64,000 nucleotides of DNA from Bacteroidota bacterium (lineage in GTDB: Bacteria > Bacteroidota > Ignavibacteria > UBA10030 > UBA8401). The first letter of the stretch is position 1. Every line of letters starts with the position of its first letter. Location: positions 95,663 through 159,662 of the forward strand of contig JAQCAB010000002.1 of NCBI GenBank assembly GCA_027622375.1, in the 5' to 3' direction. Made by a program: the position numbers and the translations under genes. Below the pieces are notes generated by a model that worked only from the letters and a program-made list of their open reading frames with translations, was not told the origin of the DNA and did not search any database. Shown here one piece after another: positions 1-64,000 of the stretch.

Positions 1-678
1 ATGCAAAATAACAGCCCACTCGTTTCGATTATTTTATGTACATATAATAGAGCAAAATATATTCAAAATGGTGTTGAATCAGTTTTAAAACAACTCTATA
101 AAAACTGGGAATTAATTATTGTGGATGACGGAAGCATTGATAACACTTACGAAAAATTAGAAACTTATTTGAAGAAGTATAAAAATATAATTTATGTCAA
201 AATCCCAAATCAAGGGCCCGCAATTGCAAAAAATATAGGGATTAAAATTGCAAATGGTGAATTAATTACTTTTTTGGATTCTGATGACACAATTAGTAGC
301 AATCATATTTTATTAAGAGTTAATGAATTTAAAAAAAATAAAACTGATTTTATTTTTGGCGGTATTAATTTTATCGGGCCAAAAAGTAAACAATTTGCAC
401 CGGATATTGAAAATCCCGGAAAAAAAATACATTTAAGTAAATGTTTAGTAGCTGGTACATTATTTATTTGGAAAAAAATATTGATTAAAGAAAATGGATT
501 TCCAAAAGTTGCATTTGCAGAAGATTATGAGTTAATGAAGAACTTATTAAAAAAATATTCATCAAAAAAAATAGATACCCCAACTTATAACTACTCACTT
601 TCATCTGAAAACAGAATGTGCGATTTATATTTAAAAGGGGGAGTTGCAGCAATTTATAAATTTCAGAAAGCAGTATAA
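1..678 (+). CDS. Glycosyltransferase family 2 (starts at the window edge, possibly complete)
   Basis: N-terminal 'SIILCTYNRAKYI...LIIVDDGSIDNT' and 'FLDSDD' are GT2 hallmarks. The ATG is at position 1, so a 5' truncation cannot be excluded. Confidence 0.6.
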   Translation: MQNNSPLVSIILCTYNRAKYIQNGVESVLKQLYKNWELIIVDDGSIDNTYEKLETYLKKYKNIIYVKIPNQGPAIAKNIGIKIANGELITFLDSDDTISSNHILLRVNEFKKNKTDFIFGGINFIGPKSKQFAPDIENPGKKIHLSKCLVAGTLFIWKKILIKENGFPKVAFAEDYELMKNLLKKYSSKKIDTPTYNYSLSSENRMCDLYLKGGVAAIYKFQKAV

Positions 679-684
679 AATTTT

Positions 685-3036
685 ATGCCACACGAAGAAA
701 ATATTTTAGATAAATTAATACCCGGCATTTTACCTGTGTTACCTTTAAGAGATGTTGTAGTCTTTCCTCACATGATTATTCCGGTTTTAGTTGGAAGAGC
801 TTCCAGTTTAAAAGTAACGCAATACGCAATGAATCACCAAAAATATATATTTCTTACAACACAAAAAGATTCTTCTATCGAAGAACCAACCAACAAAGAT
901 GTTTGTAGCGAGGGAACCATTGCAAGAATTATCCAGCTTGTAAAACTACCCAACAATGTTGTAAAAGTTATTGTTGATGGAATTGTTCAAGGGAAAATTG
1001 ATAAATTTTATGATGATAAAGAATTTATAATGGCTGAAGTATCAGTAATAAAACCAAAAATTGAATCTTCGGCTGAGATGGAAGCATTGATTCGCCATTC
1101 ATCAAGTTTATTTAGCGAATATGTAAGAACAAACAGAAATATCCCACCAGAAGTTATGGGTGCTTTTGAAACAATTACCGATCCTGTGCGAAAATTATAT
1201 TTTATTGCAGCAAACATTTTACAAACTGCAGATGTAAAACAAAAACTTTTACAAATAAATAATTCTAAAGATCAGTTTACAGAGATTATTAAAATTTTAA
1301 CTGGCGAAATAAATATTCTCAAAATCGAAAGAGAAATTAATCTTAAAGTTCACGACAACATTCAAAAAACGCAACGAAAATTTATTATTCAAGAACAAAT
1401 GAAAATTTTGAATGAAGAGTTAAATGAACTTGGTGGCGAGGAAGAAGCAACGCCTGAAATGGCGCAACTAAAAAAATCAATTGATGAAGCAAAAATGCCT
1501 GCGGCTATCAATCAAAAAGCAATGGAGGAATTTGACAAGCTTAAAAAAATCCCAACAATGTCGCCGGAGTTTTCGGTCGTGAGAAATTATTTGGATTGGT
1601 TGATTGATGTTCCGTGGCAAATAAAAACAAAAGACACACTAAAAGTAGATCATGTTAAAAAAATTCTTGAGGAGGATCATTACGGATTAAAAAAAACAAA
1701 AGAAAGAATTCTTGAATACATTTCAGTTTTAAATTTGGTAAAAGAAATACGTGGGCAAATTTTATGTCTTGTTGGTCCGCCGGGTGTTGGTAAAACTTCT
1801 CTTGCTAAATCAATCGCTCGTTCGCTCGGAAGAAAATATGTGAGAATGTCCCTTGGTGGCATTCGTGATGAAGCGGAAATCAGAGGGCATCGAAGAACTT
1901 ATATTGGCTCGATGCCGGGGAAAATTATTCAAGCAATGAAAAAAGCTGGATCATTAAACCCTGTAATTTTATTGGATGAAATTGATAAAATGAGTATGGA
2001 TTTTCGTGGAGATCCAAGCGCCGCATTATTAGAAGTTTTGGATCCTGAACAAAACAATGCCTTTAACGATCATTATCTTGAAGTTGATTATGACCTTTCA
2101 AAAGTAATGTTTATTACAACTGCAAATATTCGTTACCACATTCCACTTCCATTACAAGATAGAATGGAAATAATTGAGCTATCAAGTTATCTAGATTTTG
2201 AAAAATTACATATTGCAAAGAGACATCTAATTCCAAAACTATTAAGGGATCATGGATTGAAAAAAAATCTTGTAACTTTTAATGACGATGCAGTTTCAAA
2301 AACAATAAGACATTATACAAGAGAATCTGGAGTTCGAAATCTTGAACGAGAACTTGCAACAGTTTGCAGAAAAATCGCAACACAAATTGTTTCATCTAAA
2401 AAGAAAAAGAAAACAACTGTAACAGAAAAATTAATAAACAAATTTCTCGGTGCCGAAAAATATAGAAATAGAATAACTGATTTAAAACCTAAAATTGGTT
2501 CTGTAGTTGGGCTCGCGTGGACTAGCATGGGGGGAGAAATTTTGACAATAGAAGTTACTGTGATGAAAGGAAATGGAAAATTAACTTTAACCGGGCAACT
2601 GGGAGATGTTATGAAGGAATCGGCTCAAGCGGCTTTAAGTTATATCCGCTCGAACGCAAAAAAATTTAAAATTAAACCAGACTTTTTTGCAAATAAAGAA
2701 ATTCACATCCATATACCCGAAGGTGCAATTCCAAAAGATGGACCATCGGCAGGAATTACAATGGCAATCGCGATGATTTCTGCGCTATCAGAAACGCCAG
2801 CAAATTCAAATGTTGCAATGACAGGTGAAATTACTTTGAGAGGAAAAATTCTTGCAATAGGTGGATTAAATGAAAAATTATTAGCAGCAAAACGCAATGG
2901 GATTACAATGGTTTTAATCCCAAAAGAAAATGTAAAAGATTTAGCTGATGTTCATTCTGAAGTAAAGAAAGGTCTTCGTATTATTCCACTTCAAAAAATT
3001 GAAGAAGCAACAAAATATTTATTTAAGAAAAATTAG
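685..3036 (+). CDS. lon: ATP-dependent protease Lon
   Basis: Lon N-domain, Walker A 'GPPGVGKTS', and proteolytic domain 'PKDGPSAGITMAIAMISAL' with the catalytic Ser. Length 783 aa. Confidence 0.95.
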   Translation: MPHEENILDKLIPGILPVLPLRDVVVFPHMIIPVLVGRASSLKVTQYAMNHQKYIFLTTQKDSSIEEPTNKDVCSEGTIARIIQLVKLPNNVVKVIVDGIVQGKIDKFYDDKEFIMAEVSVIKPKIESSAEMEALIRHSSSLFSEYVRTNRNIPPEVMGAFETITDPVRKLYFIAANILQTADVKQKLLQINNSKDQFTEIIKILTGEINILKIEREINLKVHDNIQKTQRKFIIQEQMKILNEELNELGGEEEATPEMAQLKKSIDEAKMPAAINQKAMEEFDKLKKIPTMSPEFSVVRNYLDWLIDVPWQIKTKDTLKVDHVKKILEEDHYGLKKTKERILEYISVLNLVKEIRGQILCLVGPPGVGKTSLAKSIARSLGRKYVRMSLGGIRDEAEIRGHRRTYIGSMPGKIIQAMKKAGSLNPVILLDEIDKMSMDFRGDPSAALLEVLDPEQNNAFNDHYLEVDYDLSKVMFITTANIRYHIPLPLQDRMEIIELSSYLDFEKLHIAKRHLIPKLLRDHGLKKNLVTFNDDAVSKTIRHYTRESGVRNLERELATVCRKIATQIVSSKKKKKTTVTEKLINKFLGAEKYRNRITDLKPKIGSVVGLAWTSMGGEILTIEVTVMKGNGKLTLTGQLGDVMKESAQAALSYIRSNAKKFKIKPDFFANKEIHIHIPEGAIPKDGPSAGITMAIAMISALSETPANSNVAMTGEITLRGKILAIGGLNEKLLAAKRNGITMVLIPKENVKDLADVHSEVKKGLRIIPLQKIEEATKYLFKKN

Positions 3037-3045
3037 AGGATAAAA

Positions 3046-4686
3046 TTGGCATACTTAGTTACAGCTCGTAAATATCGACCACAAATTTTTGAAGATGTTG
3101 TTGGTCAGCAACACATTACAACAACTTTACGAAATGCAATTGCTCAAGAAAGATTAAGTCATGCATATGTTTTTAGTGGTGGAAGAGGTTCGGGTAAAAC
3201 TACAACTGCGAGAATTTTAGCGAAAGCAATTAATTGTTCAACTCCACAAAATTTTAATCCTTGTAATAAATGTGATTCTTGTTTTGAAATTACTGATGGC
3301 CGCTCGCTTGATGTAATTGAAATTGATGGCGCATCAAATAGGAGTGTTGAAGAAATTCAAAAAATTCGTGAGGGAGTGAGATACATGCCTAATCGTGGCA
3401 AGTATCGTGTTTACATTATTGATGAAGTCCACATGTTGACTATGCATGCTTTTAACGCGCTTTTAAAAACTTTAGAAGAGCCACCAACACACATAGTTTT
3501 TATTTTTGCAACAACCGAAATTCAAAAAGTTCCAACAACTATTTTATCAAGATGTCAACGTTATGATTTTAGAAGAATTAGTGTTGATGATATAATTTTA
3601 AAATTGGAACAAATTGCAATTGAAGAAAAAATTTCAATTGATAAACCATCTTTATTAATTCTTGCAAAAAAAGCAGATGGCGCAATGCGTGATGCGCAAA
3701 GTTTATTCGATCAAGTTGTTTCTTCATGCGGGACAAAAATTACCGCCGATCAAGTTGTGTTAACTTTAAATTTAATTGATACAGAAATATTTTTCCGTGT
3801 CTCTGAAGCAATTTCGCATCGAGATACAACTGAAGTATTAACTTTAATTGATGAAGTTATCCAGCGTGGCTTCGATATTAAAGAATTTGTTATGGGGTTA
3901 ATCGAACATTTTAGAAACATGTTGATAATTAATTCAAATGCATCACCATCATTACTTGCAGTTTCAGAATTTTACATTTCTAAATATCAACAAGAAAGTA
4001 AAACCTTTACAGAGTTTGACATTTTAAGAATTATTCAAATTTTAGGAAAACTTGAAACAGGTATTAAATATGCAACACAACCTCGCTTTAAACTTGAAGC
4101 AACATTTGTGCAACTTACAAAAATGGAATCAGTAAAAGATATTTCAACACTACTTGCTGAACTACAAGAGTTAAAAAAAAACCCCTTTTTTGAAGGATCG
4201 TTAAATAAAAAAGTAAAAACCGAAACCTTACAAACTCCAAATTTAACTAAAACAGAAAAAGTATTACCAGAAAAAATAGTTTTAGAACCAATCCAAACAA
4301 TAAATCAAGATGTAAAATCTGAATTAAAAATTGGAATTTTAAAAATCAACTGGGATTTAATTGTTAAAGAAGCATCAACAAAAAAAATGTCACTCGGTAG
4401 TATTTTATCGCATGTTGAACCAAATGAAATATTAAATGGAAGTTTACAAATTAATTGTGGCGACGATTATCATTTTTCAGCAATTAAAATAAACAGAGAA
4501 TTTATTTCGGGATTAATTAAAGATTTATTTAAAGTTAATTTAAGAATCGAACCAATTTTAATAAAAAATGAAGTTATTGTCGAAACGCAAGTTTCTGCAA
4601 ATGGGGACAAAAAAGAGGAAGTAGATCCAAGAGAAAAAATTATTTTGGATATTTTATATACAAAGTTTGCCGCCGAGCCATTATAA
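3046..4686 (+). CDS. dnaX: DNA polymerase III subunit gamma/tau
   Basis: 'RKYRPQIFEDVVGQQHI', 'GGRGSGKTTTARILAKAINC', and the zinc module 'CNKCDSC'. Typical clamp-loader domains I-III followed by a C-terminal tau region. Confidence 0.93.
   Translation: MAYLVTARKYRPQIFEDVVGQQHITTTLRNAIAQERLSHAYVFSGGRGSGKTTTARILAKAINCSTPQNFNPCNKCDSCFEITDGRSLDVIEIDGASNRSVEEIQKIREGVRYMPNRGKYRVYIIDEVHMLTMHAFNALLKTLEEPPTHIVFIFATTEIQKVPTTILSRCQRYDFRRISVDDIILKLEQIAIEEKISIDKPSLLILAKKADGAMRDAQSLFDQVVSSCGTKITADQVVLTLNLIDTEIFFRVSEAISHRDTTEVLTLIDEVIQRGFDIKEFVMGLIEHFRNMLIINSNASPSLLAVSEFYISKYQQESKTFTEFDILRIIQILGKLETGIKYATQPRFKLEATFVQLTKMESVKDISTLLAELQELKKNPFFEGSLNKKVKTETLQTPNLTKTEKVLPEKIVLEPIQTINQDVKSELKIGILKINWDLIVKEASTKKMSLGSILSHVEPNEILNGSLQINCGDDYHFSAIKINREFISGLIKDLFKVNLRIEPILIKNEVIVETQVSANGDKKEEVDPREKIILDILYTKFAAEPL
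4172..4193 (+). promoter_or_regulatory. Putative dnaX recoding site: in-frame A9 run (slippery heptamer A_AAA_AAA) with a UGA stop 5 codons into the -1 frame
   Basis: The sequence 'tta aaa aaa aac ccc ttt ttt gaa' sits at about codon 377. The -1 frame reads AAA AAA AAA CCC CUU UUU UGA. This is analogous to the E. coli dnaX frameshift and the Thermus A9 transcriptional slippage. Confidence 0.4.
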
Positions 4687-4687
4687 A

Positions 4688-5962
4688 ATGATTTTAATAA
4701 TGAAAATATATTTTACACTTTTTATAATCATTTTTCCGAATTTAATTGCAGGAGAAAAACTTTTAATCCCGATGGATTTAAAACAAACAAATCACTTAAA
4801 AGCTTATGGAATTGCTTATTGGGCGCTGACAAAAGGATTGCAAATTGAGTGGTTGTTAAATTATAGAGGAGGATCTTTTTTGTGCGACAATCTTTCTATG
4901 ATTCAAAAAGAAATGCGAATCAGGGAAGTTTACTTTGAAGATATCTCAATTTCAAATGCAGCAAAAATTTATTCTGAAATCGGAAGCGAATCATCAAACG
5001 CCGAAGTAATTTTACTTGAAAAAGCTCCGCGCATTGCTGTGTATGTAACTCCAAATATTAAACCATGGGATGATGCGGTTACAATGGCTCTCGAATATTC
5101 TGAAATTAAATATGATAAAATTTGGGATGACGAAGTTTTGAATGGGGCGCTAAAAAATTATGATTGGCTTCATCTGCATCATGAAGATTTTACAGGACAG
5201 CATGGAAAATTTTATGCATCCCAACATTCTTCTCCATGGTATATTGAACAGCAAATCCTTTACGAAAAAAAAGCTCATGAATTAGGGTTTAAAAAAGTAT
5301 CTGCTCTTAAAAGAGAAGTTGCTCATCAAATTCGTAATTACATTGGTAGTGGTGGATTTTTATTTGCAATGTGTTCAGCAACAGATAGTTATGATATTGC
5401 TCTTTCGGCAAGTGAAGTTGATATTTGCGATGTTGTATTTGATGGGGATGGGGTTGATAAAAATGTGCAATCAAAATTAAATTTTAATGAAACTATTGCA
5501 TTTCAAAATTTTACAATTGATACAAATCCATTTAGATACGAATATTCCGATATTGATTTACCGCAAAGCGATCCTGTTCCAATGAGAGATGCTTCAACAG
5601 ATTATTTTTCGCTTTTTGAATTTTCAGCCAAACATGATCCAATCCCGACAATGTTAACTCAAAACCATGTAAATTTATTAAAAGGATTTATGGGGCAAAC
5701 AACTGCTTTCAATCGGAAAACAATAAAACCACATGTATTAATTTTGGGCGAAAGACAAGGAAGCGATGAAGTAAAGTATTTGCATGGTAATTATGGGAGA
5801 GGAACTTTTACATTTTATGCAGGGCATGACCCTGAGGATTACCAACATGCAATTGGGGATCCACCAACAGATTTAAATTTGCATAAAAACTCTCCAGGTT
5901 ATAGAATTATTTTAAATAACATTCTGTTCCCCGCAGCAAAAAAGAAACAACAAAAAACTTAA
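4688..5962 (+). CDS. Hypothetical exported protein (N-terminal signal peptide, function unknown)
   Basis: A long ORF begins 'MKIYFTLFIIIFPNLIAG' right after the dnaX stop. I recognise no motif with confidence. The start is uncertain (4667, 4688 or 4700). Confidence 0.4.
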   Translation: MILIMKIYFTLFIIIFPNLIAGEKLLIPMDLKQTNHLKAYGIAYWALTKGLQIEWLLNYRGGSFLCDNLSMIQKEMRIREVYFEDISISNAAKIYSEIGSESSNAEVILLEKAPRIAVYVTPNIKPWDDAVTMALEYSEIKYDKIWDDEVLNGALKNYDWLHLHHEDFTGQHGKFYASQHSSPWYIEQQILYEKKAHELGFKKVSALKREVAHQIRNYIGSGGFLFAMCSATDSYDIALSASEVDICDVVFDGDGVDKNVQSKLNFNETIAFQNFTIDTNPFRYEYSDIDLPQSDPVPMRDASTDYFSLFEFSAKHDPIPTMLTQNHVNLLKGFMGQTTAFNRKTIKPHVLILGERQGSDEVKYLHGNYGRGTFTFYAGHDPEDYQHAIGDPPTDLNLHKNSPGYRIILNNILFPAAKKKQQKT

Positions 5963-5976
5963 AATAAATTTAAAAT

Positions 5977-7065
5977 TTATTTTAAAAAGTTCAGACAAAA
6001 AGTAATTAAAAGTGCGTTTATAAAGTCTATAAAAAAAGCACCAACCATCGGAATAACCAAAAACGCACGATATGCTGGTCCATATTTATCTACTAATACA
6101 CGCATATTAGCCATTGCATTTGCAGTAGTGCCAAGCATAAACCCAACAAAACCTGAACTCATAACTGCAGCTTCGTAATCTTTTCCCATAAATTTATAAA
6201 TTACAAAAACGGAAACCACTAAAATTAAAATTATCTGGAAAAACATTATTACAATTAAAGGAAGCACGAGTCCGGAAAGTTCCCAAAGTTTTAAAGTCAT
6301 GAGCGCCATTACTAAAAAAAGTGATAAAGCTGCATTACCGATGTCATCAATTACATCCTGCGAAAGTCCAATCCAATTTGTTGCATCGTCAATATTTCTG
6401 ATAAGTGAAGCGATAAGCATTGCGCCAATATATGGTGGTAATATCCAGCCAATTGATTTAAACCAATCACTAATTAAACCACCAACCCACATTGCAAAAA
6501 GAATTACAACTAAATTTTTTAAAAGCCAATATGTTTCTTTGTCTTCTCCTTTTGGAGATGATTTTTGATTTAAAGAAATATGAGGCTCAATAATATTTTC
6601 GGCAGTTACATTAATTTGTGAAGATGAAAAATTATTTTTTGATCGTAAATTAAATTTAGTTATTAAATAAGTTCCAACAGGGCCACCAATTAATCCACCA
6701 CTAATAATTCCAGTCATCCCAGCAGCAACTGCAATTGTAGCTGCACCAACAACTCCTGCGTTTTCAAAAAGAGGAGCAAAAGCCAGTCCAGTTGCCGGGC
6801 CGCCTGTTAAAGTTACCGAACCGCTTAATACACCAAATAGTGGTGGAAGTCCAAATAATGGAGCAATTGCAATACCAACTACATTTTGGCAAATAGCAAT
6901 AATTGAAGAAATGATGGTGAATAAAACAACCTGCGGTCCTCCGATTTTTAATATTCCTGCCAATTCCTTAGAAATATGGAAGAAGATTGTTTTAGGATCC
7001 TCTATCAATAATTGTTTTATGCTGGCTAATGTGTATGTATCTGGATCACCGATTATGGTGGATTT
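5977..7065 (-). pseudogene. gltS: Sodium/glutamate symporter GltS, 3' portion (codons about 54 to end) separated from its 5' end by a foreign insert
   Basis: Collinear with E. coli GltS: 'GVLSGSVTLTGGPATG', 'SLFLVMALMTLKLWEL' and 'FLVIPMVGAFFIDFINALLI' match 'GLLAGSITLSGGHGTG', 'SLFLAMALMGLKLWEL' and 'FLVVPMVGAFFIDIVNALVI'. The ORF-track start at 7104 (MET...) lies in insert-derived sequence. Confidence 0.8.
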
Positions 7066-7109
7066 ATACTTGAATTGGGTGTCTTTTATTGAGCCAGTCT
7101 CCATGACTG

Positions 7110-7133
7110 CCTAGTATAGTGAGCTATACTAGG
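7110..7133. repeat. Perfect palindrome CCTAGTATAG-tgag-CTATACTAGG (10-bp stem, 4-nt loop) just downstream of the nhaC-like stop
   Basis: Read directly from the sequence. It is followed on the + strand by T-rich 'tttgtcatggttt'. It could act as a terminator for the minus-strand antiporter gene. Confidence 0.6.
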
Positions 7134-7149
7134 TTTGTCATGGTTTAAA

Positions 7150-9060
7150 TTATGCGAACAGCAGGGTAACGAGTGTCCAGCAAATCGCTGCAAGTATGGT
7201 CGCCATTCCAGCAGGTACAACCTGAGTTTTAACGTGATCCATCAGGTCGCAACCCGTGCACATGGAGCTTAAAATTGTGGTGTCAGAAATTGGGGAACAT
7301 TGGTCGCCGATTACGCTACCATTTAATACGGTTGCAAAACACACTGCCATAAAGAAGGCGGGGTGTGCTAACTCTGAGTTTTGGGCAACGGCCCACGCAA
7401 GTGGCATTGCTAATGGAAATGCTACGGCGTAAGTTCCCCAACTTGTTCCCGTTGAGAATGCGATTAGAATAGTAAGGCCTAGCAAGATGGTAGGTAATAA
7501 CCAAAATGCAATTGATGTGCCGAGTAATTCAACCAAGTAGATTCCACCACCGGTTTGTTGGCTAATAGACCCTATTGTGATGGCTAAAATTAGAATGACA
7601 GATCCTAATACAACGCCTTTTAAACCTTCACCGATGCCTTCAATTAGTTCGGTTACATTCAAACCGCGCAACAGTGCTAGTAAACCAGCTACGATTACAG
7701 CGGCGCCAAATCCCCATCGTACTTGCGGTGATCCAGTCGCGATAAATGTACCAATAGATATGCCAATCAGTGTGACTAGTGGTAAGAAAAAGTCAATTAC
7801 GTGCGGTTTGTAGTGTGCTGGAACGTCTGAGCTATGCAGTTCTTTTGCGCTTAATGGTTTTGCTTGTGGGCCATCAAGTTCGCCTGTTTCTCTTGACCGT
7901 TTTATGGCGGCTTTCATGCGTTTACCTAAGAATGGCGCTTTGTCGATACAAAGTAGGAATGTGCCAAGAACAGCAAAAATGGCGTAAAAACTGAGTGGGG
8001 CGCTTTGGAAGAAGAATCGTAGACGGTCATGTTCAGTGGCAAGAAAGGAAACCCCAGAGACGTATAAGAAGGCCTGTATGTAACCTGGCCACGCATTGAA
8101 TGCTAATAAACAGGCAATAGGAGAGGCTGTTGAGTCTACTATATAAGAGAGTTCCTCATGAGAAATGTTTTCCTTATCTGCAATCGGTTTCACAGTTGTG
8201 CCAACTAAAACGGTACTCATTGTACCACCCTGAAAAAATATAATGCCAAGCATCCACGCGACTAGTCGGGCTGTTTTTGGCCCTTTAACAACATATTTGG
8301 TCATCAGTTCGGCAAATGCTTTTGCGGCACCTGTTCGTGCCCAAATACCCATTAATCCGCCTAACATCCATAGGTATAGTAATAATATTCCAGCCCCACT
8401 TTTACTCATCATCGTTTCTAATAGGACGGCGTCTGATAGGTCAAACATGCCCAATAGAAAGGCGCCTACCACAATACCGCTAAACAGAGATGTGACGGGT
8501 TCGCGTGTTAACCAACACATTATGATGGCAACGAAGGCAGGTAATAATGACCAAAATCCCCAGTGACGTGTGGATTTATATTTGTAGTATTGGTCTATTG
8601 TTGTTCCGTTTACATTGGTGCTTTCATATACATATTCTTCTTCAGGTATTGGTTGGTTGTTTAATACCAGTTGGTCAATATTTGTTTTGGTAAGTTGCGC
8701 CTCTGCAATTGGTACTGCATTCTCAATGGTTTTAGGCTTGCCTTTAAACTTGTAGTAACGGCTACCGTCTTCTGCAATTTGGGTGTCTAGAGTGACCCGT
8801 TCGACGGTCCAGGTTGGGTCTACTTTGAAATGAATGAATAAACTTAATACTAACGCAACAATGAAGATATATAACGCTGGGCTAAATAGCATTTTGCGTA
8901 AGCCAGGAAGACCTATGCTATGCAAGAGTCCTTCTTGGTGTCGAGCTTCCTCATCACCATATACAAATGAATCGTGATGCACATGATCGTCTTGTTCAGA
9001 ATTTGATGTTGGTTGATTGTTACTCATAATTGGTAAAACTCCCTTGTGTTTCGTTGGCAT
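7150..9060 (-). CDS. nhaC: NhaC-family Na+/H+ antiporter with an N-terminal extension of about 190 aa, in a compositionally foreign (higher-GC) segment
   Basis: Multi-TM core running from 'WSLLPAFVAIIMCWLTREP' to 'ILAAICWTLVTLLFA' is typical of NhaC. GC and codon usage are clearly different from the flanks. The ATG at 9058-9060 is preferred over the track's TTG at 9081. Confidence 0.75.
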   Translation of the reverse strand: MPTKHKGVLPIMSNNQPTSNSEQDDHVHHDSFVYGDEEARHQEGLLHSIGLPGLRKMLFSPALYIFIVALVLSLFIHFKVDPTWTVERVTLDTQIAEDGSRYYKFKGKPKTIENAVPIAEAQLTKTNIDQLVLNNQPIPEEEYVYESTNVNGTTIDQYYKYKSTRHWGFWSLLPAFVAIIMCWLTREPVTSLFSGIVVGAFLLGMFDLSDAVLLETMMSKSGAGILLLYLWMLGGLMGIWARTGAAKAFAELMTKYVVKGPKTARLVAWMLGIIFFQGGTMSTVLVGTTVKPIADKENISHEELSYIVDSTASPIACLLAFNAWPGYIQAFLYVSGVSFLATEHDRLRFFFQSAPLSFYAIFAVLGTFLLCIDKAPFLGKRMKAAIKRSRETGELDGPQAKPLSAKELHSSDVPAHYKPHVIDFFLPLVTLIGISIGTFIATGSPQVRWGFGAAVIVAGLLALLRGLNVTELIEGIGEGLKGVVLGSVILILAITIGSISQQTGGGIYLVELLGTSIAFWLLPTILLGLTILIAFSTGTSWGTYAVAFPLAMPLAWAVAQNSELAHPAFFMAVCFATVLNGSVIGDQCSPISDTTILSSMCTGCDLMDHVKTQVVPAGMATILAAICWTLVTLLFA

Positions 9061-9074
9061 GTTGAATTGTAACT

Positions 9075-9233
9075 TTTGCAAATAGTAAAAATTATTGCAA
9101 TTAATAATCCACCAACAACTGCTGGTGGGATGTTGTATCGATTTAAAAAATTAATTTTTTTGCAGATAAAATATCCGACAAATAAAGTAATTCCTGCAAA
9201 AGCTAAAGTTTGCATAAAGTCGAGAATAATCAT
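9075..9233 (-). pseudogene. gltS: gltS 5' fragment (first 53 codons), cut off from the rest of the gene
   Basis: 'MIILDFMQTLAFAGITLFVGYFICKKINFLNRYNIPPAVVGGLLIAIIFTICK' aligns with the E. coli GltS N-terminus 'MFHLDTLATLVAATLTLLLGRKLVHSVSFLKKYTIPEPVAGGLLVALALLVLKK'. After the K the reading frame runs into insert sequence and stops at 9024. Confidence 0.8.
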
Positions 9234-9477
9234 TTAGTAATCCTTAAATTTTTTTTAAGGTAGGTATTCTGATTATTAGAAAAAAGGTTTTAATTGCTAT
9301 GATTTAAAAAATTATGGACTTCAAATATATATTTTTTAAGTGCCCTAAATAATTGTAGAATAGTAGTTGTTTAAATTAAATGCGTTTTGAATTACTGGTT
9401 TTATGATTAATAAATATCTAATCTTTAATTGAATAAAATGCAGAATAAACATATTTTATGTAATTCTAAAAAAAACT

Positions 9478-11196
9478 ATGAAGTTATTAAAATATATTTT
9501 ACTCACAAGTTTTACATTAATTTATTTTGGCTGCGGAGTTACATCTGAAAAAACCCAACAAAATAAAAAAAGCAATCCCCCTAAACGTGAGCTCTCAGCA
9601 AAAGATCAAGCAAAAGCATTGCAATTTTATATTGATGGGAATGAAAAAGAATCCAAAAGAGATTTCTCTGGTGCTATAATTGAGTATTTGGAAGCATTGC
9701 GATTAGATGATAATGATGCAATTTATTTTGCGCTGGCTAAAAACTATGCGGTGTTGAATAAAAATGAGCTGGCAAAGCAAATGCTTTTAAAAGCAATCGA
9801 GAAAGATTCAACACAAAAGGATTATTTTTTAATGCTTGGAGAAGTTCATCTTGCTCTAAATGAAACCGATTCGGCATTAATTCAATTTCAAAATGTTATA
9901 AAAATTGATCCTGAAAATCTTCAATCGATGGTTGGAATTTTAAGTTTAACAGAAAAAACAAAACCACTTATTGCGATTGAAATGTGTAAAAAAATAATTA
10001 ACCAAATTGGCTTTGAAAGAGAAATTTATACTCAGCTAGCAACACTTTATATTAATTTAGAAAAATATGAGGAAGCGACAGAAATTTTTAGCGAATTATT
10101 AAAGCGTGATGAAAACAACAAACCACTTTTGCAAGTTTATATTGACATGCTAATTAGATCGCAAAAATATGATAAGGCCACAGAAAAACTTAAAAAAATA
10201 GTTACAAATAACCCTGATGACGTTGAGGCATTAGCTGTTTTAGCTGATGTTTATTTAAAACAAAATAAGTGGGATGAAGTTGTTCCAATTTTAGAACAAA
10301 TTATTTCGAATGATACAATTGCAATTGATTACAGATTTAGAGCTGCATTAGTTTATTTTACGAGAGCGGAAGTAGATTCAACGGTTTTACAGATTGCAAA
10401 AAAACACTTCATTAATCTTTCACGAAGGGAAGAGAAAGATTGGCGTCCACAATTTTATCTTGGAATAATTTACTCGATTGAAAAAAATGATACTCTCGCA
10501 AAAAATATGTTTGAAAAAGTTACATCACTTGCAACATGGCATTCTGATGCATGGAGTTATATAGCTGCAATTTATTTTGACCGTAAAGAATATAAACAGA
10601 TGGAACAAATTTTAACGAAAGCAATTAATTACGTTAAAAATGATGATAGATTATTTTATTTATTGGGACTCGCATATTCGCAATTAAAAGAAAACCAAAA
10701 AGCAATTTCGAGTTATGAAAAAGCCAGAAAAATCAATCCAAAGAATCTCAATAATTTATCATCACTCGGGCTTGAATATGATAATTTAAAAGAATTTAAA
10801 AAGTCAGATGAAGTTTATGAAGAGGTGTTAAAAATTGATTCAAATAATATTTTAGTTTTAAATAACTATGCTTATAGTTTATCTGAAAGAGGAATTAATT
10901 TAGACAAAGCTCTTATAATGTCTAAAAAATCTATCGAAAGAGATTCCACAAACAGTTCATTTTTAGATACAATTGGTTGGATTTATTTTAAAATGGGAAA
11001 TTTTGATTTGGCGGAAAAATTTATAGAAAAGTCAATTTCAAAAGGTGAAGTTAATTCAATCGTTTATGAACATCTTGGAGATGTTTATGCAAAGAAAAAA
11101 GAAACCACTAAGGCAAAAGCTTGGTGGAGTAAAGCTCTTGAAAAAGATCAAAATAATTCTGTATTAAAAGAAAAAATTTTACGTAGTGGATTATGA
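9478..11196 (+). CDS. Tetratricopeptide-repeat lipoprotein
   Basis: Signal peptide with lipobox 'YFGCGV', then many TPR-like helical repeats. First gene of a conserved TPR/DUF4292/M23 trio. Confidence 0.8.
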   Translation: MKLLKYILLTSFTLIYFGCGVTSEKTQQNKKSNPPKRELSAKDQAKALQFYIDGNEKESKRDFSGAIIEYLEALRLDDNDAIYFALAKNYAVLNKNELAKQMLLKAIEKDSTQKDYFLMLGEVHLALNETDSALIQFQNVIKIDPENLQSMVGILSLTEKTKPLIAIEMCKKIINQIGFEREIYTQLATLYINLEKYEEATEIFSELLKRDENNKPLLQVYIDMLIRSQKYDKATEKLKKIVTNNPDDVEALAVLADVYLKQNKWDEVVPILEQIISNDTIAIDYRFRAALVYFTRAEVDSTVLQIAKKHFINLSRREEKDWRPQFYLGIIYSIEKNDTLAKNMFEKVTSLATWHSDAWSYIAAIYFDRKEYKQMEQILTKAINYVKNDDRLFYLLGLAYSQLKENQKAISSYEKARKINPKNLNNLSSLGLEYDNLKEFKKSDEVYEEVLKIDSNNILVLNNYAYSLSERGINLDKALIMSKKSIERDSTNSSFLDTIGWIYFKMGNFDLAEKFIEKSISKGEVNSIVYEHLGDVYAKKKETTKAKAWWSKALEKDQNNSVLKEKILRSGL

Positions 11197-11939
11197 GGAA
11201 ATTACTAATTCTTCTTGTTGTATTTTTTGGATGTGCTTCTGTAAAAGAAGTTGAAGAAATCAATTTAAATAACAAGAGTTTATTACCAGAAGAAGTAATT
11301 AATAATGTAAATAGTTTTGCATATACAATTAACAACTGCAAAACAAATGGAACAATTGAAGTTAATTTTGACTCACTTTCAATTACTTTAGAATTTACTT
11401 CTTACTTAAAAAATAGAGATACTTTGAAAATTGATTTAACTGGTCCATTTGGTTTGGAATTGGGAAGTGCATTAATTACAAAAAATTATTTTTTGATTTA
11501 TAATAAATTTGAGAATATAGTTTTAGAGGGGATTGTAGATTTAAGCAAATTACCGATTTCTATCCCACCATCTTTTAAAGTTGATGAATTATTTTCATTT
11601 TTTGCTAATGTTAGATTACTTCCATTAAATTCAGAAATAACTACAAACGAAATAAATAAAAGCTTTATAATTAAAACTAATTCTAATAATTTATCATCAA
11701 CTTATTTTGTAGAAAATGGAATGTTGTCAAAAGTATCACACAACAAAGAAACAAAAAACATATTAAATGAATATTATAGCTATGAAAATAATAATTTAAA
11801 ATATTTCAACTCAGTAGTATTGGAAACCCCGCAGAATAAAAGACAAATCAAAATAAACTATAACTCGATTGAATATAATATTGAAATGCCATCGCTTATG
11901 TTTGAAGTTGATAATAAGGCAAAGCGAAAATCAATATGA
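11193..11939 (+). CDS. DUF4292-like (LolB-fold) outer membrane lipoprotein
   Basis: Lipobox 'FFGCASV', about 250 aa, overlapping stop/start with its neighbours. The position between the TPR protein and the M23 peptidase matches the common FCB-group operon. Confidence 0.45.
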   Translation: MRKLLILLVVFFGCASVKEVEEINLNNKSLLPEEVINNVNSFAYTINNCKTNGTIEVNFDSLSITLEFTSYLKNRDTLKIDLTGPFGLELGSALITKNYFLIYNKFENIVLEGIVDLSKLPISIPPSFKVDELFSFFANVRLLPLNSEITTNEINKSFIIKTNSNNLSSTYFVENGMLSKVSHNKETKNILNEYYSYENNNLKYFNSVVLETPQNKRQIKINYNSIEYNIEMPSLMFEVDNKAKRKSI

Positions 11940-13159
11940 AGTTAATTTATAAAATTTCATTTTGTTTTATAATTGCACTGCAAATAGTTTATACAAATCA
12001 AGATGTGCAGAAAAAGAAGAAGGATTTAGTAAAACTCAAAAATGAAATAGAGGAATTTGAAAAAAAAATTGATGAGAGCGAGCGAAAAGAAAAAAACACA
12101 CTTGAACAGCTTGATAATTATGAAAAACAAACCAAGTTGCTTCATGAATTAATTGATGGATTAAATAATAAACAAGCATTTATTCGCCAATCAATTTTAA
12201 AAACAATTGAAAATATTGTTCAGCTTGAAAAGGAAATAAACATCTTAAAAGAGCATTATTCAAAGTATGTTAAAAATGTTTATACAAAAGGGAGAACGTA
12301 TGATTTTGAAACATTAATTTCATCAACAAGTATAAATCAATTATACATACGGCTTACTTATTTAAAAAGTTTTTCAGATCAAAGAAGAAAAGATTTACAA
12401 GATATTCGTAGTCATAAAGACATTTTATTAACTCAGCAAGATATTTTATTTACGCAATTGCGAGAAGAAGAAAAATTAATAACGGATAAAAAAAATGAAG
12501 AATCAAAAACAATTGCAAAAACCGAAAAGCGCAAAACACTTCTTCAAAAAATTAGAAAAGATAAATCATTATTTGTAAGTGAGCTGAATAGAAAACTAGA
12601 ATCGGCAAAAAAATTAGAAGGATTGATCTCACAAATAATAGAATCTGAAATAATACGAAAAGAGGAAGAAAGAAAACGGGAAAAATTAAAACTTGAAAAA
12701 GAAAAACTACTTGCGAAAAAATCTACAACCCCAAAACCTAATCTTATCACATTCAAAGATTTTCCAAATAAAGGTAATTTAAGATGGCCAGTTAATTCAA
12801 GAATAATTTCCGCTGGATTTGGAAGCATTATTCATCCTGTGCTTAAAACTGTTACGCAAAATAATGGAATTGATATTAAAGTGCCTGCTGGAACTTTAGT
12901 AAAATGTGTTGCTGTTGGTGAAGTCAGTATGGTGCACTGGCTCCCTTCATTTGGGAATCTTGTAATTGTAACTCACGCAAAAGATATGCGAACAGTTTAT
13001 ACAAATTTAAAAACTGTTTCAGTCCAAGATGGAGATAAAATTAATGAAGGGGATTTAATTGGGACAAGTGGCGAATCAGTTGAAGGAGAGTTACTTCACT
13101 TTGAAATATGGAAAGAAAAAGTAAAACAAAATCCAAAGGAATGGTTGGCTAAAAAATAA
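11936..13159 (+). CDS. M23 family metallopeptidase with N-terminal coiled coil (EnvC-like murein hydrolase activator)
   Basis: Long coiled-coil region, then a LytM/M23 domain 'GIDIKVPAGTLVKCVAVGEVSMV...GNLVIVTHAKDMRTVYTNL...GDLIGTSGES'. Confidence 0.8.
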   Translation: MKLIYKISFCFIIALQIVYTNQDVQKKKKDLVKLKNEIEEFEKKIDESERKEKNTLEQLDNYEKQTKLLHELIDGLNNKQAFIRQSILKTIENIVQLEKEINILKEHYSKYVKNVYTKGRTYDFETLISSTSINQLYIRLTYLKSFSDQRRKDLQDIRSHKDILLTQQDILFTQLREEEKLITDKKNEESKTIAKTEKRKTLLQKIRKDKSLFVSELNRKLESAKKLEGLISQIIESEIIRKEEERKREKLKLEKEKLLAKKSTTPKPNLITFKDFPNKGNLRWPVNSRIISAGFGSIIHPVLKTVTQNNGIDIKVPAGTLVKCVAVGEVSMVHWLPSFGNLVIVTHAKDMRTVYTNLKTVSVQDGDKINEGDLIGTSGESVEGELLHFEIWKEKVKQNPKEWLAKK

Positions 13160-13260
13160 ATTATTCTTTAGACTGAACTCTATTCATTCTCATTTCGAAG
13201 GTGTGTCAAAATGGACGCAACATTTTTAGCAGTTAGAACAGTTTTGTTTTCGCTGATACT

Positions 13261-14535
13261 CTAAAATGTTTCCGTATTTGCTAAAACAGGTTTCTCAAAA
13301 TCAATTTGTACTAAATAAATACTCATTAATAAAGAAATTAAAAAATAGCTAATAAGTATATAGTTCCCAAATGAAATTATTACGTTTAAGCCAAACCAAT
13401 CGCCATAATAGTTTATAATTCCAATTGAAAAAACAAATCGAAGGCATTCCCAAAAAACTGAAATTTTTCTGGTATCCATTAATTCTGTGTAGCTGTAAAT
13501 GGTTAGGAAAATAAAAAGGCCATAAATAAAAATAGCTGGTAAACCAATTTGAACAAGGCTATGAAGTAGATGGCTTACAAATAACAAAGTGATTAACATT
13601 TGTGTTATTGACCAATAAACTAACTTGGTTGAATTTCGTGTTCCATATTTATTAAAATTGTAAACATTAGTAATTTTATTTACAGGATATTTTGTTTCAA
13701 AATTTTCAGGTCTCCATCCAGTTGGTTGAAACCAAATGGTAAATTTATCTTTCCAGTTTTCTGATCTCCATGCATCAGAGATTAGTAATCCTAAATGTTG
13801 AAAGTTAATCCGAATAGGATTCCAAGTTTGTGCTGGTCTCGTAATACCATAAACTGGAGTCACAGTGGCTAATTCTTCTTGAAAAGTACCAAAAAGTTTA
13901 TCCCAAATAATGAATATTTGAGAATAATTTTTATCCAGATATTCTGGATTTATAGCATGATGCACACGATGATGAGATGGTGTAACTAATATGTTTTCTA
14001 GGAACCCCATTTTTTTAATATGTTTGGTATGATACCAAAATTGTAGAAATAATTGAATAGGTAATGTAATTGCAATTACTTGTGAAGGAACACCTAAAAT
14101 TGCAGCAGGAATAAGTAATATTAAAAATAAATTTACAAAACTAGAAATCGTTTGTCTCAAAGCACAAGCTAAATTAAACTCTTCGCTACTATGATGTATA
14201 GCATGCCTATTCCAAAAAAAATTAATTTGATGCGCTAAACCATGCGTACAATACCCATAAAAATCAATGGCAATAAAAGCAATGATATAGGCTAAAATAC
14301 CCGCTTCTAAATGAAAAATTGCTACTTTGGCAACTAACCATTCATAAGAAATAAGTGTTACACTTAATCCTAAAACATCTTTTACGGCATTAGTAATACC
14401 GGAACTTATACTGGAAACACTGTCCATATATGGCGCAGTATCTTCGCCTTTATAGTATCCATAAACTTTTTCAATTACAACTAATAGAAGAAAAAGAGGC
14501 ATTGCAATAAGCAATATCTTACCGTATTGTTCCAT
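13261..14535 (-). CDS. Fatty acid hydroxylase / sterol desaturase family membrane protein
   Basis: Histidine boxes 'HGLAH', 'NRHAIHHSSEE' and 'HHRVHHAINPEY', plus a C-terminal TM region. Confidence 0.7.
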   Translation of the reverse strand: MEQYGKILLIAMPLFLLLVVIEKVYGYYKGEDTAPYMDSVSSISSGITNAVKDVLGLSVTLISYEWLVAKVAIFHLEAGILAYIIAFIAIDFYGYCTHGLAHQINFFWNRHAIHHSSEEFNLACALRQTISSFVNLFLILLIPAAILGVPSQVIAITLPIQLFLQFWYHTKHIKKMGFLENILVTPSHHRVHHAINPEYLDKNYSQIFIIWDKLFGTFQEELATVTPVYGITRPAQTWNPIRINFQHLGLLISDAWRSENWKDKFTIWFQPTGWRPENFETKYPVNKITNVYNFNKYGTRNSTKLVYWSITQMLITLLFVSHLLHSLVQIGLPAIFIYGLFIFLTIYSYTELMDTRKISVFWECLRFVFSIGIINYYGDWFGLNVIISFGNYILISYFLISLLMSIYLVQIDFEKPVLANTETF

Positions 14536-14575
14536 TTTATTTAGTTAAAACTTAATCGAAGATACTAAATTATTT

Positions 14576-14848
14576 TTGAACTTAAACCAACTTCTAATTA
14601 TTGAACTACAAATAATAATTTGTCTTGCAATAGGATGCATATTCGCAGGAATTTTTTCATATATGCACTTTGGAGTAAAAATTCAATTACCTACATTTTC
14701 CATCGGAACACTCACCGGTTTTTTTGGTGTGAGACCTTTTATGCTCAAATATACTTACAGAACAAGCGACAAAGTGAAAACTAATTTGGACGCTCTTATT
14801 GGTAAAGTTGGTAGAGTAACTGTAACAATAGACAGTTCTCAAAATTAA
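14576..14848 (+). CDS. Small hypothetical membrane protein
   Basis: A 90-aa ORF with a hydrophobic N-terminus, lying in an otherwise empty intergenic gap. No recognised motif. Confidence 0.2.
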   Translation: MNLNQLLIIELQIIICLAIGCIFAGIFSYMHFGVKIQLPTFSIGTLTGFFGVRPFMLKYTYRTSDKVKTNLDALIGKVGRVTVTIDSSQN

Positions 14849-15091
14849 GGAAGAAAAATCATAATAAATAGCTCAACATAATTCAAATTATTGGTATCGT
14901 TGGATTTGAATATTATATTAATCTATTGATATTGAAAAAATTGAAATTAAAAAGGAAACTAAAACCAAGAATTAAGTGGGACAGAAAACCCCAAACTAAA
15001 ATCAAATTTTCTGCAAAAATTTATTCAAGGAAAAAACAGAAATTAATTGAAGAATAAAATAATTTAATAATTACTTTAAAAGGAAATAGAA

Positions 15092-15349
15092 ATGAAAAAT
15101 ATAATTATCGCATTAAGTTTTACAATTTTAATTATTTCTTGTGCAAATAAGCCAACTGCATTTAACAAAGCTTGTCCAATTTCTGGAGATGAAGTTGATC
15201 CAAAGATTTCAACAGTTGAGCATAACGGAAAAAATTATGGTTTTTGCTGTTTGGATTGTGATAAAGAATTTAAATCAAACCCGGCAAAATTTGCAGCCAA
15301 TTTAAATGAGGATGGAACAGATTTAGTTGCTCGAAAGAAAATAAATTAA
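15092..15349 (+). CDS. YHS-domain small lipoprotein (putative metal binding)
   Basis: Lipobox 'LIISCA' and 'CPISGDEVDP...VEHNGKNYGFCCLDCDKEFKSNPAKF', which is a YHS/TRASH-like pattern. Confidence 0.5.
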   Translation: MKNIIIALSFTILIISCANKPTAFNKACPISGDEVDPKISTVEHNGKNYGFCCLDCDKEFKSNPAKFAANLNEDGTDLVARKKIN

Positions 15350-15975
15350 ATTTTAATATTTAATTTTTTAGCAACAAGAGATTTAATTTTTAAAAAGTCT
15401 TTTTTATTATTTACAAAATCAAGTTTATCACTTTCAATTACAAGTAAATCCCCATGCTTGTAACTTTTAACCCAATTTTCATACAATTTATTTAATTCCT
15501 TTAAATATTTTTCTGGAATTGTTTTTTCGTAATCTCTTCCTCTTAGCGAAATTTGTTTAACAAGTGTTTTTACATTAGCTCGTAAATAAATTAAAAGGTT
15601 TGGAGGTCGCAAATAAGGGACCATCGTGTTGAATAGAGAAACGTAATTATCATATTCCCGCTTTAACATTTTCCCTGAATCAAATAAATTTTTTGCAAAT
15701 ATTTCAGCATCTTCATAAATAGTTCTGTCTTGAATTACAGACTCTTTTGACTCAATAATATTTTTATGCGATTGAAATCTTTTTGAAAGAAAATATATTT
15801 GCAAATGGAAAGACCACTTCTGCATATCACCATAAAAATCTGATAAATAAGGATTGTCCTCTACAGATTCAAAATATGGTTTCCATTTAAAATCAGTTGC
15901 AAGAGATGTTGTTAGTGAAGATTTACCACTACCAATATTACCGGCAATTGCTATAAATTTTTTTTTATTTCTCAT
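15346..15975 (-). CDS. Deoxynucleoside kinase
   Basis: P-loop 'IAIAGNIGSGKSS' and a dNK-family layout of about 200 aa. Confidence 0.8.
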   Translation of the reverse strand: MRNKKKFIAIAGNIGSGKSSLTTSLATDFKWKPYFESVEDNPYLSDFYGDMQKWSFHLQIYFLSKRFQSHKNIIESKESVIQDRTIYEDAEIFAKNLFDSGKMLKREYDNYVSLFNTMVPYLRPPNLLIYLRANVKTLVKQISLRGRDYEKTIPEKYLKELNKLYENWVKSYKHGDLLVIESDKLDFVNNKKDFLKIKSLVAKKLNIKI

Positions 15976-15977
15976 CC

Positions 15978-17816
15978 TCAGACTGTTTTCTTTTTTGAAG
16001 CTCTGTTTCTTTCGTTTGTTTCTAAATATTTTTTCCTCAATCGAATTGTGTTTGGAGTAATCTCAACATATTCGTCATCGCTAATCCACTCAATTGCTTG
16101 TTCAAGAGTTAAAATTTGTGGTGGTTCAAGTCTGACTGCTTCATCAGAACCAGATGCACGCATATTTGTTAATTGTTTAGATCTACACACATTAACAACC
16201 ATATCATGCTCGCGAGAATTCTCACCAACAATCATTCCCATATACACTTTTGTTCCGGGCTCAATAAAAAAAGTTGAACGATCTTGTAATTTCCACATTC
16301 CATATGCAACCGATTCACCATTTTCCATTGCAATTAATGCTCCTCTTGTTCTGTGTGGAATTTCTCCTTTAAACGGTTCATAACCATGAAAATTATGATG
16401 AAGAATTCCTGTACCTTTTGTTTGAGTCATAAACTCATTTCTAAAACCTATTAACCCACGAGCCGGTACAAGAAATTCCAAACGAGTGTTACCTTGAGAA
16501 GAAATCATATTTCTCATTTCAGCTTTTCTTTTTCCTAAATTTTCAATAACAACTCCGGTATTTTCATCAGGCACATCAATAATAACATGTTCTATTGGTT
16601 CACAAAGTACATCATCAATTCTTTTTAAAATAACTTCAGGACGAGATACCTGAAGTTCATAGTTTTCTCGTCTCATGTTTTCAATCAAAACAGAAAGATG
16701 AAGTTCGCCGCGACCGCTAACTTTAAAAATATCTGGTGAGTCAGTTAATTCAACCAACAAGCTTACATTAGAACGCAACTCACGCTGTAGTCGTTCAGAA
16801 ATATTTCGCGTTGTTACATATTTACCATCCAAACCTGCAAATGGAGAATTGTTAACCATAAAATTCATCGACATTGTTGGTTCTTCAATCGATACAAATG
16901 GTAATGGAGTTGAATCTTTTATTGATGCGATAGTTTCGCCAATATCAACATCTTCCATTCCTGCAATTGCTATAATATCACCAACCGAAGCTTTTTCAAC
17001 TTCAATTCTTTTCAAACCTTCAAATGAATATAATTTTGAAACACGAGCATCTTCCGTTAATCCATTTTTATGAATAATTTTCATCGGCTCGCCAAGTTCA
17101 ATTTTTCCGCGATGAATTTTTCCAATTCCTAATCTTCCCAAATAATCATTGTAATCAATTGTTGTAACAAGCATTTGAAATGGTTCTTCAAAATTTCCAC
17201 TTGGAGCGGGGACACTTGAAATAATTGCATCAAACAAAGGTTGAAGCGAATTACTTTCTAAATCAATTTCTTTTTTAGCAATTCCGAGTTTTGAGATTGC
17301 GTAAATTATTGGGAAGTCAAGTTGTTTATCATTTGCTCCGAGTGATAAAAATAATTCAAACACTTCATCTAAAACTTGATGAGGTCGCGCATCTTTTCTA
17401 TCAATTTTATTTATAACAACTATCGGTTGTAAGTTTAGATCGAGTGATTTCTTTAAAACAAATTTTGTTCCTGGTAATGGTCCCTCAGAGGCATCAACTA
17501 AAAGTAAAACTCCTTCAACCATTTTTAAAGTTCGCTCAACCTCTCCAGCAAAATCAGAGTGACCGGGAGTATCTACAATATTGATTTTATATTTTTTTTT
17601 GTCTGTAAGATTATTATAAAACACAGAAGTATTTTTTGCAAGAATTGTAATTCCTCTTTCGCGCTCTTGATCATTTGAATCCATTACGCGAGTTGCAACT
17701 TGTTGATTCTCGCGGAAAGTTCCAGTTTGCCTTAGCATGTGATCAACCAAAGTAGTTTTACCATGATCAACATGTGCGATTATTGCAATATTTCTAATTA
17801 AATTTTGTTCAAACAT
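15978..17816 (-). CDS. typA: Translational GTPase TypA/BipA
   Basis: 'NIAIIAHVDHGKTTLVD', G-domain motifs 'DTPGH' and 'NKID', 612 aa. Confidence 0.93.
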   Translation of the reverse strand: MFEQNLIRNIAIIAHVDHGKTTLVDHMLRQTGTFRENQQVATRVMDSNDQERERGITILAKNTSVFYNNLTDKKKYKINIVDTPGHSDFAGEVERTLKMVEGVLLLVDASEGPLPGTKFVLKKSLDLNLQPIVVINKIDRKDARPHQVLDEVFELFLSLGANDKQLDFPIIYAISKLGIAKKEIDLESNSLQPLFDAIISSVPAPSGNFEEPFQMLVTTIDYNDYLGRLGIGKIHRGKIELGEPMKIIHKNGLTEDARVSKLYSFEGLKRIEVEKASVGDIIAIAGMEDVDIGETIASIKDSTPLPFVSIEEPTMSMNFMVNNSPFAGLDGKYVTTRNISERLQRELRSNVSLLVELTDSPDIFKVSGRGELHLSVLIENMRRENYELQVSRPEVILKRIDDVLCEPIEHVIIDVPDENTGVVIENLGKRKAEMRNMISSQGNTRLEFLVPARGLIGFRNEFMTQTKGTGILHHNFHGYEPFKGEIPHRTRGALIAMENGESVAYGMWKLQDRSTFFIEPGTKVYMGMIVGENSREHDMVVNVCRSKQLTNMRASGSDEAVRLEPPQILTLEQAIEWISDDEYVEITPNTIRLRKKYLETNERNRASKKKTV

Positions 17817-17874
17817 ATCTATATCCTAAAAAACATTTATTAAATTAATTTTATAAAAAAATAATTAAATGAGA

Positions 17875-18276
17875 TTAATTATTTTGCGCTCCATTATTTA
17901 TCCAATTTTTTACTGCATTTATTTTTTCATCTGAAAGCTTCGGATTTCCCAGTGGCATCAAACTTCCAGAAGTTGGATTTGTAATTTTTATATACAAAAA
18001 ACTTGAATCAGCATTTCCGGATTTTACTAAATAGTACTTTGAATCTCCGACAGCTTTTTTGTTTACAATTGCATTGTAACTTTTATCAGAAGTCAAAAAT
18101 AGAGAACCGGCACCATCTGAACCATGGCAACTTTTTGTTGAACAACTTAAATCAAAAATATTTGCCTGTAATGATGAAAACTTTGGTTCAATCGTTTCAA
18201 CAGGTGCAACCGTTGTCTCACACCCTAAAATTATTAAAATACACGAGGAAATAATTCCGGTAAAAAATCTTTTCAT
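17875..18276 (-). CDS. Small lipoprotein, possible c-type cytochrome-like (CX4CH)
   Basis: Lipobox 'ILGCETT', 'LSCSTKSCHG' (a CX4CH candidate heme site) and a cytochrome c-like C-terminus 'LMPLGNPKLSDEKINAVKNWINNGA'. Confidence 0.35.
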   Translation of the reverse strand: MKRFFTGIISSCILIILGCETTVAPVETIEPKFSSLQANIFDLSCSTKSCHGSDGAGSLFLTSDKSYNAIVNKKAVGDSKYYLVKSGNADSSFLYIKITNPTSGSLMPLGNPKLSDEKINAVKNWINNGAQNN

Positions 18277-18341
18277 AATTGAAGTACAAAAATACAAGTT
18301 ATTAAAGGTATCTCAAAACACAATCTGTTCAGGAATAATAT

Positions 18342-18884
18342 TTGATTGTGCCATACAATTGTAATAAATTTGCAATCAGCATGGTTAATCAAACAACATT
18401 TCGCAGCATACTTATTTTAAGTTCAATTAGTTTATTTTTAATTGTAATTCAAACAACAGTTGTACCCCTATTTTCAATCGCAAATATAATTCCCGATCTG
18501 TTATTAATTTGGGTTGTTTATATAGCACTTACCAAAGGGCAACTAACTGCAACGGTTTTTGGTTTTTTTGTTGGACTAGTAGATGATATGCTGAATAGCG
18601 GTGTTATTGGATTAAATGCATTTATAAAAACTCTGATTGCATTTTTAGCAGGTTATTTTTATAACGAAAACAAAAAAAATTATCCTGTTGGGGAAATTCA
18701 ATTTTTGGTTTTACTTTTTTTTGCATCACTTCTTCATAACTCGATGTATTTATTTTTTATAGTTCAGGGGACAGAAATGTCATTTTTTAATGCAATGTTT
18801 CGATCGGGAATTTTTGCAACAGTTTATACCGAAATGTTTTCATTGCTCCCATTTTTTTATAATAAAAGGAAGTTAGAATTATAA
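18342..18884 (+). CDS. mreD: Rod shape-determining protein MreD (assigned by position)
   Basis: A polytopic membrane protein of about 170 aa directly upstream of mrdA-rodA. The real start is probably internal, around 18381. Confidence 0.5.
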   Translation: MIVPYNCNKFAISMVNQTTFRSILILSSISLFLIVIQTTVVPLFSIANIIPDLLLIWVVYIALTKGQLTATVFGFFVGLVDDMLNSGVIGLNAFIKTLIAFLAGYFYNENKKNYPVGEIQFLVLLFFASLLHNSMYLFFIVQGTEMSFFNAMFRSGIFATVYTEMFSLLPFFYNKRKLEL

Positions 18885-18890
18885 ATTTAA

Positions 18891-20744
18891 ATGTATCAGT
18901 TTAGCGCAGAGTTTGGATCTCAGGAGCGGAAAAGAATTTTTCAAAGAATAATTTGGATTGGCTTTAGTGTAGTAATTATTCGTTTATTCCAATTACAATA
19001 TATTTACTATGAGGAATTTGGAAAGGTCTCAATAGAAAACTCAATTCGTACTGTTATTCAAGAACCAATTCGCGGATACATTTACGATAGAAATAAAAAT
19101 CTGATTGTTAGTAATAAACCCTCGTATACAATTATGATTGTTCCAGCAGATTTTAATGAAAAAAATATTCCTCTTCTCGCCTACATTTTAAAAATCCCGG
19201 AAAGTGAAGTGATTGAAAGTTTGCGAAAAGCAAAAATTTATAATCGATTTGTTCCATCAAGATTAAAAAGAGATATAACTTATGATCAGATGGTTTTATT
19301 AGCAGAATATTTAAAAAAACTTCCAGGCATTGAAGTTGAAGCCGAAACAAAGCGATCATATGTAAGCGAGTCAAAAATATCTCATGCTTTAGGATATGTT
19401 AAAGAAATTTCAAAACGGCAATTGGAAAAAGATGATTTGTTTTATCGTCCCGGAGATATGATTGGCAGTAATGGAATTGAAGCAAAGTATGAAGAATTTT
19501 TAAGAGGTATTAAGGGTTATAAATACATTTCGCAAAATTCTAAAGGTCAAAATGTTGGAACTTTCAATGAAGGTAAAAATGATATTGATCCAATTGATGG
19601 CGCAGATTTACATCTTGAAATTGATATCAATGTTCAATCACTTGCAGAATCATTATTGTCAATTCATCGTGGTGCGATAGTTGCAATTGACCCACGAAAT
19701 GGTGGGGTGATTGCATTTGCAAGTAAACCTGATTACGATTTAACTGAATTTAGTGGAGTAACCTCATCAAAAGTATGGAATAGTTTAATAACCGATTTAA
19801 AAAAACCACTTTTCAATCGGGCATCGATGACAAAATATCCACCAGGTTCAACTTTTAAAATGATTGTTGCAATTTCTGCATTGGAAAAAAATATAATTGA
19901 TGAAAATTGGAGAGTTCAATGTAGAGGGGGTTTTCAATTTGGAAATAAATATTTTAAAGATCTTCATGTTCATGGATCAACAAATATTGTAGAAGCAATT
20001 CAGCGCTCATGCAATGTTTTTTTCTATCAATTAATGTTAAAAGTAGGTCTTGATAACTGGAGCTTTTATGGAAAAGAATTTGGTTTTGGCGAGCAAACAG
20101 GTGTTGATATTTTAGAGGAAAATCCCGGATTGCTACCATCTACAGAATATTATAATAAAACTTACGGAGTTGGAAAATGGACACAAGGTTATTTAATTAG
20201 TTTAGGAATTGGTCAGGGAGAATTAGGAGTATCTCCAATTCAAATGGCAAGTTATACTTCTATGTTGGCTAATAAAGGAAAATTTATTCAACCACATATT
20301 TTGAATTATGCTTATGATCGAAATAAAAAGAATAAAAGTCTTACTAAATTTTCAAATCGCCAAATTAATGTTTCAGAAAAAACTTGGGATATTGTTCGTG
20401 AAGGGATGAGAAGAGTTGTAATGGAACCGGGTGGAACCGCATCTGGCGCGAGAGTTAAAGATGTAATTGTTGCCGGCAAAACCGGAACTGCGCAAAATCC
20501 ACATGGCGAAGATCATTCTTGGTTTATTGGATTTGCACCATTTGATAATCCACAAATAGCAATTTGTGTTTTGGTTGAAAATGTTGGTTCCGGCGGAACT
20601 TATGCAGCACCATTTGCAGGTAAATGTATTGATCGTTTTTTACATCCAATTAATAAGTCAGAAAAGTTTGAAAAACAACAAATCATAAAAAATGAAAATG
20701 ATTCTTTAAAAATAATTTCCCTTCAAGAAGGAGTAATTGATTAA
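18891..20744 (+). CDS. mrdA: Penicillin-binding protein 2 (peptidoglycan D,D-transpeptidase)
   Basis: 'GSTFK' (SxxK), 'SCN' and 'KTGTAQ' motifs, with an N-terminal TM helix. Confidence 0.9.
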
Positions 20745-21961
20745 TGTCAGATATTGTAAAACAATACTTTGATTATAAATTGCTTTTAACTTTTATTGCG
20801 CTACTTGCAATTGGACTTGTTTCAATTTATAGTTCTACAGTTGGGACACAACAATATTTAAATTTTTACAGACAATTAGCATGGGGAGCGATTGGTTTAA
20901 TTCTATTATTAATCGGAATGTTTATTCCGCTCAAAGAGCTTGAAAGATCTTCCTATGTAATTTATTTTGCGTCACTAGTTTTATTAGGACTTGTTTTAAT
21001 TATTGGTCATAGTGTTAATGGCGCAAAAAGCTGGTTTGGTTTTGGTGGGATTGGTATTCAACCATCCGAGTTTGTAAAGTTTACTACAATAATTGCAGCA
21101 GCAAGTTATTTAGGAAAACAAACAACATCAATTACAAATTTAAAAAATATTTTAACAGTAACTAGTATTGTTATTTTGCCCGTGATATTAATTATTCTTC
21201 AGCCAGACCTTGGAACAGCTATAACATATTTTGGATTTTTTATTCCATTAATTTATTGGTCTGGTTCATCAAACGTGTTAATAATTGCAATTATTTCTCC
21301 CGTAGTTACAGCCGTGCTTTCTTTTTTAGGAACACCATATTTTATAATTGCATTAATTTTAGTTGCTGTTTTAATATTTTTACTAAAAGAAGATTTATTT
21401 ACAAGTGCAGTTTTATTTGGGATAAATATTTTTTCGGGAGTTGTTATACAATTAATTTATAATAGATTACCAATCCATCAACAAAAAAGAATTTTAACTT
21501 TTTTAGATCCTTCTGTAGATCCACTTGGTGCGGGATATAATATTATTCAATCAAAAGTTGCAATTGGGAGTGGTGGATTATTTGGTAAAGGTTTTATGCA
21601 GGGCTCTCAAACAAGATTAAGTTTTATTCCAAAACAATGGACCGATTTTATTTTTTGTGTTCCAGGAGAAGAATTTGGATTTATTGGCGCAATAATAATT
21701 TTGGGTCTGTTTGCATATTTACTTTATAGGGGATTATGGATTGCATCAGTAACGCGAAATAGATTTGGGAGTTTAGTAGCAATTGGAATTACATCTTTAT
21801 TTGCAATTCATATTTTTGCAAATATCGGAATGGTTATTGGATTAATGCCAGTTATAGGAATTCCATTACCATTTTTAAGTTATGGTGGCTCATCATTATG
21901 TTCGTATATGTTGATGGCCGGATTACTTTTGAATGTGCATATAAATCGAAAGCTTTATTAA
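20744..21961 (+). CDS. rodA: Peptidoglycan glycosyltransferase RodA (SEDS family)
   Basis: FtsW/RodA/SpoVE-type multi-TM protein that overlaps the mrdA stop. Confidence 0.9.
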
Positions 21962-23013
21962 TTTTTTGAAAACTCTAAAACCTTTTTATCCATAACACCT
22001 CTCCACCAAAAAGGAACCAAAGCTAATAACATCATTGCCGGATAACCAGCTGGATGTTGTGGACTTTTATCAATATGTCGTAAAATTTGATATTTGCGAG
22101 ATGCATTTAAATGATGATCAGAATGGCGATTTAATTCAAATAAAAACCATCGACTTATATAATTATTTGAGCTCCAAGAATGTTCCATTGCTATTTTTTC
22201 GTAATTGCCTTCTTTATTAATATGACGAGTAAGTCCATAATGCTCTATATAGTTTACAATTTCAAGTTGTGTTACACCAATTAATCCGACAAATAAAAAA
22301 AGAATTGTTGTGATTAAACCAAACATCAAAAAAATAAAAATTATAAATGTTATTGTGAGAAGTTGAAACAAGATCATTTCATTTTTAATTGAAAAAAATT
22401 TATCGCCATTACTTTGTAATATTTTAGATTCAATTTTCCATGCGCTGATGTATGTATTAATTATTGTTCTTGGTAAAAATTTATAAATTGATTCACCAAA
22501 TCTTGCTGTTGCAGGATCATCAAAAGTTCCAACATTTTTATGATGTCCCCAAACATGCTCGATATAGTAATGCATGTAGCAATTTACAAGAAGTAAAAGT
22601 TTACCAATCCATCTTTCAAATATATTTGAACGATGAAATAATTCGTGTGCAACAGTTATTCCAACAGCGCCCGCAAGTGTCCCCATTGAAAGTGTCATAC
22701 CGATAATCTCAATTAATAATAAATCGTTTGAAGAAATTTTATATAAATAAATATATAATCCATAATACACACCTATCAAATGACCGAATAAAATTAATGA
22801 AAAGAAAAATTTTTGATTTATTGAACTTTCTTCTTCTTTAGATAAATTTTTTATTCCAGAACCGATAAAGCATTCTAAAATTGGAAGAATTATAAAAACT
22901 ATAAATGGAGTTAAAAAACTTAAATAACCACCGGCACTTATCCCAATAACTGTCATTATCGGTATTGAATATGAAAGTAAATAAGGCGAAATTTTTACAA
23001 AGTTTTTTATCAT
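21958..23013 (-). CDS. AlkB-like membrane hydroxylase / fatty acid desaturase family protein
   Basis: Histidine boxes 'HELFHR', 'EHVWGHH', 'NYIEHYGL' and 'LNRHSDHH', which are the alkane-1-monooxygenase type. Confidence 0.7.
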
Positions 23014-23022
23014 ATCAAAAAA

Positions 23023-24435
23023 TTATTTTAGCAAAAACATACTTTTTGCAATTGATGTTGGTTTATTCAATTCCGAAAAAGTTTTTAATCTATATAAATA
23101 AACTCCAGATGGAACAAATGTACCATTATTACTTTTCCCATTCCAACTAATTGCATAATTGCCAGGATCTGTTGCACCTTCAAATAATTTTATAATCTCA
23201 TTCCCCAACAAATCATAAATAATTATAGATTGTTTGGATTGCAAATTAGTTTGCCAGGAAATTTTTGTAATTGGATTAAAAGGATTTGGATAATTTTGAA
23301 AAAGTTGAAATGAATTTATATTTACTTCTTCAAAATTAATTTTAGTTGATGTAGTATTAAATACCGAAATTGATTCAAGTAATTCGCCATTAAAACCAAA
23401 AAGCGCTAAATTTTCCCAAGGTGAACCAAGTGTTGGAGTAGAAATCCAATCAGGCTCCCAGTAAACTAAACCAATCCCATTTTTATTTGGGACATTTTTA
23501 ATTGTGTTCATCAATTTTGTTAAAAAATTCTTTTGTCCTTCAACCGTAGCGGGATAACCAGCGAGTAATTGATTTGAAGTTCCAACAATATTATTTGTGT
23601 TGTCATTCCAATTTAAAGTAAATGGATATGCAGTTTCAGTAATTAAAATTTTTTTATTATAACGAATTGACAAGTCACTCAGATTATTTTCTAAATCTAA
23701 AAAAGCTCCGTGCCACCATGGATAATATGATAAACCAATAATATCAAAATTTACACCTTTTGAAATTAGTCCATCAAAAAACCAACGCGAAGAATTATTA
23801 TCACCACCACGATCTATATGAATCATAATTAATAAAGAGTCATTTTGTTGAATCGCATCTTTAATTCCATCATTTGCAGATTTTATTAGATCGCAAAAAT
23901 TATTCCATTGCTCGTTTGAATTATATTGACCGCAAATTCGGCCATCATTCCAAAGCATACCACAAATAATTTCATTCCCAATTTGAACCATGTCTGGCAA
24001 AACAGAATTATCTTTTAAAGTTTTGATTACATTTTTTGTATAATTTTTTATGCTATCTTTTAGTAACGGGAAAGTTAATCCATTCCACAGTGCAGGTTTT
24101 GTTTGTTTCCCGGGATCAGCCCAAGTATCAGAATAATGAAAATCCAACAATAATTTTAATCCATTATTTTTAATTCTTTTTGCAGCCTGTAAAACATTTT
24201 GAAGATTATTATAACCACCTGTTGGTGAATGCCAAATTTTTAATCTTGCATAATTAATTCCATGTGATTTAAAAATCTGAATTGGATCTTTTACAATCCC
24301 TTTTTCTTTATAAACTCCACCATTCGCTTCAATTTGTAAAAGAGTTGAAACATCAACTCCTTTAATAAAATCGGTTTGGGAAAAAAGAGAAAAAGAAAAT
24401 ATTAAAATTAATACAATAAACTTTTTCAATTGCAA
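23023..24435 (-). CDS. GH53 arabinogalactan endo-1,4-beta-galactosidase with T9SS C-terminal sorting domain
   Basis: 'GVDVSTLLQIEANGGVY...NYARLKIWHSP' is a GH53-like (beta/alpha)8 N-terminus. C-terminal 'QNYPNPFNPITKISW...IIIYDLLGNEI' is the Por/T9SS CTD. Confidence 0.75.
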   Translation of the reverse strand: MQLKKFIVLILIFSFSLFSQTDFIKGVDVSTLLQIEANGGVYKEKGIVKDPIQIFKSHGINYARLKIWHSPTGGYNNLQNVLQAAKRIKNNGLKLLLDFHYSDTWADPGKQTKPALWNGLTFPLLKDSIKNYTKNVIKTLKDNSVLPDMVQIGNEIICGMLWNDGRICGQYNSNEQWNNFCDLIKSANDGIKDAIQQNDSLLIMIHIDRGGDNNSSRWFFDGLISKGVNFDIIGLSYYPWWHGAFLDLENNLSDLSIRYNKKILITETAYPFTLNWNDNTNNIVGTSNQLLAGYPATVEGQKNFLTKLMNTIKNVPNKNGIGLVYWEPDWISTPTLGSPWENLALFGFNGELLESISVFNTTSTKINFEEVNINSFQLFQNYPNPFNPITKISWQTNLQSKQSIIIYDLLGNEIIKLFEGATDPGNYAISWNGKSNNGTFVPSGVYLYRLKTFSELNKPTSIAKSMFLLK

Positions 24436-24471
24436 AATTGATAAATGATTGAATTTGCAGAAAAAATAAAA

Positions 24472-26184
24472 CTACTTCATCAAGATCATACTTTTAGAAA
24501 TTGTAACTGGAGTATTTGATTTTGAGTTAGCAATTAAATTGTAAAAGTAAATTCCGGATGAAACTGATTCATTATTATTTCCTTTCCCATTCCAAACAAC
24601 CGAATGATTGCCCTCAGAAATTTCTGAATCATAAAGTTTACAAACTTCATTTCCCAAAACATCGTAAATAATAATTTTTACTTTTGCAGAATTAATCGAG
24701 CTAAAATTAATTGTAGTTGTTGGATTAAACGGATTTGGAAAATTTTGATGTAACACAAATTTAGTTGGAACAATATTTTCTTTTCCAATATTTGATGAAA
24801 TATTTACTGTTACCGATCCATAACTTCGAGTTGTAATTGCTCTTGTTGACGTAGAATTTGGAGGCGCAATTGAAAAAATCTCCTCATTGCCATTCTCAAA
24901 TAAAATTATATTGCCAGCATAATCAACAGTTAAATCAGCATTAGTGCTAATATTACCACCAATTGAGCCTGGGAATAAAGCTGGTTTAAAAATTAATTTA
25001 GCTTCGGGGAAGAATCCATTGAGTGAAGTAATTTCGTGAACTCCAATATTTAAAGTATCTGTTCCGCTTGCACCTCTAACAGAAACATAAAGTGTATCAT
25101 CATCAGCACTTGATAAATTTGAACCTCTTTTTAAAGCAAGTCCAATTGGCGAGCCACCAGTTCCAAAACTGACAGACCAAACTGCATTAATTCTACGAAC
25201 AGGTAATTGCCCTGAAAGAGAATATTTTTCAACAGCAATTCCCGCTCCACCTGTAACCCCAGCACGCAAAGCAGCAATTAAATTTCCCTCATCGTCAATA
25301 ATTACATCACGCACATAATTACTAAGTTTTGCAATTGTATCAATTGATGTTGCAGTATCATCCCCAACAAATTGAGCGCGCAAAACAATTGTATCAGCAG
25401 CAATAAAAAGACGAAAATTATTTCCAGCTCCAAAAGCCGCAATCCCACGAGGTTGAGAAATATTTTTTGCAACTACTTTTGGAGTTGATGTATCAGTTGA
25501 CATTTTGAAAATTTTCCCACCGCTATTTGAAGTCGCAAAAATTCTTCCCGCATTATCCAAAGTTGAATACCACGGAGCAGTTGATCCCCAATCAATTGTG
25601 CCACCGATATTTGCATTTCCTAAAGTATTTAATAAAATAGGATGATCAGTATCGCTCCCGGCATAAGTTATATCTGAATTAAAACGAAGTATTCCTGTTT
25701 TTAATCTTTCATCACTTGCGTCAGAATTAGCTGCATAAATGTATCCAAAGCTCGGGTGATTTAATATTTTATTTGCATCAACACCTCGAGTGTAAATTGC
25801 TTTTGTCTCGTAAGTTTTTACAAAACTAAAACAACTATATTTCGTTGAAGAATATGTTTTACGATTTGTGGTTACTTGAGCAAAATATTTTTTATTTGTT
25901 ACACTTCCGGTGCCATCCCAAATAATATTATTTTTCCCGGGGATTTGTTTTCCGGCATTTATTGTTACAACTGCAGAATTGGTGGCTTCATCAACAATTT
26001 TAATTATTACATTATCTGCTGTATCATTTAAAATATAATTGATAGCAGCAAGTGTCCCATCTTTAAAATTTCCATCAAAAATTGATCCATTTGGATTTGT
26101 AATTTTTATTCTCGAGGCAAATGTATCACAAAAAATCAAAGAAGGTAAAAAAAGAATAACAATCAGAATTATTTTTATTTTCAT
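24472..26184 (-). CDS. Secreted T9SS cargo protein of unknown function (beta-rich)
   Basis: Signal peptide plus C-terminal 'LHQNFPNPFNPTTTINFS...IIIYDVLGNEV...GIYFY' T9SS sorting domain. Confidence 0.6.
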   Translation of the reverse strand: MKIKIILIVILFLPSLIFCDTFASRIKITNPNGSIFDGNFKDGTLAAINYILNDTADNVIIKIVDEATNSAVVTINAGKQIPGKNNIIWDGTGSVTNKKYFAQVTTNRKTYSSTKYSCFSFVKTYETKAIYTRGVDANKILNHPSFGYIYAANSDASDERLKTGILRFNSDITYAGSDTDHPILLNTLGNANIGGTIDWGSTAPWYSTLDNAGRIFATSNSGGKIFKMSTDTSTPKVVAKNISQPRGIAAFGAGNNFRLFIAADTIVLRAQFVGDDTATSIDTIAKLSNYVRDVIIDDEGNLIAALRAGVTGGAGIAVEKYSLSGQLPVRRINAVWSVSFGTGGSPIGLALKRGSNLSSADDDTLYVSVRGASGTDTLNIGVHEITSLNGFFPEAKLIFKPALFPGSIGGNISTNADLTVDYAGNIILFENGNEEIFSIAPPNSTSTRAITTRSYGSVTVNISSNIGKENIVPTKFVLHQNFPNPFNPTTTINFSSINSAKVKIIIYDVLGNEVCKLYDSEISEGNHSVVWNGKGNNNESVSSGIYFYNLIANSKSNTPVTISKSMILMK

Positions 26185-26326
26185 GTTTAAATCCTTTAAT
26201 GTTGAATTTATTACAATATATAAAAGAAATTAACAGTATTGATATTGAAGTTTCCTGTTTAAAAATCAATGCAAAGTTTGTATTTTTGTATTCACTTTTT
26301 CAAATATTAATTCAGAAAAATACTAA

Positions 26327-27586
26327 ATGGAAATTAATCATCAAAAAATAACTAAATGTGGTGAGCAAGTTGATATTACATTAACTCAAAACGAACTATT
26401 GCCTTATTTTGATACCGCTTATAAAAAAGCTGCAAAAACAATTAAAATGGATGGTTTTCGCCCGGGGAAAGCACCGGTTGAGATTGTAAAAAAACTTTAT
26501 GGTGAGTCAATTCAATTAGATTCACTTCAAGAAATTGCAGATAAATCTTTTAGAGAAATAATGAAAGAGAAAAATATTTCGCCAATCGGGACCCCACAAA
26601 TGACGGATATCCAATTTAAACCGGGAGATCCATTAAAGTTTACAATTAAATATGAAGTGAAACCGGTTATTGAATTAAAAAATTATAAGAAACTTAAAAT
26701 TGAAAAACCAACTTATAATATTACCTCCTCAAATGTTGATGAAGAAAAAAGAAGATTGCAAAGAATTCATGCAACTTATACTGCCGCTCAAAAAGTTGAT
26801 AATGAAGAATTTGTTGCAACAGTTAATATTAAAGAGTTTGATGAAAAGGGAAATGAAATTGTAGATCGAAAAAGAGATGGTGTAAAAATTTACTTAAATG
26901 AAGAATCAACAGAAAAAGAAATTAAAGAATCACTTAAAGATGCTGAAGTAAATGGAACTTACCCTGCAAGTTTTACACATAAACACGAAGATCACGAACA
27001 TAAAATAAACTTAGAATTAAATGTTACAGCTATTGAAAGTGTTGTGCTTGCAGAATTTAATGATGAGTTTGTAAAAAAAGTTACAAATGATAAAATGAAT
27101 TCAGTAACTGAGTTTGAAGAAAATGTAAAAAAAGATTTAGAAAATTATTTTAATGATCAAAGTCAAAAAAAGTATTTAGATAATTTAACTCAAGAAATAG
27201 TAAAAATGCACGACATTGAAGTCCCAGAAAGTTTAGTAAATAGTATTTTAACAAGTTTTGTTGAGGAAGATAAAAAGCAATATGGTAAAAATTTACCTCC
27301 AGATTTTAATGAAGAAAAATATCGCGAAACTTTAAAACCAACAGCAACTTGGCAAGCAAAATGGTTTTTGTTGAGAGAAGAAATTTTAGTCGCTGAAAAA
27401 ATTACTTTGAGTGACGAGGATATTGAAAAACAAGTTGATACTGAAGCTATAAAGCTCGGAATTGACAAAACCACGCTTTTGAATTTCTACAAAACATCTG
27501 ATAAATTCAGGGAAAAATTATTAACTGACAAACTCTTTGATTTCTTGCAAAAAGAAACCATTATTGTCGAGAAAATGGTAAATTAA
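26327..27586 (+). CDS. tig: Trigger factor
   Basis: 'MDGFRPGKAP' motif and a length of about 420 aa. Followed by clpP-clpX. Confidence 0.9.
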   Translation: MEINHQKITKCGEQVDITLTQNELLPYFDTAYKKAAKTIKMDGFRPGKAPVEIVKKLYGESIQLDSLQEIADKSFREIMKEKNISPIGTPQMTDIQFKPGDPLKFTIKYEVKPVIELKNYKKLKIEKPTYNITSSNVDEEKRRLQRIHATYTAAQKVDNEEFVATVNIKEFDEKGNEIVDRKRDGVKIYLNEESTEKEIKESLKDAEVNGTYPASFTHKHEDHEHKINLELNVTAIESVVLAEFNDEFVKKVTNDKMNSVTEFEENVKKDLENYFNDQSQKKYLDNLTQEIVKMHDIEVPESLVNSILTSFVEEDKKQYGKNLPPDFNEEKYRETLKPTATWQAKWFLLREEILVAEKITLSDEDIEKQVDTEAIKLGIDKTTLLNFYKTSDKFREKLLTDKLFDFLQKETIIVEKMVN

Positions 27587-27601
27587 ACAAAGGCAAAAAA
27601 A

Positions 27602-28240
27602 ATGGAATTTAATTTTAATAAAAATGAAAAATCTTTAAATCTTTACGATCAACTCGTACCAATGGTTGTTGAACAAACAAGCCGTGGCGAACGAGCGTAT
27701 GATATTTATTCACGACTTTTAAAAGAAAGAATTATTTTTGTTGGGAGCGAAATTAACGATATAGTTGCGAGTTTAATTATTGCACAAATGTTATTTTTAG
27801 AATCTGAAGATCCTGAAAAAGATATTCATCTTTATATAAATTCTCCTGGTGGATCTGTTTATTCAGGGCTCGCAATTTATGATACAATGCAGTACATTCG
27901 TCCAGATGTTTCAACAATTTGTGTTGGAATGGCTGCAAGTATGGGGGCAGTTTTATTACTCGCAGGAACTGCTGGAAAAAGAAAGTCACTTCCAAATTCC
28001 AGAATAATGATTCATCAACCTTGGGGTGGCGTTCAAGGAACAGCATCTGATATTAGTATTCAAGCTGAAGAAATATTAAAAACAAAAGATCGCATAAATG
28101 AAATTATTGGAAAGCATTGTGGTAAAACTGGACAAGAAGTAGCAAAGGATACCGACAGAGATAACTATATGTCATCTGAACAAGCAAAAAAATATGGAAT
28201 TATAGATACGATTCTTGTTAAAAAAAATGGTAAAAAATAA
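27602..28240 (+). CDS. clpP: ATP-dependent Clp protease proteolytic subunit
   Basis: 'GMAASMGA' with the catalytic Ser, and 'MIHQP' with His. Confidence 0.95.
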
Positions 28241-28243
28241 AAA

Positions 28244-29500
28244 ATGAATCAAAAAGGAAAAGACGGGACAACAATTATCCGCTGCTCGTTTTGCGGAAAA
28301 AGATCTGATGAAGTTCACAGCATGATTGCTGGTTCTGATTCTTATATCTGCGATTTTTGTATTACAACAAGTCTTGAAATAATTAAAAGTAATGTTACAA
28401 CAAATCGGCCAAAAAAACTGAAAAAAACAATTTATGTTCCGGCGACAATTAAAGAGGCTTTAGATGGACATGTAATTGAACAAGAAGAAGCGAAAAAAAG
28501 TTTAGCTGTTGCGGTTTATAATCATTATAAAAGAATTGAAACTGAAAAATCTCAAGATGAGAATGAAGTTGAAATTGAAAAAAGTAATATCCTTTTAATT
28601 GGACCAACCGGAACCGGTAAAACTCTTTTAGCTCAAACTTTAGCGAAAATTTTAAATGTTCCATTTGCAATTGCTGATGCTACAACATTAACCGAAGCTG
28701 GGTATGTAGGTGATGACGTTGAAACAATTTTAGTTCATCTTTTGCAAAATGCAGATTACAATGTTGAGCGAGCAGAGCGCGGAATTGTTTACATAGATGA
28801 GATTGATAAAATTAGTCGAAGGAGTGATAGTGCTTCAATTACAAGAGATGTTTCTGGCGAAGGTGTTCAACAAGCATTATTAAAAATTTTGGAAGGAACA
28901 ATTGCCGGTGTTCCACCAAAGGGAGGAAGAAAACACCCTGAACAAAGTTTAATAAATATTAATACGAGAAATATTTTATTTATTTGTGGAGGTGCTTTTG
29001 TTGGACTTGATAAAATTATTGCAAAAAGAATTTCACAAAATACAATCGGGTTTGATGTAAATATTAGCTCAAAAAATAATTTACCAACTGATGAACTTTT
29101 GCCAAATGTTGAACCGCATGATTTATTGAATTATGGATTAATTCCGGAATTTATTGGGAGACTTCCGGTTGTTACCACCTTACATTCTTTATCAAATAAA
29201 GCAATGTTAGATATTTTAACAAAACCGAAAAATGCTTTAATCAAGCAGTATAAAAAATTATTTAGGTTAGAGGGAGTAGATTTAGAATTTGAGCCACGCT
29301 CGCTTGATGTAATTGTTGATCTTGCTAAAAAAAGAGGAACTGGTGCTCGCGCGTTACGTTCGGTTTTGGAGAAATCAATGCAAAATATAATGTTTGAACT
29401 TCCATCAAGGACAAATATTCAAAAGTGCATTATTACAAGTGATACAATAATAAATGGTCACGAACCGATTTATTTAACGCAAAGTCGAAAAACAGCTTAG
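28244..29500 (+). CDS. clpX: ATP-dependent Clp protease ATP-binding subunit ClpX
   Basis: Zinc finger 'CSFCGK...CDFC' and Walker A '[15 protein letters not shown]'. Confidence 0.95.
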
Positions 29501-29502
29501 AA

Positions 29503-30237
29503 TTATTTAATAATTTTTGCCACAGCAGTAATTGCCGCAGTTTCTGAACGCAGTCGTCTTAAACCTAAACTAATAGTTTTAAAATTATTTTTAACCGCTG
29601 ATTCAATTTCGTTATCAGTAAAACCACCCTCAGGACCAATTGCAATTAAAATTTTTTTATAATTTTTTGATGATAAAAATAATTCATTTATATTTTTTAA
29701 TTGATCAGTTTTTTCGTGTGGGATTATTTTTAAATCAAAATTTTCAGAAGTTGAAATTAGCTCATTATAATCAATACAATTTTTTATTAATGGCAACCTA
29801 CATCTTGAAGACTGTTTCATTGATGAAAGAGCAATTTGCTGCCACCTTTTTATTTTGTCGTTTTTAGAAATAGTTCTATTTGAGATAAATGGTTGAAAAG
29901 AAAAACCCCCAAGCTCGGTACATTTTTCAATAATAAAATCTACACGCGAAGGATTTTTTAATAACGCAAATGCTAATGTAATTTCTAATTCAGCTTCATT
30001 GCAATTTAAATGCGTTGAAATTATTTTACACTCAATTTTAGATTTATCAATTTTTGTTATTTCAGATTTTATTGCAACACCACTTCCATTTACAACCCAA
30101 ATTAATTCACCAATTGATTTTCTTAAAACACGAGAAATATGATTTGCTTCATCACTTTCCAGAAATAAATTATCTGAAAAAATATTTTTATTATCTGTAT
30201 AAAAAAATTCTTCTTGCATTTTAAAAGGCTGCTCCAA
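29503..30237 (-). CDS. rsmE: 16S rRNA (uracil1498-N3)-methyltransferase RsmE
   Basis: C-terminal 'LIAIGPEGGFTDNE' RsmE signature. Confidence 0.8.
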   Translation of the reverse strand: MEQPFKMQEEFFYTDNKNIFSDNLFLESDEANHISRVLRKSIGELIWVVNGSGVAIKSEITKIDKSKIECKIISTHLNCNEAELEITLAFALLKNPSRVDFIIEKCTELGGFSFQPFISNRTISKNDKIKRWQQIALSSMKQSSRCRLPLIKNCIDYNELISTSENFDLKIIPHEKTDQLKNINELFLSSKNYKKILIAIGPEGGFTDNEIESAVKNNFKTISLGLRRLRSETAAITAVAKIIK

Positions 30238-31591
30238 TATCCCAATAAAAATTTCCTTTTGTTAATCCTCTATTTCCAAAACCATATTCTGTTCTTACAA
30301 CTAAACTATAGGGCAACAAAAAATGTAATCCAGCGCCATATCCTGTATAAAAAAAAGTTTTAGATATTTTATCTTTACCCCACCAAGCTGCAGATGTATT
30401 TGCAAAAAATGAGAGATAAGTTGCAAATCTAATATCTCTAAACTCCTCAAACGGAATATCTGCAAAATAAAAATATTTAGGTTTAATAATTGGATAATGT
30501 AATTCTGTTGCAAAGGAGCTCAAATTTTCTCCTTCCAAAACATTAAAATAATGCCCTTGTAATCTATCTTGATACCCAAAATATTGATGATCATAAATCG
30601 GAATAAATTTATTTTGAGCGACATTTATAAATATTTTTGCTGTTAAAATATTATCTCCTAAAATTTGTTTGTAAAAACGGGAATCAATAAGGTATCGAAA
30701 ATAATTTGTGGAGACATCCAAGTTATAATATTGATGAAGTTGGTATTTTTGAAAACTACCCGAACTTGGATATTCAATTAAATTGCGCGAGTCGTAATTA
30801 AACTCAATTATTGTTGTAAAAACTTTATCATTAAAATCAGTAGAAGATAAAAGATCGGGAATATTGTAATTCAACTTTATTTGCTTCCAACCAAATAAAA
30901 TTGAAGAGCGTGTATAAACTGAAAATCTTTTACCAATCGTTGCATTAAATAAATTTGTTTTGAATTTAATTGAATCGCCTTCAAATTTTTTACTTCGATT
31001 ATATAAATCAGAGGAAGCTATTTTATAATTACCAAAAATATTATCATCTGAATTTAAATACGGAATATTATGAAAGATAAAAATTGTTGGATCGTAACCC
31101 CGGACTACTTCAAAAAACAAATTTTCTTTTTGTTCTCTAAAATTTATATGTGCAAATCCAACACCATAAAATAATTTATCTGTTTCTTTATCCCGAAAAC
31201 CAAAAATAGGATAAACCAAATAATTTAATCTTTCAACAACATTAATATGTAAATCTGCAGTAGGTAAAAGCGAATCACTATTTGTTTGTTCAATTAATAA
31301 TTCAACTTTTGTAAAAATTCCTAAACTGTAAATTCGTTCGCTATTATAATTTAAATCTTGATGTGTTATTAATGAGTTGGTAAATATTGTAAGCTCGCGT
31401 GTAATTACAAATGACTTTGTTGAACGATTTCCTTGAATTACAATATTTTTTAAATAATAAAATGAATCAGGGAAAGCATATGTTGGACTAATTTTATTTT
31501 GCCCAAAAATATTATTAATTAAAACTATAAATAAAAATAAAAAATATTTGAAAAGTTTTAAAATAAATTTCGATGCTCCACTAAAATACAT
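30221..31591 (-). CDS. Omp85/BamA-family outer membrane protein (single POTRA)
   Basis: N-terminal signal peptide, a POTRA-like segment, a beta-barrel, and a C-terminus ending 'GNFYWDIGAAF'. Confidence 0.55.
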   Translation of the reverse strand: MYFSGASKFILKLFKYFLFLFIVLINNIFGQNKISPTYAFPDSFYYLKNIVIQGNRSTKSFVITRELTIFTNSLITHQDLNYNSERIYSLGIFTKVELLIEQTNSDSLLPTADLHINVVERLNYLVYPIFGFRDKETDKLFYGVGFAHINFREQKENLFFEVVRGYDPTIFIFHNIPYLNSDDNIFGNYKIASSDLYNRSKKFEGDSIKFKTNLFNATIGKRFSVYTRSSILFGWKQIKLNYNIPDLLSSTDFNDKVFTTIIEFNYDSRNLIEYPSSGSFQKYQLHQYYNLDVSTNYFRYLIDSRFYKQILGDNILTAKIFINVAQNKFIPIYDHQYFGYQDRLQGHYFNVLEGENLSSFATELHYPIIKPKYFYFADIPFEEFRDIRFATYLSFFANTSAAWWGKDKISKTFFYTGYGAGLHFLLPYSLVVRTEYGFGNRGLTKGNFYWDIGAAF

Positions 31592-31965
31592 TTGTTCATT
31601 ACAACATCTAAACCAGCATCAATTGCTTTTTGTGCAGCTAACTGATTAATTATTCCAAGTTGCATCCAAATTGATTTTGATTTCACTTTTATTGATTCAT
31701 CAACAACTTCTTCAACATCCTCAGATTTGCGAAAAATATTTACAATATCAATTTCACCAACTTCTTTTGAAAGGGAGGTTAAATTCTCAAAACATTTATA
31801 TCCAAACAGATCACTATAAAGTGGATTAACAGGATATGCTTTATAGCCAACATTTAAAAGATATCTAAAAATATTTCCACTATCTCTTCCAGGCTTTGGA
31901 GATGCGCCGACAACTGCAATAATTATTGAGTTTTTTAACAAATGTAAAATATTTGAATTACCCAT
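31558..31965 (-). CDS. CoA-binding domain protein
   Basis: 'IAVVGASPKPGRDSGNIFRYLLNVGYKAYPVNP' is the CoA-binding fold (YccU-like). Confidence 0.65.
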   Translation of the reverse strand: MGNSNILHLLKNSIIIAVVGASPKPGRDSGNIFRYLLNVGYKAYPVNPLYSDLFGYKCFENLTSLSKEVGEIDIVNIFRKSEDVEEVVDESIKVKSKSIWMQLGIINQLAAQKAIDAGLDVVMNKCILVEHRNLF

Positions 31966-32001
31966 GAGATTAAATATTAATAAAATTCTTTTAGAAAAAA
32001 A

Positions 32002-32778
32002 TTAATTGGTTTCTTTTAAAAGCCAATCATATGCTACTTTTGCGGCATTTTGTTCAGCTTCTTTTTTAGATGAACCAGTTCCTTGGCCTTGAGTAAAATC
32101 ATTAATTAAAACTTCAACAAAAAATGTTTTACTGTGATCAGGTCCTTCAGAATTAATTAATTTATAAATAGGCATTTTCATTTTTTTTGATTGCAAGGTT
32201 TCCAATAATTTGCTTTTAAAATTTGTAGAATCATCTTCCGCAACATAATCTGATAAGGAAGATTCAAAAAATTTCTGAACAAATTTTGTAACAGCTTTTT
32301 CACCACTATCTAAAAAAATAGCACCAACAATTGCTTCAAACGCATCTGAAATAACAGTGTTAATTCCTTTCCGGTTTGAGAATGAAAGCTTTGGATGAAT
32401 TTTAATAAATTTGGTGAGTTGTAATTTTTCGCCATATTTAATTAAAGCAACTTTACTTACAAGCTTTGAACGTGTTACAGTCATAAACCCCTCTGAAGCT
32501 TTTGGATAATTTTTATATAAAAATTTTGCAGCCTCCAAGCTTAATACGGCATCACCTAAAAACTCTAATCGTTCGTTCGAAAATGAAGATAATTGTTCAG
32601 CTTTATTTTTTTGAATTACAGAGCTGTGTGTTAATGCAAGAATAAATAATTTTTTAGATTTAATTTTATAATTTAAAGTTTCTTCAAGAGCTTTAAATTC
32701 CGAAATATTAAATTTAAAAGGTTTTAATAACTCACCTATTTTTGAAATTATATTTTTAAGTTTTGGGTGAGTTGGCAT
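32002..32778 (-). CDS. rnc: Ribonuclease III
   Basis: 'ERLEFLGDAVL' catalytic signature and a dsRBD-containing C-terminus. Confidence 0.9.
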   Translation of the reverse strand: MPTHPKLKNIISKIGELLKPFKFNISEFKALEETLNYKIKSKKLFILALTHSSVIQKNKAEQLSSFSNERLEFLGDAVLSLEAAKFLYKNYPKASEGFMTVTRSKLVSKVALIKYGEKLQLTKFIKIHPKLSFSNRKGINTVISDAFEAIVGAIFLDSGEKAVTKFVQKFFESSLSDYVAEDDSTNFKSKLLETLQSKKMKMPIYKLINSEGPDHSKTFFVEVLINDFTQGQGTGSSKKEAEQNAAKVAYDWLLKETN

Positions 32779-32805
32779 AAATTAGTTATCCAACAATTTT
32801 AATAT

Positions 32806-34059
32806 TTATTGTTGATATCGTTTAAATAATAATGTTGCATTATGACCACCAAAACCAAATGTGTTACTTATTACTACATTAACTTCTTTTTGAATTGATT
32901 TATTTGGTACATAAAATAAATCACATTCAGGGTCTGGGAATTCATAATTTATTGTTGGGTGTATATTTTGTGTTTGTAAAGTTTTTATACAAGCAATTGC
33001 TTCAATAGCACCTGCTGCACCAAGCAAATGCCCAGTCATTGATTTTGTAGAATTTACAGCAATATTTTTTGCATGAGCACCAAATAATGTTTTTATGGCA
33101 CTCGTTTCATTTTTATCATTACCCGCTGTTGATGTGCCATGAGAATTTATATAATCAACATCAGATAATTGTAAATCCGCATCTTCAATTGCAAGTTTCA
33201 TTGATCTGACAGCACCTTCACCACCGGGAGCTGGATCAGTAATATGATGAGCATCGGCAGTTAAACCAATTCCAGAAATTTCTGCAAAAATTTGTGCATT
33301 TCTATTTAAAGCGCTTTCAAGAGATTCCAAAACTAAAACCGCTCCACCTTCTCCCATTACAAATCCATCACGAGTTTTATCAAATGGTCGACTTGCTTTT
33401 TGTGGTTCATCATTTCTTGTTGAAAGGGCACCCGCTTGAATAAATCCACCAATTGCCATCGGAGTAATGGTTGCTTCTGATCCACCAGTTAATATTATAT
33501 CTGCAGATCCACGTTGAATTAACATAAATGCGTCAGCAATTGCATGACTTGCTGTAGCACATGCCGAAACAGTTGCATAATTTGGTCCCTTTAATCCATA
33601 TTTAATTGAGATTCTTCCGGCTGCAATATCAATTATCAACATTGGAATAAAAAATGGACTAATTCTTGATGGCGATGAATCTAAAAGATTTTTATGCTGA
33701 GTTTCAAAAGTTTTGACTCCACCAATACCAGAACCGAATATTACACCAATTCTTGTTTTATCAATATTATCAAAATTAATCCCACTAGATTTAACAGCTT
33801 CGTCAGCGGCTGCAAGAGCAAATTGAGTAAATGGATCAACTCTTTGCGCAAGTTTACGATCCATATAATTTAATGGATCAAAATTTTTTAATTGAGCAGC
33901 AAATTTTGTTTTAAAATTAGTTGTGTCAAAATAAGTTATTGGAGCAGCACCACTAACTCCATTTAAAAGATTTTTCCAATATTCATCAACAGTTAAACCA
34001 ATTGGAGTAATTGCACCCATCCCCGTTACAACAACTCTGCGAAATATTTTTTGACTCAC
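32806..34059 (-). CDS. fabF: Beta-ketoacyl-ACP synthase II
   Basis: KAS II length and motifs, with the active-site Cys in 'ATVSACATASHAI'. Downstream of acpP. Confidence 0.93.
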   Translation of the reverse strand: MSQKIFRRVVVTGMGAITPIGLTVDEYWKNLLNGVSGAAPITYFDTTNFKTKFAAQLKNFDPLNYMDRKLAQRVDPFTQFALAAADEAVKSSGINFDNIDKTRIGVIFGSGIGGVKTFETQHKNLLDSSPSRISPFFIPMLIIDIAAGRISIKYGLKGPNYATVSACATASHAIADAFMLIQRGSADIILTGGSEATITPMAIGGFIQAGALSTRNDEPQKASRPFDKTRDGFVMGEGGAVLVLESLESALNRNAQIFAEISGIGLTADAHHITDPAPGGEGAVRSMKLAIEDADLQLSDVDYINSHGTSTAGNDKNETSAIKTLFGAHAKNIAVNSTKSMTGHLLGAAGAIEAIACIKTLQTQNIHPTINYEFPDPECDLFYVPNKSIQKEVNVVISNTFGFGGHNATLLFKRYQQ

Positions 34060-34124
34060 TATTTTTTTTATAAAAAATAAAAATGGGGCTGATTTATAAC
34101 CCCATTAAATTAGAAAAATAAAAT

Positions 34125-34361
34125 TTAATTTTTTTTCGAAGTAATATATTTTACAGCTTCACCAACCGATGTGATTTTTTCTGCATCGTCATCAGGGATT
34201 GTAATTCCGAAAACTTTTTCGAATTCCATTACAAGTTCAACTGTATCAAGTGAATCTGCGCCAAGGTCATTTGTAAATGAGGCCTCTGTTGTAATTTGGG
34301 CGGCATCAACACCTAATTTATTAATAATAATTTCTTTTACTTTTGATTCAACATCTGACAT
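34125..34361 (-). CDS. acpP: Acyl carrier protein
   Basis: '[16 protein letters not shown]' phosphopantetheine-attachment site. The start is probably MSDVESK, not the track's extended start. Confidence 0.9.
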
Positions 34362-34395
34362 AACATAATCTCCTTTCATTATTTTTTGCCAATAA

Positions 34396-35142
34396 TTACA
34401 TTCCTAAGCCACCATCAACACAAAGTACTTGTCCAGTAATGTAACTTGCATCTGATGATGCTAAAAACATCACAGCGCTTGCAACTTCTTCTGGTTTTGC
34501 AGTTCGGCGCAAAGGTATTGCGCCCAAGATAGCTTCTTTTTGTTTTTCATTCAACTTTTCTGTCATTTCTGTATCGATATAACCGGGGGCAATTGCATTA
34601 ACTTGAATATTCCGACTTCCAAGTTCTTTTGCAATTGCTTTTGTAAATCCAATTATTCCTGCCTTTGATGCAACGTAATTTGATTGTCCGGGATTTCCGG
34701 TAATGCCAACAACGGATGAGATGTTAATTATTTTTCCACTTCGAGCAGAAATCATAAATTTACTTATAGCTTTTGTAAAATTAAAAACACTTTTTAAATT
34801 ATTTGAAATAACTTCATCCCAATCATTTTCGGGCATCCGAATTAATAAACCATCTTTTGTAATTCCGGCATTATTTACAAGTATATCAATTTTGCCAAAA
34901 TCTTTAATAATTTCATCAATCAATAAACTTGTTTCGTTTGTATTTGATGCATCAGACTTGTAAGATTTTACTATTTTTTTATTTTGTAAAAGTTCATTTG
35001 TTAATTCGTCGGCTTCTTTTTGAGAATGGCGAAAAGTAAAAGCAACTTTTGCGCCATGGTTTGCAAGCATTATTACAATTGCTCGTCCAATCCCACGTGA
35101 CCCGCCAGTTACAATCGCAACTTTGTTTTCTAGTTTATTCAT
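34396..35142 (-). CDS. fabG: 3-oxoacyl-ACP reductase
   Basis: SDR family: '[15 protein letters not shown]' and 'YVASKAG'. Confidence 0.92.
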
Positions 35143-35198
35143 TCAATTGTTTTTACTATTTATGAATTTTATTTTTCTATTGCAAAAAATAATTTTAA

Positions 35199-36128
35199 TT
35201 ATTTTTGATCCACAAATTCTTTAAAATCCAATATTTTATCGATTCCTGAACATTGTAATTTAGAAGTTCGTTTAACTAAACCCTGCAATACCTTTCCGGG
35301 GCCTATTTCAATAAAACTTGATACATTAGTTTTTTCAATTGTTTTAATTGTTTCTTCCCATCGGACAGGAGATGTAACTTGTTCAATTAAAAGATTTCTT
35401 ATTGTTTCAGAATCTTGTACAACGCTTGCAGTTACATTTGCAAAAAGTTGATTTGAGATTGAATTTATTTTTGTGATTTCTAGTGCAGTTTTGAGTTTTG
35501 ATTTTGCACTATTCATTAATGGAGAGTGGAATGCACCACTTACAACAAGTTCTTTTACAAGTTTTGCGCCCGACTCTTTTGCAAGTAGCATTGCATTTTT
35601 AACACCTTCAATTGAACCAGAAATTACAATTTGCCCTGGAGAATTAAAATTTGCTGGTGTTACAATTCCAACTTTTTCAGAATCTTTACAAATATTTACT
35701 ACAGCACTTTCATCTAATCCAACAATCGCTGCCATTGTTCCTGGGAATTCAACACCTGTATTTTGCATTAACTCACCACGCAACCGAACTAATTTAATTC
35801 CATCTTCAAATGACATTCCATTTGCGGCAACTAGTGCTGAGTATTCTCCAAGAGAATGCCCTGCAACAACAAAATTTGGATTTATTTTTTTAAACTCTTC
35901 AAGCAGCATCCAAATAATTAGACTATGTAAAAAAATTGCTGGCTGTGTATTTTTAGTTTGTTTTAATTCTTCTTCAGGACCATCAAAACAAATTTTTGAA
36001 AGATGAAATCCCAAAACATCATCTGCAAAATTAAAAATTTCTTTTGCTTTCGGGTATTCATCAAAAAAATCTTTTCCCATTCCAACATATTGCGAACCTT
36101 GCCCTGGAAAAATATAAGCTATCGACAT
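35199..36128 (-). CDS. fabD: Malonyl CoA-ACP transacylase
   Basis: 'GHSLGEYSAL' active-site motif. Confidence 0.92.
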   Translation of the reverse strand: MSIAYIFPGQGSQYVGMGKDFFDEYPKAKEIFNFADDVLGFHLSKICFDGPEEELKQTKNTQPAIFLHSLIIWMLLEEFKKINPNFVVAGHSLGEYSALVAANGMSFEDGIKLVRLRGELMQNTGVEFPGTMAAIVGLDESAVVNICKDSEKVGIVTPANFNSPGQIVISGSIEGVKNAMLLAKESGAKLVKELVVSGAFHSPLMNSAKSKLKTALEITKINSISNQLFANVTASVVQDSETIRNLLIEQVTSPVRWEETIKTIEKTNVSSFIEIGPGKVLQGLVKRTSKLQCSGIDKILDFKEFVDQK

Positions 36129-36137
36129 TTATAAAAA

Positions 36138-37130
36138 TTAATCAATTGACCACTTAATATAAACTGCGCCCCAAGTATAACCTGCACCAAAACTTGAAAG
36201 AATTAAATTTTGTCCCTTTTTAATTTTTCCTTGCTCGTGCCATTCAGATAAACAAATTGGAATTGTTGCTGCGGTTGTATTTCCATATCGATCGATATTA
36301 ATCATAACTTTTGATTTATCAATTCCCATTCTTTCAGCACATGCATCAATAATTCTTAAATTTGCTTGATGGGGAACTAGCCAATCAACAGTTTCGCTTG
36401 TTAAATTATTGCGTTGCATAACTTCTACAGAAACATTTGCCATTCCGAGAACAGCCTCTTTAAAAACTGCTTTTCCATCTTGAACTAAATAATGTAAACC
36501 TTTATCAATAGTTTCATGTGTTGGCGGATTTAAGCTACCACTTCCTTTCATATAAAGAAATTCCGCACCTGAACCATCAGAATATAAACGATGATCAATA
36601 ATACCATAATTTTCAATTGGTGATGGCTCAAGCAAAACAACACCAGCCCCATCTCCAAAAAGAATACAAGTATTTCTATCTTTATAATCTAAAATTGAAC
36701 TCATTTTATCTGCGCCGATAACTAAAACTTTTTTTCTTGAACCACTTTCAATCATTTGCGCGCCAACAACTAATGCATATAAAAATCCAGAACAAGCAGC
36801 TGATAAATCGAATGCAATTGCATTTTTTGCAACAATTTTTTGTTGGATTATACAAGCTGTTGATGGGAAAAACATATCAGGTGTAACTGTTGCAACAATT
36901 ATTGCATCAATTTCTAAAGGATCTAAATTTTTTTGTTCGATAATTTTTTTAATTGCTGGAATGGCTAAATCACTGGTAGCGCCATTTTTTAAAATTCTTC
37001 TTTCGCTGATTCCTGTTCTTGAACGAATCCACTCATCATTTGTATCAACAAGTTTTTCTAAATCATGATTTGTAATTTTATCTTTGGGTACAAAATGACT
37101 AACGGCAGTTATTGTTGCATTTATTTTCAT
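36138..37130 (-). CDS. fabH: Beta-ketoacyl-ACP synthase III
   Basis: KAS III length and motifs: 'AACSGFLYAL' and 'GNTTAATIP'. Confidence 0.92.
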   Translation of the reverse strand: MKINATITAVSHFVPKDKITNHDLEKLVDTNDEWIRSRTGISERRILKNGATSDLAIPAIKKIIEQKNLDPLEIDAIIVATVTPDMFFPSTACIIQQKIVAKNAIAFDLSAACSGFLYALVVGAQMIESGSRKKVLVIGADKMSSILDYKDRNTCILFGDGAGVVLLEPSPIENYGIIDHRLYSDGSGAEFLYMKGSGSLNPPTHETIDKGLHYLVQDGKAVFKEAVLGMANVSVEVMQRNNLTSETVDWLVPHQANLRIIDACAERMGIDKSKVMINIDRYGNTTAATIPICLSEWHEQGKIKKGQNLILSSFGAGYTWGAVYIKWSID

Positions 37131-37139
37131 AAAAAATAT

Positions 37140-38192
37140 TTAAATAATTCCGGCAGAGTGTTCATATTCTTCAGCTTCATGGAGAATTGAACGAATATGT
37201 TCATTAACATTTTGCATAACCATTTCCTCGGTTCGTAAAATCATATTTTTAATTGCTTTTGGTGTTGAGCGCCCGTGACCAATTATTATTGCTCCATTAA
37301 CTCCTAAAAGTGGAACGCCACCATATTCTTCATAATCAAGATCTTTAAAGACAGATTTAATTGAACTGCGTAATAAGGCCATCATCAATTTATTTTTAAA
37401 AGATAATTTTGAGAATTCAGTAAATTTAAATTTTAAAAAAGATGGTATGCTTTCTCCAAACTTCATTACAATATTTCCTAAAAACCCATCACAAACTACA
37501 ATATCGGCTTTCCCTTCTAGAACATCTCCTCCTTCGATATTTCCAATAAATCGGACAATTTTTTCTCCGGAAGAATAAAGTTTAAATGTTTCTTTTGTTT
37601 TTTCATCTCCTTTAGAAGTTTCTTCACCGATATTTAAAAGCCCTACAGTTGGATGTTTTTTCCCCAAAACAAATTCATAATAGATTGATCCCATCAATCC
37701 AAACTCGTATAAATAATGAGGTTTTGTATCAGGTACAGCGCCAACATCCAGAACTAAAGTAGTTCCTTTTTTTGTTGGGAAGAAAGCACAAATAGTTGGC
37801 CTGCTAACACCTTTGATCCTCCCGAGAATCATTGTTGCAGCAGCAGTCATCGCGCCAGTATTTCCGGCGCTTGTGAATGCATCAACTTTATTTTCTTTTA
37901 ATAAATTCATCCCGACAACAATTGATGAATTTTGTTTTTGTCTTAATGCAGTAACAGGTGATTCATGCATTCCGATTACTTCGTCAGCATTTATTACTGA
38001 AAAATCTAATCCTTTTGAATTTTGTTTTTTTATTTCCGCTAGAATTAATTTTTCTTTTCCAACAAAAACTAAATGAAAGCGATTATTTGATGAACGTAAA
38101 ATCTCAAGCCCCCCTCTAACTTCATTTTCGGGAGCGTAATCACCACCGAAAGCATCAATCGCAATTTTTATTTTATTTGTAGAAATAGACAA
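37140..38192 (-). CDS. plsX: Phosphate acyltransferase PlsX
   Basis: 'KIAIDAFGGDYAPE' PlsX N-terminus. Position between rpmF and fabH. Confidence 0.9.
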   Translation of the reverse strand: MSISTNKIKIAIDAFGGDYAPENEVRGGLEILRSSNNRFHLVFVGKEKLILAEIKKQNSKGLDFSVINADEVIGMHESPVTALRQKQNSSIVVGMNLLKENKVDAFTSAGNTGAMTAAATMILGRIKGVSRPTICAFFPTKKGTTLVLDVGAVPDTKPHYLYEFGLMGSIYYEFVLGKKHPTVGLLNIGEETSKGDEKTKETFKLYSSGEKIVRFIGNIEGGDVLEGKADIVVCDGFLGNIVMKFGESIPSFLKFKFTEFSKLSFKNKLMMALLRSSIKSVFKDLDYEEYGGVPLLGVNGAIIIGHGRSTPKAIKNMILRTEEMVMQNVNEHIRSILHEAEEYEHSAGII

Positions 38193-38197
38193 AAAAA

Positions 38198-38383
38198 TTA
38201 TTTTGCTTTTTTAGGAATCAACGCTGTTCTTCCGCGATAGTATCCACAATTAGGACAAGCGCGGTGCATTAATTTCTTTTCACCACATTGCGGACACTTA
38301 CCAGTTGTTGGCACGGTTGCTTTGTAATGTGTTCGGCGTTTTTTACTTCTTGTTTTTGAATGTCTACGTTTTGGATTTGGCAT
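38198..38383 (-). CDS. rpmF: 50S ribosomal protein L32
   Basis: '[17 protein letters not shown]' and a CxxC...CxxC zinc ribbon. Confidence 0.9.
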
Positions 38384-38417
38384 TTTCTACTCCTTTAAGG
38401 TGTTCAGTTTTTCTATT

Positions 38418-38954
38418 TTAATTTTTTGTTAGTAGATCTTTTAATTTTGTAAATCGGGGATCTATTTCTTTAATGTGACAGTTGCAAATATTATTTTCAA
38501 TTTTATTTAAATTTTTTCCACAGTATTGACATAATCCAAAACAATCATCATTACATAATATTTTTAATGGCAAAGTAAGTAGTATGCTTTCTCGAACTCC
38601 ATCAGAAATATCTATCTCAGTAGTTGATGGTGATATCTCAATTTCAGTATCAAACTCGCGACTCGTTAAAGATAAATTGTATGAAGCACGCAATTTATAA
38701 TTAGCTACAAACTCTCTAACAACTTCTTCAGAACATCTAGCACAAATACAATTATTTTTAAAAAAAATATTTGATGAAATTATTATCTCTTCTTGGTTTT
38801 TATCTAAATTAGTTTCAACAATAATTTGATCGCCAAAATTATCCTCTAAATCTAAATGCTTACTTAAAAGTTCTTTAGATATAAAGGTTTTTCCATTTGG
38901 GATGGAAACAATATTATATTTGAGATTACTATCCATTATTAATAATGATACCAA
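38418..38954 (-). CDS. yceD: YceD/DUF177 family protein (large-subunit rRNA accumulation)
   Basis: Conserved position upstream of rpmF-plsX, and a C-terminal pair of CxxC motifs. Confidence 0.75.
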   Translation of the reverse strand: MVSLLIMDSNLKYNIVSIPNGKTFISKELLSKHLDLEDNFGDQIIVETNLDKNQEEIIISSNIFFKNNCICARCSEEVVREFVANYKLRASYNLSLTSREFDTEIEISPSTTEIDISDGVRESILLTLPLKILCNDDCFGLCQYCGKNLNKIENNICNCHIKEIDPRFTKLKDLLTKN

Positions 38955-39026
38955 TGAACAAATTTTTTCTATGGAGAAATTTTGCTCAATATACCGAGAG
39001 TTGAGAAATTAAGCAAGATAAGAAAA

Positions 39027-39323
39027 CTAATCGTGGTGCTCTTGGTCTTGCGAACGATTAGAATAAGTTACACCTAATTCTTTTAATTTATTTTCGGCAA
39101 AACTTACAGATTGATTAAATGATTCTAAAAAGTTTTTAAAATCTTCCTTATAAACAAAAATTTTACTTCTGCTAATTTTACCTTCCATTTTTTTATTTTC
39201 AGTGATGACCACATAAAAATCATTTTCAGCTTTTGTAGCGCGTACATCAAAGAAGTAGCTTCTTCTCCCGGCGCGAATTTTAACGGTGTGTAGTGGTTGG
39301 TTTTTCGGATCGTTCATTTCCAT
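39027..39323 (-). CDS. DUF3276 (PUR-like nucleic-acid-binding) protein
   Basis: 'VKIRAGRRSYFFDVRATKAENDFYVVITENKK...SKIFVYKEDFKNFLESF' matches the DUF3276 pattern. Confidence 0.5.
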   Translation of the reverse strand: MEMNDPKNQPLHTVKIRAGRRSYFFDVRATKAENDFYVVITENKKMEGKISRSKIFVYKEDFKNFLESFNQSVSFAENKLKELGVTYSNRSQDQEHHD

Positions 39324-39359
39324 AACTGCTCCTTTTTTATTTGTTTAAAAATAAATTCT

Positions 39360-41564
39360 TTATCTAATAATTGCAATTTTAGCATATCCAACTTTAGCGC
39401 CTTCTAAGTCATACGCAATAGCAAAATAAATTCCGCTCGAAACAAAATTTCCAACATTATCTTTACCATCCCAAAAACCTTGCCCGCCACCTTGAGCATC
39501 AAATTGATTTATTAATGTCCCCGAAGAAGATAAAATCTTAATAAGACAATTTTTTGTCAAACCAGAAATTGTTATGGCGTTATTATTTGTAATTCTAAAA
39601 GGTTGAGGAGAAATTGAAAGCTTATCTAATTTTTCTGAAGGAACAATAAATGGAATTGTAAAACTTGAGAGCCCTTTATCGGTACCGGCATAAACAATTC
39701 CTTTTTGTTCATCAATCGCAAGCGAAAGAATATTATTACTTACAAGTTTTCCAGAAGTTGTTGAAGTGCTGTAATGATTTATAAGTATAGTTCCATCGGG
39801 CGAAAGGCAATAAATTCCCTGAGGTGTTCCAATCCATTTATTATTAATTCCATCAACCGCCATACAATTTATCATCTGCTCTCTTATTACTCCCAAATAA
39901 ACTTTTGAAATATTTTTTGTTGGAGTAGTTGGATTATTTATAATTGAAATACCGGAAGTTGTGCCAAGCCAAATATCTCCATCTTTTCCACCAACAATTG
40001 AGGTAATTTGCGAATTTGTTAATCCATTTGCATCTGTAATAATTCCCCAATTATCACTTGTGTTTGCAATGTTTATTTTATCATTATAGAAAACACAAAG
40101 CGCGTTCGGTGTAAAACCAGTTAAACTATTTATAAACCATTTCGTTCCATTATTGTCAATAAATAATCCCAGAATATTTATGTAGTTATTATTTAGTGAA
40201 GTTTTATAAGAGGTCCAAACAGAATCCGGTGTCATTTTCCACAAAACATTTAAAGTTGTTGGACGGTAAAGTGAAATCCATAAATTATTTTCTTTGTCAA
40301 ATGAGTTGCCACCAGATACAATAAATGTTGGATCGTCAGCACCTGCAAAGCCGGGATAATTATTATCAAAAGTTTTTAAAACTTTTCCCTCTTTACTAAC
40401 CAAAACAATTCCCTTACCCCAGGAGCTAATTAATTTTTCATTTGTTGGTGTGATTGTGATATTAAAAAAGTCATTACTTTTTAATTTTGGTTCAGTATCA
40501 ACATTATAGTTTGTCCAAGTTGATCCATTATATCTATAAAATCCGTAACCACTACTTCTACCGGATGTAGCCCAAATATCTCCATTTTTATCAATCGCAA
40601 CTGAAGAAAAATAATTTTTTGAAGGAGAGTTTGGAGAATAAATTAACCACTTATTATTTTGTAACTGAGCAACACCATTTGATTTTATTCCAACAAGAAG
40701 TTGTTTTTGAGAACTGATAACTCCATCTGTTAAACTATTTATTGAGGTTGGCCCATATTGATTAATAACACCAGATTTTGAAAATTGTTTAATTGTATTT
40801 TCCTGAAAAATATAAATTAAGCTATCTCTCTTAATTAATTTTAAAGAAGGTTGATTCAAATTGTTAACAACACTCCATTCATTATTTATCAAAGAAAAAA
40901 CTCCCGAAGTAGTTGCTGCAAACATTTTATTATCGAACAAACAAAGCGAAGTACTTTTATTAAAAGTTGTTTGCCACGATTCAGGGGCCGATAAATTTGT
41001 TGCATTTATTTTTGAAACAGCAATTCCTTTTTCAGTTGCTAAAAATAACTGACCATTAAAACTTAAAACATCGTAAACCATTGTTTGGCTAAAATCACCA
41101 AAATTATTATAAGTGTCTAAAAACTCTTTACGCGAAAGGGAATAAAGTGAAACCCCAAAATCAGTTGCAATAAACATTGTATCACCAGAATTATAAAAAT
41201 TGTTAATGCCTTTCTGGTTTTTTAGAGATAAGAAAATATCTTTAATAGAGTTTATTGAATTTGTTGTTGGATCCAAAACATCAATCATTCCAGATAACGA
41301 ACCAATCCAAACTAAACCATTTTTATCAATCTCAATTGCTGTTGCATCATTTGATGACAATCCATCTACATTTGTAAATTTTGTAACGGTTGAATCAATT
41401 TGATTTAATTTATAAACACCACCAGTTGTTGCAACCCATAAAATATTATTTACTGATGTCATTGCCTTAACGTCATTCATAGAAGTAAAACTTTTCCAAG
41501 TTTGCGCAGTTGTTGAAAAAAATAAAAAATCTAAAAAAATAAACAGCAACAATAATCTCGACAC
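39360..41564 (-). CDS. Secreted beta-propeller protein (two-component-regulator-propeller-like repeats) with T9SS-type C-terminal domain
   Basis: Signal peptide and repeated 'GGVYKL / GLSSND...IDKNGLVWIGS' propeller blades. C-terminal 'GIYFAIAYDLEGAKVGYAKIAIIR'. Confidence 0.55.
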   Translation of the reverse strand: MSRLLLLFIFLDFLFFSTTAQTWKSFTSMNDVKAMTSVNNILWVATTGGVYKLNQIDSTVTKFTNVDGLSSNDATAIEIDKNGLVWIGSLSGMIDVLDPTTNSINSIKDIFLSLKNQKGINNFYNSGDTMFIATDFGVSLYSLSRKEFLDTYNNFGDFSQTMVYDVLSFNGQLFLATEKGIAVSKINATNLSAPESWQTTFNKSTSLCLFDNKMFAATTSGVFSLINNEWSVVNNLNQPSLKLIKRDSLIYIFQENTIKQFSKSGVINQYGPTSINSLTDGVISSQKQLLVGIKSNGVAQLQNNKWLIYSPNSPSKNYFSSVAIDKNGDIWATSGRSSGYGFYRYNGSTWTNYNVDTEPKLKSNDFFNITITPTNEKLISSWGKGIVLVSKEGKVLKTFDNNYPGFAGADDPTFIVSGGNSFDKENNLWISLYRPTTLNVLWKMTPDSVWTSYKTSLNNNYINILGLFIDNNGTKWFINSLTGFTPNALCVFYNDKINIANTSDNWGIITDANGLTNSQITSIVGGKDGDIWLGTTSGISIINNPTTPTKNISKVYLGVIREQMINCMAVDGINNKWIGTPQGIYCLSPDGTILINHYSTSTTSGKLVSNNILSLAIDEQKGIVYAGTDKGLSSFTIPFIVPSEKLDKLSISPQPFRITNNNAITISGLTKNCLIKILSSSGTLINQFDAQGGGQGFWDGKDNVGNFVSSGIYFAIAYDLEGAKVGYAKIAIIR

Positions 41565-41574
41565 AATAAAATTC

Positions 41575-42411
41575 CTAAATAACTTTATTTGAAAAAAGTC
41601 TTCGTTTCATCGCTTCAATAGAGTTTGAATCGACAAAATAATTTCCAAGAGCGGTGTCATCATTTCTTCTTCCGCCATGAAAATCTGAACCACCTGAACC
41701 AAGTAAAAAATATTGACTCACAATGTTTTGATAATGATTTGTTAATTCAATTGTATGCGATGGATGAATAACTTCAATTCCATCCACACCTGCTGAAATA
41801 ATACTTTGCAACATATCGCTTGAAGTTTGCCTCCCGGGATGAGCAAGAAAAGATAAACCGCCAGCTGATGAAATTAATTGAATTGTTTGTTCGGGACTCA
41901 TCACAAATTTTTTTTCGTAAGCAGGACAATTATTTCCAATTAATTTTTCAAACGCTTCCTGGTAATTCGAAATAAATTTTTCATCAACAAGTGCCATTGC
42001 AATATGTGGTCTCCCAATTGCGCCCCCTTTTGCTTTTTGTAGAACTGAATCAAATTTTAGAGGAATTTTTAATTTATTTAATTTTTCAACAATTCTTTCT
42101 GCTCTTCTAACTCTTTCAAGTCTGAAAAAAGTTAAATAATCTTTTAATCTTTGATTATTAAAATCAATAAAATAACCAAGTATATGATACTCTTTTACAC
42201 CATCTGTTGCGCTTAACTCAACACCAGGTATAATTTCCATATTAAAAATTTTTGCTTCTTCGGCTGCTTCATTAAATGATTCTGTAGAATCATGATCTGT
42301 AATACTTATAGTATTTAAATTTTTTGAATTACATTTTTGAATTAATTCTTTTGGAGAGAACACACCATCTGAAAATGAGGTGTGCATATGAAGGTCAGCT
42401 TTTATTTTCAC
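41575..42411 (-). CDS. PHP-domain phosphoesterase
   Basis: 'ADLHMHTSFSDG' and 'ISITDHD' PHP motifs. Confidence 0.8.
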   Translation of the reverse strand: MKIKADLHMHTSFSDGVFSPKELIQKCNSKNLNTISITDHDSTESFNEAAEEAKIFNMEIIPGVELSATDGVKEYHILGYFIDFNNQRLKDYLTFFRLERVRRAERIVEKLNKLKIPLKFDSVLQKAKGGAIGRPHIAMALVDEKFISNYQEAFEKLIGNNCPAYEKKFVMSPEQTIQLISSAGGLSFLAHPGRQTSSDMLQSIISAGVDGIEVIHPSHTIELTNHYQNIVSQYFLLGSGGSDFHGGRRNDDTALGNYFVDSNSIEAMKRRLFSNKVI

Positions 42412-42474
42412 AATTCTAATATCCTCTCATACAACATCAAGTCTCAACTTAACAAAACAAATCTTTTTAACTTA

Positions 42475-43161
42475 TCAAGTATAAAGTTGTTTAAACTTTT
42501 CGTAATCAGTAATAATAAGTTTGTTCCCTTGTAGTCGAAGTTGACCTTTTTTAATAAATTTATGGAGTGTTCTGGAGATTGTCTCTCGAGCAGTTCCGGC
42601 CATATTTGCGATATCTTGTTGCATTGGCAAATCATCAATTTCAACTTTTCCTTTTCTAAAAAAACCAATATCGTCAGCCAACTGTAACACAACAGTTGCA
42701 ACTCTTCCCGTTGCGTCTTTAAGTGAAAGAGATTTTATTTGTGCATCAGCTTTACGTAATCGATTTGTTAACTCGCGTAAAAGTGCAACACCAACAATTG
42801 GATGACTGTGTAAAAGTTTTAAAAAATCGTGACGTTGAATTACAAAAATTTCTGCTTTTGCTGTTGCAACAACTGTTGCTGATCTTGTTTGGCCATCCAA
42901 GATTGCCATCTCACCAAAAAAATCACTCGGGCCAAGAATTGATAAAATTACTTCGCGTCCTTCTTCGTCCATCCGAACAACTTTTACTTTTCCATTTACA
43001 ATTACAAACATCGAAGCAGCCGATTCTTTTTCTAATAAAATTACACCACCTTTATTAAATTTTTTTCGCGAGCCTAATTGTGTTATTCTTTCTAATTCAA
43101 GATCTGTTAGATCGCTAAAAATTGGAACATATTTTAAAAATTCGATGTCGGCTTTGCTCAT
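42475..43161 (-). CDS. Crp/Fnr family transcriptional regulator
   Basis: cNMP-binding domain 'GDFFGEMAIL' plus a C-terminal HTH 'QQDIANMAGTARETISRTL'. Confidence 0.85.
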   Translation of the reverse strand: MSKADIEFLKYVPIFSDLTDLELERITQLGSRKKFNKGGVILLEKESAASMFVIVNGKVKVVRMDEEGREVILSILGPSDFFGEMAILDGQTRSATVVATAKAEIFVIQRHDFLKLLHSHPIVGVALLRELTNRLRKADAQIKSLSLKDATGRVATVVLQLADDIGFFRKGKVEIDDLPMQQDIANMAGTARETISRTLHKFIKKGQLRLQGNKLIITDYEKFKQLYT

Positions 43162-43257
43162 AATTAAGAAAATATAGACGTGATAAGGCTCAAAAGCAAA
43201 TAAAGATTTTTAGTTGCAATTACTTGATTTTCTGCAAATTTACTATAACTTATATAT

Positions 43258-44265
43258 ATGAAAAAGTTATTGGTATCTATTTTTGTTATGGTCATTTGGT
43301 TCGGTTGCGAAGATTCTCTTATAGATCCAATTTCAGGAGATGATCCTACAACAATTCCAGATTTGTACCATAACCCAGTTAATTGGATTTCTTTTTCAGC
43401 TGATGGCAATTATTTAATTACCACTTCACCCGAAGATCAAAATTTTTGGTCAGCATTATTAGTTAGAAAGGTACCAAGTTTTGATACTTCAGATTTTCAA
43501 ATTCCTGATACATTAATTTCTAATGGATCGATAGTTGTTCATAGTGCAATAATTACAAAAAACTTTGAAACAAATAAAAAATATTTTATTGTTGGTAGTA
43601 ATGGTGGAGCAAATTTGTATGAATATAAAACAACAGGTGGTGCTAAGCTTTTTACTAGAATTTCGATAACTGGAAATGTAACTCAACTAGCTATTTATAA
43701 TGATTCATTACTTGCTTGTGGATCGAGTACGGGTATTATAAAAATTTGGAATTTGGTTAGCAATAACTTAATTAAAACAATTTCGGCACATAGTGGGGAA
43801 ATTACTGGTTTAGCAATAACTGAAAATGGTAAGTCAATTATCTCAAGCTCTTTGGATAATTCGATTGTAATTTGGAGAATTTCTGATGGTAAACCACTTC
43901 ATACTATGTATCATAATAATAGTGTAACTGGAATATCAATTAGTCCCGATGAAAAATATCTTGTTAGTGTTGGGCTCGATAAAAATATAAATATTTGGAA
44001 TCCTATTAATGGCGATTGGTATAGAACAATAAAAGATAATGATTGGATAAATGCAGTTGTATTTAGCCCAGATAAAAAAACAATTGCTACTGGGGGTGAT
44101 GATAATATTGTAAAACTTTGGGATGTATCAACAGGGAAGAAATATAACAATGGCGAGATAACAAATCATACAAATCGAATACTTGCTCTTGCATATAGTA
44201 TTGATGGAAAATATTTAGCATCAAGCGCAGCAGATAAAAAACTTGTTATTACAAAAATGAAATAA
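43258..44265 (+). CDS. WD40-repeat lipoprotein
   Basis: Lipobox 'WFGCEDS' and multiple WD40-like repeats ('IKIWNL', 'IVIWRI', 'INIWNP', 'VKLWDV'). Confidence 0.75.
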   Translation: MKKLLVSIFVMVIWFGCEDSLIDPISGDDPTTIPDLYHNPVNWISFSADGNYLITTSPEDQNFWSALLVRKVPSFDTSDFQIPDTLISNGSIVVHSAIITKNFETNKKYFIVGSNGGANLYEYKTTGGAKLFTRISITGNVTQLAIYNDSLLACGSSTGIIKIWNLVSNNLIKTISAHSGEITGLAITENGKSIISSSLDNSIVIWRISDGKPLHTMYHNNSVTGISISPDEKYLVSVGLDKNINIWNPINGDWYRTIKDNDWINAVVFSPDKKTIATGGDDNIVKLWDVSTGKKYNNGEITNHTNRILALAYSIDGKYLASSAADKKLVITKMK

Positions 44266-44266
44266 T

Positions 44267-44644
44267 ATGTACACATCAACTACAGAAAATATAGAAGTCT
44301 CAGTTCAGCCAGTTTACCTTGATGGACAATCGAACTGGATGGAAAAAAAATTTACATTTGCATACTTTATTAAAATAACTAATAGTAGTAATTCGCCAGT
44401 AAAATTATTACGCCGGCATTGGTATATAACTGATGGAGATGCTGCTGTAAAAGAAGTTGAAGGGATTGGTGTTGTTGGCAAGCAACCAATAATTAAACCT
44501 GGTAAATCGCATAAATATAATAGCTTTTGTGTATTGGAAAATATGGAAGGATCTATGAGTGGCACATATTTAATGAAGCGGGGAAGTGAAGAAGTATTTA
44601 AAATTTCTATTCCAAAATTTGCATTAAGAGCTAACGCAAACTAA
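44267..44644 (+). CDS. apaG: ApaG-domain protein
   Basis: 'VSVQPVYLDGQS...FAYFIKITNSSNSPVKLLRRHWYITDGDAAVKEVEGIGVVGKQPIIKPG' is the ApaG/DUF525 pattern. Confidence 0.8.
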   Translation: MYTSTTENIEVSVQPVYLDGQSNWMEKKFTFAYFIKITNSSNSPVKLLRRHWYITDGDAAVKEVEGIGVVGKQPIIKPGKSHKYNSFCVLENMEGSMSGTYLMKRGSEEVFKISIPKFALRANAN

Positions 44645-44663
44645 TTTTTTTTGATATAAAATA

Positions 44664-44699
44664 AAAAAGGCACTCTTTTACGAGTGCCTTTTTAAATTT
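44664..44699. terminator. Bidirectional rho-independent terminator between convergent apaG and the EF-hand gene
   Basis: AAAAAA-GGCACTC-ttttac-GAGTGCC-TTTTT: a 7-bp GC-containing stem flanked by an A-run and a T-run. Confidence 0.7.
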
Positions 44700-44714
44700 A
44701 AAAGAGAAATTTAA

Positions 44715-45269
44715 TTAATCCTTAAATTCTTCTTTGTTCAAAGACCCATCACCATTTTTATCACGTTTTTTAAATTCATCTTCCCAATTTGGGTCACTTC
44801 CGAATGCCATTTTGGCTTCATTTTTACTGACTTTGCCATCATTATTTTTATCTACAGTTTCAAATGATGGGCCTTGCTGACCGCCTTGCTGACCGCCTTG
44901 TTGACCACCTTGCTGACCGCCTTGTTGACCACCTTGCTGACCACCTTGTTGACCACCACCAGTTCCTTGTCGTGCTAAAAATTCATTTTTATCTAAAACA
45001 CCATCACCATTTTTATCACGTTTATTAAATTTATCTTCCCAATTTGTGTCACTTCCGAATGCCATTTTAGCTTCATTTTTACTGACTTTGCCATCATTAT
45101 TTTTATCTACAGTTTCAAATGATGGGCCTTGCTGACCGCCTTGCTGACCGCCTTGTTGACCACCTTGTTGACCACCTTGTTGACCACCTTGTTGACCACC
45201 ACCAGTTGGAGGTTGATAACCACCTGGAGGACGTTGACCACCGCTACCTTGGCCAGCAGCTTTTTTATA
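44715..45269 (-). pseudogene. Secreted EF-hand repeat calcium-binding protein, 3' portion (distal to insert 2)
   Basis: EF-hand loops 'DKNNDGKVSKNE' and 'DKNGDGVLDKNEF' with GGQQ linker repeats. The frame is open upstream to 45278 with no start codon, and it continues the 46942-47220 fragment if the insert is removed. Confidence 0.7.
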
Positions 45270-45290
45270 ACATAAATTTTAAGTCGTGTC
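44795..45290. repeat. Near-identical tandem direct repeats of about 243 bp inside the EF-hand gene, containing (GGTTGNTGACC)n GGQQ-coding microrepeats
   Basis: 'gtcacttccgaatgccatttt(a/g)gcttcatttttactgactttgccatcattatttttatctacagtttcaaatgatgggccttgctgaccgcc...' occurs at about 44805 and again at about 45048. Confidence 0.8.
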
Positions 45291-45311
45291 AATCTAGACT
45301 ATTATCACAGG

Positions 45312-46637
45312 TTAAACGTCAAAAATCGAGTCTGGTTGAAGGGTTGCTTCCATTACGGTTTTCCATAAACGTCCATTAGGATCTACTCTATTCCGTGATT
45401 TTATAGCCATTTCTATAGGAACATTGATGAAATGATGATTCCAATACCCTATCATCATATTAGTTTTACCTGACATAGCAGCATGTACTGCATTTTGGCC
45501 TAGCTCTAAGCAATATGTGGAATCTATAGCATTTGCAGGTACTCCTCTTATTATATAGCTGGGATCTATATATTTAAGATTAATATTCCTGCCCTTATTC
45601 TTAAAGTACTCGGGAATCGTGCCTTTGAGATAAAGACCTATATCTCTTAATTTTAAATTCCCCGATTTATCCCTTTGCTCTAGATATGAATTGTTTTCCA
45701 TTAAATATTGTCCGGCACCTTCAGCTACAACTACAACTGCATGTCCTTTTCTGTCTAGGCGTTTTTCTAATGAGTTTAATAATCCGCCGCTACCTTCAAG
45801 TTTAAATGGGACTTCCGGGATTAGACAGTAATTTACATCTCTATTCGCTAATGTCGCATGGGCAGCGATATACCCGGAATGTCTGCCCATAAGCTTTACT
45901 AAACCTATACAATTTGGGGCTCCGCTCGCCTCTACATGGGCACAGGATATTACTGACATTGCTTTTTCAACTGCTGTTTGAAACCCAAATGACATTTTTA
46001 CATAATTAAGATCATTATCAATAGTCTTAGGTAAAGCGATTATAGAAATACCAAGGTTTTGATTTTTTATTTCTTCGTTTATTTCTTTTGCCCCTCGCAT
46101 TGTCCCATCGCCGCCAATGATAAATAAAATATTAATTTTATTTTTTTTCAATGTTTGTACTATGTCTTTAGTGTCCCGCGGCCCCCTTGAGGAGCCTAGT
46201 ACAGTACCACCAAGCCTATGTAAACCATCAACGTTTTCAACAGTTAAATTTAATGGTTCTTCTATAGAATCTTTTGTTATACCTAAGTACCCATACTTAA
46301 ACCCTAAGATCCTTCTTACTCCATACCTTTCACTAAGCTCTGAAACTATAGACTGTATAACATCATTGAGTCCGGGACATAGACCGCCGCATGTCACTAT
46401 ACCGCATGATATTTTTGGTGGGTCAAAATGGATTTTATCTTTAGGCCCTGCTATCTCGAAGAATGTAATACCGTTTTTCTTCTCTTCCTTTTCTAACTCA
46501 CTACTATGGGTATTGTATACTATACAATCGTCTCCAACAAAAGTTGAGCTTTTGCTAGAGCATAATGGTGAAGGTATCTTTGCTTCACCGACAGTATCTA
46601 TGTGTATTTTATTTATTTTAATAGTTTGTGCCTTAAG
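45312..46637 (-). CDS. pfk: 6-phosphofructokinase, plant/long-type ('GIVTCGGLCPGLN...GGDGT...MGR...PKTIDND'), in a foreign-composition segment with no canonical start codon
   Basis: All the PFK catalytic motifs are present. The in-frame 5' extension (80 codons, ending 'AGPKDKIHFDPPKISCGIV') is homologous to plant-type PFK N-termini but contains no ATG, GTG or TTG. The only alternate start is the GTG at 46395-46397, inside the conserved 'IVTCGG'. Confidence 0.7.
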   Translation of the reverse strand, partial: LKAQTIKINKIHIDTVGEAKIPSPLCSSKSSTFVGDDCIVYNTHSSELEKEEKKNGITFFEIAGPKDKIHFDPPKISCGIVTCGGLCPGLNDVIQSIVSELSERYGVRRILGFKYGYLGITKDSIEEPLNLTVENVDGLHRLGGTVLGSSRGPRDTKDIVQTLKKNKINILFIIGGDGTMRGAKEINEEIKNQNLGISIIALPKTIDNDLNYVKMSFGFQTAVEKAMSVISCAHVEASGAPNCIGLVKLMGRHSGYIAAHATLANRDVNYCLIPEVPFKLEGSGGLLNSLEKRLDRKGHAVVVVAEGAGQYLMENNSYLEQRDKSGNLKLRDIGLYLKGTIPEYFKNKGRNINLKYIDPSYIIRGVPANAIDSTYCLELGQNAVHAAMSGKTNMMIGYWNHHFINVPIEMAIKSRNRVDPNGRLWKTVMEATLQPDSIFDV

Positions 46638-46649
46638 TTACATAACCTA

Positions 46650-46941
46650 TTATTTACCGGCCCCACTCATAAACCCTGTTAATACATCATCAAATGTTGT
46701 GAAACTTTTAGTATAAAATGACTTCTGTTTTAAAGCATTACGCCATTTTACAACATTTTTATAAGGTGATATATCTAACCCGGATGCCTCTGAAGGATCA
46801 AGCATAGCTAATAAAGTTATATCTGCTAAACTAAAAGCCTCTCCTGACAAATATTCATTTTTTCCTAATTGCGCATCAACTATAGGCAAAAATCTGGCAT
46901 AAAATCTTATACCGTCTTTCTTCGATAGTTCATCAACTTCC
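46650..46941 (-). pseudogene. Glutathione S-transferase C-terminal-domain fragment (5'-truncated)
   Basis: 'RFYARFLPIVDAQLGKNEYLSGEAFSLADITLLAMLDPSEASGLDISPYKNVVKWRNALKQKSFY' is a GST alpha-helical C-domain with no thioredoxin-like N-domain. The part of the track ORF upstream of 46941 is spurious. Confidence 0.6.
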
Positions 46942-47220
46942 ATACCCATCATTATTTTTATCACGATTATCAAACTCAGTTTGCCAATTTGGATCGCCAC
47001 CAAATTTAGCTTTTGCTTCGTCCATACTAATTTTACCGTCGTGATTTGAATCAACATCACCAAATTGCATCGGTTGTTGACCACCACCTGGTGGAGGACC
47101 TTGTGGTGCGCCTCCCGGTGGATATTGACCCCCGGTTGGGGGTCGTGTTCCTCCCTGGCTATATGAGTCAACATATAGTATTAGAAGAAACAGAAAAACT
47201 AAACTTATTACATTTCTCAT
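46942..47220 (-). pseudogene. Secreted EF-hand repeat protein, 5' portion (signal peptide plus first EF-hand), truncated at insert 2
   Basis: 'MRNVISLVFLFLLILYVDSYSQ' signal peptide, a PPGG-rich linker and the EF loop 'DSNHDGKISMDEAKAKFGGDPNWQTEFDNRDKNNDG'. A strong SD 'AGGAGGT' lies upstream of the ATG. Confidence 0.7.
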
Positions 47221-47387
47221 TGTACCTCCTTAATAATTATTAATTAATGAACCATACTATTTTAATTCTAATTGAAAGTCAAGTTAAAAAAATCTTATGG
47301 TGATTTTAAACACACAATAACAAAAGTCTCAATAAACATTGAGCTTTTCTAATAAATTGTATAAATATTTTTAAAGTAATCCCATAA

Positions 47388-48014
47388 TTAAAAAAATAAT
47401 TTTAATTTGTTTTTTTGTAAAACAAATTTTAAAACCGCATCATGTACTTGTTCAATTGGTAAAACACCATCAATTATTTTAATTCGTTCAGGTTCTTCTT
47501 GTGATAAGATTAAATAACCATTTCTGACTTTCTCAAAAAAATCAATTTTATTTTCTTCCATCCTGTCATTTATTTTTTTAGAAGTTTGAGATCGTTTAAT
47601 CATTTCATCAACAGGAATATCAATTACAAAGGTAAAATCTGGTTTTAAATTTTGAGTAGCAAAGTTATTTATTTTATTTACAAACTCTCTATTTAATCCT
47701 CTGCCAAAAGATTGATATGCAGTTGTTGAATCATAAAACCGATCGCACAAAACAATATTTCCTTTTTTAACTTCCGGCGAGATTACATTTTTTACTAAGT
47801 TTGCGCGCGCTGCTGTAAATAATAAAAGTTCTTCTTCAGCATTAATTGAAAATTGTTTATTTAATAAAATTGATCTAATCGCTTCGGCAACTGGAGTTCC
47901 ACCAGGCTCACGTAGTATTAAAACTCTTTTATTGTGACTTATTAAATATTCAGCTAATTTTTGAAGTTGTGTTGATTTGCCTGATGAATCTATTCCTTCG
48001 AAGGTAATAAACAT
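47388..48014 (-). CDS. tmk: Thymidylate kinase
   Basis: 'MFITFEGIDSSGKSTQ' P-loop. The start is more likely the internal M than the track's extended start. Confidence 0.9.
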   Translation of the reverse strand: MFITFEGIDSSGKSTQLQKLAEYLISHNKRVLILREPGGTPVAEAIRSILLNKQFSINAEEELLLFTAARANLVKNVISPEVKKGNIVLCDRFYDSTTAYQSFGRGLNREFVNKINNFATQNLKPDFTFVIDIPVDEMIKRSQTSKKINDRMEENKIDFFEKVRNGYLILSQEEPERIKIIDGVLPIEQVHDAVLKFVLQKNKLKLFF

Positions 48015-48015
48015 T

Positions 48016-48906
48016 TTACACCAAAAATAAAATTGCAACTCCACCAACTGCAATTAAAGTTCCCAAAATAGTTTTAATTGAAAATTTTTCGTGATGAATT
48101 AAATGCCCCAAAGGTAAAAGAATTAATGGGGAAGTTGCCATCAAAGTTGAAGCGATTCCCAATTTTGTATTTGCAATTGCAATCATGCTCAAAGTTATTC
48201 CTAAAAATGGACCAATAAACGAAGCGAACATTGTAAAATATAAAGCAGGTTTATTTTCCGAAAAAGTTTTTATCGGATTTTTATATTTTTTGAGTGCAAC
48301 CATAATTGGCAATAATAAAATTGCTGATGAAAAAATACGAATTTCAGTTGCAACAAAAAAATTAATATCTCCAAAAGCAAAAGCAATTTTTGCTAATAAT
48401 AATCCAACTGCGTGCCCAATTGAAGCAAGAAATGCATAGAAAATTCCTTTTGCAATTTCATGAGGGATAACGTCATCGCTCGATTTTTCTTCTAATACAA
48501 CCATAAAAATTCCAAAAATTGTAATTACAATTCCGGAAATATTGATAATTGAGAGTGTTTCATTTAAAAATAAATATGCAAATAAAGAGTTCATAGCAGG
48601 TACCGTGCAAGTAATCAGCATTGTAAATCGTGCGCCAATTAAATCAAAAGCTTGAAAAAGATAAGTATCACCAAAAACCAATCCACAAAACCCACTCAAA
48701 ATTAAGAGCCACATTTGAGTTGCAGTTAAATTAATTGGTAAATTGAAAAATAAAATTGTAATTAAAAGATAAAAGGCTGCAAAAAACATTCTTGTTACAT
48801 TTACATTTACAGAACCTACGCGACGTATTGCGCTTGTAAAAGACATTGAAGATCCCGACCAACAACAAGCCGCTAGTAATGCAGCAATTTCTCCTGATAA
48901 ATTCAT
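48016..48906 (-). CDS. EamA/DMT-family transporter
   Basis: Ten TM helices with duplicated EamA-like halves. Confidence 0.75.
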   Translation of the reverse strand: MNLSGEIAALLAACCWSGSSMSFTSAIRRVGSVNVNVTRMFFAAFYLLITILFFNLPINLTATQMWLLILSGFCGLVFGDTYLFQAFDLIGARFTMLITCTVPAMNSLFAYLFLNETLSIINISGIVITIFGIFMVVLEEKSSDDVIPHEIAKGIFYAFLASIGHAVGLLLAKIAFAFGDINFFVATEIRIFSSAILLLPIMVALKKYKNPIKTFSENKPALYFTMFASFIGPFLGITLSMIAIANTKLGIASTLMATSPLILLPLGHLIHHEKFSIKTILGTLIAVGGVAILFLV

Positions 48907-49014
48907 AGAAGCACAAAACTAACAAAAAATATTTTTAATAGCACTTAAAGAATTATTTTTGTAAAATCGAAATTGATTTAAAAATCTTTTTTCTAAAATT
49001 ATTAAAAGGAAAAA

Positions 49015-49740
49015 ATGGAAAACAAACTCTCACACTTCGATAAATTAACAACTATTTTTAGTTCACCGTCAGAGGTGTTTGATGATATTGTAGATGCTGA
49101 AAAAAATGCATCAAATTATTGGATTCCATTTTTATACACAATTGTAGTTGGTTTAATTTTTACTTTTGTGGTTTTTTCGGATTCAGCAATTCAATATCAA
49201 ATGGATGAGTTAAGTAAAAATAGAATTGAAAATTTAGTTACAAATGGAAAGATGACTCAAGAGCAAGCCGAAAAAGCAATTGAAGGTAATCCAGCAAAAA
49301 CGGGAAGTAATATGTTTTTAATTTTTAGTTCTGTCGGATATGTTTTTACAATGTTAGTTACTTTATTTGGTTCAGCATTTTTATTTTGGCTAGTTGGAAA
49401 AATAATTTTTAAATCTGCATCAACATTTGGAAAATATTCTGAAGTAATCGGTTCATCAATGTATATACTTGTTGCATCAACTTTAATTACGATGATGACA
49501 GTATTAATGAAAAGCTCGATTTATGCAACTCCAAGTTTGGCCTTTTTTATTGAGGAGTATGATTTTACAAACAAACTTCATCTTTTGTATTCATCCATTG
49601 ATTTAACAACAATCTGGTATCTTTCGGTTTTAGCAATCGGATTAAAAAAACTTTACAACACCACATTATTAAAAACAGGTTTAACTGTTTTAACTATTTG
49701 GGGAGTTTATGTGGCAATTAAAACATCAGCCACAATTTGA
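49015..49740 (+). CDS. YIP1-family membrane protein
   Basis: N-terminal 'FSSPSEVFDDIVD...WIPFLYTIVVGL' and a five-TM topology typical of bacterial Yip1-domain proteins. Confidence 0.5.
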   Translation: MENKLSHFDKLTTIFSSPSEVFDDIVDAEKNASNYWIPFLYTIVVGLIFTFVVFSDSAIQYQMDELSKNRIENLVTNGKMTQEQAEKAIEGNPAKTGSNMFLIFSSVGYVFTMLVTLFGSAFLFWLVGKIIFKSASTFGKYSEVIGSSMYILVASTLITMMTVLMKSSIYATPSLAFFIEEYDFTNKLHLLYSSIDLTTIWYLSVLAIGLKKLYNTTLLKTGLTVLTIWGVYVAIKTSATI

Positions 49741-49751
49741 TTCGGGTAAAT

Positions 49752-52001
49752 TTATAAAATTCCAATCGGATCAACATCAACTGTTAATTGAATATTAGGA
49801 TATTTTTTTTGGTGAAAATTAATTGCAGGTTCAATAATTGATTTTATCCTGCTGTAATTTTCAGCAAAAGGTTTTTTAATTTTTAATAAAACATGCCATC
49901 TATAAAAATTATTTACTCTTTCAATTAAAGCTGGTGATGGTCCCAATGTTTGGCAATTAATATTTGATTTTAAAATATTATTAAAAATATCTGTTGCTGA
50001 TTTTTGCGCTGCATCATTTGATTTAGATTTTACTTCAAATAAAATTAGTCTGCTAAATGGTGGATATAAAAGTTCACTTCTTGCTTCAACTTCTTTATTA
50101 TAAAAACCGATAAAATCATGATTAAGTGCAAATTGAATTGCATAATTATTTGGAGAATAAGTTTGCAAAACAACCTCTCCTTTTAATTTTCCTCTTCCTG
50201 CTCTCCCTGCAACTTGAGTTAAAAGTTGAAATGTTCTTTCAGCCGATCTAAAATCTGGAATTACAATTTGTGTATCTGCTGAAATTATTCCAACTAAAGT
50301 TACATGTTCAAAATCCAAACCTTTTGCAACCATTTGTGTACCGAGCAAAATATCACATTCACCAGTTGAAAATTTTTCCAGCAAATTAAAATGTGAATTT
50401 TTTTCGGTAGTTGTATCTAAATCCATTCTTACTAATTTTGCAGATGGAAATTCTTTTAAAATTTCTTCCTCAACACGCTGTGTACCAAAACCCTGAAATC
50501 TAATTTTTGAACCTTTACAATTTTCACAGTTATCAAATACCTTTTCAACATTTCCACAATAATGGCAACGAAGGTGATGAGCTTTTTTATGATAGGTTAA
50601 TGTAACCTCGCAATTTTTGCAATATTTTGTAAATCCACATTCCTCACAAATTAAAAGTGGAGCAAACCCACGTCTGTTTTGAAATAAAATTATTCCTTCT
50701 TTTTTTTGTAATCGGTCATTTATTTTTTCCTTAAGATATTCTGATAATGCCGGAGGATGCGTAAATGTTTTAATCTTTAATTCTTTTTGAGTTTGTTTAA
50801 ATTTTTGTATTTCAACTTTTAAATCGACCAAATGAACAACTGGCAATGTTGCGTTATCAATTCTATTTTTTAATTCAAGTAATTCAAATTTACCATTCAA
50901 AGCATTGTAATAAGTTTCGAGAGATGGAGTTGAAGAGCCGAGAATTACAATTGCATTATTTAATTTAGCGCGTATTATTGCAACATCCCGAGCATGATAT
51001 CGTGGAGAAGAATCGTATTGCTTGTAAGTTGTTTCATGTTCTTCATCAACAACAATTATGCCAATATTTTTTACGGGAGAAAAAAGTGCCGATCGAGGTC
51101 CGATTACAATTGAAAATTTTCCGTTATTAATATTTTTCCAAATATTTATTTTTTCAGATTTTGTTATTCTGCTATGAATTACAGCAACTTCATTCGGGAA
51201 GTGTTTTCTAAATCTTGCAACTGTTTGTGGAGTCAAAGAAATTTCAGGAACTAAAACAATTCCCTTTTTTCCATTTGATAAACATTCTCTGAGTGCTTCA
51301 ATGTAAACTTCTGTTTTTCCACTTCCTGTAATTCCATGCAATAAAAAAGTTTTAAAGTGATTTTTGGTAATTGAAGATTTTATTTTTTCAAACACACTTA
51401 ATTGTTCAGCAGTCAACATCACAGGTAATTGTTGTGTTGAAACTAAATTATTATCGACTGCAACAATCTTTCTTTTTTCTGCAATTAAAATATTTTTATC
51501 AACTAAATTGTGAATTACCGAAAGTCCAAGTTTTAACTCATTTAATAAATCAACTAGCTTTACATTTTCTTTATTTTTTAAAAATGAAATAACTGAATTT
51601 TGTTTTGCAGTTAATTTTAAATCAATTTTATTTTTGGATAGTGAAATAAATGTTTCGGTTTTCTCTTTTACATTTGGTTCTGTTAAAGCTGTTGGATAAA
51701 AACTATTTAAAACATCTCCCAATGGTGCGTGATAATATTCTGACATCCATTTTCCTAATTCAATTAAATCAGGAGATAAAGTAATATTATTTTCAGCAAT
51801 CGAAATTATATTTTTTATATTTTGGATTGTAGAAGTTTCTGGAAAACTACTTACAACTCCTGTTAATTTTCTTTTTCCAAAAGGGACTTCAACAATTGAA
51901 CCAATTGAAATTATAGTTTGTAACTCGTTTGGAATTTTATAAGTAAACTCTTTTTGGATTGGCAAACGGAGCACCACATTTGCAAAATGCTTCATCTTCA
52001 A
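49752..52001 (-). CDS. priA: Primosomal protein N' (replication restart helicase PriA)
   Basis: Walker A 'GITGSGKTEVY', DEEH box 'VVDEEHE', and a Cys-rich zinc module 'CEECG...CKNC...CHYCG...CENC'. Confidence 0.92.
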   Translation of the reverse strand: MKMKHFANVVLRLPIQKEFTYKIPNELQTIISIGSIVEVPFGKRKLTGVVSSFPETSTIQNIKNIISIAENNITLSPDLIELGKWMSEYYHAPLGDVLNSFYPTALTEPNVKEKTETFISLSKNKIDLKLTAKQNSVISFLKNKENVKLVDLLNELKLGLSVIHNLVDKNILIAEKRKIVAVDNNLVSTQQLPVMLTAEQLSVFEKIKSSITKNHFKTFLLHGITGSGKTEVYIEALRECLSNGKKGIVLVPEISLTPQTVARFRKHFPNEVAVIHSRITKSEKINIWKNINNGKFSIVIGPRSALFSPVKNIGIIVVDEEHETTYKQYDSSPRYHARDVAIIRAKLNNAIVILGSSTPSLETYYNALNGKFELLELKNRIDNATLPVVHLVDLKVEIQKFKQTQKELKIKTFTHPPALSEYLKEKINDRLQKKEGIILFQNRRGFAPLLICEECGFTKYCKNCEVTLTYHKKAHHLRCHYCGNVEKVFDNCENCKGSKIRFQGFGTQRVEEEILKEFPSAKLVRMDLDTTTEKNSHFNLLEKFSTGECDILLGTQMVAKGLDFEHVTLVGIISADTQIVIPDFRSAERTFQLLTQVAGRAGRGKLKGEVVLQTYSPNNYAIQFALNHDFIGFYNKEVEARSELLYPPFSRLILFEVKSKSNDAAQKSATDIFNNILKSNINCQTLGPSPALIERVNNFYRWHVLLKIKKPFAENYSRIKSIIEPAINFHQKKYPNIQLTVDVDPIGIL

Positions 52002-53281
52002 CTTTTAATTATTTGAGATTGGATATTTTTAATAATTTGTTCAGTTGCGCCAGCATTATCTTTAACAAAATTTAAAGATAAATTACCTCGATTTTTTAAT
52101 TCTGCTTGATTACTCAGAATCAAAGTTAATTGATAATAAAGTTCATCAGATGAATTGATTATTTTTGAAGCGCCTATTTTAGAAAGTGCAATTGCTTCTT
52201 GCGAATTTGTGTGCCTTGGACCATAAAAAAGTGGCAATCCAAAAACTGCTGGCTCTAAAACATTATGCACACCTTGTTTAAAACTACCGCCAACATAAGC
52301 CGCAAAAACATATTTGTAAAGTGTTGTTAAAACACCAACGCTATCCACAATAATAATTTTTTCATTTTGATAAGTTAAAATTTCAGAAAGTGTTGTGTAC
52401 TTAAGATGTGTAAGCCATGATAATTTATCTTTGAGTTCTTCAATTTTAATTAATGTTGGCTCGTGTGGAACTATTAATAAAATTAAATCATCAACTTCTT
52501 CAAGCAATCTAAAAAATGGAGGCAAAGTAATTTTTTCATCTTCTTTCCAAGTTTGTGCAAGAATAAATATTTTTTTTCCATTAAAAACTTTTTCGGGAAG
52601 AATTTGTTTTTGTTTTGCATCTTCTGCGCGATAAAATACTTGCTCGTAACGTGTATCTCCAACAACTTCAATTTTGCAGTTTAAATTATATTTTTCAAAA
52701 TTCTTTTTATCTTCTCCACTCACCGTCATTATCGAGTCAAAAGAATCATAAATTAATTTATGTAGTGGTAAAAAAAACTTCCAAAGTCGACCACTCTTAG
52801 AGTTTAAAGTTGCATTTACTAAAAATAAAGGGACGTTATTTTTTTTTGCCTCCCAAACTATATTTGGCCAAACATCATAACGAATAATTATCCCAAATTT
52901 CGGATTAACAATCGAAATAAATTTTTTTGCATTCACCTCAGTGTCAAAAGGTAAATACTCAATAATATCTGCATGTGGATAGTGGAGAGAATGTTCGTAA
53001 GCTGATGGAGAAAATAATGTTACAATAATCTTATAATTTGGAAAATATTTTTTAATAGAGAATATAATTGGTTTTGCTTGTTCAAATTCACCCATTGAGG
53101 AAGCGTGAATCCAAAGCCGTGGAAAACTTGGATCTAATTTTTGAACTGATTCTTCAAGTCTTTGAAAAAGGTTATTGCGTCCATCAATTCCATTTTTTAT
53201 TTTTTCTTTAAATAAACCAAATAATTGAACAACAATCCAAAAAATTGATAAACCAATATAGTTGTAAAAAAACTTCCACAT
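51998..53281 (-). CDS. waaA: 3-deoxy-D-manno-octulosonic acid (Kdo) transferase
   Basis: 'LWIHASSMGEFEQAKPII' is a KdtA/WaaA N-domain signature. Confidence 0.85.
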   Translation of the reverse strand: MWKFFYNYIGLSIFWIVVQLFGLFKEKIKNGIDGRNNLFQRLEESVQKLDPSFPRLWIHASSMGEFEQAKPIIFSIKKYFPNYKIIVTLFSPSAYEHSLHYPHADIIEYLPFDTEVNAKKFISIVNPKFGIIIRYDVWPNIVWEAKKNNVPLFLVNATLNSKSGRLWKFFLPLHKLIYDSFDSIMTVSGEDKKNFEKYNLNCKIEVVGDTRYEQVFYRAEDAKQKQILPEKVFNGKKIFILAQTWKEDEKITLPPFFRLLEEVDDLILLIVPHEPTLIKIEELKDKLSWLTHLKYTTLSEILTYQNEKIIIVDSVGVLTTLYKYVFAAYVGGSFKQGVHNVLEPAVFGLPLFYGPRHTNSQEAIALSKIGASKIINSSDELYYQLTLILSNQAELKNRGNLSLNFVKDNAGATEQIIKNIQSQIIKS

Positions 53282-54394
53282 TTATTTTTCTTCCTCAATT
53301 ACTTTTTTAAAAATTTCTAAAGTATCAAAAGCAGCTTTATCCCAATCAAAATTTTTTGACCACTCGACTGCATTTATTGAAAGTTGATTTAATTTTTCTT
53401 TGTTTTCAAGTAGCTCAATCATTGCATCTGCAAAGCTATTTATATCTCCATATTTTATCAAGAATCCAGTTTTACCATCAATTACTGCATCTCGCAAACC
53501 TTCAACATTGCTTGAAATTGTTGGCACACCACATGCATTTGCTTCAATTACCGTTAATCCCCATCCTTCTTTAATTGAAGTATTAACTGCAAATTTTATT
53601 TTTTGTAGATATTTTATTTTTTCTTCTTCGGATACAAAGCCAGCAAAGTAAACTGAGTTATTTATTTTTAAAAGTTCCGAAATTTCAATCAATCGTTTTT
53701 TGTCATCTCCTTCACCAACAATTAATAATTTAGCAGTTGGAAGTTTTATCAAAACTTTACTAAACGCATTTAATAAAATATCGATGGATTTATATTTTTT
53801 TAACCTGCCAAGCATTCCGATTAATTGTTCTGAATTATTATTTTCTGCATCGGGTTTGTAAATATTATGATCAACTCCGTATGGGATATGATGAACTTTT
53901 GATTTAACAAAATTATTATCTAAAAGTTCTTTTAGTGTACTTGGTGAGCCAACAATAAATCTTTTCTTTTTATAAAAAGGGAGTGAAAAAAATTCCATTA
54001 AGTAAACATAAAGTGCAAGCGGGAAAATTGTTTCTGAAAAAATACTTTTTCTAAATAAATGATGAGTTACACCAACAAGAGGTTTTTTTACATAAAGTGG
54101 AGTGAAAAATGGAATTTTATTTAAATCATCAACAACAATATCAAAATCATTTTTACGAAATCGAATAAGATATTCCCAAATTACTCTGAAGTTAAAAAAC
54201 CATCTACTTCCTTTGCGAATAACTTTTATTCCATCAACAACTTCATCTTTTTTTGCGCCATTAAATTTTGAACAAAACAAAGTAACAGAGTGACCTAAAT
54301 TGACAATTCTTTTAAAAACTTCGTGAAGGTGAGTTTCGGCGCCACCAGCTAAAGGATTTAATCTATCTTGCCAATTTAAAATTAAAATTTTCAT
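53282..54394 (-). CDS. Glycosyltransferase family 4
   Basis: 'EGWGLTVIEANACGVPTISSNVEGLRDAVIDGKTGFL' is a GT4 C-domain. Confidence 0.85.
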   Translation of the reverse strand: MKILILNWQDRLNPLAGGAETHLHEVFKRIVNLGHSVTLFCSKFNGAKKDEVVDGIKVIRKGSRWFFNFRVIWEYLIRFRKNDFDIVVDDLNKIPFFTPLYVKKPLVGVTHHLFRKSIFSETIFPLALYVYLMEFFSLPFYKKKRFIVGSPSTLKELLDNNFVKSKVHHIPYGVDHNIYKPDAENNNSEQLIGMLGRLKKYKSIDILLNAFSKVLIKLPTAKLLIVGEGDDKKRLIEISELLKINNSVYFAGFVSEEEKIKYLQKIKFAVNTSIKEGWGLTVIEANACGVPTISSNVEGLRDAVIDGKTGFLIKYGDINSFADAMIELLENKEKLNQLSINAVEWSKNFDWDKAAFDTLEIFKKVIEEEK

Positions 54395-54445
54395 TAGAAG
54401 TTGAATTTATTGAAAATTCCCCAAACTCCTGTTACAGAAGTAAAA

Positions 54446-55219
54446 TTAAATTTTTTTGCTGATAATACCGAATGAAAGCGAACTATTTATTGTAATTGGT
54501 TTATCTCTAAAGTAGTCGCGGATTTTTTTACGTAAATTTGTTATTGGCTTTATTGTAGTTGGGTAAAGTGGAAGCAAAATTCCAAATTTTCTGAAAACCT
54601 CACGAAAAGCTCTATAAAATAAACTTGGATACATCCACTCGCCATAAGAGTGTATAATTTTTAAATCAAAACTTTTAAGTAACAACTTTAATTCTCTGAA
54701 AGAAAATTCTCTCTCCCAACCAGCAAACCATTTATTAATTGCAATTAAAAAATGTTTTACAATTGTATAAATATGATAACGCTGAGGAACATCAACTAAA
54801 ATATATCCCCCTTTTTTTAAAACACGAATATTTTCTTTTAAAAGTTCAGAAGCTTCTTTTTCTCGAAAGTGTTCCAGTAATCCTTGATGGAAAACAATAT
54901 CAAATGTTTCATCCTTAAAAGGTAATTTAAAAGTATCGCCACCTAAAATTTTAACTGGAATTTTTTCGCTCTTTGCAACTTGTTGCATTATTTTTAAAGA
55001 TTGAACAGAATAATCGAGCTGAAAAATTTTTGCACCGGCAATTGCAAGCGGAAAACTATCACGACCAGTTCCAGCACCAACTTCTAAAATTTTTTTATTT
55101 TTTAGATCAATTACTTTTTCAAGATTACGAATTATTCTATCTGAATTTGAATAAACAGTTGAAAGATTATTTTTCTCATGCCAAAAATCTTCCCAATGTT
55201 TTCTATCAGATATCTTCAT
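54446..55219 (-). CDS. Class I SAM-dependent methyltransferase
   Basis: 'ILEVGAGTGRDSFPLA' (motif I) and 'ILVDVP'. Confidence 0.75.
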   Translation of the reverse strand: MKISDRKHWEDFWHEKNNLSTVYSNSDRIIRNLEKVIDLKNKKILEVGAGTGRDSFPLAIAGAKIFQLDYSVQSLKIMQQVAKSEKIPVKILGGDTFKLPFKDETFDIVFHQGLLEHFREKEASELLKENIRVLKKGGYILVDVPQRYHIYTIVKHFLIAINKWFAGWEREFSFRELKLLLKSFDLKIIHSYGEWMYPSLFYRAFREVFRKFGILLPLYPTTIKPITNLRKKIRDYFRDKPITINSSLSFGIISKKI

Positions 55220-55233
55220 ATTAAAAAAGAAAA

Positions 55234-57927
55234 TTATTTTTTAATAGTATCTTTTTGAAGCAAACTTTGTAAACTTTTTTGTGCTTCTAATTGTTGAATT
55301 CTAGAATCAATTTGCTGTGTAATACTTGGATCATTAAAACCAAGCTTCATTTTATTTAAAACCGAAATTGCTTTATCAAATTCTTTTTGCTCTTCATAAA
55401 TATTCATCAGCACTGTGTATGGATTACGGTAAGATGTTGAAACAGGTGGATTTGTAGCAAGCTCGGCAGCAAGTTTATTTTCAACCTCATTAGTTAATTT
55501 TAAATATGTTTCTTTTTTACCTGCGTAATTATAAAAGTTTGCAATATCAAATAATAAATAATTATCAACTGGAATTACACTACGAGGTAATTTTGATTCC
55601 ATTGAATCTAAAACCGCAATTGCTTTTGAATTATCTTTTAAACTATTTAAATAATGTAAAGAAAGTCGTAAAAATGCATTTCTGTAATTTGAAACTAATC
55701 TAATTACATTGTCATCATAAGTCACTTCTGGATTATTTAAATTACGATACATATAACCACGTCTAAAATTTTTAGATCCCAAATCCGGCGAGTTAAATAA
55801 ATTTTCAGATAAAATAGAATCAACAATAATTCCTTCATCGGATGGAGCTTCAACTGGAATTAGCTTCATTGCCAATCCATCCATTCTCATAAATTTACTT
55901 AAACCGATTTTACTATCTGGTGTTGAAGTTACAGCAAAATAAATTGGGCGCTTCCAATTATTTGTTCTTATAATATCATAAACTAAAATATCTTGAACTC
56001 TGATTGCAGTAATTTCTCCAAAATTTACAGTTGGTTCCCATGTAAAAGTTATAGATGTATCTTTTTTAGAAACTGTTTTTGCTTTTTCAGGATCAGAAAT
56101 TTTTAATTCACTTTCCAAAACTTTTGCTGGTAGTGGAAGTGATAAAGTTCTTTTTTGCCACTGTATTGGTTGAATCACTTCAATTTGTTCATCAGAAATA
56201 CTTATTGGAACTTTTTTAGCACCATGGGGTGTTTCGTTTTTTAATTGTTTGATGTACCACGAAGTATTTAACAAACTTAAATTTACAACTCTAATATCTC
56301 TACGAACACCTTCAACGTCTTGTAAATACCAAACAGGGAAAGTATCATTATCTCCGTTTGTAATTAAAATTGCATCTGGCTCGCATGATTGAAGAAGATT
56401 ATATGAATAATCCCACGCAACATAATCTTTTGATCGATCTTGAGGGACATAATTTGTTCTTGCCATATTAATTGGGATAAAAGCAAAACATAAAGTTGTA
56501 ACAATTCCCAAACTAATATCTTTTGTAACTGGTAAAGTTTCTTGTGCAAGAGAAATTAATCCATAAACTCCAATTCCAATCCAAATTGAAAATATAAAAT
56601 ATGCGCCAGCATAAAAATAATCACGTTCGCGCGGCTGTGGATCTTGCATATTAAAATAAATCGCAAGTATTAATCCCATTAATAAAAAGAAAGTGAAAAA
56701 CACAAACCCCATTATCCAATCTTGTTTAAAGTGAAAGTATAAACCGAATAAACCAACTAATAACGGAATTGCCCAAAGTTGTTTATAATTTATTCCAGCA
56801 TCTTGCGTATCACTATCGCGGCCAACATAATTCCACATCATGTAACGGAGAAACATATGATCAATTTGATATTGCCAAAAAAACTGAGAGTCCGATTTGT
56901 ACTTTGTATACATTTCCTGATGTTGAGGTTCTTGACTATATCGACGTTTAATTAAAGGGGCTTCACCATATTGCTCACGATTTAAATACGAAACCAATCT
57001 TTCTAAATTATCAGGATTATTTTCATTCATTGGTGTGTGAGCATTCGCGCGAATTATCACCATTGTATAAGTAGTGAATCCAAGAAAAATAAAAAGGAAT
57101 GAAAGTGATGCAATATTTAAATACCAATTTTTAGATTTTTGACTTTCATAAACTCCGTAAATTGCCGCTAAAATAATTCCCCACGGTAAAAATTTTAATA
57201 ACCCTTTTGCCGATAAAAGTTTTGGAAATTCTTTTACAATCCCTGGATAAATCACACCAAAAATTGAAACAGCAACTACACCAAAAATTATAAATGAGGA
57301 AATTGAAAATTCTTTTTCTTTAAAATAAATAATCATTAAAAATGGAAATACAACAAGCACGGCAAGTAAATGAACACCAAGCGAAAGTCCAATTAAATAT
57401 GCAGTCAATAAAATATATTGTCCTTTTCGATGCTCATCTTGTGATTGATGCCAACGAAGTGATAAATAAGTTATTGAAGAAACAAAAAACATACTGATAC
57501 CATAAACTTCAGCTTCAACCGCGTTAAACCAAGTTGTATTACAAAATGTATATGACAAAGCTCCAATAATTGCGGAAGAGTATAATTTTATTTTATCTGA
57601 AATTGATTCGTGTGATTTTCCCCAAAGCACAATTAAGCGGACAACAATTAAATAAATAAACATTGATGTTAAAGCTGTGCAAAGTGCTGAAATAAAATGA
57701 ACTCTTACTGCAGGATCAGCTGCAAAAGGTATCATCGAAAAAATTTTTGCAATCAATAAAAAAAATGGAGCGCCAGGTGGATGTGGTACTTGTAATAAAT
57801 ATGCTGCTGCGATAAATTCACCTACATCCCAAAATACTACCGTATCTGGTAATGTTAGAATGTAAAAAGTTAGTGAAATTAAAAATACAGCTACTGCGTT
57901 TATTTTATGAAAATTTTTAATATGCAT
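55234..57927 (-). CDS. DUF2723-family large membrane protein (glycosyltransferase-like) with C-terminal TPR-like region
   Basis: 'TVVFWDVGEFIAAAYLLQVPHPPGAPFF' DUF2723 N-terminus, more than 10 TM helices and a soluble C-terminal half. Located in the LPS-core neighbourhood. Confidence 0.65.
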   Translation of the reverse strand: MHIKNFHKINAVAVFLISLTFYILTLPDTVVFWDVGEFIAAAYLLQVPHPPGAPFFLLIAKIFSMIPFAADPAVRVHFISALCTALTSMFIYLIVVRLIVLWGKSHESISDKIKLYSSAIIGALSYTFCNTTWFNAVEAEVYGISMFFVSSITYLSLRWHQSQDEHRKGQYILLTAYLIGLSLGVHLLAVLVVFPFLMIIYFKEKEFSISSFIIFGVVAVSIFGVIYPGIVKEFPKLLSAKGLLKFLPWGIILAAIYGVYESQKSKNWYLNIASLSFLFIFLGFTTYTMVIIRANAHTPMNENNPDNLERLVSYLNREQYGEAPLIKRRYSQEPQHQEMYTKYKSDSQFFWQYQIDHMFLRYMMWNYVGRDSDTQDAGINYKQLWAIPLLVGLFGLYFHFKQDWIMGFVFFTFFLLMGLILAIYFNMQDPQPRERDYFYAGAYFIFSIWIGIGVYGLISLAQETLPVTKDISLGIVTTLCFAFIPINMARTNYVPQDRSKDYVAWDYSYNLLQSCEPDAILITNGDNDTFPVWYLQDVEGVRRDIRVVNLSLLNTSWYIKQLKNETPHGAKKVPISISDEQIEVIQPIQWQKRTLSLPLPAKVLESELKISDPEKAKTVSKKDTSITFTWEPTVNFGEITAIRVQDILVYDIIRTNNWKRPIYFAVTSTPDSKIGLSKFMRMDGLAMKLIPVEAPSDEGIIVDSILSENLFNSPDLGSKNFRRGYMYRNLNNPEVTYDDNVIRLVSNYRNAFLRLSLHYLNSLKDNSKAIAVLDSMESKLPRSVIPVDNYLLFDIANFYNYAGKKETYLKLTNEVENKLAAELATNPPVSTSYRNPYTVLMNIYEEQKEFDKAISVLNKMKLGFNDPSITQQIDSRIQQLEAQKSLQSLLQKDTIKK

Positions 57928-57995
57928 TTATACCTCAAATTGAAATTATTTTTTAACTGATGAATATAATTGGAAAGAATTTTTATTACAATAAA

Positions 57996-59135
57996 TTAAA
58001 GTAATTGCTCTATAATACTATCGCAAACCATATAACCTTTTTTTGTTAAATGGATAAAATTATTATTTAACTCGATATAATTTTTTTGGATGTAATTTTG
58101 AATTTTCTCTTTTTGTTCGATTGAAATGTTTTTATCATATATATTATTCATTTTATTTAAATCGATACCACTTGAGCGTAAGCCCAAAAATAAAAACTCG
58201 GTAGATAAATCCTTTTTTGTTAAAAACTCTTCCATCGAAATTGGTGAGATATTATTTTCAAGATCGTCACAATATTTTGTGATATTTCTGTGATTTGACC
58301 ATCTTTTTGCATTTTCAAAATTATTCTTCCAAAATGAATGTGCCGATGGACCAAACCCTAAATAATTTGTATGGTTCCAATAATTTGAATTATGTCTTGA
58401 GTGATATCCCGGTTTGCAAAAATTTGAAACCTCGTATTGCTCAAATCCATTTAGCGACATTTGATCTAAAATAAAATTATACAATTTAGCATCGTCATCA
58501 ACTGGTAAAGGAGAAACAATTTTATTTTGAACAAGTTTAAATAGTGGAGTATTCGGTTCAACAATTAAACTGTATGCAGAAATATGTTCAGTCGAAAATG
58601 AAAAAGCTTCATTTAAAGTAAATTTTAATTTTTCAATTGTTTGATTTGGGAGAGAGAACATTAAGTCAATATTCAAATTATCGAAGCCAGCTTTGCGAGC
58701 TAATTTAATTGCATCTCGAGCTTCATCGCCTGTATGAATTCGGCTTAAAAATATTAATTCATCATTATTAAAAGATTGAACCCCAAAACTTAATCTATTT
58801 ATTCCAAGTGAGCGGTATGCTTTTAATTTTTCTAAATTAACTGTTCCTGGATTTGCTTCAAGTGTAACTTCGGAAGAATCTGAAATTGTAAAATTATTAT
58901 ATAATGAATTTAAAATTAGTTCAAGTTCATTTGGCTCAAGTAGTGATGGAGTCCCACCACCAAAAAAAATTGTTTCAACAACTTCTTTATCGGAATATAT
59001 TTTTGCAGAAGTTGAAATTTCTTTTATAAGCGATTTAATAAAAATATTTTTTGAATCATGATTTTCAATACTGTAAAAATCGCAATAGCAGCATTTTGTA
59101 TCGCAATATGGAATATGTAAATAGATTGATGACAT
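57996..59135 (-). CDS. hemW: Radical SAM heme chaperone HemW (oxygen-independent coproporphyrinogen-III oxidase-like)
   Basis: 'YLHIPYCDTKCCYCDF' CxxxCxxC radical SAM motif. Confidence 0.88.
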   Translation of the reverse strand: MSSIYLHIPYCDTKCCYCDFYSIENHDSKNIFIKSLIKEISTSAKIYSDKEVVETIFFGGGTPSLLEPNELELILNSLYNNFTISDSSEVTLEANPGTVNLEKLKAYRSLGINRLSFGVQSFNNDELIFLSRIHTGDEARDAIKLARKAGFDNLNIDLMFSLPNQTIEKLKFTLNEAFSFSTEHISAYSLIVEPNTPLFKLVQNKIVSPLPVDDDAKLYNFILDQMSLNGFEQYEVSNFCKPGYHSRHNSNYWNHTNYLGFGPSAHSFWKNNFENAKRWSNHRNITKYCDDLENNISPISMEEFLTKKDLSTEFLFLGLRSSGIDLNKMNNIYDKNISIEQKEKIQNYIQKNYIELNNNFIHLTKKGYMVCDSIIEQLL

Positions 59136-60094
59136 TATTTTATAATTGTACCAACTCTATCAAGTCGCAAACTCTCAAGTTTTCCAAAAATATTTGTAAG
59201 TGGTAAGTTTGTATCCCAAGACCAATAAACAAACATTGGTGTGCCGACCAAATTTTCTTTTGGAATAAAACCCCAATATCTGCTATCTAAACTGTTATCG
59301 CGATTGTCACCAATCCCAAATAAATAATCTTGTTCAACACTGTATTCATTTTTAAATACACCATCAATTAATAAACCATTTTCTTGAAACTCAACTTTAT
59401 GCCCTTCACGTTTAATAAAAGTTACCCAATATGGAATTGTTTGATTGTCTAAATTTATTTTCATCCCTTTAAATGGAATTACAATCGGTCCATAATTATC
59501 TTCATTAAATGGAGAAGTTGGTGGAAAAATTCTTGAATCAGAATAATTATTTGGTAAAATATTTTGACTATTAAAATTTACATGTCGTGGTAAATTTGCC
59601 GGAGCTCCATTTAAATAAATTGCACGATTTATTATTTGTAAAGTATCTTTTGGTAATGCAAGGCAACGTTTTAAATAATATGTAAATGCTTCGGATTTTA
59701 CTTCATCGCGATTTCCAGGGAATTCAAAAACAATTACATCATTTCGTTCAACTTCACGGAATTTTGGAATTTTAAACCAAGGCAAACGAACATCTGTAAA
59801 CATAATATTACGTGGTGATGTACCGCCATAAATAAATTTATTTACCAGTAAAAAGTCACCAGTCATAACTTCATTTTCCATTGAACCGGTTGGAACAACA
59901 AATGATGCAATTAAAAAATTATTTAAAATCAAAAAAAGAACTAAAACAATACCCCACTCTTTAACTTGATACAGAAATTTTTCCTTAAAAGTTTTTGGTG
60001 GATTTATTTCTTTTTTCCAACGGAGAAAATTTATAAACTTTCTCCAAGTATTATTTTTATCGTTTATATTCATTTCCATTTTTTTAATCTCCAA
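59135..60094 (-). CDS. lepB: Signal peptidase I
   Basis: '[23 protein letters not shown]' with the catalytic Ser, and '[17 protein letters not shown]'. Confidence 0.88.
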
Positions 60095-61886
60095 TTGAAA
60101 GTACAGCTAAAAACGCTTCTTGTGGAAGTTCAACTCTACCAACTTGCTTCATTCGTTTTTTTCCTTCTTTTTGTTTATCTAATAGTTTTCTTTTTCTGCT
60201 TATATCACCACCATAACATTTTGCTATAACATTTTTACGCATTGCCGAAATTGATGTGCGCGAAATTACTTTACTTCCAATTGCTGATTGAATTGCAATG
60301 TCAAACATTTGACGGTGAATAAGATCTTTAAGTTTACTGCAAAGTTTTTTACCAACTTCAAATGATTTATCACGATGTACAATTGTTGATAAAGCATCAA
60401 CTTGTTCACCATTTAATAAGATATCCAGCTTTACAAGATCACTTTCTCGATAATCAATAAACTCGTAATCAAGAGAAGCATATCCACGAGTTAAAGATTT
60501 TAGTTTATCATAAAAATCAAAAATAATTTCAGATAGTGGAAACTCGTAAGTTACATCTGCTCTTGTTGGATCAAAGTAATGTGTGTTTTTCCAAATACCA
60601 CGTCTCTCATTACAAAGAGTCATAATATTACCAATGTATTCAGTTGGTGTAATTATTTGCGCTTTAATATATGGCTCTTCAATTTTTTCAATCATTCCAG
60701 CTACTGGCATATCTGCTGGATTATCAATAATTAATTTTTCAGAATTAGTTTTGTAAACATGCAACTCAACGTTTGGGACAGTTGTAATTAAATTTTGATT
60801 GTATTCTCTTTCTAATCTTTCTTGAATAATTTCCATATGAAGTAATCCAAGAAATCCACAACGGAAACCGAATCCAAGAGCAGTGCTTGTTTCAGTTTCA
60901 TAAACTAAAGATGAATCATTCAAACTTAATTTTTCAAGAGAGTCGCGCAACTCTGCAAAATTATCACTATTGGATGGATAAAGCCCACTAAATACCATCG
61001 GCTTAACTTCTTTATATCCTGGGAGTGGAGTTGTTGCGCCATCTTCGTTTAAAGTAATTGTGTCACCAACTTTTGTGTCGTGGACATCTTTTAAACCAGC
61101 AATTACATATCCAACATCACCGGCTAAAAGCTCGCCAGTTCTTTGTCGCTTCATAAATAAATTACCAACTTCATCAACTATTGCAACTGTACCTTTGTGG
61201 AAAAATTTTATTTTTGATTTTTCAGTAAGTTTTCCATCAACAACACGAACATAAGCAACTGATCCACGGTAAGAATCAAATACAGAATCAAATACTAATG
61301 CTCTTAAAGGTTTGTTTGTATCTCCTTTTGGTGGGGGAATATATTTTACAACTGCTTCAAGAATTTCATTAATTCCAATTCCAGTTTTTGCACTTGCTTT
61401 AATAATATCATCGGGCGAGCATCCAATTAAATTTACAATTTCAGAAGTAACTCTATCAATCATTGTTGCGGCTGAAGGTAAATCAATTTTATTTAATACA
61501 GGAATTATTTCAAGTCCCGATTCAATTGCAAGATATAAATTACTAATTGTTTGAGCTTCAATACCTTGTGTTGCGTCAACAACAAGTATTGCTCCTTCGC
61601 AAGCTGCTAATGAACGAGAAACTTCGTACGAAAAATCAACATGACCGGGAGTATCAATTAAATTTAAAGAGTATTTATTTCCATCCTTTGCATTGTAATA
61701 CATTTTAATAGCATGCAACTTTATTGTAATACCACGCTCTTGTTCCAATTCCATATCATCAAGAACTTGGTTAACAACCAAATCTCTTTCGGTAATTGTT
61801 CCGGTGTATTCTAGTAATCTATCGGCAAGAGTTGACTTCCCATGGTCAATATGTGCAATTATGCAAAAATTCCTTATTTCTTTCAT
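60084..61886 (-). CDS. lepA: Elongation factor 4 (LepA)
   Basis: '[20 protein letters not shown]' and a length of about 600 aa. Upstream of lepB. Confidence 0.95.
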
Positions 61887-62156
61887 TTAATATATTTATC
61901 TCTCTATTATAGTGGCAGTAGGGAAAAAGTTGCACAATTTAATAGTAATATTCATTAAGTGCAATTTAGATCTAATAGAATTACAGAAGTTAAATAATAT
62001 TTATATATTACAAAATACTTGCAATATTGTATTAAAAACCATATTGTAGCAGCGATCAGATATGATATTGAAGGTTTGATTTTATAAAAATTATATTTTC
62101 TTATCAAAAATATTATACTAATGTGAATTCACAATATAATGAAAGGAAGTAGCTAC

Positions 62157-62357
62157 ATGGAAGTTGGCACTGTGAAATGGTTCAATAACTCAAAAGGCTT
62201 TGGCTTTATACAACGAGAAAGTGGTGAAGATGTATTTGTTCACTTCAAATCGATTGTTGGCGATGGCTACAAGACATTGAATCAAGGAGAAAAAGTGCAA
62301 TTTGAGGTCGAAAACGGCCCCAAAGGTTTACAAGCAACAAACGTATCAAAAGCGTAA
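62157..62357 (+). CDS. cspA: Cold-shock protein (CspA family)
   Basis: '[15 protein letters not shown]' RNP1 motif. SD 'GAAAGGAAG' upstream of the ATG at 62157. Confidence 0.9.
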
Positions 62358-62383
62358 TGTAATTTTACTTGTACAAGCACAAC

Positions 62384-62421
62384 TATGAACCCCGTCTTTA
62401 AGATGGGGTTTGTTGTTTTTA
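62384..62421 (+). terminator. Rho-independent terminator after csp
   Basis: CCCCGTC-tttaa-GATGGGG stem (one G-U pair) followed by TTTGTTGTTTTT. Confidence 0.65.
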
Positions 62422-62450
62422 TGAGGATACAATCTTTTTTATATTTCTAA

Positions 62451-63701
62451 ATGAAGATTATTAAATTTTCATTTTCGGTTTTAATTTTTCTGATTTTTTT
62501 TAATTCCTGCACCGAACAAAAAGGTGAAAATGCTTACATAATTATTCCAGGTAATTATCAAGGAATGTATTATTACACTCGTACGCATGGTGGAGTTGAA
62601 GATGATGAAGGGCGCTCAATGGTAACATTATCTGATGGAAATGTTATGATTGTAGGGACTACAAATTCAATCGGCTCCGGTCAAAATGATGCTTGGCTTT
62701 TTAGTGCAGACTCAACAGGCAAACAATTAAGCACCCGACCGATTGGATCAAGTTTAAATGATAGAGCGTACTCAATTTCAAAAGCTTATGATGGTGGATT
62801 TTTAATTGCGGGGACAAGTAACTCATTAAGCTCTCCATCAAATGATGATATGTGGATTATTAAAACATATCCAACGGGAGCAGAAGAATGGCAAACTACA
62901 ACAAGCAGTACAAAAGTTGATAGTGGTTTTTCTGCAATACAAACTACCGATTCATTAATTGCTTTACTTGGCGGAACATCTAAAAATATTACAGGTGATT
63001 TTGATGTTTGGTTTTCAAAATTAAATAAACTTGGAGAAAAACAATACGACTCTGTTTATGGTGGAAGTGGAAATGATATCGGAACGCAAATAATTCAAAC
63101 ATCAGATAAAAATTTATTATTCATTGCAACAACAACTTCATACGGACAAGGGCAGGAAGAAATTTGGTTGGTTAAAACAACTTTAAATGGAACTCGGCTT
63201 TGGTCAAAAACTTTTGGTAGAAATTTAAAAGATGTTCCCTTTAAAGTTTTAGAAACAATTGATGGTTATTTAATTGTTGGATATTCAAATTCGTACACAG
63301 TTTCGCTTGGTGGATTTGGTGGCGAAGATGTTTTTTTAATCAAAACAGATAAAACAGGAACCCGACTTTGGGATCGGCTTTTTGGCGGGAGTGGTGATGA
63401 TAGAGGTTACTCAATTATTTCAACTTCGGATGGTGGCTTTGCAATTACAGGATCAACAAAATCTTTCGGGAGTGGGAACGAAGATGTTTGGTTAATTAAA
63501 CTTGATGCAAATGGAATTAAATTATGGAGCCGTACTTTTGGTGGTAGCGCAAGTGATATTGGATATGATCTTGTTCAAATGCAAGATGGTGGTTTTACAA
63601 TTACGGGGTCAACTACTTCGCTTGGTGCAGGTAAAAAAGATTTATGGTTAATTCGAACTGATAGAAATGGGAATATTACAAATAACGATCAGCAACCATG
63701 A
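62451..63701 (+). CDS. SBBP (seven-bladed beta-propeller) repeat lipoprotein
   Basis: Lipobox 'FFNSCTE' and about 7 repeats of 'GGSGNDxGYSI..TSDGGFxITGSTxSxGSGxxDxWLIK'. Confidence 0.6.
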
Positions 63702-64000
63702 AAATGAAAAATATTAAATCTCCTCGGGGACAAAAATTAATTTGTAAAGGTTGGACACAAGAAGCCGCGTTAAGAATGTTAATGAATAATCTTGATAGAG
63801 AAGTTGCAGAAAAACCGGATGAACTAATTGTTTATGGCGGAACAGGAAAAGCTGCTCGCAATTGGGATTGCTATAATGCAATTGTTAAATCTTTGAAAAA
63901 TTTAAATGATGATGAAACTTTATTAATTCAATCTGGCAAACCTGTCGGAGTTTTTAAAACTCATAAATTTGCACCACGAGTTTTAATTTCAAACTCAATG
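63698..64000 (+). CDS. hutU: Urocanate hydratase (3'-partial, runs off the window)
   Basis: '[52 protein letters not shown]' is a HutU N-terminus. ATGA overlap with the upstream stop. Confidence 0.85.

What the first reader, a model, noticed from the sequence alone, without database searches (positions are those of the whole stretch)
5977..9233. gltS (sodium/glutamate symporter) is split in two by a foreign-composition insert of about 2 kb carrying an NhaC-type antiporter gene
Minus-strand ORF 9233..9075 encodes the first 53 residues of a clear GltS homolog, matching the E. coli GltS N-terminus nearly position by position. ORF 7065..5977 encodes the remainder, from about residue 54 to the C-terminus, including the conserved GG..TG and PMVGAFFID motifs. 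Between them lies about 2.0 kb that looks visibly GC-richer and uses different codons. Deleting 7066..9077 (2012 bp, length mod 3 = 2) rejoins the two fragments in frame across a shared TTT (Lys) codon. The result is ...FTICK|STIIGDPDTYTLAS..., which has the right length relative to E. coli ...LKKSMGWEVNFDMS.... So this is a precise, recent interruption of a functional-looking gene, not old decay.
Basis: seen in the sequence. Interest (0 to 1): 0.85.

Follow-up and report, generated by a model that had tools for sequence, protein, structure and literature searches.

The report
Foreign transporter gene replaced part of gltS
A marine Bacteroidota genome has lost about 100 bases of its glutamate-transporter gene to a 2.1-kb piece of DNA that is base-for-base identical to part of another bacterium from the same study; this looks like a very recent gene transfer by non-homologous joining, not a clean, reversible insertion.

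Summary
The split gltS and the foreign-composition insert carrying an NhaC-family gene are real. The boundaries and the "precise, in-frame" rejoining are wrong.

- **Foreign block:** it spans window 6946..9070 (2125 bp). It is 100% identical to contig L002, where it sits in its native context: uvrB, then the NhaC-family gene, then an LPG_synthase_C gene.
the "STIIGDPDTYTLAS..." stretch read as GltS is the first 53 codons of the donor's LPG_synthase_C gene.
- **What gltS lost:** intact relatives are 410 aa. The window lacks about 34 codons (about 101 nt), including the conserved FFxxIGFGAS segment. This is a replacement, so excising the block cannot restore the gene.
- **No mobile-element signs:** there are no terminal repeats, target duplication, recombinase gene, or phage or plasmid match. 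The junctions show only short inferred microhomology.
- **Junction support:** two other assemblies cross the left junction. An independent k=31 assembly of run SRR2027830 has a contig that starts with a 30-nt overlap and crosses the right junction.
- **Best reading:** a very recent transfer between distantly related bacteria, integrated by double illegitimate recombination. It destroyed gltS and placed the transporter gene behind the gltS promoter, with an ATGA stop/start overlap.

This is a known kind of event, unusually well documented here. Interest is moderate.

The parts
9071..9233 (-). Native 5' fragment of gltS (about 54-55 codons, ...IIFTICKSY). GC 0.28, GC3 0.20.
   Evidence: PF03616 profile 1-55 and TIGR00210 positions 2-56. 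About 80% identical to the N-termini of the intact relatives P0122 and P0123. GC3.
9024..9233 (-). Truncated 69-aa ORF: the gltS 5' fragment plus about 14 codons read from donor DNA. Its TGA stop (9026..9024) overlaps the ATG (9027..9025) of the NhaC-family gene, giving an ATGA overlap.
   Evidence: ORF list, sequence and start check. The same ORF is called in L001/L086 and L087.
6946..9070 (-). Foreign block of 2125 bp. It is 100% identical to donor contig L002 positions 185-2309 and replaces about 101 nt of gltS.
   Evidence: blastn gives 100.000% identity over 2125 nt and the flanks are unrelated. GC z 5.7 and tetranucleotide z 8.4; the block's signature matches the flanks of L003, a relative of the donor.
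9028..9070 (-). 43 nt of donor 5' leader with the Shine-Dalgarno-like AAGGGAG. The rest of the donor's 144-nt uvrB/NhaC intergenic region, where the donor promoter presumably lies, was not transferred.
   Evidence: Sequence. The start codon agrees with the 86%-identical homologue P0002.
7150..9027 (-). Intact NhaC-family transporter gene (625 aa, NCBI MDA0986226.1). The N-terminal extension is about 170 aa.
   Evidence: PF03553 E 1.2e-30. Below the TIGR00931 cutoff, 32 against 370 bits. P0001 is 100% identical. GC3 is 0.38.
7101..7143 (-). Donor-derived intergenic hairpin (CCATGAC...CCTAGTATAG-CTCA-CTATACTAGG...GTCATGG). Its 3' arm covers the ATG at 7104.
   Evidence: RNA fold of -24 kcal/mol, z -5.3, with 0 of 200 shuffles as stable. 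It is present identically in L002.
6946..7104 (-). First 53 codons of the donor's LPG_synthase_C (DUF2156-type) gene, cut off in mid-gene.
   Evidence: Identical to the start of the L002 ORF 2151-2876, which hits PF09924 at E 2.3e-21. Homologous to the L003 gene at 9584-10435.
5977..6945 (-). Native 3' fragment of gltS (322 codons from IGGPQVV... to the stop). It is fused in frame to the 53 donor codons, giving the chimeric 375-aa ORF 7104..5977, which NCBI names 'sodium/glutamate symporter' (MDA0986225.1).
   Evidence: PF03616 profile 85-368, alignment A1, translation and NCBI name.
9322..9329 (-). TATATTTG, which resembles the Bacteroidetes TAnnTTTG -7 promoter motif, about 90 nt upstream of the gltS ATG. 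It is a candidate for the native promoter that would now drive the NhaC-family gene.
   Evidence: Read directly from the sequence. It was not tested and is only a weak consensus match in AT-rich DNA.

Best explanation
A linear piece of chromosomal DNA from an unrelated co-occurring bacterium entered a low-GC Bacteroidota cell. The donor has about 43% GC and the gene order uvrB, NhaC-family gene, LPG_synthase_C gene. The piece was joined into gltS by two illegitimate, homology-independent joins at short microhomologies. It replaced about 101 nt (34 codons) of gltS with 2125 nt.

The piece has arbitrary ends. It starts 43 nt upstream of the transporter's start codon and stops 53 codons into the next donor gene.

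**Consequences**
- gltS is destroyed. Its 5' fragment ends in a 69-codon ORF. Its 3' fragment is fused in frame to 53 donor codons and lacks the segment that corresponds to transmembrane helix 2.
- The NhaC-family gene has lost its own upstream region. It now sits in the sense orientation behind the gltS promoter.
- Its ATG overlaps the stop of the truncated gltS ORF (ATGA). It can therefore be transcribed from the gltS promoter and translated by coupling or through its own Shine-Dalgarno-like site.

**Shown:** the block limits, identity to the donor, the donor's native context, the deletion in gltS, the absence of mobile-element features, and support for the junctions in independent assemblies.

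**Inferred:** the route of DNA entry (transformation, vesicles or transduction), the enzymology of joining (double illegitimate recombination or microhomology-mediated end joining at a break), expression from the gltS promoter, and any selective benefit.
For: 1. **Block and donor context.** Window 9070..6946 matches L002 185..2309 at 100% over 2125 nt, with unrelated flanks.
   - The L002 flanks are native. The uvrB N-terminus lies on one side and LPG_synthase_C on the other, the same order as in L003. L006 shares uvrB upstream.
   - NCBI MAG contig JAQBTH010000018.1 (L089, GC 0.43) matches L002 1-209 with 1 mismatch.
2. **Direction of transfer.** Block GC is 0.427 against 0.306 for the host. 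Its tetranucleotide distance to the L003 flanks is 0.017, within the host's own within-genome spread (mean 0.019), against 0.052 to the host. GC3 is 0.38 against 0.16-0.22.
3. **Replacement, not insertion.** Intact relatives are 410 aa and carry about 34 residues (xYDxTPITFDKQLEKPLMIAFFCSIGFGASxKLLK) that the window lacks.
4. **Ancestral state intact.** L004 has an intact gltS next to the same 431-aa gene (81% identity) and dnaX.
5. **Junctions are real.**
   - ENA scaffold_1236 (L001/L086) and Logan contig L087 cross the left junction.
   - Logan contig L088 begins at window 6975, exactly 30 nt (k-1) before the block's end. It runs across the right junction into the gltS 3' part, the 431-aa gene and dnaX.
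   - All of these are 100% identical to the window.
6. **No element features.** No terminal inverted repeats or target-site duplication were found. The block has no recombinase ORF. There is no phage match, and the only plasmid matches are about 65% identical to NhaC-family genes on two Pseudoalteromonas plasmid-database records.
7. **Microhomology.** By comparison with relatives, the right junction shares T(A)TTAAAA (6-8 nt) and the left junction shares AC.ATT.
8. **Known mechanism.** Double illegitimate recombination integrates foreign DNA without homology during natural transformation. See Hulter and Wackernagel 2008, cited in PMC10291446, and Harms et al. 2016, cited in bioRxiv 10.1101/2023.11.22.568220.
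Against: - No raw reads could be inspected. Read support for the junctions is inferred from de Bruijn contigs built from what is probably the same read set (SRR2027830 / SAMN03444961), so the assemblies differ in algorithm but perhaps not in data.
- Contigs L001/L086 and L087 stop exactly at the right boundary (6946), and the donor MAG contig stops 25 nt inside the left boundary. This shows assembly-graph branching there. That is expected for a shared block, but it also marks where misjoins could arise.
- The ancestral gltS allele of this species was not found. The microhomologies are therefore inferred from relatives only about 70% identical.
- 100% identity over 2.1 kb between genomes of different phyla is unusual.
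- Bacteroidota are not classic naturally transformable bacteria.
- Expression and function of the transporter in the new host are untested.
Confidence: 0.75

Rival explanations
1. Assembly or library artefact. The host genome really has an intact gltS, and the block belongs only to the donor. Chimeric reads or a graph misjoin stitched it into gltS.
For: - The block is 100% identical to a contig of another organism from the same project.
- Contigs break exactly at the block's ends (L001/L086 and L087 at 6946; L089 25 nt inside the left end).
- All assemblies that carry the junctions probably derive from one sample.
Against: - The two flanks are consecutive parts of one gene, in the same orientation and only about 101 nt apart in gene coordinates. 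A random misjoin would not return to the same gene.
- Shared sequence at the junctions is at most 6-10 nt, far below any assembly k.
- The k=31 Logan contigs contain every junction 31-mer for both junctions.
- Three assemblers agree on the left junction and two on the right.
- No contig or protein of an intact allele was found; the best hit other than the window's own ORF is 70% identical.
Confidence: 0.08
2. A discrete 2.0-kb cassette (7066..9077) inserted precisely into an otherwise intact gltS, and removing it restores an in-frame, full-length gene.
For: - Deleting 7066..9077 does give an open frame.
- IFFHISKELAGILK loosely resembles the GltS segment AFFCSIGFGASFKLLK.
Against: - Window 7104..6946 is identical to the donor's LPG_synthase_C gene start and homologous to that gene in L003.
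- The block identical to the donor runs to 6946, not 7066.
- The conserved GltS segment with FFxxIGFGAS is absent.
- The Pfam and TIGR profiles leave positions 56-84 unmatched.
Confidence: 0.02
3. The integration is real, but a mobile element or site-specific system mediated it. Candidates are a transposon, an integron cassette, an ICE or phage remnant, or IS-mediated capture. Its recombinase and ends would lie elsewhere or have since been lost.
For: - Most gene-sized foreign insertions in bacteria arrive on mobile elements (general knowledge).
- The block contains a strong hairpin.
Against: - There are no terminal inverted repeats, no target-site duplication and no recombinase ORF.
- Both block ends lie at arbitrary points inside the donor's ordinary chromosomal synteny, one in a 5' leader and one in mid-gene. 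The donor contig continues collinearly past both ends.
- The hairpin is internal and present in the donor.
- There is no phage match and only distant plasmid matches.
- Target DNA was deleted rather than duplicated.
Confidence: 0.05
4. The integration is real, but the window shows a secondary or minority form. The original event could have brought in a longer donor segment (the NhaC-family gene plus the whole LPG_synthase_C gene and beyond), with the right junction made by a later deletion. Alternatively, both forms coexist in the population.
For: In run SRR2027830 the graph branches at 6946 but not at 9070. Contig L087 passes the left junction without a break and ends exactly at 6946. A host variant that continues into donor sequence could produce this pattern.
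Against: - A low-coverage donor genome in the same sample explains the branch equally well. The donor MAG and L002 come from the same project.
- The right junction returns to gltS only about 101 nt from the left break. That fits a single event better than an insertion followed by a large deletion.
Confidence: 0.08

Closest known systems
Double illegitimate recombination during natural transformation (Acinetobacter baylyi; Hulter and Wackernagel 2008, cited in PMC10291446) and its short-patch form, SPDIR (Harms et al. 2016, cited in bioRxiv 10.1101/2023.11.22.568220)
   Same: - Fully heterologous DNA is integrated with no flanking homology.
- Crossovers lie at short or extended microhomologies.
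- A stretch of recipient DNA is deleted and replaced at the same time.
- No mobile-element functions are involved.
   Different: - Those cases are laboratory events at frequencies around 1e-13 to 1e-10, and SPDIR patches are about 3-100 bp.
- Here the patch is 2125 bp with a whole functional gene, found in an uncultured marine Bacteroidota.
- The uptake route and enzymes were not observed.
- The microhomologies are inferred from relatives only about 70% identical.
Capture of foreign DNA at double-strand breaks by NHEJ or alternative (microhomology-mediated) end joining
   Same: - The target is resected or deleted (about 101 nt).
- Junction homology is very short.
- The captured fragment has arbitrary ends.
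   Different: - No Ku/LigD or other end-joining genes were examined, because only 64 kb of the genome is available.
- The sequence alone cannot separate this route from replication-associated annealing.
Insertional gene inactivation by IS elements, transposons or integron cassettes
   Same: A host gene is split by an insert of foreign composition that carries a cargo gene.
   Different: There is no transposase or integrase, no terminal repeats, no attC-like site and no target-site duplication. Target DNA was deleted. The insert is an arbitrary slice of donor chromosome.
GltS (ESS family) sodium/glutamate symporter, e.g. E. coli GltS
   Same: Both fragments are clear GltS homologues (PF03616, TIGR00210) and are about 70% identical to intact 410-aa proteins.
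   Different: The gene is broken. Profile positions 56-84 are missing, including the conserved FFxxIGFGAS segment, and the score is below the equivalog cutoff. The annotated 375-aa 'symporter' is a chimera with 53 donor codons.
NhaC Na+/H+ antiporter family (PF03553), including NhaC, MleN, ArcD and Tet(35)
   Same: There is a clear Pfam PF03553 match, with hundreds of 60-86% identical homologues labelled NhaC family.
   Different: It is not an NhaC equivalog (TIGR00931, 32 against 370 bits). It is equally far from ArcD and Tet(35). It carries an N-terminal extension of about 170 aa and has no solved relative by sequence. The substrate is therefore unknown.

Membership tests
GltS / ESS sodium-glutamate symporter (PF03616, TIGR00210) | A single polypeptide of about 400 aa that covers the whole profile | tested here: not met
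   The N fragment covers profile 1-55 and the C fragment covers 85-368. Positions 56-84 are absent. The TIGR00210 score of 258 is below the 310.75 cutoff. Relatives are 410 aa.
GltS / ESS sodium-glutamate symporter (PF03616, TIGR00210) | The conserved N-terminal-domain segment ...PLMIAFFxxIGFGAS.. is present | tested here: not met
   Alignment A1 has this segment in all five intact relatives and not in the window.
GltS / ESS sodium-glutamate symporter (PF03616, TIGR00210) | Homology of the remaining parts to GltS | tested here: met
   E 1.3e-12 for the N fragment and 1.6e-78 for the C fragment. Identity to P0122 and P0123 is 70%.
NhaC-family transporter (PF03553) | A match to the family profile above the curated cutoff | tested here: met
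   107.3 bits against a cutoff of 23, E 1.2e-30.
NhaC Na+/H+ antiporter proper (TIGR00931 equivalog) | A score above the equivalog cutoff | tested here: not met
   32.2 bits against a cutoff of 370. The protein is similarly below the Tet(35) and ArcD cutoffs.
NhaC Na+/H+ antiporter proper (TIGR00931 equivalog) | Na+/H+ exchange activity | not testable with these tools
   This needs transport assays.
Transposable element or integron cassette | Terminal inverted repeats or an attC site at the insert ends | tested here: not met
   The repeat search over 6700-9300 finds nothing at 6946/9070 beyond chance-level matches of 12 nt or less.
Transposable element or integron cassette | Target-site duplication | tested here: not met
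   The target lost about 101 nt and nothing was duplicated.
Transposable element or integron cassette | A transposase or integrase gene in or next to the insert | tested here: not met
   The only long ORF in the block is the transporter. The neighbours are a TPR protein, a 431-aa protein and dnaX.
Illegitimate-recombination (homology-independent) integration of foreign DNA | No extended homology between donor and recipient at either junction | tested here: met
   The donor flanks (L002) and host flanks are unrelated right up to the junctions.
Illegitimate-recombination (homology-independent) integration of foreign DNA | Microhomology of a few bases at the crossover points | tested here: inconclusive
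   The right junction shows T(A)TTAAAA and the left shows AC.ATT, inferred from relatives L004 and L005 at about 70% identity. The true ancestral allele was not found.
Illegitimate-recombination (homology-independent) integration of foreign DNA | Donor segment ends are arbitrary with respect to genes, and the donor locus is intact and collinear | tested here: met
   The block starts in the 5' leader and ends at codon 53 of the next gene. L002, L089 and L003 continue collinearly.
Assembly chimera | The junctions appear in only one assembly, or are explained by a shared k-mer at least as long as the assembly k | tested here: not met
   The left junction appears in NCBI, ENA and Logan contigs, and the right junction in NCBI and Logan (L088) contigs. 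Shared sequence is at most about 10 nt. Raw reads were not available.

The most novel reading that the evidence does not exclude
This would be a natural transfer between distantly related bacteria caught almost at time zero. Donor and recipient genomes come from the same sample series, the 2125 bp show no differences, and no mobile element is involved. Joining was by microhomology alone. The incoming transporter gene landed so that it is immediately expressible: sense orientation behind the gltS promoter, with an ATGA stop/start overlap with the truncated host ORF. It would be a field example of double illegitimate recombination moving a whole functional gene, a process so far measured mainly in laboratory Acinetobacter at about 1e-13 to 1e-10.
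Probability: 0.55. Interest if true: 0.5.

Novelty: new member of a known kind. Interest (0 to 1): 0.4.

Why it matters
- **Mechanism in the wild.** If read-level data confirm it, this locus documents homology-independent, element-independent acquisition of a complete gene in a natural community. The exact donor sequence, both junctions and the deleted target are all known. Such events are assumed to underlie many 'orphan' transfers but are rarely seen before mutation and amelioration blur the ends.
- **Annotation.** NCBI names a 375-aa chimera (53 codons of a donor LPG_synthase_C gene plus 322 GltS codons) 'sodium/glutamate symporter'. The host has probably lost this glutamate uptake route while gaining an NhaC-family transporter of unknown substrate.
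- **The scan itself.** A plausible-looking in-frame 'repair' of a split gene can be wrong. Only the donor context revealed the true boundaries.

Tried and rejected
- **Exact-protein look-ups with the longest ORFs.** They found nothing because the start codons differed. Look-ups with the database's own gene calls succeeded.
- **A clean insertion with an in-frame rejoin.** Rejected.
- **A mobile element.** Repeats, phage and plasmid searches and ORF content gave nothing.
- **Transfer in the reverse direction, host to 'donor'.** Rejected because the block's composition matches the donor lineage, and the donor arrangement is conserved in L003, L006 and L089.
- **The intact ancestral allele or further copies of the block in JGI metagenomes.** Two exact-pattern scans found none. 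The GTDB representative genomes contained neither host nor donor; the best NhaC-family hit was 73% identical.
- **Literature look-ups of the sample, run and protein accessions.** They found nothing, so the environment is known only indirectly, from marine relatives.
- **Rfam and tRNA scans of the window.** Both were empty, so there is no tRNA-type integration site.
- **Sigma-70 promoter and terminator scan.** It was no better than shuffled sequence and was not used as evidence.
- **Other donor-derived segments.** None were found in the 64-kb window.

Full report
**1. What is in the sequence**

On the minus strand of window 5977-9233 there are three coding pieces.
- ORF 9233..9024 (69 aa) starts with a GltS N-terminus. 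It matches Pfam PF03616 profile positions 1-55 (E 1.3e-12) and TIGR00210 positions 2-56.
- ORF 9081/9027..7150 is an NhaC-family transporter (PF03553, 107 bits, E 1.2e-30).
- ORF 7104..5977 (375 aa) matches PF03616 positions 85-368 (E 1.6e-78).

The middle 2 kb has foreign composition.
- It is the only 2-kb stretch of the 64-kb window with GC near 0.43-0.44. The background is 0.306 +/- 0.021, giving z 5.7.
- Its tetranucleotide distance from the rest of the window gives z 8.4.
- GC3 of the transporter gene is 0.38, against 0.16-0.22 for the native genes, including both gltS pieces.

**2. The boundaries and the "precise rejoin" are wrong**

The transporter protein is 100% identical to NCBI MDA0986226.1 from a 'Bacteroidetes bacterium' MAG. 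This protein (P0001) also occurs on other contigs.

One of these is L002 (ENA ERZ23495042, sample SAMN03444948, 2878 bp, GC 0.42).
- It is 100% identical to window 9070..6946 over 2125 nt.
- Its sequence on both sides is completely different.
- Upstream lies the start of uvrB on the opposite strand.
- Downstream, the ORF that begins METGSIKDTQFKYKSTIIGDPDTYTLASIKQLLIEDPKTIFFHISKELAGILK continues QLGHYVTPMG... It is an LPG_synthase_C-domain protein (PF09924, E 2.3e-21).

The same gene order recurs in the donor's relatives.
- L003 has uvrB, the NhaC-family gene and LPG_synthase_C in the same order. Its transporter is 86% identical, its GC is 0.44, and its LPG_synthase_C protein is 56% identical, including the N-terminal stretch.
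- L006 (Saanich Inlet MAG SI072_bin188) shares uvrB upstream.
- NCBI MAG contig JAQBTH010000018.1 (GCA_027623425.1, 'bacterium', GC 0.43, L089) matches L002 positions 1-209 with one mismatch.

The foreign block is 6946..9070 (2125 bp), not 7066..9077.

**3. It is a replacement, not an insertion**

The closest intact GltS proteins (P0122 and P0123, 70% identity) and dozens of others are 409-411 aa.

In alignment A1 they all carry about 34 residues between ...IIFT(I/F)(C/F)(K/R)xY and (S/T/I)GGPQV. The consensus is xDxTPITFDKQLEKPLMIAFFCSIGFGASxKLLK, which includes the conserved FFxxIGFGAS segment. The window has none of it.

In gene coordinates, about 101 nt (positions 164-264) are missing. Since 101 is not a multiple of 3 and the segment is gone, no excision can restore gltS.

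The in-frame fusion of the 53 donor codons to the 322 GltS codons is an accident of the right-hand join (ELAGILK|IGGPQVV). It produced the 375-aa ORF that NCBI names 'sodium/glutamate symporter' (MDA0986225.1).

**4. Ancestral state and direction of transfer**

L004 (GC 0.32) carries an intact 410-aa gltS. Directly next to it are a 424-aa gene, 81% identical to the window's 431-aa ORF (4667..5962), and dnaX at 62% identity. This is the same downstream synteny as in the window. An intact gltS at this position is thus the ancestral condition.

The block's tetranucleotide signature lies 0.017 from the flanks of L003. That is as close as host segments are to one another (mean 0.019). Its distance from the host is 0.052. 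Together with the conserved donor synteny, this fixes the direction: from the 43%-GC bacterium into the Bacteroidota.

The donor is unclassified at NCBI. The best named relatives of its UvrB and NhaC-family proteins are Candidatus Margulisiibacteriota at about 65% identity, so it is not a Bacteroidota.

**5. Are the junctions real?**

I could not see reads, but three lines argue against a chimera.

(a) The two flanks are consecutive parts of one gene. They lie in the same orientation and are separated by only about 101 nt of gene coordinates. A misjoin would not return there.

(b) The sequence shared between donor and host at the junctions is at most 6-10 nt, far below any assembly k.

(c) Other assemblies agree.
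- ENA scaffold_1236 (57.6 kb, L001/L086) and Logan contig SRR2027830_120842 (L087) both cross the left junction.
- I predicted that a k=31 de Bruijn assembly should hold a contig beginning k-1 = 30 nt before the branch point. I therefore looked up the protein translated from window 6975 downward.
- It exists. Logan contig SRR2027830_345693 (L088, 4900 bp) starts exactly at window 6975. It crosses the right junction and continues through the gltS 3' part, the 431-aa gene and dnaX.
- L087, L088 and L086 are all 100% identical to the window.

Every junction 31-mer is therefore present in that run.

Two contig ends show the expected graph branching at the ends of a block shared by two co-occurring genomes. 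L001/L086 and L087 end exactly at 6946, and the donor MAG contig ends 25 nt inside the left boundary.

One caveat remains. These assemblies probably use the same reads, so this is algorithmic rather than biological replication.

**6. Mechanism**

Nothing in or around the block points to a mobile element.
- There are no terminal repeats and no target duplication.
- There is no recombinase ORF.
- There is no tRNA or Rfam family anywhere in the window.
- There is no phage match. The only plasmid-database hits are about 65% identical matches to NhaC-family genes on two Pseudoalteromonas records.

The block is an arbitrary slice of donor chromosome.
- It begins 43 nt upstream of the transporter's ATG, so the rest of the 144-nt uvrB/NhaC intergenic region was left behind.
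- It ends in codon 53 of the next gene.

Comparison with relatives suggests short microhomologies.
- Right junction: donor ...GGAATATTAAAA|CAGC; host relatives ...AAATTATTAAAA|ACC (L004) and ...CTTTTAAAA|AGT (L005). The shared sequence is T(A)TTAAAA, 6-8 nt.
- Left junction: AC.ATT.

This is the signature of double illegitimate recombination or microhomology-mediated capture of a linear fragment, with loss of the intervening target. Such events are documented experimentally for natural transformation of Acinetobacter baylyi. See Hulter and Wackernagel 2008, cited in PMC10291446, and SPDIR, Harms et al. 2016, cited in bioRxiv 10.1101/2023.11.22.568220. The measured frequencies are about 1e-13 to 1e-10, and SPDIR patches are typically 3-100 bp.

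How the DNA entered (transformation, vesicles or transduction) is not shown. Which enzymes joined it is also not shown.

**7. Functional consequences (inferred)**

- gltS is inactivated. The 5' fragment ends after 69 codons. The chimeric 3' ORF lacks the N-terminal helices and the FFxxIGFGAS segment.
- The NhaC-family gene is intact and lies in the sense orientation downstream of the gltS promoter region. A Bacteroidetes-like TAnnTTTG motif, TATATTTG, sits at 9329..9322 (seen by eye, not tested).
- The stop codon of the truncated gltS ORF (TGA, 9026..9024) overlaps the transporter's ATG (9027..9025). An AAGGGAG sits 11 nt upstream. This arrangement allows transcription from the host promoter and coupled translation.
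- A strong donor-derived hairpin follows the transporter gene at 7143..7101 (-24 kcal/mol, z -5.3). It sequesters the ATG of the chimeric ORF, so that ORF may be poorly expressed.
- The substrate of the transporter is unknown. The protein is far below the NhaC, ArcD and Tet(35) equivalog cutoffs. It carries an N-terminal extension of about 170 aa that is shared by its many marine homologues. It has no solved relative by sequence.

**8. Recency**

The window and L002 show zero differences over 2125 nt. By contrast, two donor-lineage contigs (L002 and L089) already differ at 1 of 209 nt. The transfer is therefore younger than strain-level divergence within the donor population.

**9. Comparison with the known, and verdict**

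Each component is known:
- gene disruption by horizontally acquired DNA;
- illegitimate recombination at microhomologies;
- promoter capture.

What is unusual is the completeness of the record in environmental data. The donor locus, the recipient locus, a syntenic intact relative, both junctions and the deleted target are all available.

I file it as a new member of a known kind, with moderate interest (0.4).

About 8% of the probability remains on an assembly or library artefact until reads are mapped. The remainder is spread over the other rival readings.

Noticed in passing
window 4667..5962 (+): A 431-aa ORF with no Pfam match. It overlaps the end of dnaX by 20 nt. A version 81% identical lies in the same position (between gltS and dnaX) in the relative L004. 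This is a conserved protein of unknown function.
   Followed up: partly
window 7101..7143 (-): A strong donor-derived hairpin (-24 kcal/mol, z -5.3) lies between the NhaC-family stop and the next ORF. Its 3' arm pairs over that ORF's ATG. It may act as a terminator or as a translational occluder in the donor.
   Followed up: partly
window 5977..7104 (-): The public annotation (MDA0986225.1, 'sodium/glutamate symporter', 375 aa) is a chimeric ORF of 53 codons from a donor LPG_synthase_C gene fused to 322 GltS codons. It should be flagged as a pseudogene or fragment.
   Followed up: yes
window 7150..9027 (-); loci L003, L006-L085: The transporter belongs to a large subfamily of 580-630-aa NhaC-family proteins with an N-terminal extension of about 170 aa (one hydrophobic helix plus a soluble domain).
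- The subfamily is widespread in marine uncultured lineages such as Marinamargulisbacteria, Planctomycetota, Latescibacterota and Poribacteria.
- It scores far below all NCBIfam equivalog cutoffs and has no PDB relative by sequence.
   Followed up: partly
L087 end (window 6946), L088 start (window 6975), L089 end (25 nt inside the block): Contig ends in three assemblies fall exactly at the borders of the shared block. In run SRR2027830 the graph branches at the right border but not at the left. The asymmetry is unexplained. It could reflect a low-coverage donor with tip clipping, or a host variant with a longer insert.
   Followed up: partly
window 9234..9477: A 245-bp, very AT-rich divergent intergenic region lies between gltS and the TPR-protein gene. 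It contains TATATTTG (9329..9322, minus strand), which resembles the Bacteroidetes -7 promoter motif.
   Followed up: no
window 1..64000: The whole 64-kb window has no tRNA gene and no Rfam family at gathering threshold. It has no second island of donor-like composition; the next highest 1-kb GC value is 0.39, at 45001-46000, and was not examined.
   Followed up: partly

Follow-up and report, generated by a model that had tools for sequence, protein, structure and literature searches.

The window, meaning the whole 64,000-nucleotide stretch of DNA analysed here, is core chromosome of an uncultured, Ignavibacteria/Kapaibacteria-like Bacteroidota bacterium with a GC content of about 30%. In a scan of GTDB genomes with the host Tmk, the best identity was 53%, and the nearest relatives were Ignavibacteria/Kapaibacteria-like Bacteroidota; at 53% identity or less, these relatives were tried as a guide to the junctions described below and were of no use for defining them. 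Two host genes, gltS and a gene for an EF-hand protein, are each split by a block of other DNA. Both blocks lie on the minus strand, each in the orientation of the gene it splits, as the initial annotation had stated; the two halves of gltS were confirmed by Pfam. The features are as follows.

5977–6945, minus strand: 3' part of the host gltS, from ...IGGPQVV to the stop codon (Pfam Glt_symporter, E = 2.3e-77)
6946–9070, minus strand: insert 1, a 2125-bp donor chromosome fragment, 100% identical to positions 185–2309 of contig L007, containing 43 bp of the uvrB-nhaC spacer, the whole nhaC, a 45-bp spacer and 53 codons of the next gene
6946–7104, minus strand: first 53 codons (METGSIKD...ELAGILK; 159 bp) of a donor gene with an LPG_synthase_C domain
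7150–9027, minus strand: intact gene for an NhaC-family Na+/H+ antiporter of 625 aa (Pfam Na_H_antiporter, E = 9.8e-31)
9071–9233, minus strand: 5' part of the host gltS, about codons 1–54, ending ...IIFTICKSY (Pfam Glt_symporter)
44715–45266, minus strand: 3' part of the host EF-hand gene (Pfam EF-hand_1, four stretches, E = 1.6e-17)
45267–46944, minus strand: insert 2, a foreign segment of about 1.68 kb with approximate ends (about ±3 nt at 46944 and about ±15 nt at 45267)
45312–46616, minus strand: full-length 6-phosphofructokinase gene, pfk (Pfam PFK, E = 7.6e-64; 434 aa in the NCBI model, P0242)
46650–46940, minus strand: 3' fragment of a glutathione S-transferase (GST) gene, about 96 codons (Pfam GST_C profile positions 32–89 only)
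46945–47220, minus strand: 5' part of the host EF-hand gene, with weak EF-hand Pfam matches; homologous to the repeats encoded in the 3' part

Both segments are foreign and compositionally distinct from the host. The GC content was 0.427 for insert 1 and 0.359 for insert 2, and 0.305 for the host. The tetranucleotide distances of the two inserts, 0.518 and 0.462, were far beyond the range of 500 host segments of the same size, for which the maxima were 0.31 (insert 1) and 0.354 (insert 2), and the distance between the inserts was 0.43. GC3 was higher in the NhaC gene (0.38) and the PFK gene (0.28) than in host genes, which averaged 0.169 ± 0.023 and did not exceed 0.222; the value for the GST stump, 0.206, was within the host range. 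The k-mer comparison thus bears out the initial description of the blocks as foreign DNA of higher GC and distinct composition.

Insert 1 was found in L007 (ENA MEHR18-1_SAMN03444948 scaffold_84472), a contig of a sibling sample. The identity was 100% across 6946–9070, and outside that range the two sequences are unrelated; positions 1–184 and 2310–2878 of L007 gave no alignment to the window even by blastn with word size 7, a comparison that concerns insert 1 only. The gene order in L007 is uvrB, pointing away from nhaC, then nhaC, 45 bp, and the LPG_synthase_C gene in the direction of nhaC. An independent relative from another run, L098, is collinear with L007 at 73% nucleotide identity in an alignment that spans the insert boundary, and its LPG_synthase_C homologue has the same N-terminus at the same position. 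The flanks in L007 have the same GC content (0.43) as the segment. The LPG_synthase_C ORF of L007 is at least 242 aa long, and its Pfam domain (aa 38–241) crosses the segment boundary at aa 53. Judged from its sequence and gene order, L007 is the donor's native locus for insert 1. Because the identity is limited to 6946–9070, insert 1 has its left end at 6946 and not at 7063–7065; one breakpoint falls inside codon 53 of the LPG_synthase_C gene, and the other lies 43 bp before the start of nhaC. The NhaC protein is identical in L007; its next nearest relatives were P0243 at 86% and then proteins at 64–70% identity, several of them named Margulisbacteria. These sequences suggest a Margulisbacteria-like donor of about 43% GC.

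The host gltS was compared with its intact homologues. The 5' part (9072–9233) corresponds to positions 1–52 of the Pfam Glt_symporter profile and aligns with residues 1–54 of intact 410-aa homologues, and the 3' part (5980–6945) corresponds to profile positions 89–368 and is 76–77% identical to the intact homologues P0122 and P0123. The closest intact GltS at this identity sits in another gene neighbourhood. Profile positions 53–88 are missing, which leaves the protein about 35 residues short of the intact homologues and corresponds to about 100 bp of lost target. The 5' ORF reads on into insert 1 as far as a TGA at 9024–9026, which overlaps the ATG of nhaC. At the other end, the 53 donor codons, which the initial annotation had counted as part of gltS, are in frame with gltS from about codon 89, and this continuity at 6945/6946 is a chance fusion. 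The NCBI protein MDA0986225.1 (accession taken from cluster membership), annotated as "sodium/glutamate symporter", is a chimera, in which residues 1–53 derive from the foreign LPG_synthase_C-family gene and the first two transmembrane segments are absent. This is a practical point for databases.

The 5' part of the EF-hand gene encodes a signal peptide, a G/P/Q-rich linker, one full loop and 6–7 residues of a second loop (DKNNDG...). The 3' part (44718–45266), whose frame is open from 45278 without a start codon, encodes a G/Q-rich linker and then two repeat units with two EF-hand loops per unit, and its internal 223-bp repeats are 93.7% identical. Excision of insert 2 at the trinucleotide ATA gives the EF-hand loop DKNNDGYKKAAG, in which the pattern D-x-N-x-D-G-x-[ILV]-x-x-x-E, kept by the other five loops of the protein, is broken. 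Host sequence is therefore missing at insert 2 too; the loss is at least about 15–18 bp, and the second loop of unit 1 is truncated.

Within insert 2, pfk starts with ATA in the NCBI annotation, and in the N-terminal alignment no ATG, GTG or TTG was present where the homologues start. The GST fragment of about 290 bp lacks the N-terminal domain and a start codon, and its frame runs into the N-terminal part of the EF-hand gene. The best non-self homologues of the PFK had 60–66% identity, several of them named Omnitrophota, and the PFK search gave nothing above 66% except the protein itself. In the contexts of two PFK homologues, P0003 and P0004, no GST gene adjoined the PFK gene. An Omnitrophota-like donor is suggested for insert 2. 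Since no donor sequence was found, the boundaries of this insert are approximate.

These results change the picture of the insert ends. The initial annotation had each insert meeting the host at one codon common to both ends, and took its excision to leave a clean in-frame gene. The trinucleotides exist (TTT at 7063–7065/9075–9077 and ATA at 45267–45269/46942–46944), but the true end of insert 1 is 117 bp away from the proposed one, and neither gltS nor the EF-hand loop is restored by excision. Where the boundary is fuzzy, chance alone will supply some 3-nt identity to pick. The claim that only tens of base pairs flank the cargo ORFs also fails, with 159 bp of a second donor gene in insert 1 and the truncated GST gene in insert 2. 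Junctions proposed by reading the sequence alone can be more than 100 bp off, even when they look "clean". The same insert was found elsewhere for insert 1, as its donor locus, but not for insert 2.

In accordance with the initial annotation, no integrase, transposase or recombinase gene was found in the inserts or anywhere in the 64-kb window, and no terminal inverted repeats were found at the ends of either insert. The Pfam content of the inserts was limited to NhaC, the LPG_synthase_C stump, the GST_C stump and PFK. Target-site duplications and flanking direct repeats were likewise absent from the ends of both inserts, and the search for terminal repeats gave only short AT-rich chance matches, such as 12 nt at 6944–6955/9081–9092, off the boundary. 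The two inserts have no end motifs or repeats in common. No imperfect inverted repeat of the attC type was found at the 3' ends of the inserts. Of the marks of a prophage, ICE or integrase-type island, none was present (an integrase, att direct repeats, phage or conjugation genes), and both insertion sites are inside protein-coding genes. A candidate microhomology at 9070/9071 is AC (2 nt), possibly extending to 6–7 nt (ACAATT). Another candidate, TTAAAA at 6945/6946, comes from the comparison of the DNA of a 77%-identical relative, CTTTTAAAAAGTGGCGGA, with the donor, ATATTAAAA/CAG. Exact-protein look-ups of the neighbouring TPR, ApaG and Lon proteins led to same-sample contigs only, and no insert-free allele of the host was found among them; the lost host bases and the microhomologies are therefore read only from relatives at 76–77% identity.

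We consider it probable that both inserts result from very recent homology-independent horizontal transfer, in which two random fragments from two donors were inserted by double illegitimate recombination or end joining. Because a sibling sample contains the donor locus of insert 1 without a single mismatch (100% identity), the transfer appears ordinary but very recent, with no precise or targeted system. As the uptake route and joining mechanism, we infer that two unrelated co-resident bacteria supplied random pieces of chromosomal DNA, which would have been taken up by the host. Each piece, consisting of one complete gene (nhaC or pfk) and the stump of an adjacent donor gene, would have been joined to the chromosome on either side by homology-independent ends that use no more than a few bases of microhomology. 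Each took the place of a short host stretch, which in gltS measured about 100 bp and in the EF-hand gene about 15–18 bp or more. Donor DNA with truncated end genes came in and a short target was lost, so both events are replacements, and each host gene is thereby inactivated. Truncated donor genes at the insert ends are the expectation for random fragments. Insert 2 may be recent as well. Since either piece has little upstream sequence of its own, nhaC and pfk are probably transcribed from the promoters of the disrupted host genes. The co-orientation of the inserts could come from selection for such expression, and that both are co-oriented is also a 1-in-4 coincidence.

A related explanation has the same outcome and differs in the joining step. 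Here single strands would not anneal at microhomologies while the host was being transformed or was replicating; double-stranded foreign fragments would be captured as filler at chromosomal double-strand breaks by Ku/LigD-type NHEJ or by alternative end joining. Break repair typically goes with lost target DNA (here about 100 bp and at least 15 bp), blunt or near-blunt junctions that have a few nucleotides of microhomology at most, and the capture of unrelated DNA. On the other hand, models based on annealing account just as well for the candidate 6-nt microhomology at one junction. No competence genes and no Ku or LigD gene were found in the part of the host genome covered (64 kb and a further 9 kb), a result that counts against Ku/LigD but is uninformative for the whole genome. 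We regard this version as unlikely, but as the strongest of the alternatives.

An artefact, in which library-preparation or amplification chimeras or assembly errors link a low-GC genome to pieces of co-occurring genomes, and the host really has intact gltS and EF-hand genes, is improbable. Some observations are in its favour: a 100% identical donor of insert 1 is present in the same study, it is unusual to have two events of this kind 40 kb or less apart, and every assembly was made from the reads of a single sample (SAMN03444961/SRR2027830). Furthermore, the ENA and Logan contigs break exactly at 6946, which means that the assembly graph branches there. However, the junctions agree in three different assemblies of the sample, i.e., the ENA/SPIRE scaffolds, the Logan contigs and the NCBI MAG contig. 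Junctions 9070/9071, 46944/46945 and 45266/45267 are internal to both an ENA scaffold and Logan contigs, and ENA scaffold_1236 and Logan contig SRR2027830_218334 each contain both junctions of insert 2. Junction 6945/6946 is bridged by a 55-bp overlap (6946–7000) between the end of ENA scaffold_126, which thereby extends 55 donor-identical bases past the junction, and the start of scaffold_1236; it is also bridged by the 166-kb NCBI MAG contig, which encodes the fused 375-aa ORF MDA0986225.1. Host and donor share only 2–7 nt at most at the junctions, so that a de Bruijn assembler (k of at least 21–55) cannot join them without spanning reads. Each insert returns to the same host gene some 20–100 bp further on, which would need two matching chimeric junctions per locus, whereas random chimeric reads are low-coverage singletons. 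The intact-gene path is present in none of the assemblies. The artificial or chimeric origin raised in the initial annotation is accordingly unlikely. That the window itself carried artificial implants was considered separately and rejected, as the public ENA, Logan and NCBI assemblies contain the same junctions. A literature search with the sample and run accessions gave no match.

It is very improbable that a classical mobile element (IS or composite transposon, integron cassette, ICE or phage) delivered the cargo and that its machinery was later deleted. Mobile elements are the usual route for most horizontally acquired genes, and the small deletions beside the inserts could be scars of element loss; however, no transposase or integrase remnants, terminal inverted repeats, attC-like or att repeats or target duplications were found, IMG/VR viral contigs contained no relatives of NhaC or PFK, and insert 1 is base-for-base collinear with an ordinary chromosomal locus adjoining uvrB in the donor. 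A precise or targeted homology-independent system that places co-oriented cargo in ORFs at a single shared codon, from which excision restores the gene, has next to nothing left to recommend it beyond the co-orientation, the trinucleotides at the proposed ends and the similar insert sizes (1.7–2.1 kb), because the donor contig moves the end of insert 1 off the proposed codon, the host genes have lost about 35 codons (gltS) and a portion of one EF-hand loop, the inserts end inside donor genes as random breakpoints would give, and the window contains neither common end motifs nor a recombinase gene. Of the precise homology-independent capture first proposed, the absence of homology and of recognisable mobile-element machinery stands, but the precision does not, and the shared targeted architecture gives way to replacement, as the junctions defined by the donor locus show for insert 1.

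Natural gene acquisition by purely illegitimate recombination is rarely documented with both partners in hand. For insert 1, one can see the native locus of the donor together with the precise limits of the fragment and the recipient gene that it disrupts, with zero substitutions in the copy. Recent homology-independent transfer of random fragments, as we favour it, gives a concrete picture of interphylum transfer without mobile elements, whose scars are target loss, gene stumps and chance in-frame fusions. A further reading, which we regard as unlikely, is that the lineage captures chromosomal DNA from its environment unusually readily and without homology. Its basis is that two events, from two different phyla, fall in 40 kb of conserved core genome, and that one of them at least is so recent that the copy still equals the donor over 2.1 kb. 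If the lineage were of this kind, and if the density held genome-wide, the genome would contain dozens of such patches, and suppression of illegitimate recombination might be weakened (e.g., by loss of RecJ/ExoX/RecA-type control) or end joining very active. Such a lineage would be a natural system, with donors in hand, for studying double illegitimate recombination, which is so far known from laboratory selection.

The inserts were compared with known systems. IS elements, transposons, integron cassettes and integrase islands also bring in foreign genes of deviant composition, sometimes inside genes, but the inserts here have no transposase, integrase, terminal or att/attC repeats or target duplication, their donor genes are truncated at the ends, and target DNA was lost. 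In homology-facilitated illegitimate recombination (de Vries & Wackernagel 2002; Prudhomme et al. 2002; as cited in PMC4437187), foreign DNA is likewise integrated with an illegitimate, microhomology-level junction, but a one-sided homologous anchor is described as necessary, and neither of the donor flanks in L007 resembles the host. SPDIR (2016; as described in bioRxiv 10.1101/2023.11.22.568220) resembles the present case in that microhomologies at either end join the ectopic DNA, with an insertion-plus-deletion pattern; the patches described there are microindels of 3 to about 100 bp, whereas the segments here are 1.7–2.1 kb. The laboratory rates given in that account are about 1e-12 to 1e-13, and with rates this low for double illegitimate recombination, it is surprising that 40 kb of core genome should contain two fixed events. 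The closest match is double illegitimate recombination, which is homology-independent, is experimentally established and occurs in natural transformation (Hülter & Wackernagel 2008, as cited in PMC4437187). As here, fully heterologous DNA is integrated without a homologous anchor, recipient DNA is replaced or deleted, and no mobile-element functions take part; its junctions have zero to a few nucleotides of microhomology, with which the candidate microhomologies of insert 1, partly deduced from relatives, would agree. On the reading favoured here, the case is a new natural example of this known process, and differs from the laboratory-selected ones in that it comes from a natural population of an uncultured Bacteroidota bacterium, has inserts of about 2 kb with intact genes, and comprises two events within 40 kb.

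Base composition set two blocks of the window apart from the host. The GC content was 0.427 in insert 1 (6946-9070, within gltS) and 0.359 in insert 2 (45267-46944, within an EF-hand gene), versus 0.305 in the rest of the window. The tetranucleotide distances from the host profile were 0.518 and 0.462, respectively, while the maxima among 500 host segments of insert-matched sizes were 0.31 and 0.35. The blocks also differed mutually, with a distance of 0.43. GC3 was 0.38 in nhaC of insert 1 and 0.28 in pfk of insert 2, versus 0.169 ± 0.023 (maximum 0.222) in 24 host genes. Both inserts lie on the minus strand within split minus-strand genes. No integrase, transposase or recombinase was found in either insert or across the whole 64 kb, and the insert ends had neither terminal inverted repeats nor direct repeats flanking them. 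These results bear out the initial annotation as far as foreign, co-oriented inserts without mobility genes are concerned.

The window itself is core chromosome of about 30.5% GC, encoding Lon, DnaX, BipA, MreD/PBP2/RodA, trigger factor, ClpP/ClpX, RNase III, the fab cluster, PriA, LepA and LepB. PorZ and a T9SS sorting domain suggest that the host belongs to the FCB group. The host Tmk showed only 45-53% identity to its best matches among GTDB species representatives, mostly MAGs named Ignavibacteria, Kapaibacteria or Bacteroidota. Two plus-strand ORFs, of 424 aa (4688-5959) and 416 aa (62451-63698), had no Pfam match at E ≤ 1e-5. On ENA scaffold_126, some 7.4-8.9 kb upstream of window position 1 (stretch L012, 415-1896), a phytoene-desaturase-like (Amino_oxidase) gene is apparently broken into two ORFs, one N-terminal of 78 aa and one C-terminal of 364 aa, about 150 bp apart; this could be a further disruption, or a frameshift, in the genome that carries the inserts.

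The exact NhaC protein of insert 1 was found again on L007, a 2878-bp contig from the sibling sample SAMN03444948. Positions 185-2309 of L007 are 100% identical to window 9070-6946 over 2125 bp, and no similarity was detected beyond this stretch, even with blastn at word size 7. The flanks of L007 have the same GC as the segment (0.43), and the left flank encodes the UvrB N-terminus. Downstream of nhaC, a gene starting METGSIKD... runs on beyond the shared stretch; its Pfam LPG_synthase_C domain spans aa 38-241, and the segment boundary falls at aa 53. L098, a contig of an independent relative from another run with an 86% identical NhaC, shares with L007 the gene order uvrB<-, nhaC->, 45 bp, LPG_synthase_C->, and their collinear alignment (73% nucleotide identity) crosses the boundary uninterrupted. 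L007 is therefore the native context of the segment, and the limits of identity place insert 1 at window 6946-9070. Insert 1 is an arbitrary piece of donor chromosome that starts 43 bp upstream of nhaC and breaks off at codon 53 of the following gene. Complete identity over 2125 bp implies a very recent insertion, and a habitat common to donor and recipient.

The TTT at 7063-65, which the initial annotation took as the left junction, thus sits 117 bp within donor DNA. The 53 codons that it had assigned to gltS are foreign, fused in frame by chance to about codon 89 of gltS. The split gltS covers Pfam profile positions 1-52 and 89-368. Intact homologues have 410 aa, and the host copy lacks about 35 residues, corresponding to FDFLPISFDKQLEKPLMISFFCSIGFGASLKLLK of P0123, the closest intact homologue. 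The event was a replacement of about 100 bp of target, not a clean insertion. MDA0986225.1 (window 5977-7104, minus; 375 aa), a 'sodium/glutamate symporter' according to NCBI, is a chimeric ORF, with residues 1-53 from the foreign LPG_synthase_C-family gene and the remainder from gltS from about residue 89, and its annotation conceals the gltS disruption. At the other end, the truncated gltS' ORF (69 aa) extends into the insert as far as a TGA that overlaps the ATG of nhaC (ATGA, 9024-9027, minus); translation of nhaC may, by chance, be coupled to the gltS leader.

Insert 2 contains the following features.

46650-46940, minus: GST gene stump, the last ~96 codons, C-terminal domain only
Insert 2: GST-pfk spacer of 28 bp
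Insert 2, minus: full-length pfk, with ATT/ATA at the start-Met position of homologues (NCBI model, ATA start)
Insert 2: ~45 bp of sequence downstream of pfk

Its donor was not found. The best PFK relatives, several of them named Omnitrophota, were only 60-66% identical, and no GST gene was present in the neighbourhoods of those examined. The pfk N-terminus (46595-46640, minus) is without ATG, GTG or TTG, and AAGG lies about 8 nt upstream of the ATT/ATA codons. NCBI models 434 aa from the ATA, and ENA and Logan a GTG-started protein of 361 aa that lacks the N-terminal ~80 residues. The gene either depends on a rare start codon or is crippled. With a GC3 of 0.206, the GST stump falls inside the host range, unlike the adjacent pfk (0.28), but its 97 codons are too few to discriminate; insert 2 may be an older, partly ameliorated segment or a composite one.

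The 3' part of the EF-hand gene is an open frame without a start codon. Excision at the proposed ATA does keep the frame, but the restored loop becomes DKNNDGYKKAAG, unlike the five other loops of the protein (DSNHDGKISMDE, DKNNDGKVSKNE twice, DKNGDGVLDKNE and DKNGDGSLNKEE), so that at least 5-6 host codons are missing here too. The "shared codon" arises from placing the junction inside an uncertain zone. Since insert 1 ends at 6946 and host sequence is missing at both loci, precise single-codon junctions with clean excision are refuted. The EF-hand gene itself is repetitive: two 223-bp units at 44724-45200 are 93.7% identical with a period of 255 bp, 12-nt GGTCAACAAGGT-type runs encode (GGQQ)n linkers, and Logan contigs end within these repeats (44844, 45174).

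The junctions were compared among public assemblies. ENA scaffold MEHR18-1_SAMN03444961_METAG-scaffold_1236 matches window 6946-64000, and the end of scaffold_126 from the same assembly matches 1-7000, both at 100% identity; Logan contigs of run SRR2027830 also match at 100%. An NCBI MAG contig ("Bacteroidota bacterium", 166,139 bp) carries the same genes (MDA0986225.1, MDA0986226.1, MDA0986265.1). Junction 9070|9071 is internal to the ENA scaffold and to Logan contig 120842, and the ENA scaffold also contains both junctions of insert 2, as does Logan contig 218334. Junction 6945|6946 is where ENA and Logan contigs break off: scaffold_126 runs to 7000, and both scaffold_1236 and the Logan contig begin at 6946. 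The 55-bp overlap of the scaffolds is what a branch vertex of a k = 55 graph typically leaves, so that k-mers lead from base 6945 of the host into 55 bases identical to the donor, and a branch exactly at 6946 implies the donor genome in the recipient's sample too. The NCBI MAG contig spans this junction outright. A chimeric artefact would need two concordant false junctions at each of two loci. With no more than a few bases common to donor and host at the junctions, no assembler could have linked the two without spanning reads. We consider an artefact improbable, and rate it no lower because all the assemblies were built on one sample's reads. An artificial origin is likewise unlikely.

The anatomy of the inserts, i.e., arbitrary donor breakpoints, truncated gene stumps at the ends and loss of a short target stretch, without duplication, repeats, recombinase or a one-sided homologous anchor, matches homology-independent, double-ended illegitimate recombination. 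It is also compatible with capture of foreign DNA in end-joining repair of a chromosomal break. The reading as homology-independent capture was thus supported, and that as targeted or precise integration was not. Junction microhomologies are plausible. Just beyond the strict identity at 9070/71, AC stands in both the window and the donor. At the 6946 end, the donor reads ...ATATTAAAA|CAG, gltS of a 77%-identical relative CTTTTAAAAAGTGGCGGA, and the host resumes with ATCGGAGGA; comparison through this relative suggests a TTAAAA overlap. Because a substantial upstream region is absent from both fragments, transcription of nhaC and pfk, and with it the persistence of the alleles, may have depended on their lying in the same direction as an expressed host gene. 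Co-orientation of both is also a 1-in-4 coincidence.

The defining features of IS elements, integron cassettes, islands and prophages were each tested and were absent, and homology-facilitated illegitimate recombination was rejected because the donor flanks of insert 1 offer no homologous anchor. The most far-reaching reading, an unusual readiness of this lineage to capture foreign DNA, is rated improbable. The inserts behave as in double illegitimate recombination (DIR) or NHEJ-type capture. DIR has been seen in experiments on natural transformation (Hulter & Wackernagel 2008, as cited in PMC4437187), and a related short-patch process has been described (bioRxiv 10.1101/2023.11.22.568220). 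The process is already known; a natural case traced back to its donor locus is less common, as is a pair of such cases, from different phyla, within 40 kb.

What the first reader, a model, noticed from the sequence alone, without database searches (positions are those of the whole stretch)
44715..47220. Secreted EF-hand repeat protein gene is interrupted by a second foreign-composition insert (about 1.67 kb)
Fragment 47220..46942 encodes a signal peptide, a PPGG-rich linker and a first EF-hand loop ending ...DNRDKNNDG-Y. Fragment 45269..44715 continues as Y-KKAAGQGSGGQRPPGGYQPPTGGGQQ... followed by two more EF-hand modules. It has no start codon of its own: the frame is open to 45278 with no ATG. 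Deleting 45270..46944 rejoins the two halves in frame across a shared ATA (Tyr) codon, giving one gene of about 280 aa. The intervening DNA differs in GC and codon usage: ATA, AGA and GGG codons are frequent, versus ATT and AAA in the host.
Basis: seen in the sequence. Interest (0 to 1): 0.85.

Follow-up and report, generated by a model that had tools for sequence, protein, structure and literature searches.

The report
Foreign DNA fragment splitting an EF-hand gene
A 1.67-kb piece of another bacterial phylum's chromosome, carrying half a GST gene and a whole phosphofructokinase gene, sits inside a secreted calcium-binding protein gene of an uncultured Bacteroidota bacterium, with no trace of a mobile element; it looks like a rare natural case of gene transfer by simple break-and-join.

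Summary
On the minus strand, 47220..46942 and 45269..44715 are the two halves of one secreted EF-hand repeat gene. A syntenic relative (GCA_945903295.1) carries the uninterrupted 219-aa orthologue between the same neighbours.

The 1,675 bp in between hold the last ~97 codons of a GST gene, a complete PFK ORF and 42 nt of 3' flank. This block is foreign in three ways:
- **Tetranucleotides:** it is one of only two outlier regions in the 64 kb.
- **Codon usage:** Ile ATA is 0.64 against 0.19 in host genes (p≈1e-14), and AGG, GGG and AAG are also enriched.
- **Relatives:** the best PFK relatives are Omnitrophota-type at 60-66% identity, and their contigs share the same codon bias.

An independent Logan assembly crosses both junctions at 100% identity. 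There is no transposase, inverted repeat, attC-like hairpin, integrase, tRNA or Rfam element, and one insert end cuts a gene.

The rejoin is in frame but not scarless. At least 4 codons that complete the EF loop are missing, and the shared TAT is only 3 nt.

Best reading: illegitimate (end-joining type) capture of a random foreign DNA fragment, which inactivated the host gene and placed the PFK in sense orientation behind its conserved promoter. A second, analogous event from a different donor lies at ~7-9 kb. This is a known kind of event, but an unusually clean natural example.

The parts
47254..47282 (-). Promoter-like site (TTGACT-17 nt-TAGTAT) of the EF-hand gene, followed by an AAGGAGG ribosome-binding site just before the ATG
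   Evidence: Consensus scan. The same TTGACT...TA(G/C)TAT and AAGGAG arrangement is conserved upstream of the orthologue in L006. Function is inferred, not shown.
46942..47220 (-). 5' fragment of the host EF-hand gene: signal-peptide-like N-terminus, PPGG linker, EF loop 1, and EF loop 2 up to DKNNDGY. As it now stands the ORF runs two more codons (GS) to TGA 46935-46933, giving 95 aa.
   Evidence: It aligns to residues 1-90 of orthologue P0121. The exact 95-aa ORF is also present in the ENA and Logan assemblies.
45270..46944 (-). Foreign insert of 1,675 bp at 35.9% GC. Its placement is ambiguous by 3 nt because TAT occurs at both ends, and the 3' boundary is uncertain by about 10 nt.
   Evidence: Composition and codon usage. 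No blastn match in plasmids or phages. No inverted or direct terminal repeats. No Rfam hit.
46650..46941 (-). 3' part of a glutathione S-transferase gene (C-terminal domain only, about 97 codons plus stop). About 117 N-terminal codons are missing, cut by the insert's 5' end.
   Evidence: Pfam GST_C at 34.2 bits, matching profile positions 32-89 of 93. It aligns to residues ~136-190 of 210-216-aa solved GSTs.
45312..46622 (-). Complete 6-phosphofructokinase ORF (436 codons from ATT 46622-46620; NCBI's annotation starts at ATA 46616-46614 for 434 aa). There is no canonical start: the upstream ATG 46643-46641 is followed directly by TAA. AAGG lies 8 nt upstream of the ATT.
   Evidence: Pfam PFK at 216 bits. 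All family-invariant residues are kept and the length equals that of relatives. Best relatives are Omnitrophota-type at 60-66% identity. Closest solved structure is trypanosomatid ATP-PFK, E=5e-101. PGAP protein P0251.
45270..45311 (-). 42 nt of donor 3' flank after the PFK stop codon, with no terminator-like hairpin
   Evidence: Fold z-score -0.18. No terminator-like site here.
44715..45269 (-). 3' fragment of the host EF-hand gene: linker KKAAGQGSGGQRPPGGYQPPTGG, GGQQ repeats and two EF-hand pair modules (a 255-bp tandem duplication). It has no start codon or signal peptide of its own.
   Evidence: Pfam EF-hand_1 at 62 bits. It aligns to residues ~100-219 of P0121.
44664..44693 (-). Intrinsic-terminator-like hairpin plus T-run after the EF-hand gene. 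It is the only such site on this strand between the promoter and here.
   Evidence: inverted repeat I1.

Best explanation
A linear fragment of chromosomal DNA from a distantly related bacterium was captured at a break in the second EF loop of module 1 of a secreted EF-hand gene. The donor was Omnitrophota-like, with an ATA/AGG/GGG-rich codon dialect. The recipient is a low-GC Bacteroidota genome. Joining was illegitimate (non-homologous or microhomology-mediated): at most 3 nt of shared sequence, about 12-18 nt of host coding sequence lost, arbitrary endpoints in the donor (one inside a GST gene, the other 42 nt past the PFK stop), and no element-encoded machinery.

Shown:
- The split gene, and an intact orthologue at the same locus in a relative.
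- The foreign composition and phylogenetic affinity of the insert.
- The truncated GST.
- The absence of mobile-element hallmarks.
- Both junctions reproduced in independent assemblies.

Inferred:
- The break-and-join mechanism and the host deletion.
- The consequences. The EF-hand gene now yields at most a 95-aa secreted stub with a broken second loop, and its 3' part is silent. The foreign PFK lies in sense orientation inside an intact transcription unit (conserved promoter, no terminator until 44693-44664), so it is probably transcribed by read-through. Translation would depend on a non-ATG start (ATT or ATA after AAGG). Whether the PFK is used or is dead cargo is open, and I put it at roughly even odds.
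For: - Intact syntenic orthologue P0121. The orthologue reads DGY-VDKDEFFADMGTGGQN-PPGGYQPPTG where the rejoined window gene reads DGY-KKAAGQGSGGQR-PPGGYQPPTG.
- Logan contig L004 spans window 49883->45174 at 100% identity, crossing both junctions. The ENA scaffold and the NCBI 166-kb MAG contig carry the same arrangement.
- The two breakpoints map about 12-18 nt apart in the host gene, in the same orientation. Two independent chimeric joins would not do this.
- The insert's PFK occurs only in this context. Its 90% cluster holds only these contigs, and the next relative is 66% identical.
- Codon usage and tetranucleotides are foreign, and they match contigs carrying the closest PFK relatives.
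- The GST lacks ~117 N-terminal codons.
- There are no terminal repeats and no motif shared among the four junctions of the two islands. There is no attC- or terminator-like hairpin, no Rfam element, no tRNA, and no mobility gene anywhere in the window.
- There is no match to plasmids or phages.
- A second event of the same anatomy lies at ~7-9 kb.
Against: - All assemblies probably derive from one read set, so they are computationally but not experimentally independent. I could not map reads or compare coverage of the insert and its flanks.
- No empty-site allele of this same species was found (the search needed an exact match, so it says little).
- The exact donor, with GST upstream of PFK, was not found. 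PFK neighbourhoods in the nearest relatives differ.
- The size of the host deletion rests on a 49%-identical orthologue and on paralogous modules in a linker-variable gene.
- Ku/LigD or competence genes of the host could not be examined.
Confidence: 0.75

Rival explanations
1. Metagenome assembly chimera: the insert belongs to another organism in the sample and was threaded into the Bacteroidota contig by the assembler.
For: The source is a short-read metagenome, and the inserts have distinct composition. The ENA scaffold ends at window 6946, close to island 1's 3' junction (coordinates derived), which hints at a graph branch there. All assemblies share the same reads.
Against: - Three different assemblies give identical junctions. 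The Logan contig passes both junctions of insert 2 with k=31.
- The path leaves and re-enters the host within ~12-18 nt of the same codon, on the same strand, after 1.67 kb. A chimera would need long shared k-mers at both ends, yet the junction flanks share at most 3 nt.
- No separate donor contig with this PFK exists in the collection.
Confidence: 0.07
2. Remnant or cargo of a mobile genetic element (IS or composite transposon, integron cassette, integrative island, group II intron) that inserted by its own site-specific machinery.
For: Gene-sized inserts (1.7 and 2.0 kb), each carrying one complete ORF in the same orientation as the target gene, loosely recall gene cassettes. Island 1 has a strong hairpin after its ORF. 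TAT is present at both ends of insert 2.
Against: - No transposase, integrase or RT is present in the insert or anywhere in 64 kb.
- There are no terminal inverted repeats.
- A 3-nt repeat together with loss of host sequence is not a target-site duplication.
- The 5' end cuts a GST gene mid-domain.
- Insert 2 has no hairpin at its 3' end (z -0.18).
- No motif is shared among the four junctions.
- There are no Rfam intron or ribozyme hits and no plasmid or phage matches.
Confidence: 0.05
3. The block was not captured de novo in this lineage. It arrived by ordinary homologous recombination from a closely related strain that already carried the split allele, so the illegitimate event happened elsewhere or earlier.
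For: Homologous replacement between strains is far more frequent than double illegitimate recombination. The PFK start codon is already non-canonical, and the GltS fragment next to island 1 looks degenerate, so the events need not be very recent.
Against: This only moves the founding event. The junction anatomy still requires an illegitimate join at some point. No other strain with the allele was found.
Confidence: 0.1
4. Native arrangement: two separate EF-hand genes flanking native GST and PFK genes, with no insertion.
For: The EF-hand gene is modular, varies in length among relatives, and has its own unusual composition.
Against: - The 3' fragment has no start codon or signal peptide.
- The 5' fragment stops inside an EF loop.
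- The GST lacks its N-terminal domain.
- The orthologue is a single uninterrupted gene at the same locus.
- The codon usage of GST and PFK differs from the host and from the EF-hand gene itself.
Confidence: 0.02

Closest known systems
Double illegitimate recombination / integration of fully heterologous DNA during natural transformation (Acinetobacter baylyi work of Hulter & Wackernagel 2008; from my own knowledge, not read here)
   Same: Foreign DNA with no homology to the recipient is joined at both ends through zero to a few nucleotides of microhomology. A small recipient deletion often accompanies it, and no element-encoded enzymes are involved.
   Different: The known case was seen in the laboratory under selection at extremely low frequency. 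Here it is inferred in a wild, uncultured Bacteroidota genome with a cross-phylum donor. The uptake route (transformation, vesicles, transduction) is unknown, and there are two events within 64 kb.
Homology-facilitated illegitimate recombination (HFIR; de Vries & Wackernagel 2002, Prudhomme et al. 2002; own knowledge)
   Same: Foreign DNA is acquired through an illegitimate junction at microhomology, with deletion of recipient DNA.
   Different: HFIR needs a homologous anchor on one side of the incoming molecule. Here both ends of the insert are non-homologous to the host: a GST coding sequence at one end and a donor intergenic flank at the other.
[quoted passage not shown] 2016, as described in bioRxiv 10.1101/2023.11.22.568220)
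   Same: Heterologous DNA anneals at microhomologies and is built into the chromosome, giving insertion-deletion scars.
   Different: SPDIR yields microindels of 3 to ~100 bp at frequencies around 1e-13 to 1e-12. This insert is 1,675 bp and carries a whole gene.
NHEJ / alternative end-joining capture of extrachromosomal DNA at a double-strand break (Ku-LigD systems; own knowledge)
   Same: Junctions have 0-3 nt of microhomology, a few host nucleotides are lost, and the captured fragment has arbitrary ends.
   Different: The presence of Ku/LigD or another end-joining pathway in this host could not be tested with a 64-kb window.
Integron gene cassettes and IS/composite transposons
   Same: Gene-sized insert carrying a complete ORF, in sense orientation behind a resident promoter.
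   Different: There is no attC, no integrase, no transposase, no terminal inverted repeats and no target-site duplication, and one end truncates a gene.

Membership tests
Illegitimate (non-homologous / microhomology) integration of foreign DNA | No extended homology between insert ends and target; at most a few nt of microhomology | tested here: met
   Only TAT (3 nt) is shared. Longest common words among junction windows are 6-9 nt against a null mean of 8.7.
Illegitimate (non-homologous / microhomology) integration of foreign DNA | Arbitrary endpoints in donor DNA (genes cut) | tested here: met
   The GST lacks ~117 N-terminal codons. The other end lies 42 nt past the PFK stop with no structured site.
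Illegitimate (non-homologous / microhomology) integration of foreign DNA | Small loss or filler of recipient sequence at the junction instead of a target-site duplication | tested here: met
   The rejoined gene is 4 residues shorter than orthologue P0121 at the junction. It lacks the [LV][DN]K[DNE]EF end of the EF loop found in all four intact modules. This is an inference from a 49%-identical orthologue.
Illegitimate (non-homologous / microhomology) integration of foreign DNA | Insert is of foreign origin | tested here: met
   Composition and codon usage. PFK relatives are Omnitrophota-type at 60-66% identity, and their contigs share the codon bias. The host relative L006 does not.
Illegitimate (non-homologous / microhomology) integration of foreign DNA | Host has a DNA-uptake and end-joining route (competence genes, Ku/LigD or equivalent) | not testable with these tools
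   Only 64 kb of the genome is available, and no such genes lie in it.
Transposable element (IS / composite transposon / MITE) | Transposase gene or terminal inverted repeats | tested here: not met
   Pfam finds only GST_C and PFK in the insert. There is no inverted repeat linking the two ends.
Transposable element (IS / composite transposon / MITE) | Target-site duplication | tested here: not met
   There is only a 3-nt TAT, and host sequence is missing rather than duplicated.
Integron gene cassette | attC hairpin at the 3' end and a complete promoterless ORF; integrase nearby | tested here: not met
   The 3' end fold has z -0.18. The 5' end carries a truncated gene. There is no integrase in the window.
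Genomic island / integrative element | Integrase, tRNA or att direct repeats at the borders | tested here: not met
   No tRNA in 64 kb, no integrase, no flanking direct repeats.
Group II intron or other self-splicing intervening sequence | Ribozyme structure and/or intron-encoded RT | tested here: not met
   No Rfam match at gathering thresholds, and no RT domain.
EF-hand calcium-binding proteins (host gene) | Paired 12-residue DxDxDG-type loops recognised by the Pfam EF-hand models | tested here: met
   The 3' fragment scores 62 bits on EF-hand_1 (cut-off 25.4) with 4 stretches. The 5' fragment alone scores 20.7 bits, below cut-off, but is 60-70% identical to module 1 of P0121. Calcium binding was not tested.
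Phosphofructokinase family PF00365 (cargo gene) | Full-length PFK domain with conserved active-site motifs (GGxxPGxN, GGDG, PKTIDND, MGR) | tested here: met
   216 bits against a cut-off of 30.9. All columns invariant among 8 relatives are kept. E=5e-101 to trypanosomatid ATP-PFK structures. A canonical start codon is missing. Activity and phosphoryl donor were not tested.
Assembly chimera | Junctions specific to one assembly, donor sequence also present on its own contig, breakpoints unrelated in the host | tested here: not met
   The junctions are identical in the ENA, Logan and NCBI assemblies. The PFK is found only in this context. The breakpoints are adjacent and co-oriented. Read-level support is not testable here.

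The most novel reading that the evidence does not exclude
This Bacteroidota lineage may acquire genes habitually by transposase-free capture of gene-sized foreign DNA fragments into dispensable, expressed genes in sense orientation. That would be a natural 'promoter trap' route of horizontal transfer. The window shows two such events from two different donors in 64 kb of otherwise housekeeping chromosome, both co-oriented with the split gene. If the rate held genome-wide there would be dozens of such scars. That would imply an unusually active end-joining or uptake pathway, or close physical association with donors such as ultra-small Omnitrophota.
Probability: 0.12. Interest if true: 0.75.

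Novelty: new member of a known kind. Interest (0 to 1): 0.45.

Why it matters
Most horizontally acquired genes are seen long after the event, inside islands or next to mobility genes, so how element-free DNA enters chromosomes in nature is mostly inferred from laboratory transformation experiments.

Here both junctions of a cross-phylum transfer are readable at nucleotide resolution. They show a truncated donor gene at one end, a small host deletion and no recombination machinery. An intact orthologue serves as the 'before' state.

That gives a concrete natural example of illegitimate integration. With the second event nearby, it also gives a testable hint that some uncultured lineages may do this often. 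In addition, it flags two genes in a public MAG that are pseudogenes: the EF-hand protein here, and the GltS-like symporter in the other compositionally foreign island at ~7-9 kb. It also flags a PFK whose annotation relies on a non-canonical start.

Tried and rejected
- Empty-site allele: searched JGI metagenomes with the two flanks joined by 0-30 nt and found none. The match had to be exact, so this says little.
- More orthologues: a degenerate DVDSNHDGKIS pattern returned only three unrelated EF-hand genes in high-GC genomes.
- Relatives in GTDB genomes: a scan with ApaG found only one (L011, Bacteroidota MAG), and its contig ends inside the repeat-rich EF-hand gene.
- Donor synteny: the neighbourhoods of the three closest long-contig PFK relatives have no GST upstream, so the donor was not identified.
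- blastn of the insert against plasmids and phages gave no match.
- cDNA or transcript-capture idea: insert 2 has no terminator-like 3' end, so I dropped it.
- Site-specific mechanism: no motif is shared among the four junctions.
- Frameshift explanation for the degenerate GltS segment next to island 1: no frame recovers the conserved peptide.
- Sample accessions were not found in the literature library. A Caspian Sea origin is my inference from the scaffold name and PMC5864207.
- The NCBI contig could not be retrieved through the look-up index.
- The 'insert1' line was read out of frame and should be ignored. One search holds for island 1.
Full report
**Observation.**
On the minus strand, an ORF starts at ATG 47220 behind an AAGGAGG ribosome-binding site. 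It encodes a signal-peptide-like N-terminus, a PPGG-rich linker, one EF loop (DVDSNHDGKISMDE) and the first seven residues of a second loop (DKNNDGY). It then reads GS and stops at 46935-46933.

A second open frame runs from 45278, just after a TAA, to 44715. It has no ATG until 45065. It reads (NLC)YKKAAGQGSGGQRPPGGYQPPTGGGQQ..., followed by two complete EF-hand pair modules. Pfam recognises EF-hands in both pieces: 62 bits in the 3' piece, and a sub-threshold 20.7 bits in the 5' piece. Removing 45270..46944 (1,675 nt) joins the two in frame into a 276-aa protein. The description is therefore accurate.

**What lies between the fragments.**
The intervening DNA contains four parts:
- **GST fragment.** The last ~97 codons of a glutathione S-transferase gene: GST_C at 34 bits, aligning to residues ~136-190 of 210-216-aa solved GSTs. 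About 117 N-terminal codons, including the catalytic domain, are absent.
- **Spacer.** 27 nt, from the GST stop codon (46652-46650) to the ATT at 46622-46620.
- **PFK.** A full-length phosphofructokinase ORF at 216 bits. Every residue invariant among eight relatives is kept. The closest solved structures are trypanosomatid ATP-PFKs at E=5e-101.
- **3' flank.** 42 nt with no significant hairpin.

The PFK has no canonical start. Relatives' Met aligns with ATT 46622-46620, which lies 8 nt after AAGG. NCBI's annotation begins at ATA 46616. The only upstream ATG is followed directly by TAA.

**Is it foreign?**
- A strand-symmetric tetranucleotide scan finds only two outlier regions in the 64 kb: ~6.6-9.2 kb and ~44.4-47.2 kb. 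Part of the latter signal comes from the host gene's own GGQQ repeats.
- Codon usage of the GST and PFK ORFs differs sharply from 30 host ORFs. Ile ATA is 0.64 vs 0.19 (p=1.5e-14), AGG 0.29 vs 0.04, GGG 0.27 vs 0.12 and AAG 0.25 vs 0.09. AGA does not differ.
- The best full-length PFK relatives (60-66% identity) are labelled Candidatus Omnitrophota, followed by Elusimicrobiota and Planctomycetes. None is labelled Bacteroidota.
- The contigs carrying those relatives show the same ATA/AGG/GGG/AAG bias. The host's relative L006 shows the host pattern.
- The host is a Bacteroidota MAG, going by the record titles and by the T9SS PorZ gene next door.

**Is the gene really one gene?**
The rejoined protein finds a 219-aa homologue, P0121 (E=1.6e-50). 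Its gene sits in GCA_945903295.1 between ApaG/WD40/Crp/PHP/PorZ/DUF3276/YceD on one side and Tmk/EamA/PriA on the other. This is the same neighbourhood as in the window, apart from two extra genes of native composition. P0121 aligns to both window fragments across the junction.

The alignment also shows that the excision is not scarless. The orthologue reads DGY-VDKDEFFADMGTGGQN-PPGGYQPPTG, while the rejoined window gene reads DGY-KKAAGQGSGGQR-PPGGYQPPTG. All four intact modules of the two genes continue after DG-x with [LV][DN]K[DNE]EF, which supplies the twelfth-position Glu of the loop. Module 1 of the window gene lacks that segment. I infer that about 12-18 nt of host DNA were lost at the insertion. 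The TAT present at both ends is then a 3-nt coincidence or microhomology, not a target-site duplication.

**Is it an assembly artefact?**
- The window is identical to ENA scaffold MEHR18-1_SAMN03444961_METAG-scaffold_1236. Its proteins also occur on a 166-kb NCBI MAG contig.
- The Logan assembly of run SRR2027830 is independent of these. Its 4,710-bp contig equals window 49883->45174 at 100% identity. It runs from host genes through the 5' junction, the entire insert and the 3' junction, into the 3' fragment.
- The Logan contigs break only inside the 255-bp tandem duplication of the host gene.
- The path leaves and re-enters the same host codon neighbourhood in the same orientation. This is not expected from two chimeric joins, and the junction flanks share no long k-mers.
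- The PFK's 90%-identity cluster contains only these contigs, so no free-standing donor contig exists in the collection.
- The remaining caveat is that all assemblies probably use the same reads, and I could not inspect read pairs or coverage.

**Mechanism.**
- Nothing in or near the insert belongs to a mobile element. There is no transposase, integrase or RT in the insert or in any large ORF of the window, which is ordinary core chromosome: Lon, DnaX, BipA, MreD, PBP2, RodA, Tig, ClpP, ClpX, the fatty-acid synthesis (Fab-type) genes, PriA and LepA.
- There is no tRNA and no Rfam element.
- There are no terminal inverted or direct repeats and no attC-like hairpin.
- There is no plasmid or phage match.
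- One insert end cuts a gene.

The anatomy fits illegitimate, end-joining-type capture of a random linear fragment of foreign chromosomal DNA at a break, with slight resection of the host ends. It is far larger than SPDIR microindels (3 to ~100 bp). It also lacks the one-sided homologous anchor of HFIR.

**Consequences (inferred).**
The EF-hand gene is inactivated: it can yield only a 95-aa stub with a broken loop, and its 3' part cannot be translated. The promoter (TTGACT-17-TAGTAT) and ribosome-binding site are conserved with the orthologue. The only terminator-like site on this strand lies after the original stop codon. The PFK therefore sits in sense orientation inside an intact transcription unit. 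Whether it is translated from ATT or ATA and used is open.

**Second event.**
At ~7.0-9.06 kb, a GltS-type Na+/glutamate symporter gene is split after ...FTICKSY(NST). Intact orthologues are 410 aa at 76% identity. The splitting DNA is 44% GC and carries a complete NhaC-family gene with its own ribosome-binding site and a strong downstream hairpin. It too is in the same orientation as the split gene.
- Its codon usage differs from insert 2, which implies a different donor.
- A conserved GltS segment cannot be recovered in any frame, so host sequence was lost there as well.
- The four junctions share no motif.
- Two co-oriented events are compatible with chance (p=0.25). They also suggest that only sense insertions behind an active promoter persist.

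**Verdict.**
It is a clean natural example of a known but rarely documented process, element-free illegitimate integration of cross-phylum DNA, and not a new kind of system. Its main value is as a nucleotide-resolution case with a 'before' state. It also gives a lead that this lineage may carry many such scars.

Noticed in passing
window ~7000-9065 (minus strand); GltS fragments 9233..~9065 and ~7025/6960..5977: A Na+/glutamate symporter (GltS-type) gene is split by a ~2-kb, 44% GC block. The block carries a complete NhaC-family Na+/H+ antiporter gene (625 aa from ATG 9027), co-oriented with the split gene. Its codon usage differs from the PFK insert, so the donor is different. Intact 410-aa orthologues exist (P0128-P0130).
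   Followed up: partly
window 7097-7143 (minus strand): A strong nested hairpin follows the NhaC-family stop codon (-24 kcal/mol, z -5.7, with no T-run after it). It could be a donor terminator or some other structured site.
   Followed up: partly
window ~6960-7050: The GltS 3' fragment reads IEDPKTIFFHISKELAG where all orthologues have the conserved (E/R)(K/D)PLMIAFF..IGFGAS. No frame recovers the conserved peptide. The ENA scaffold of the same sample starts at window 6946, just where clear homology resumes. This may be an assembly-graph branch, for example a coexisting uninterrupted allele.
   Followed up: partly
window 46611-46643: The PFK start region is anomalous: ATG is followed at once by TAA, and ATT sits where relatives have Met, 8 nt after AAGG. 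NCBI PGAP calls the protein from ATA (MDA0986265.1, 434 aa), while other gene callers use GTG 46397 and lose 80 conserved residues.
   Followed up: partly
window 44724-45200: The host EF-hand gene contains a 255-bp tandem duplication of a whole module (93-94% identity) and 12-nt GGQQ-coding arrays. The orthologue cluster shows 208-, 219- and 230-aa variants differing by an 11-aa NPPGGYQPPTG unit, plus a 98-aa collapsed form. The gene is length-hypervariable, and short-read assemblies break in it.
   Followed up: partly
L006 5085-7803 (relative GCA_945903295.1) versus window 47221-47387: The relative has two extra genes of native composition (an M14 peptidase and a Na+/sulfate-type symporter) between Tmk and the EF-hand gene. 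They are absent from the window, where only a 167-bp spacer remains.
   Followed up: partly
window 4667-5962, 11193-11939, 30221-31591, 62451-63701: Four sizeable ORFs (431, 248, 456 and 416 aa) have no Pfam match at E<=1e-8.
   Followed up: no
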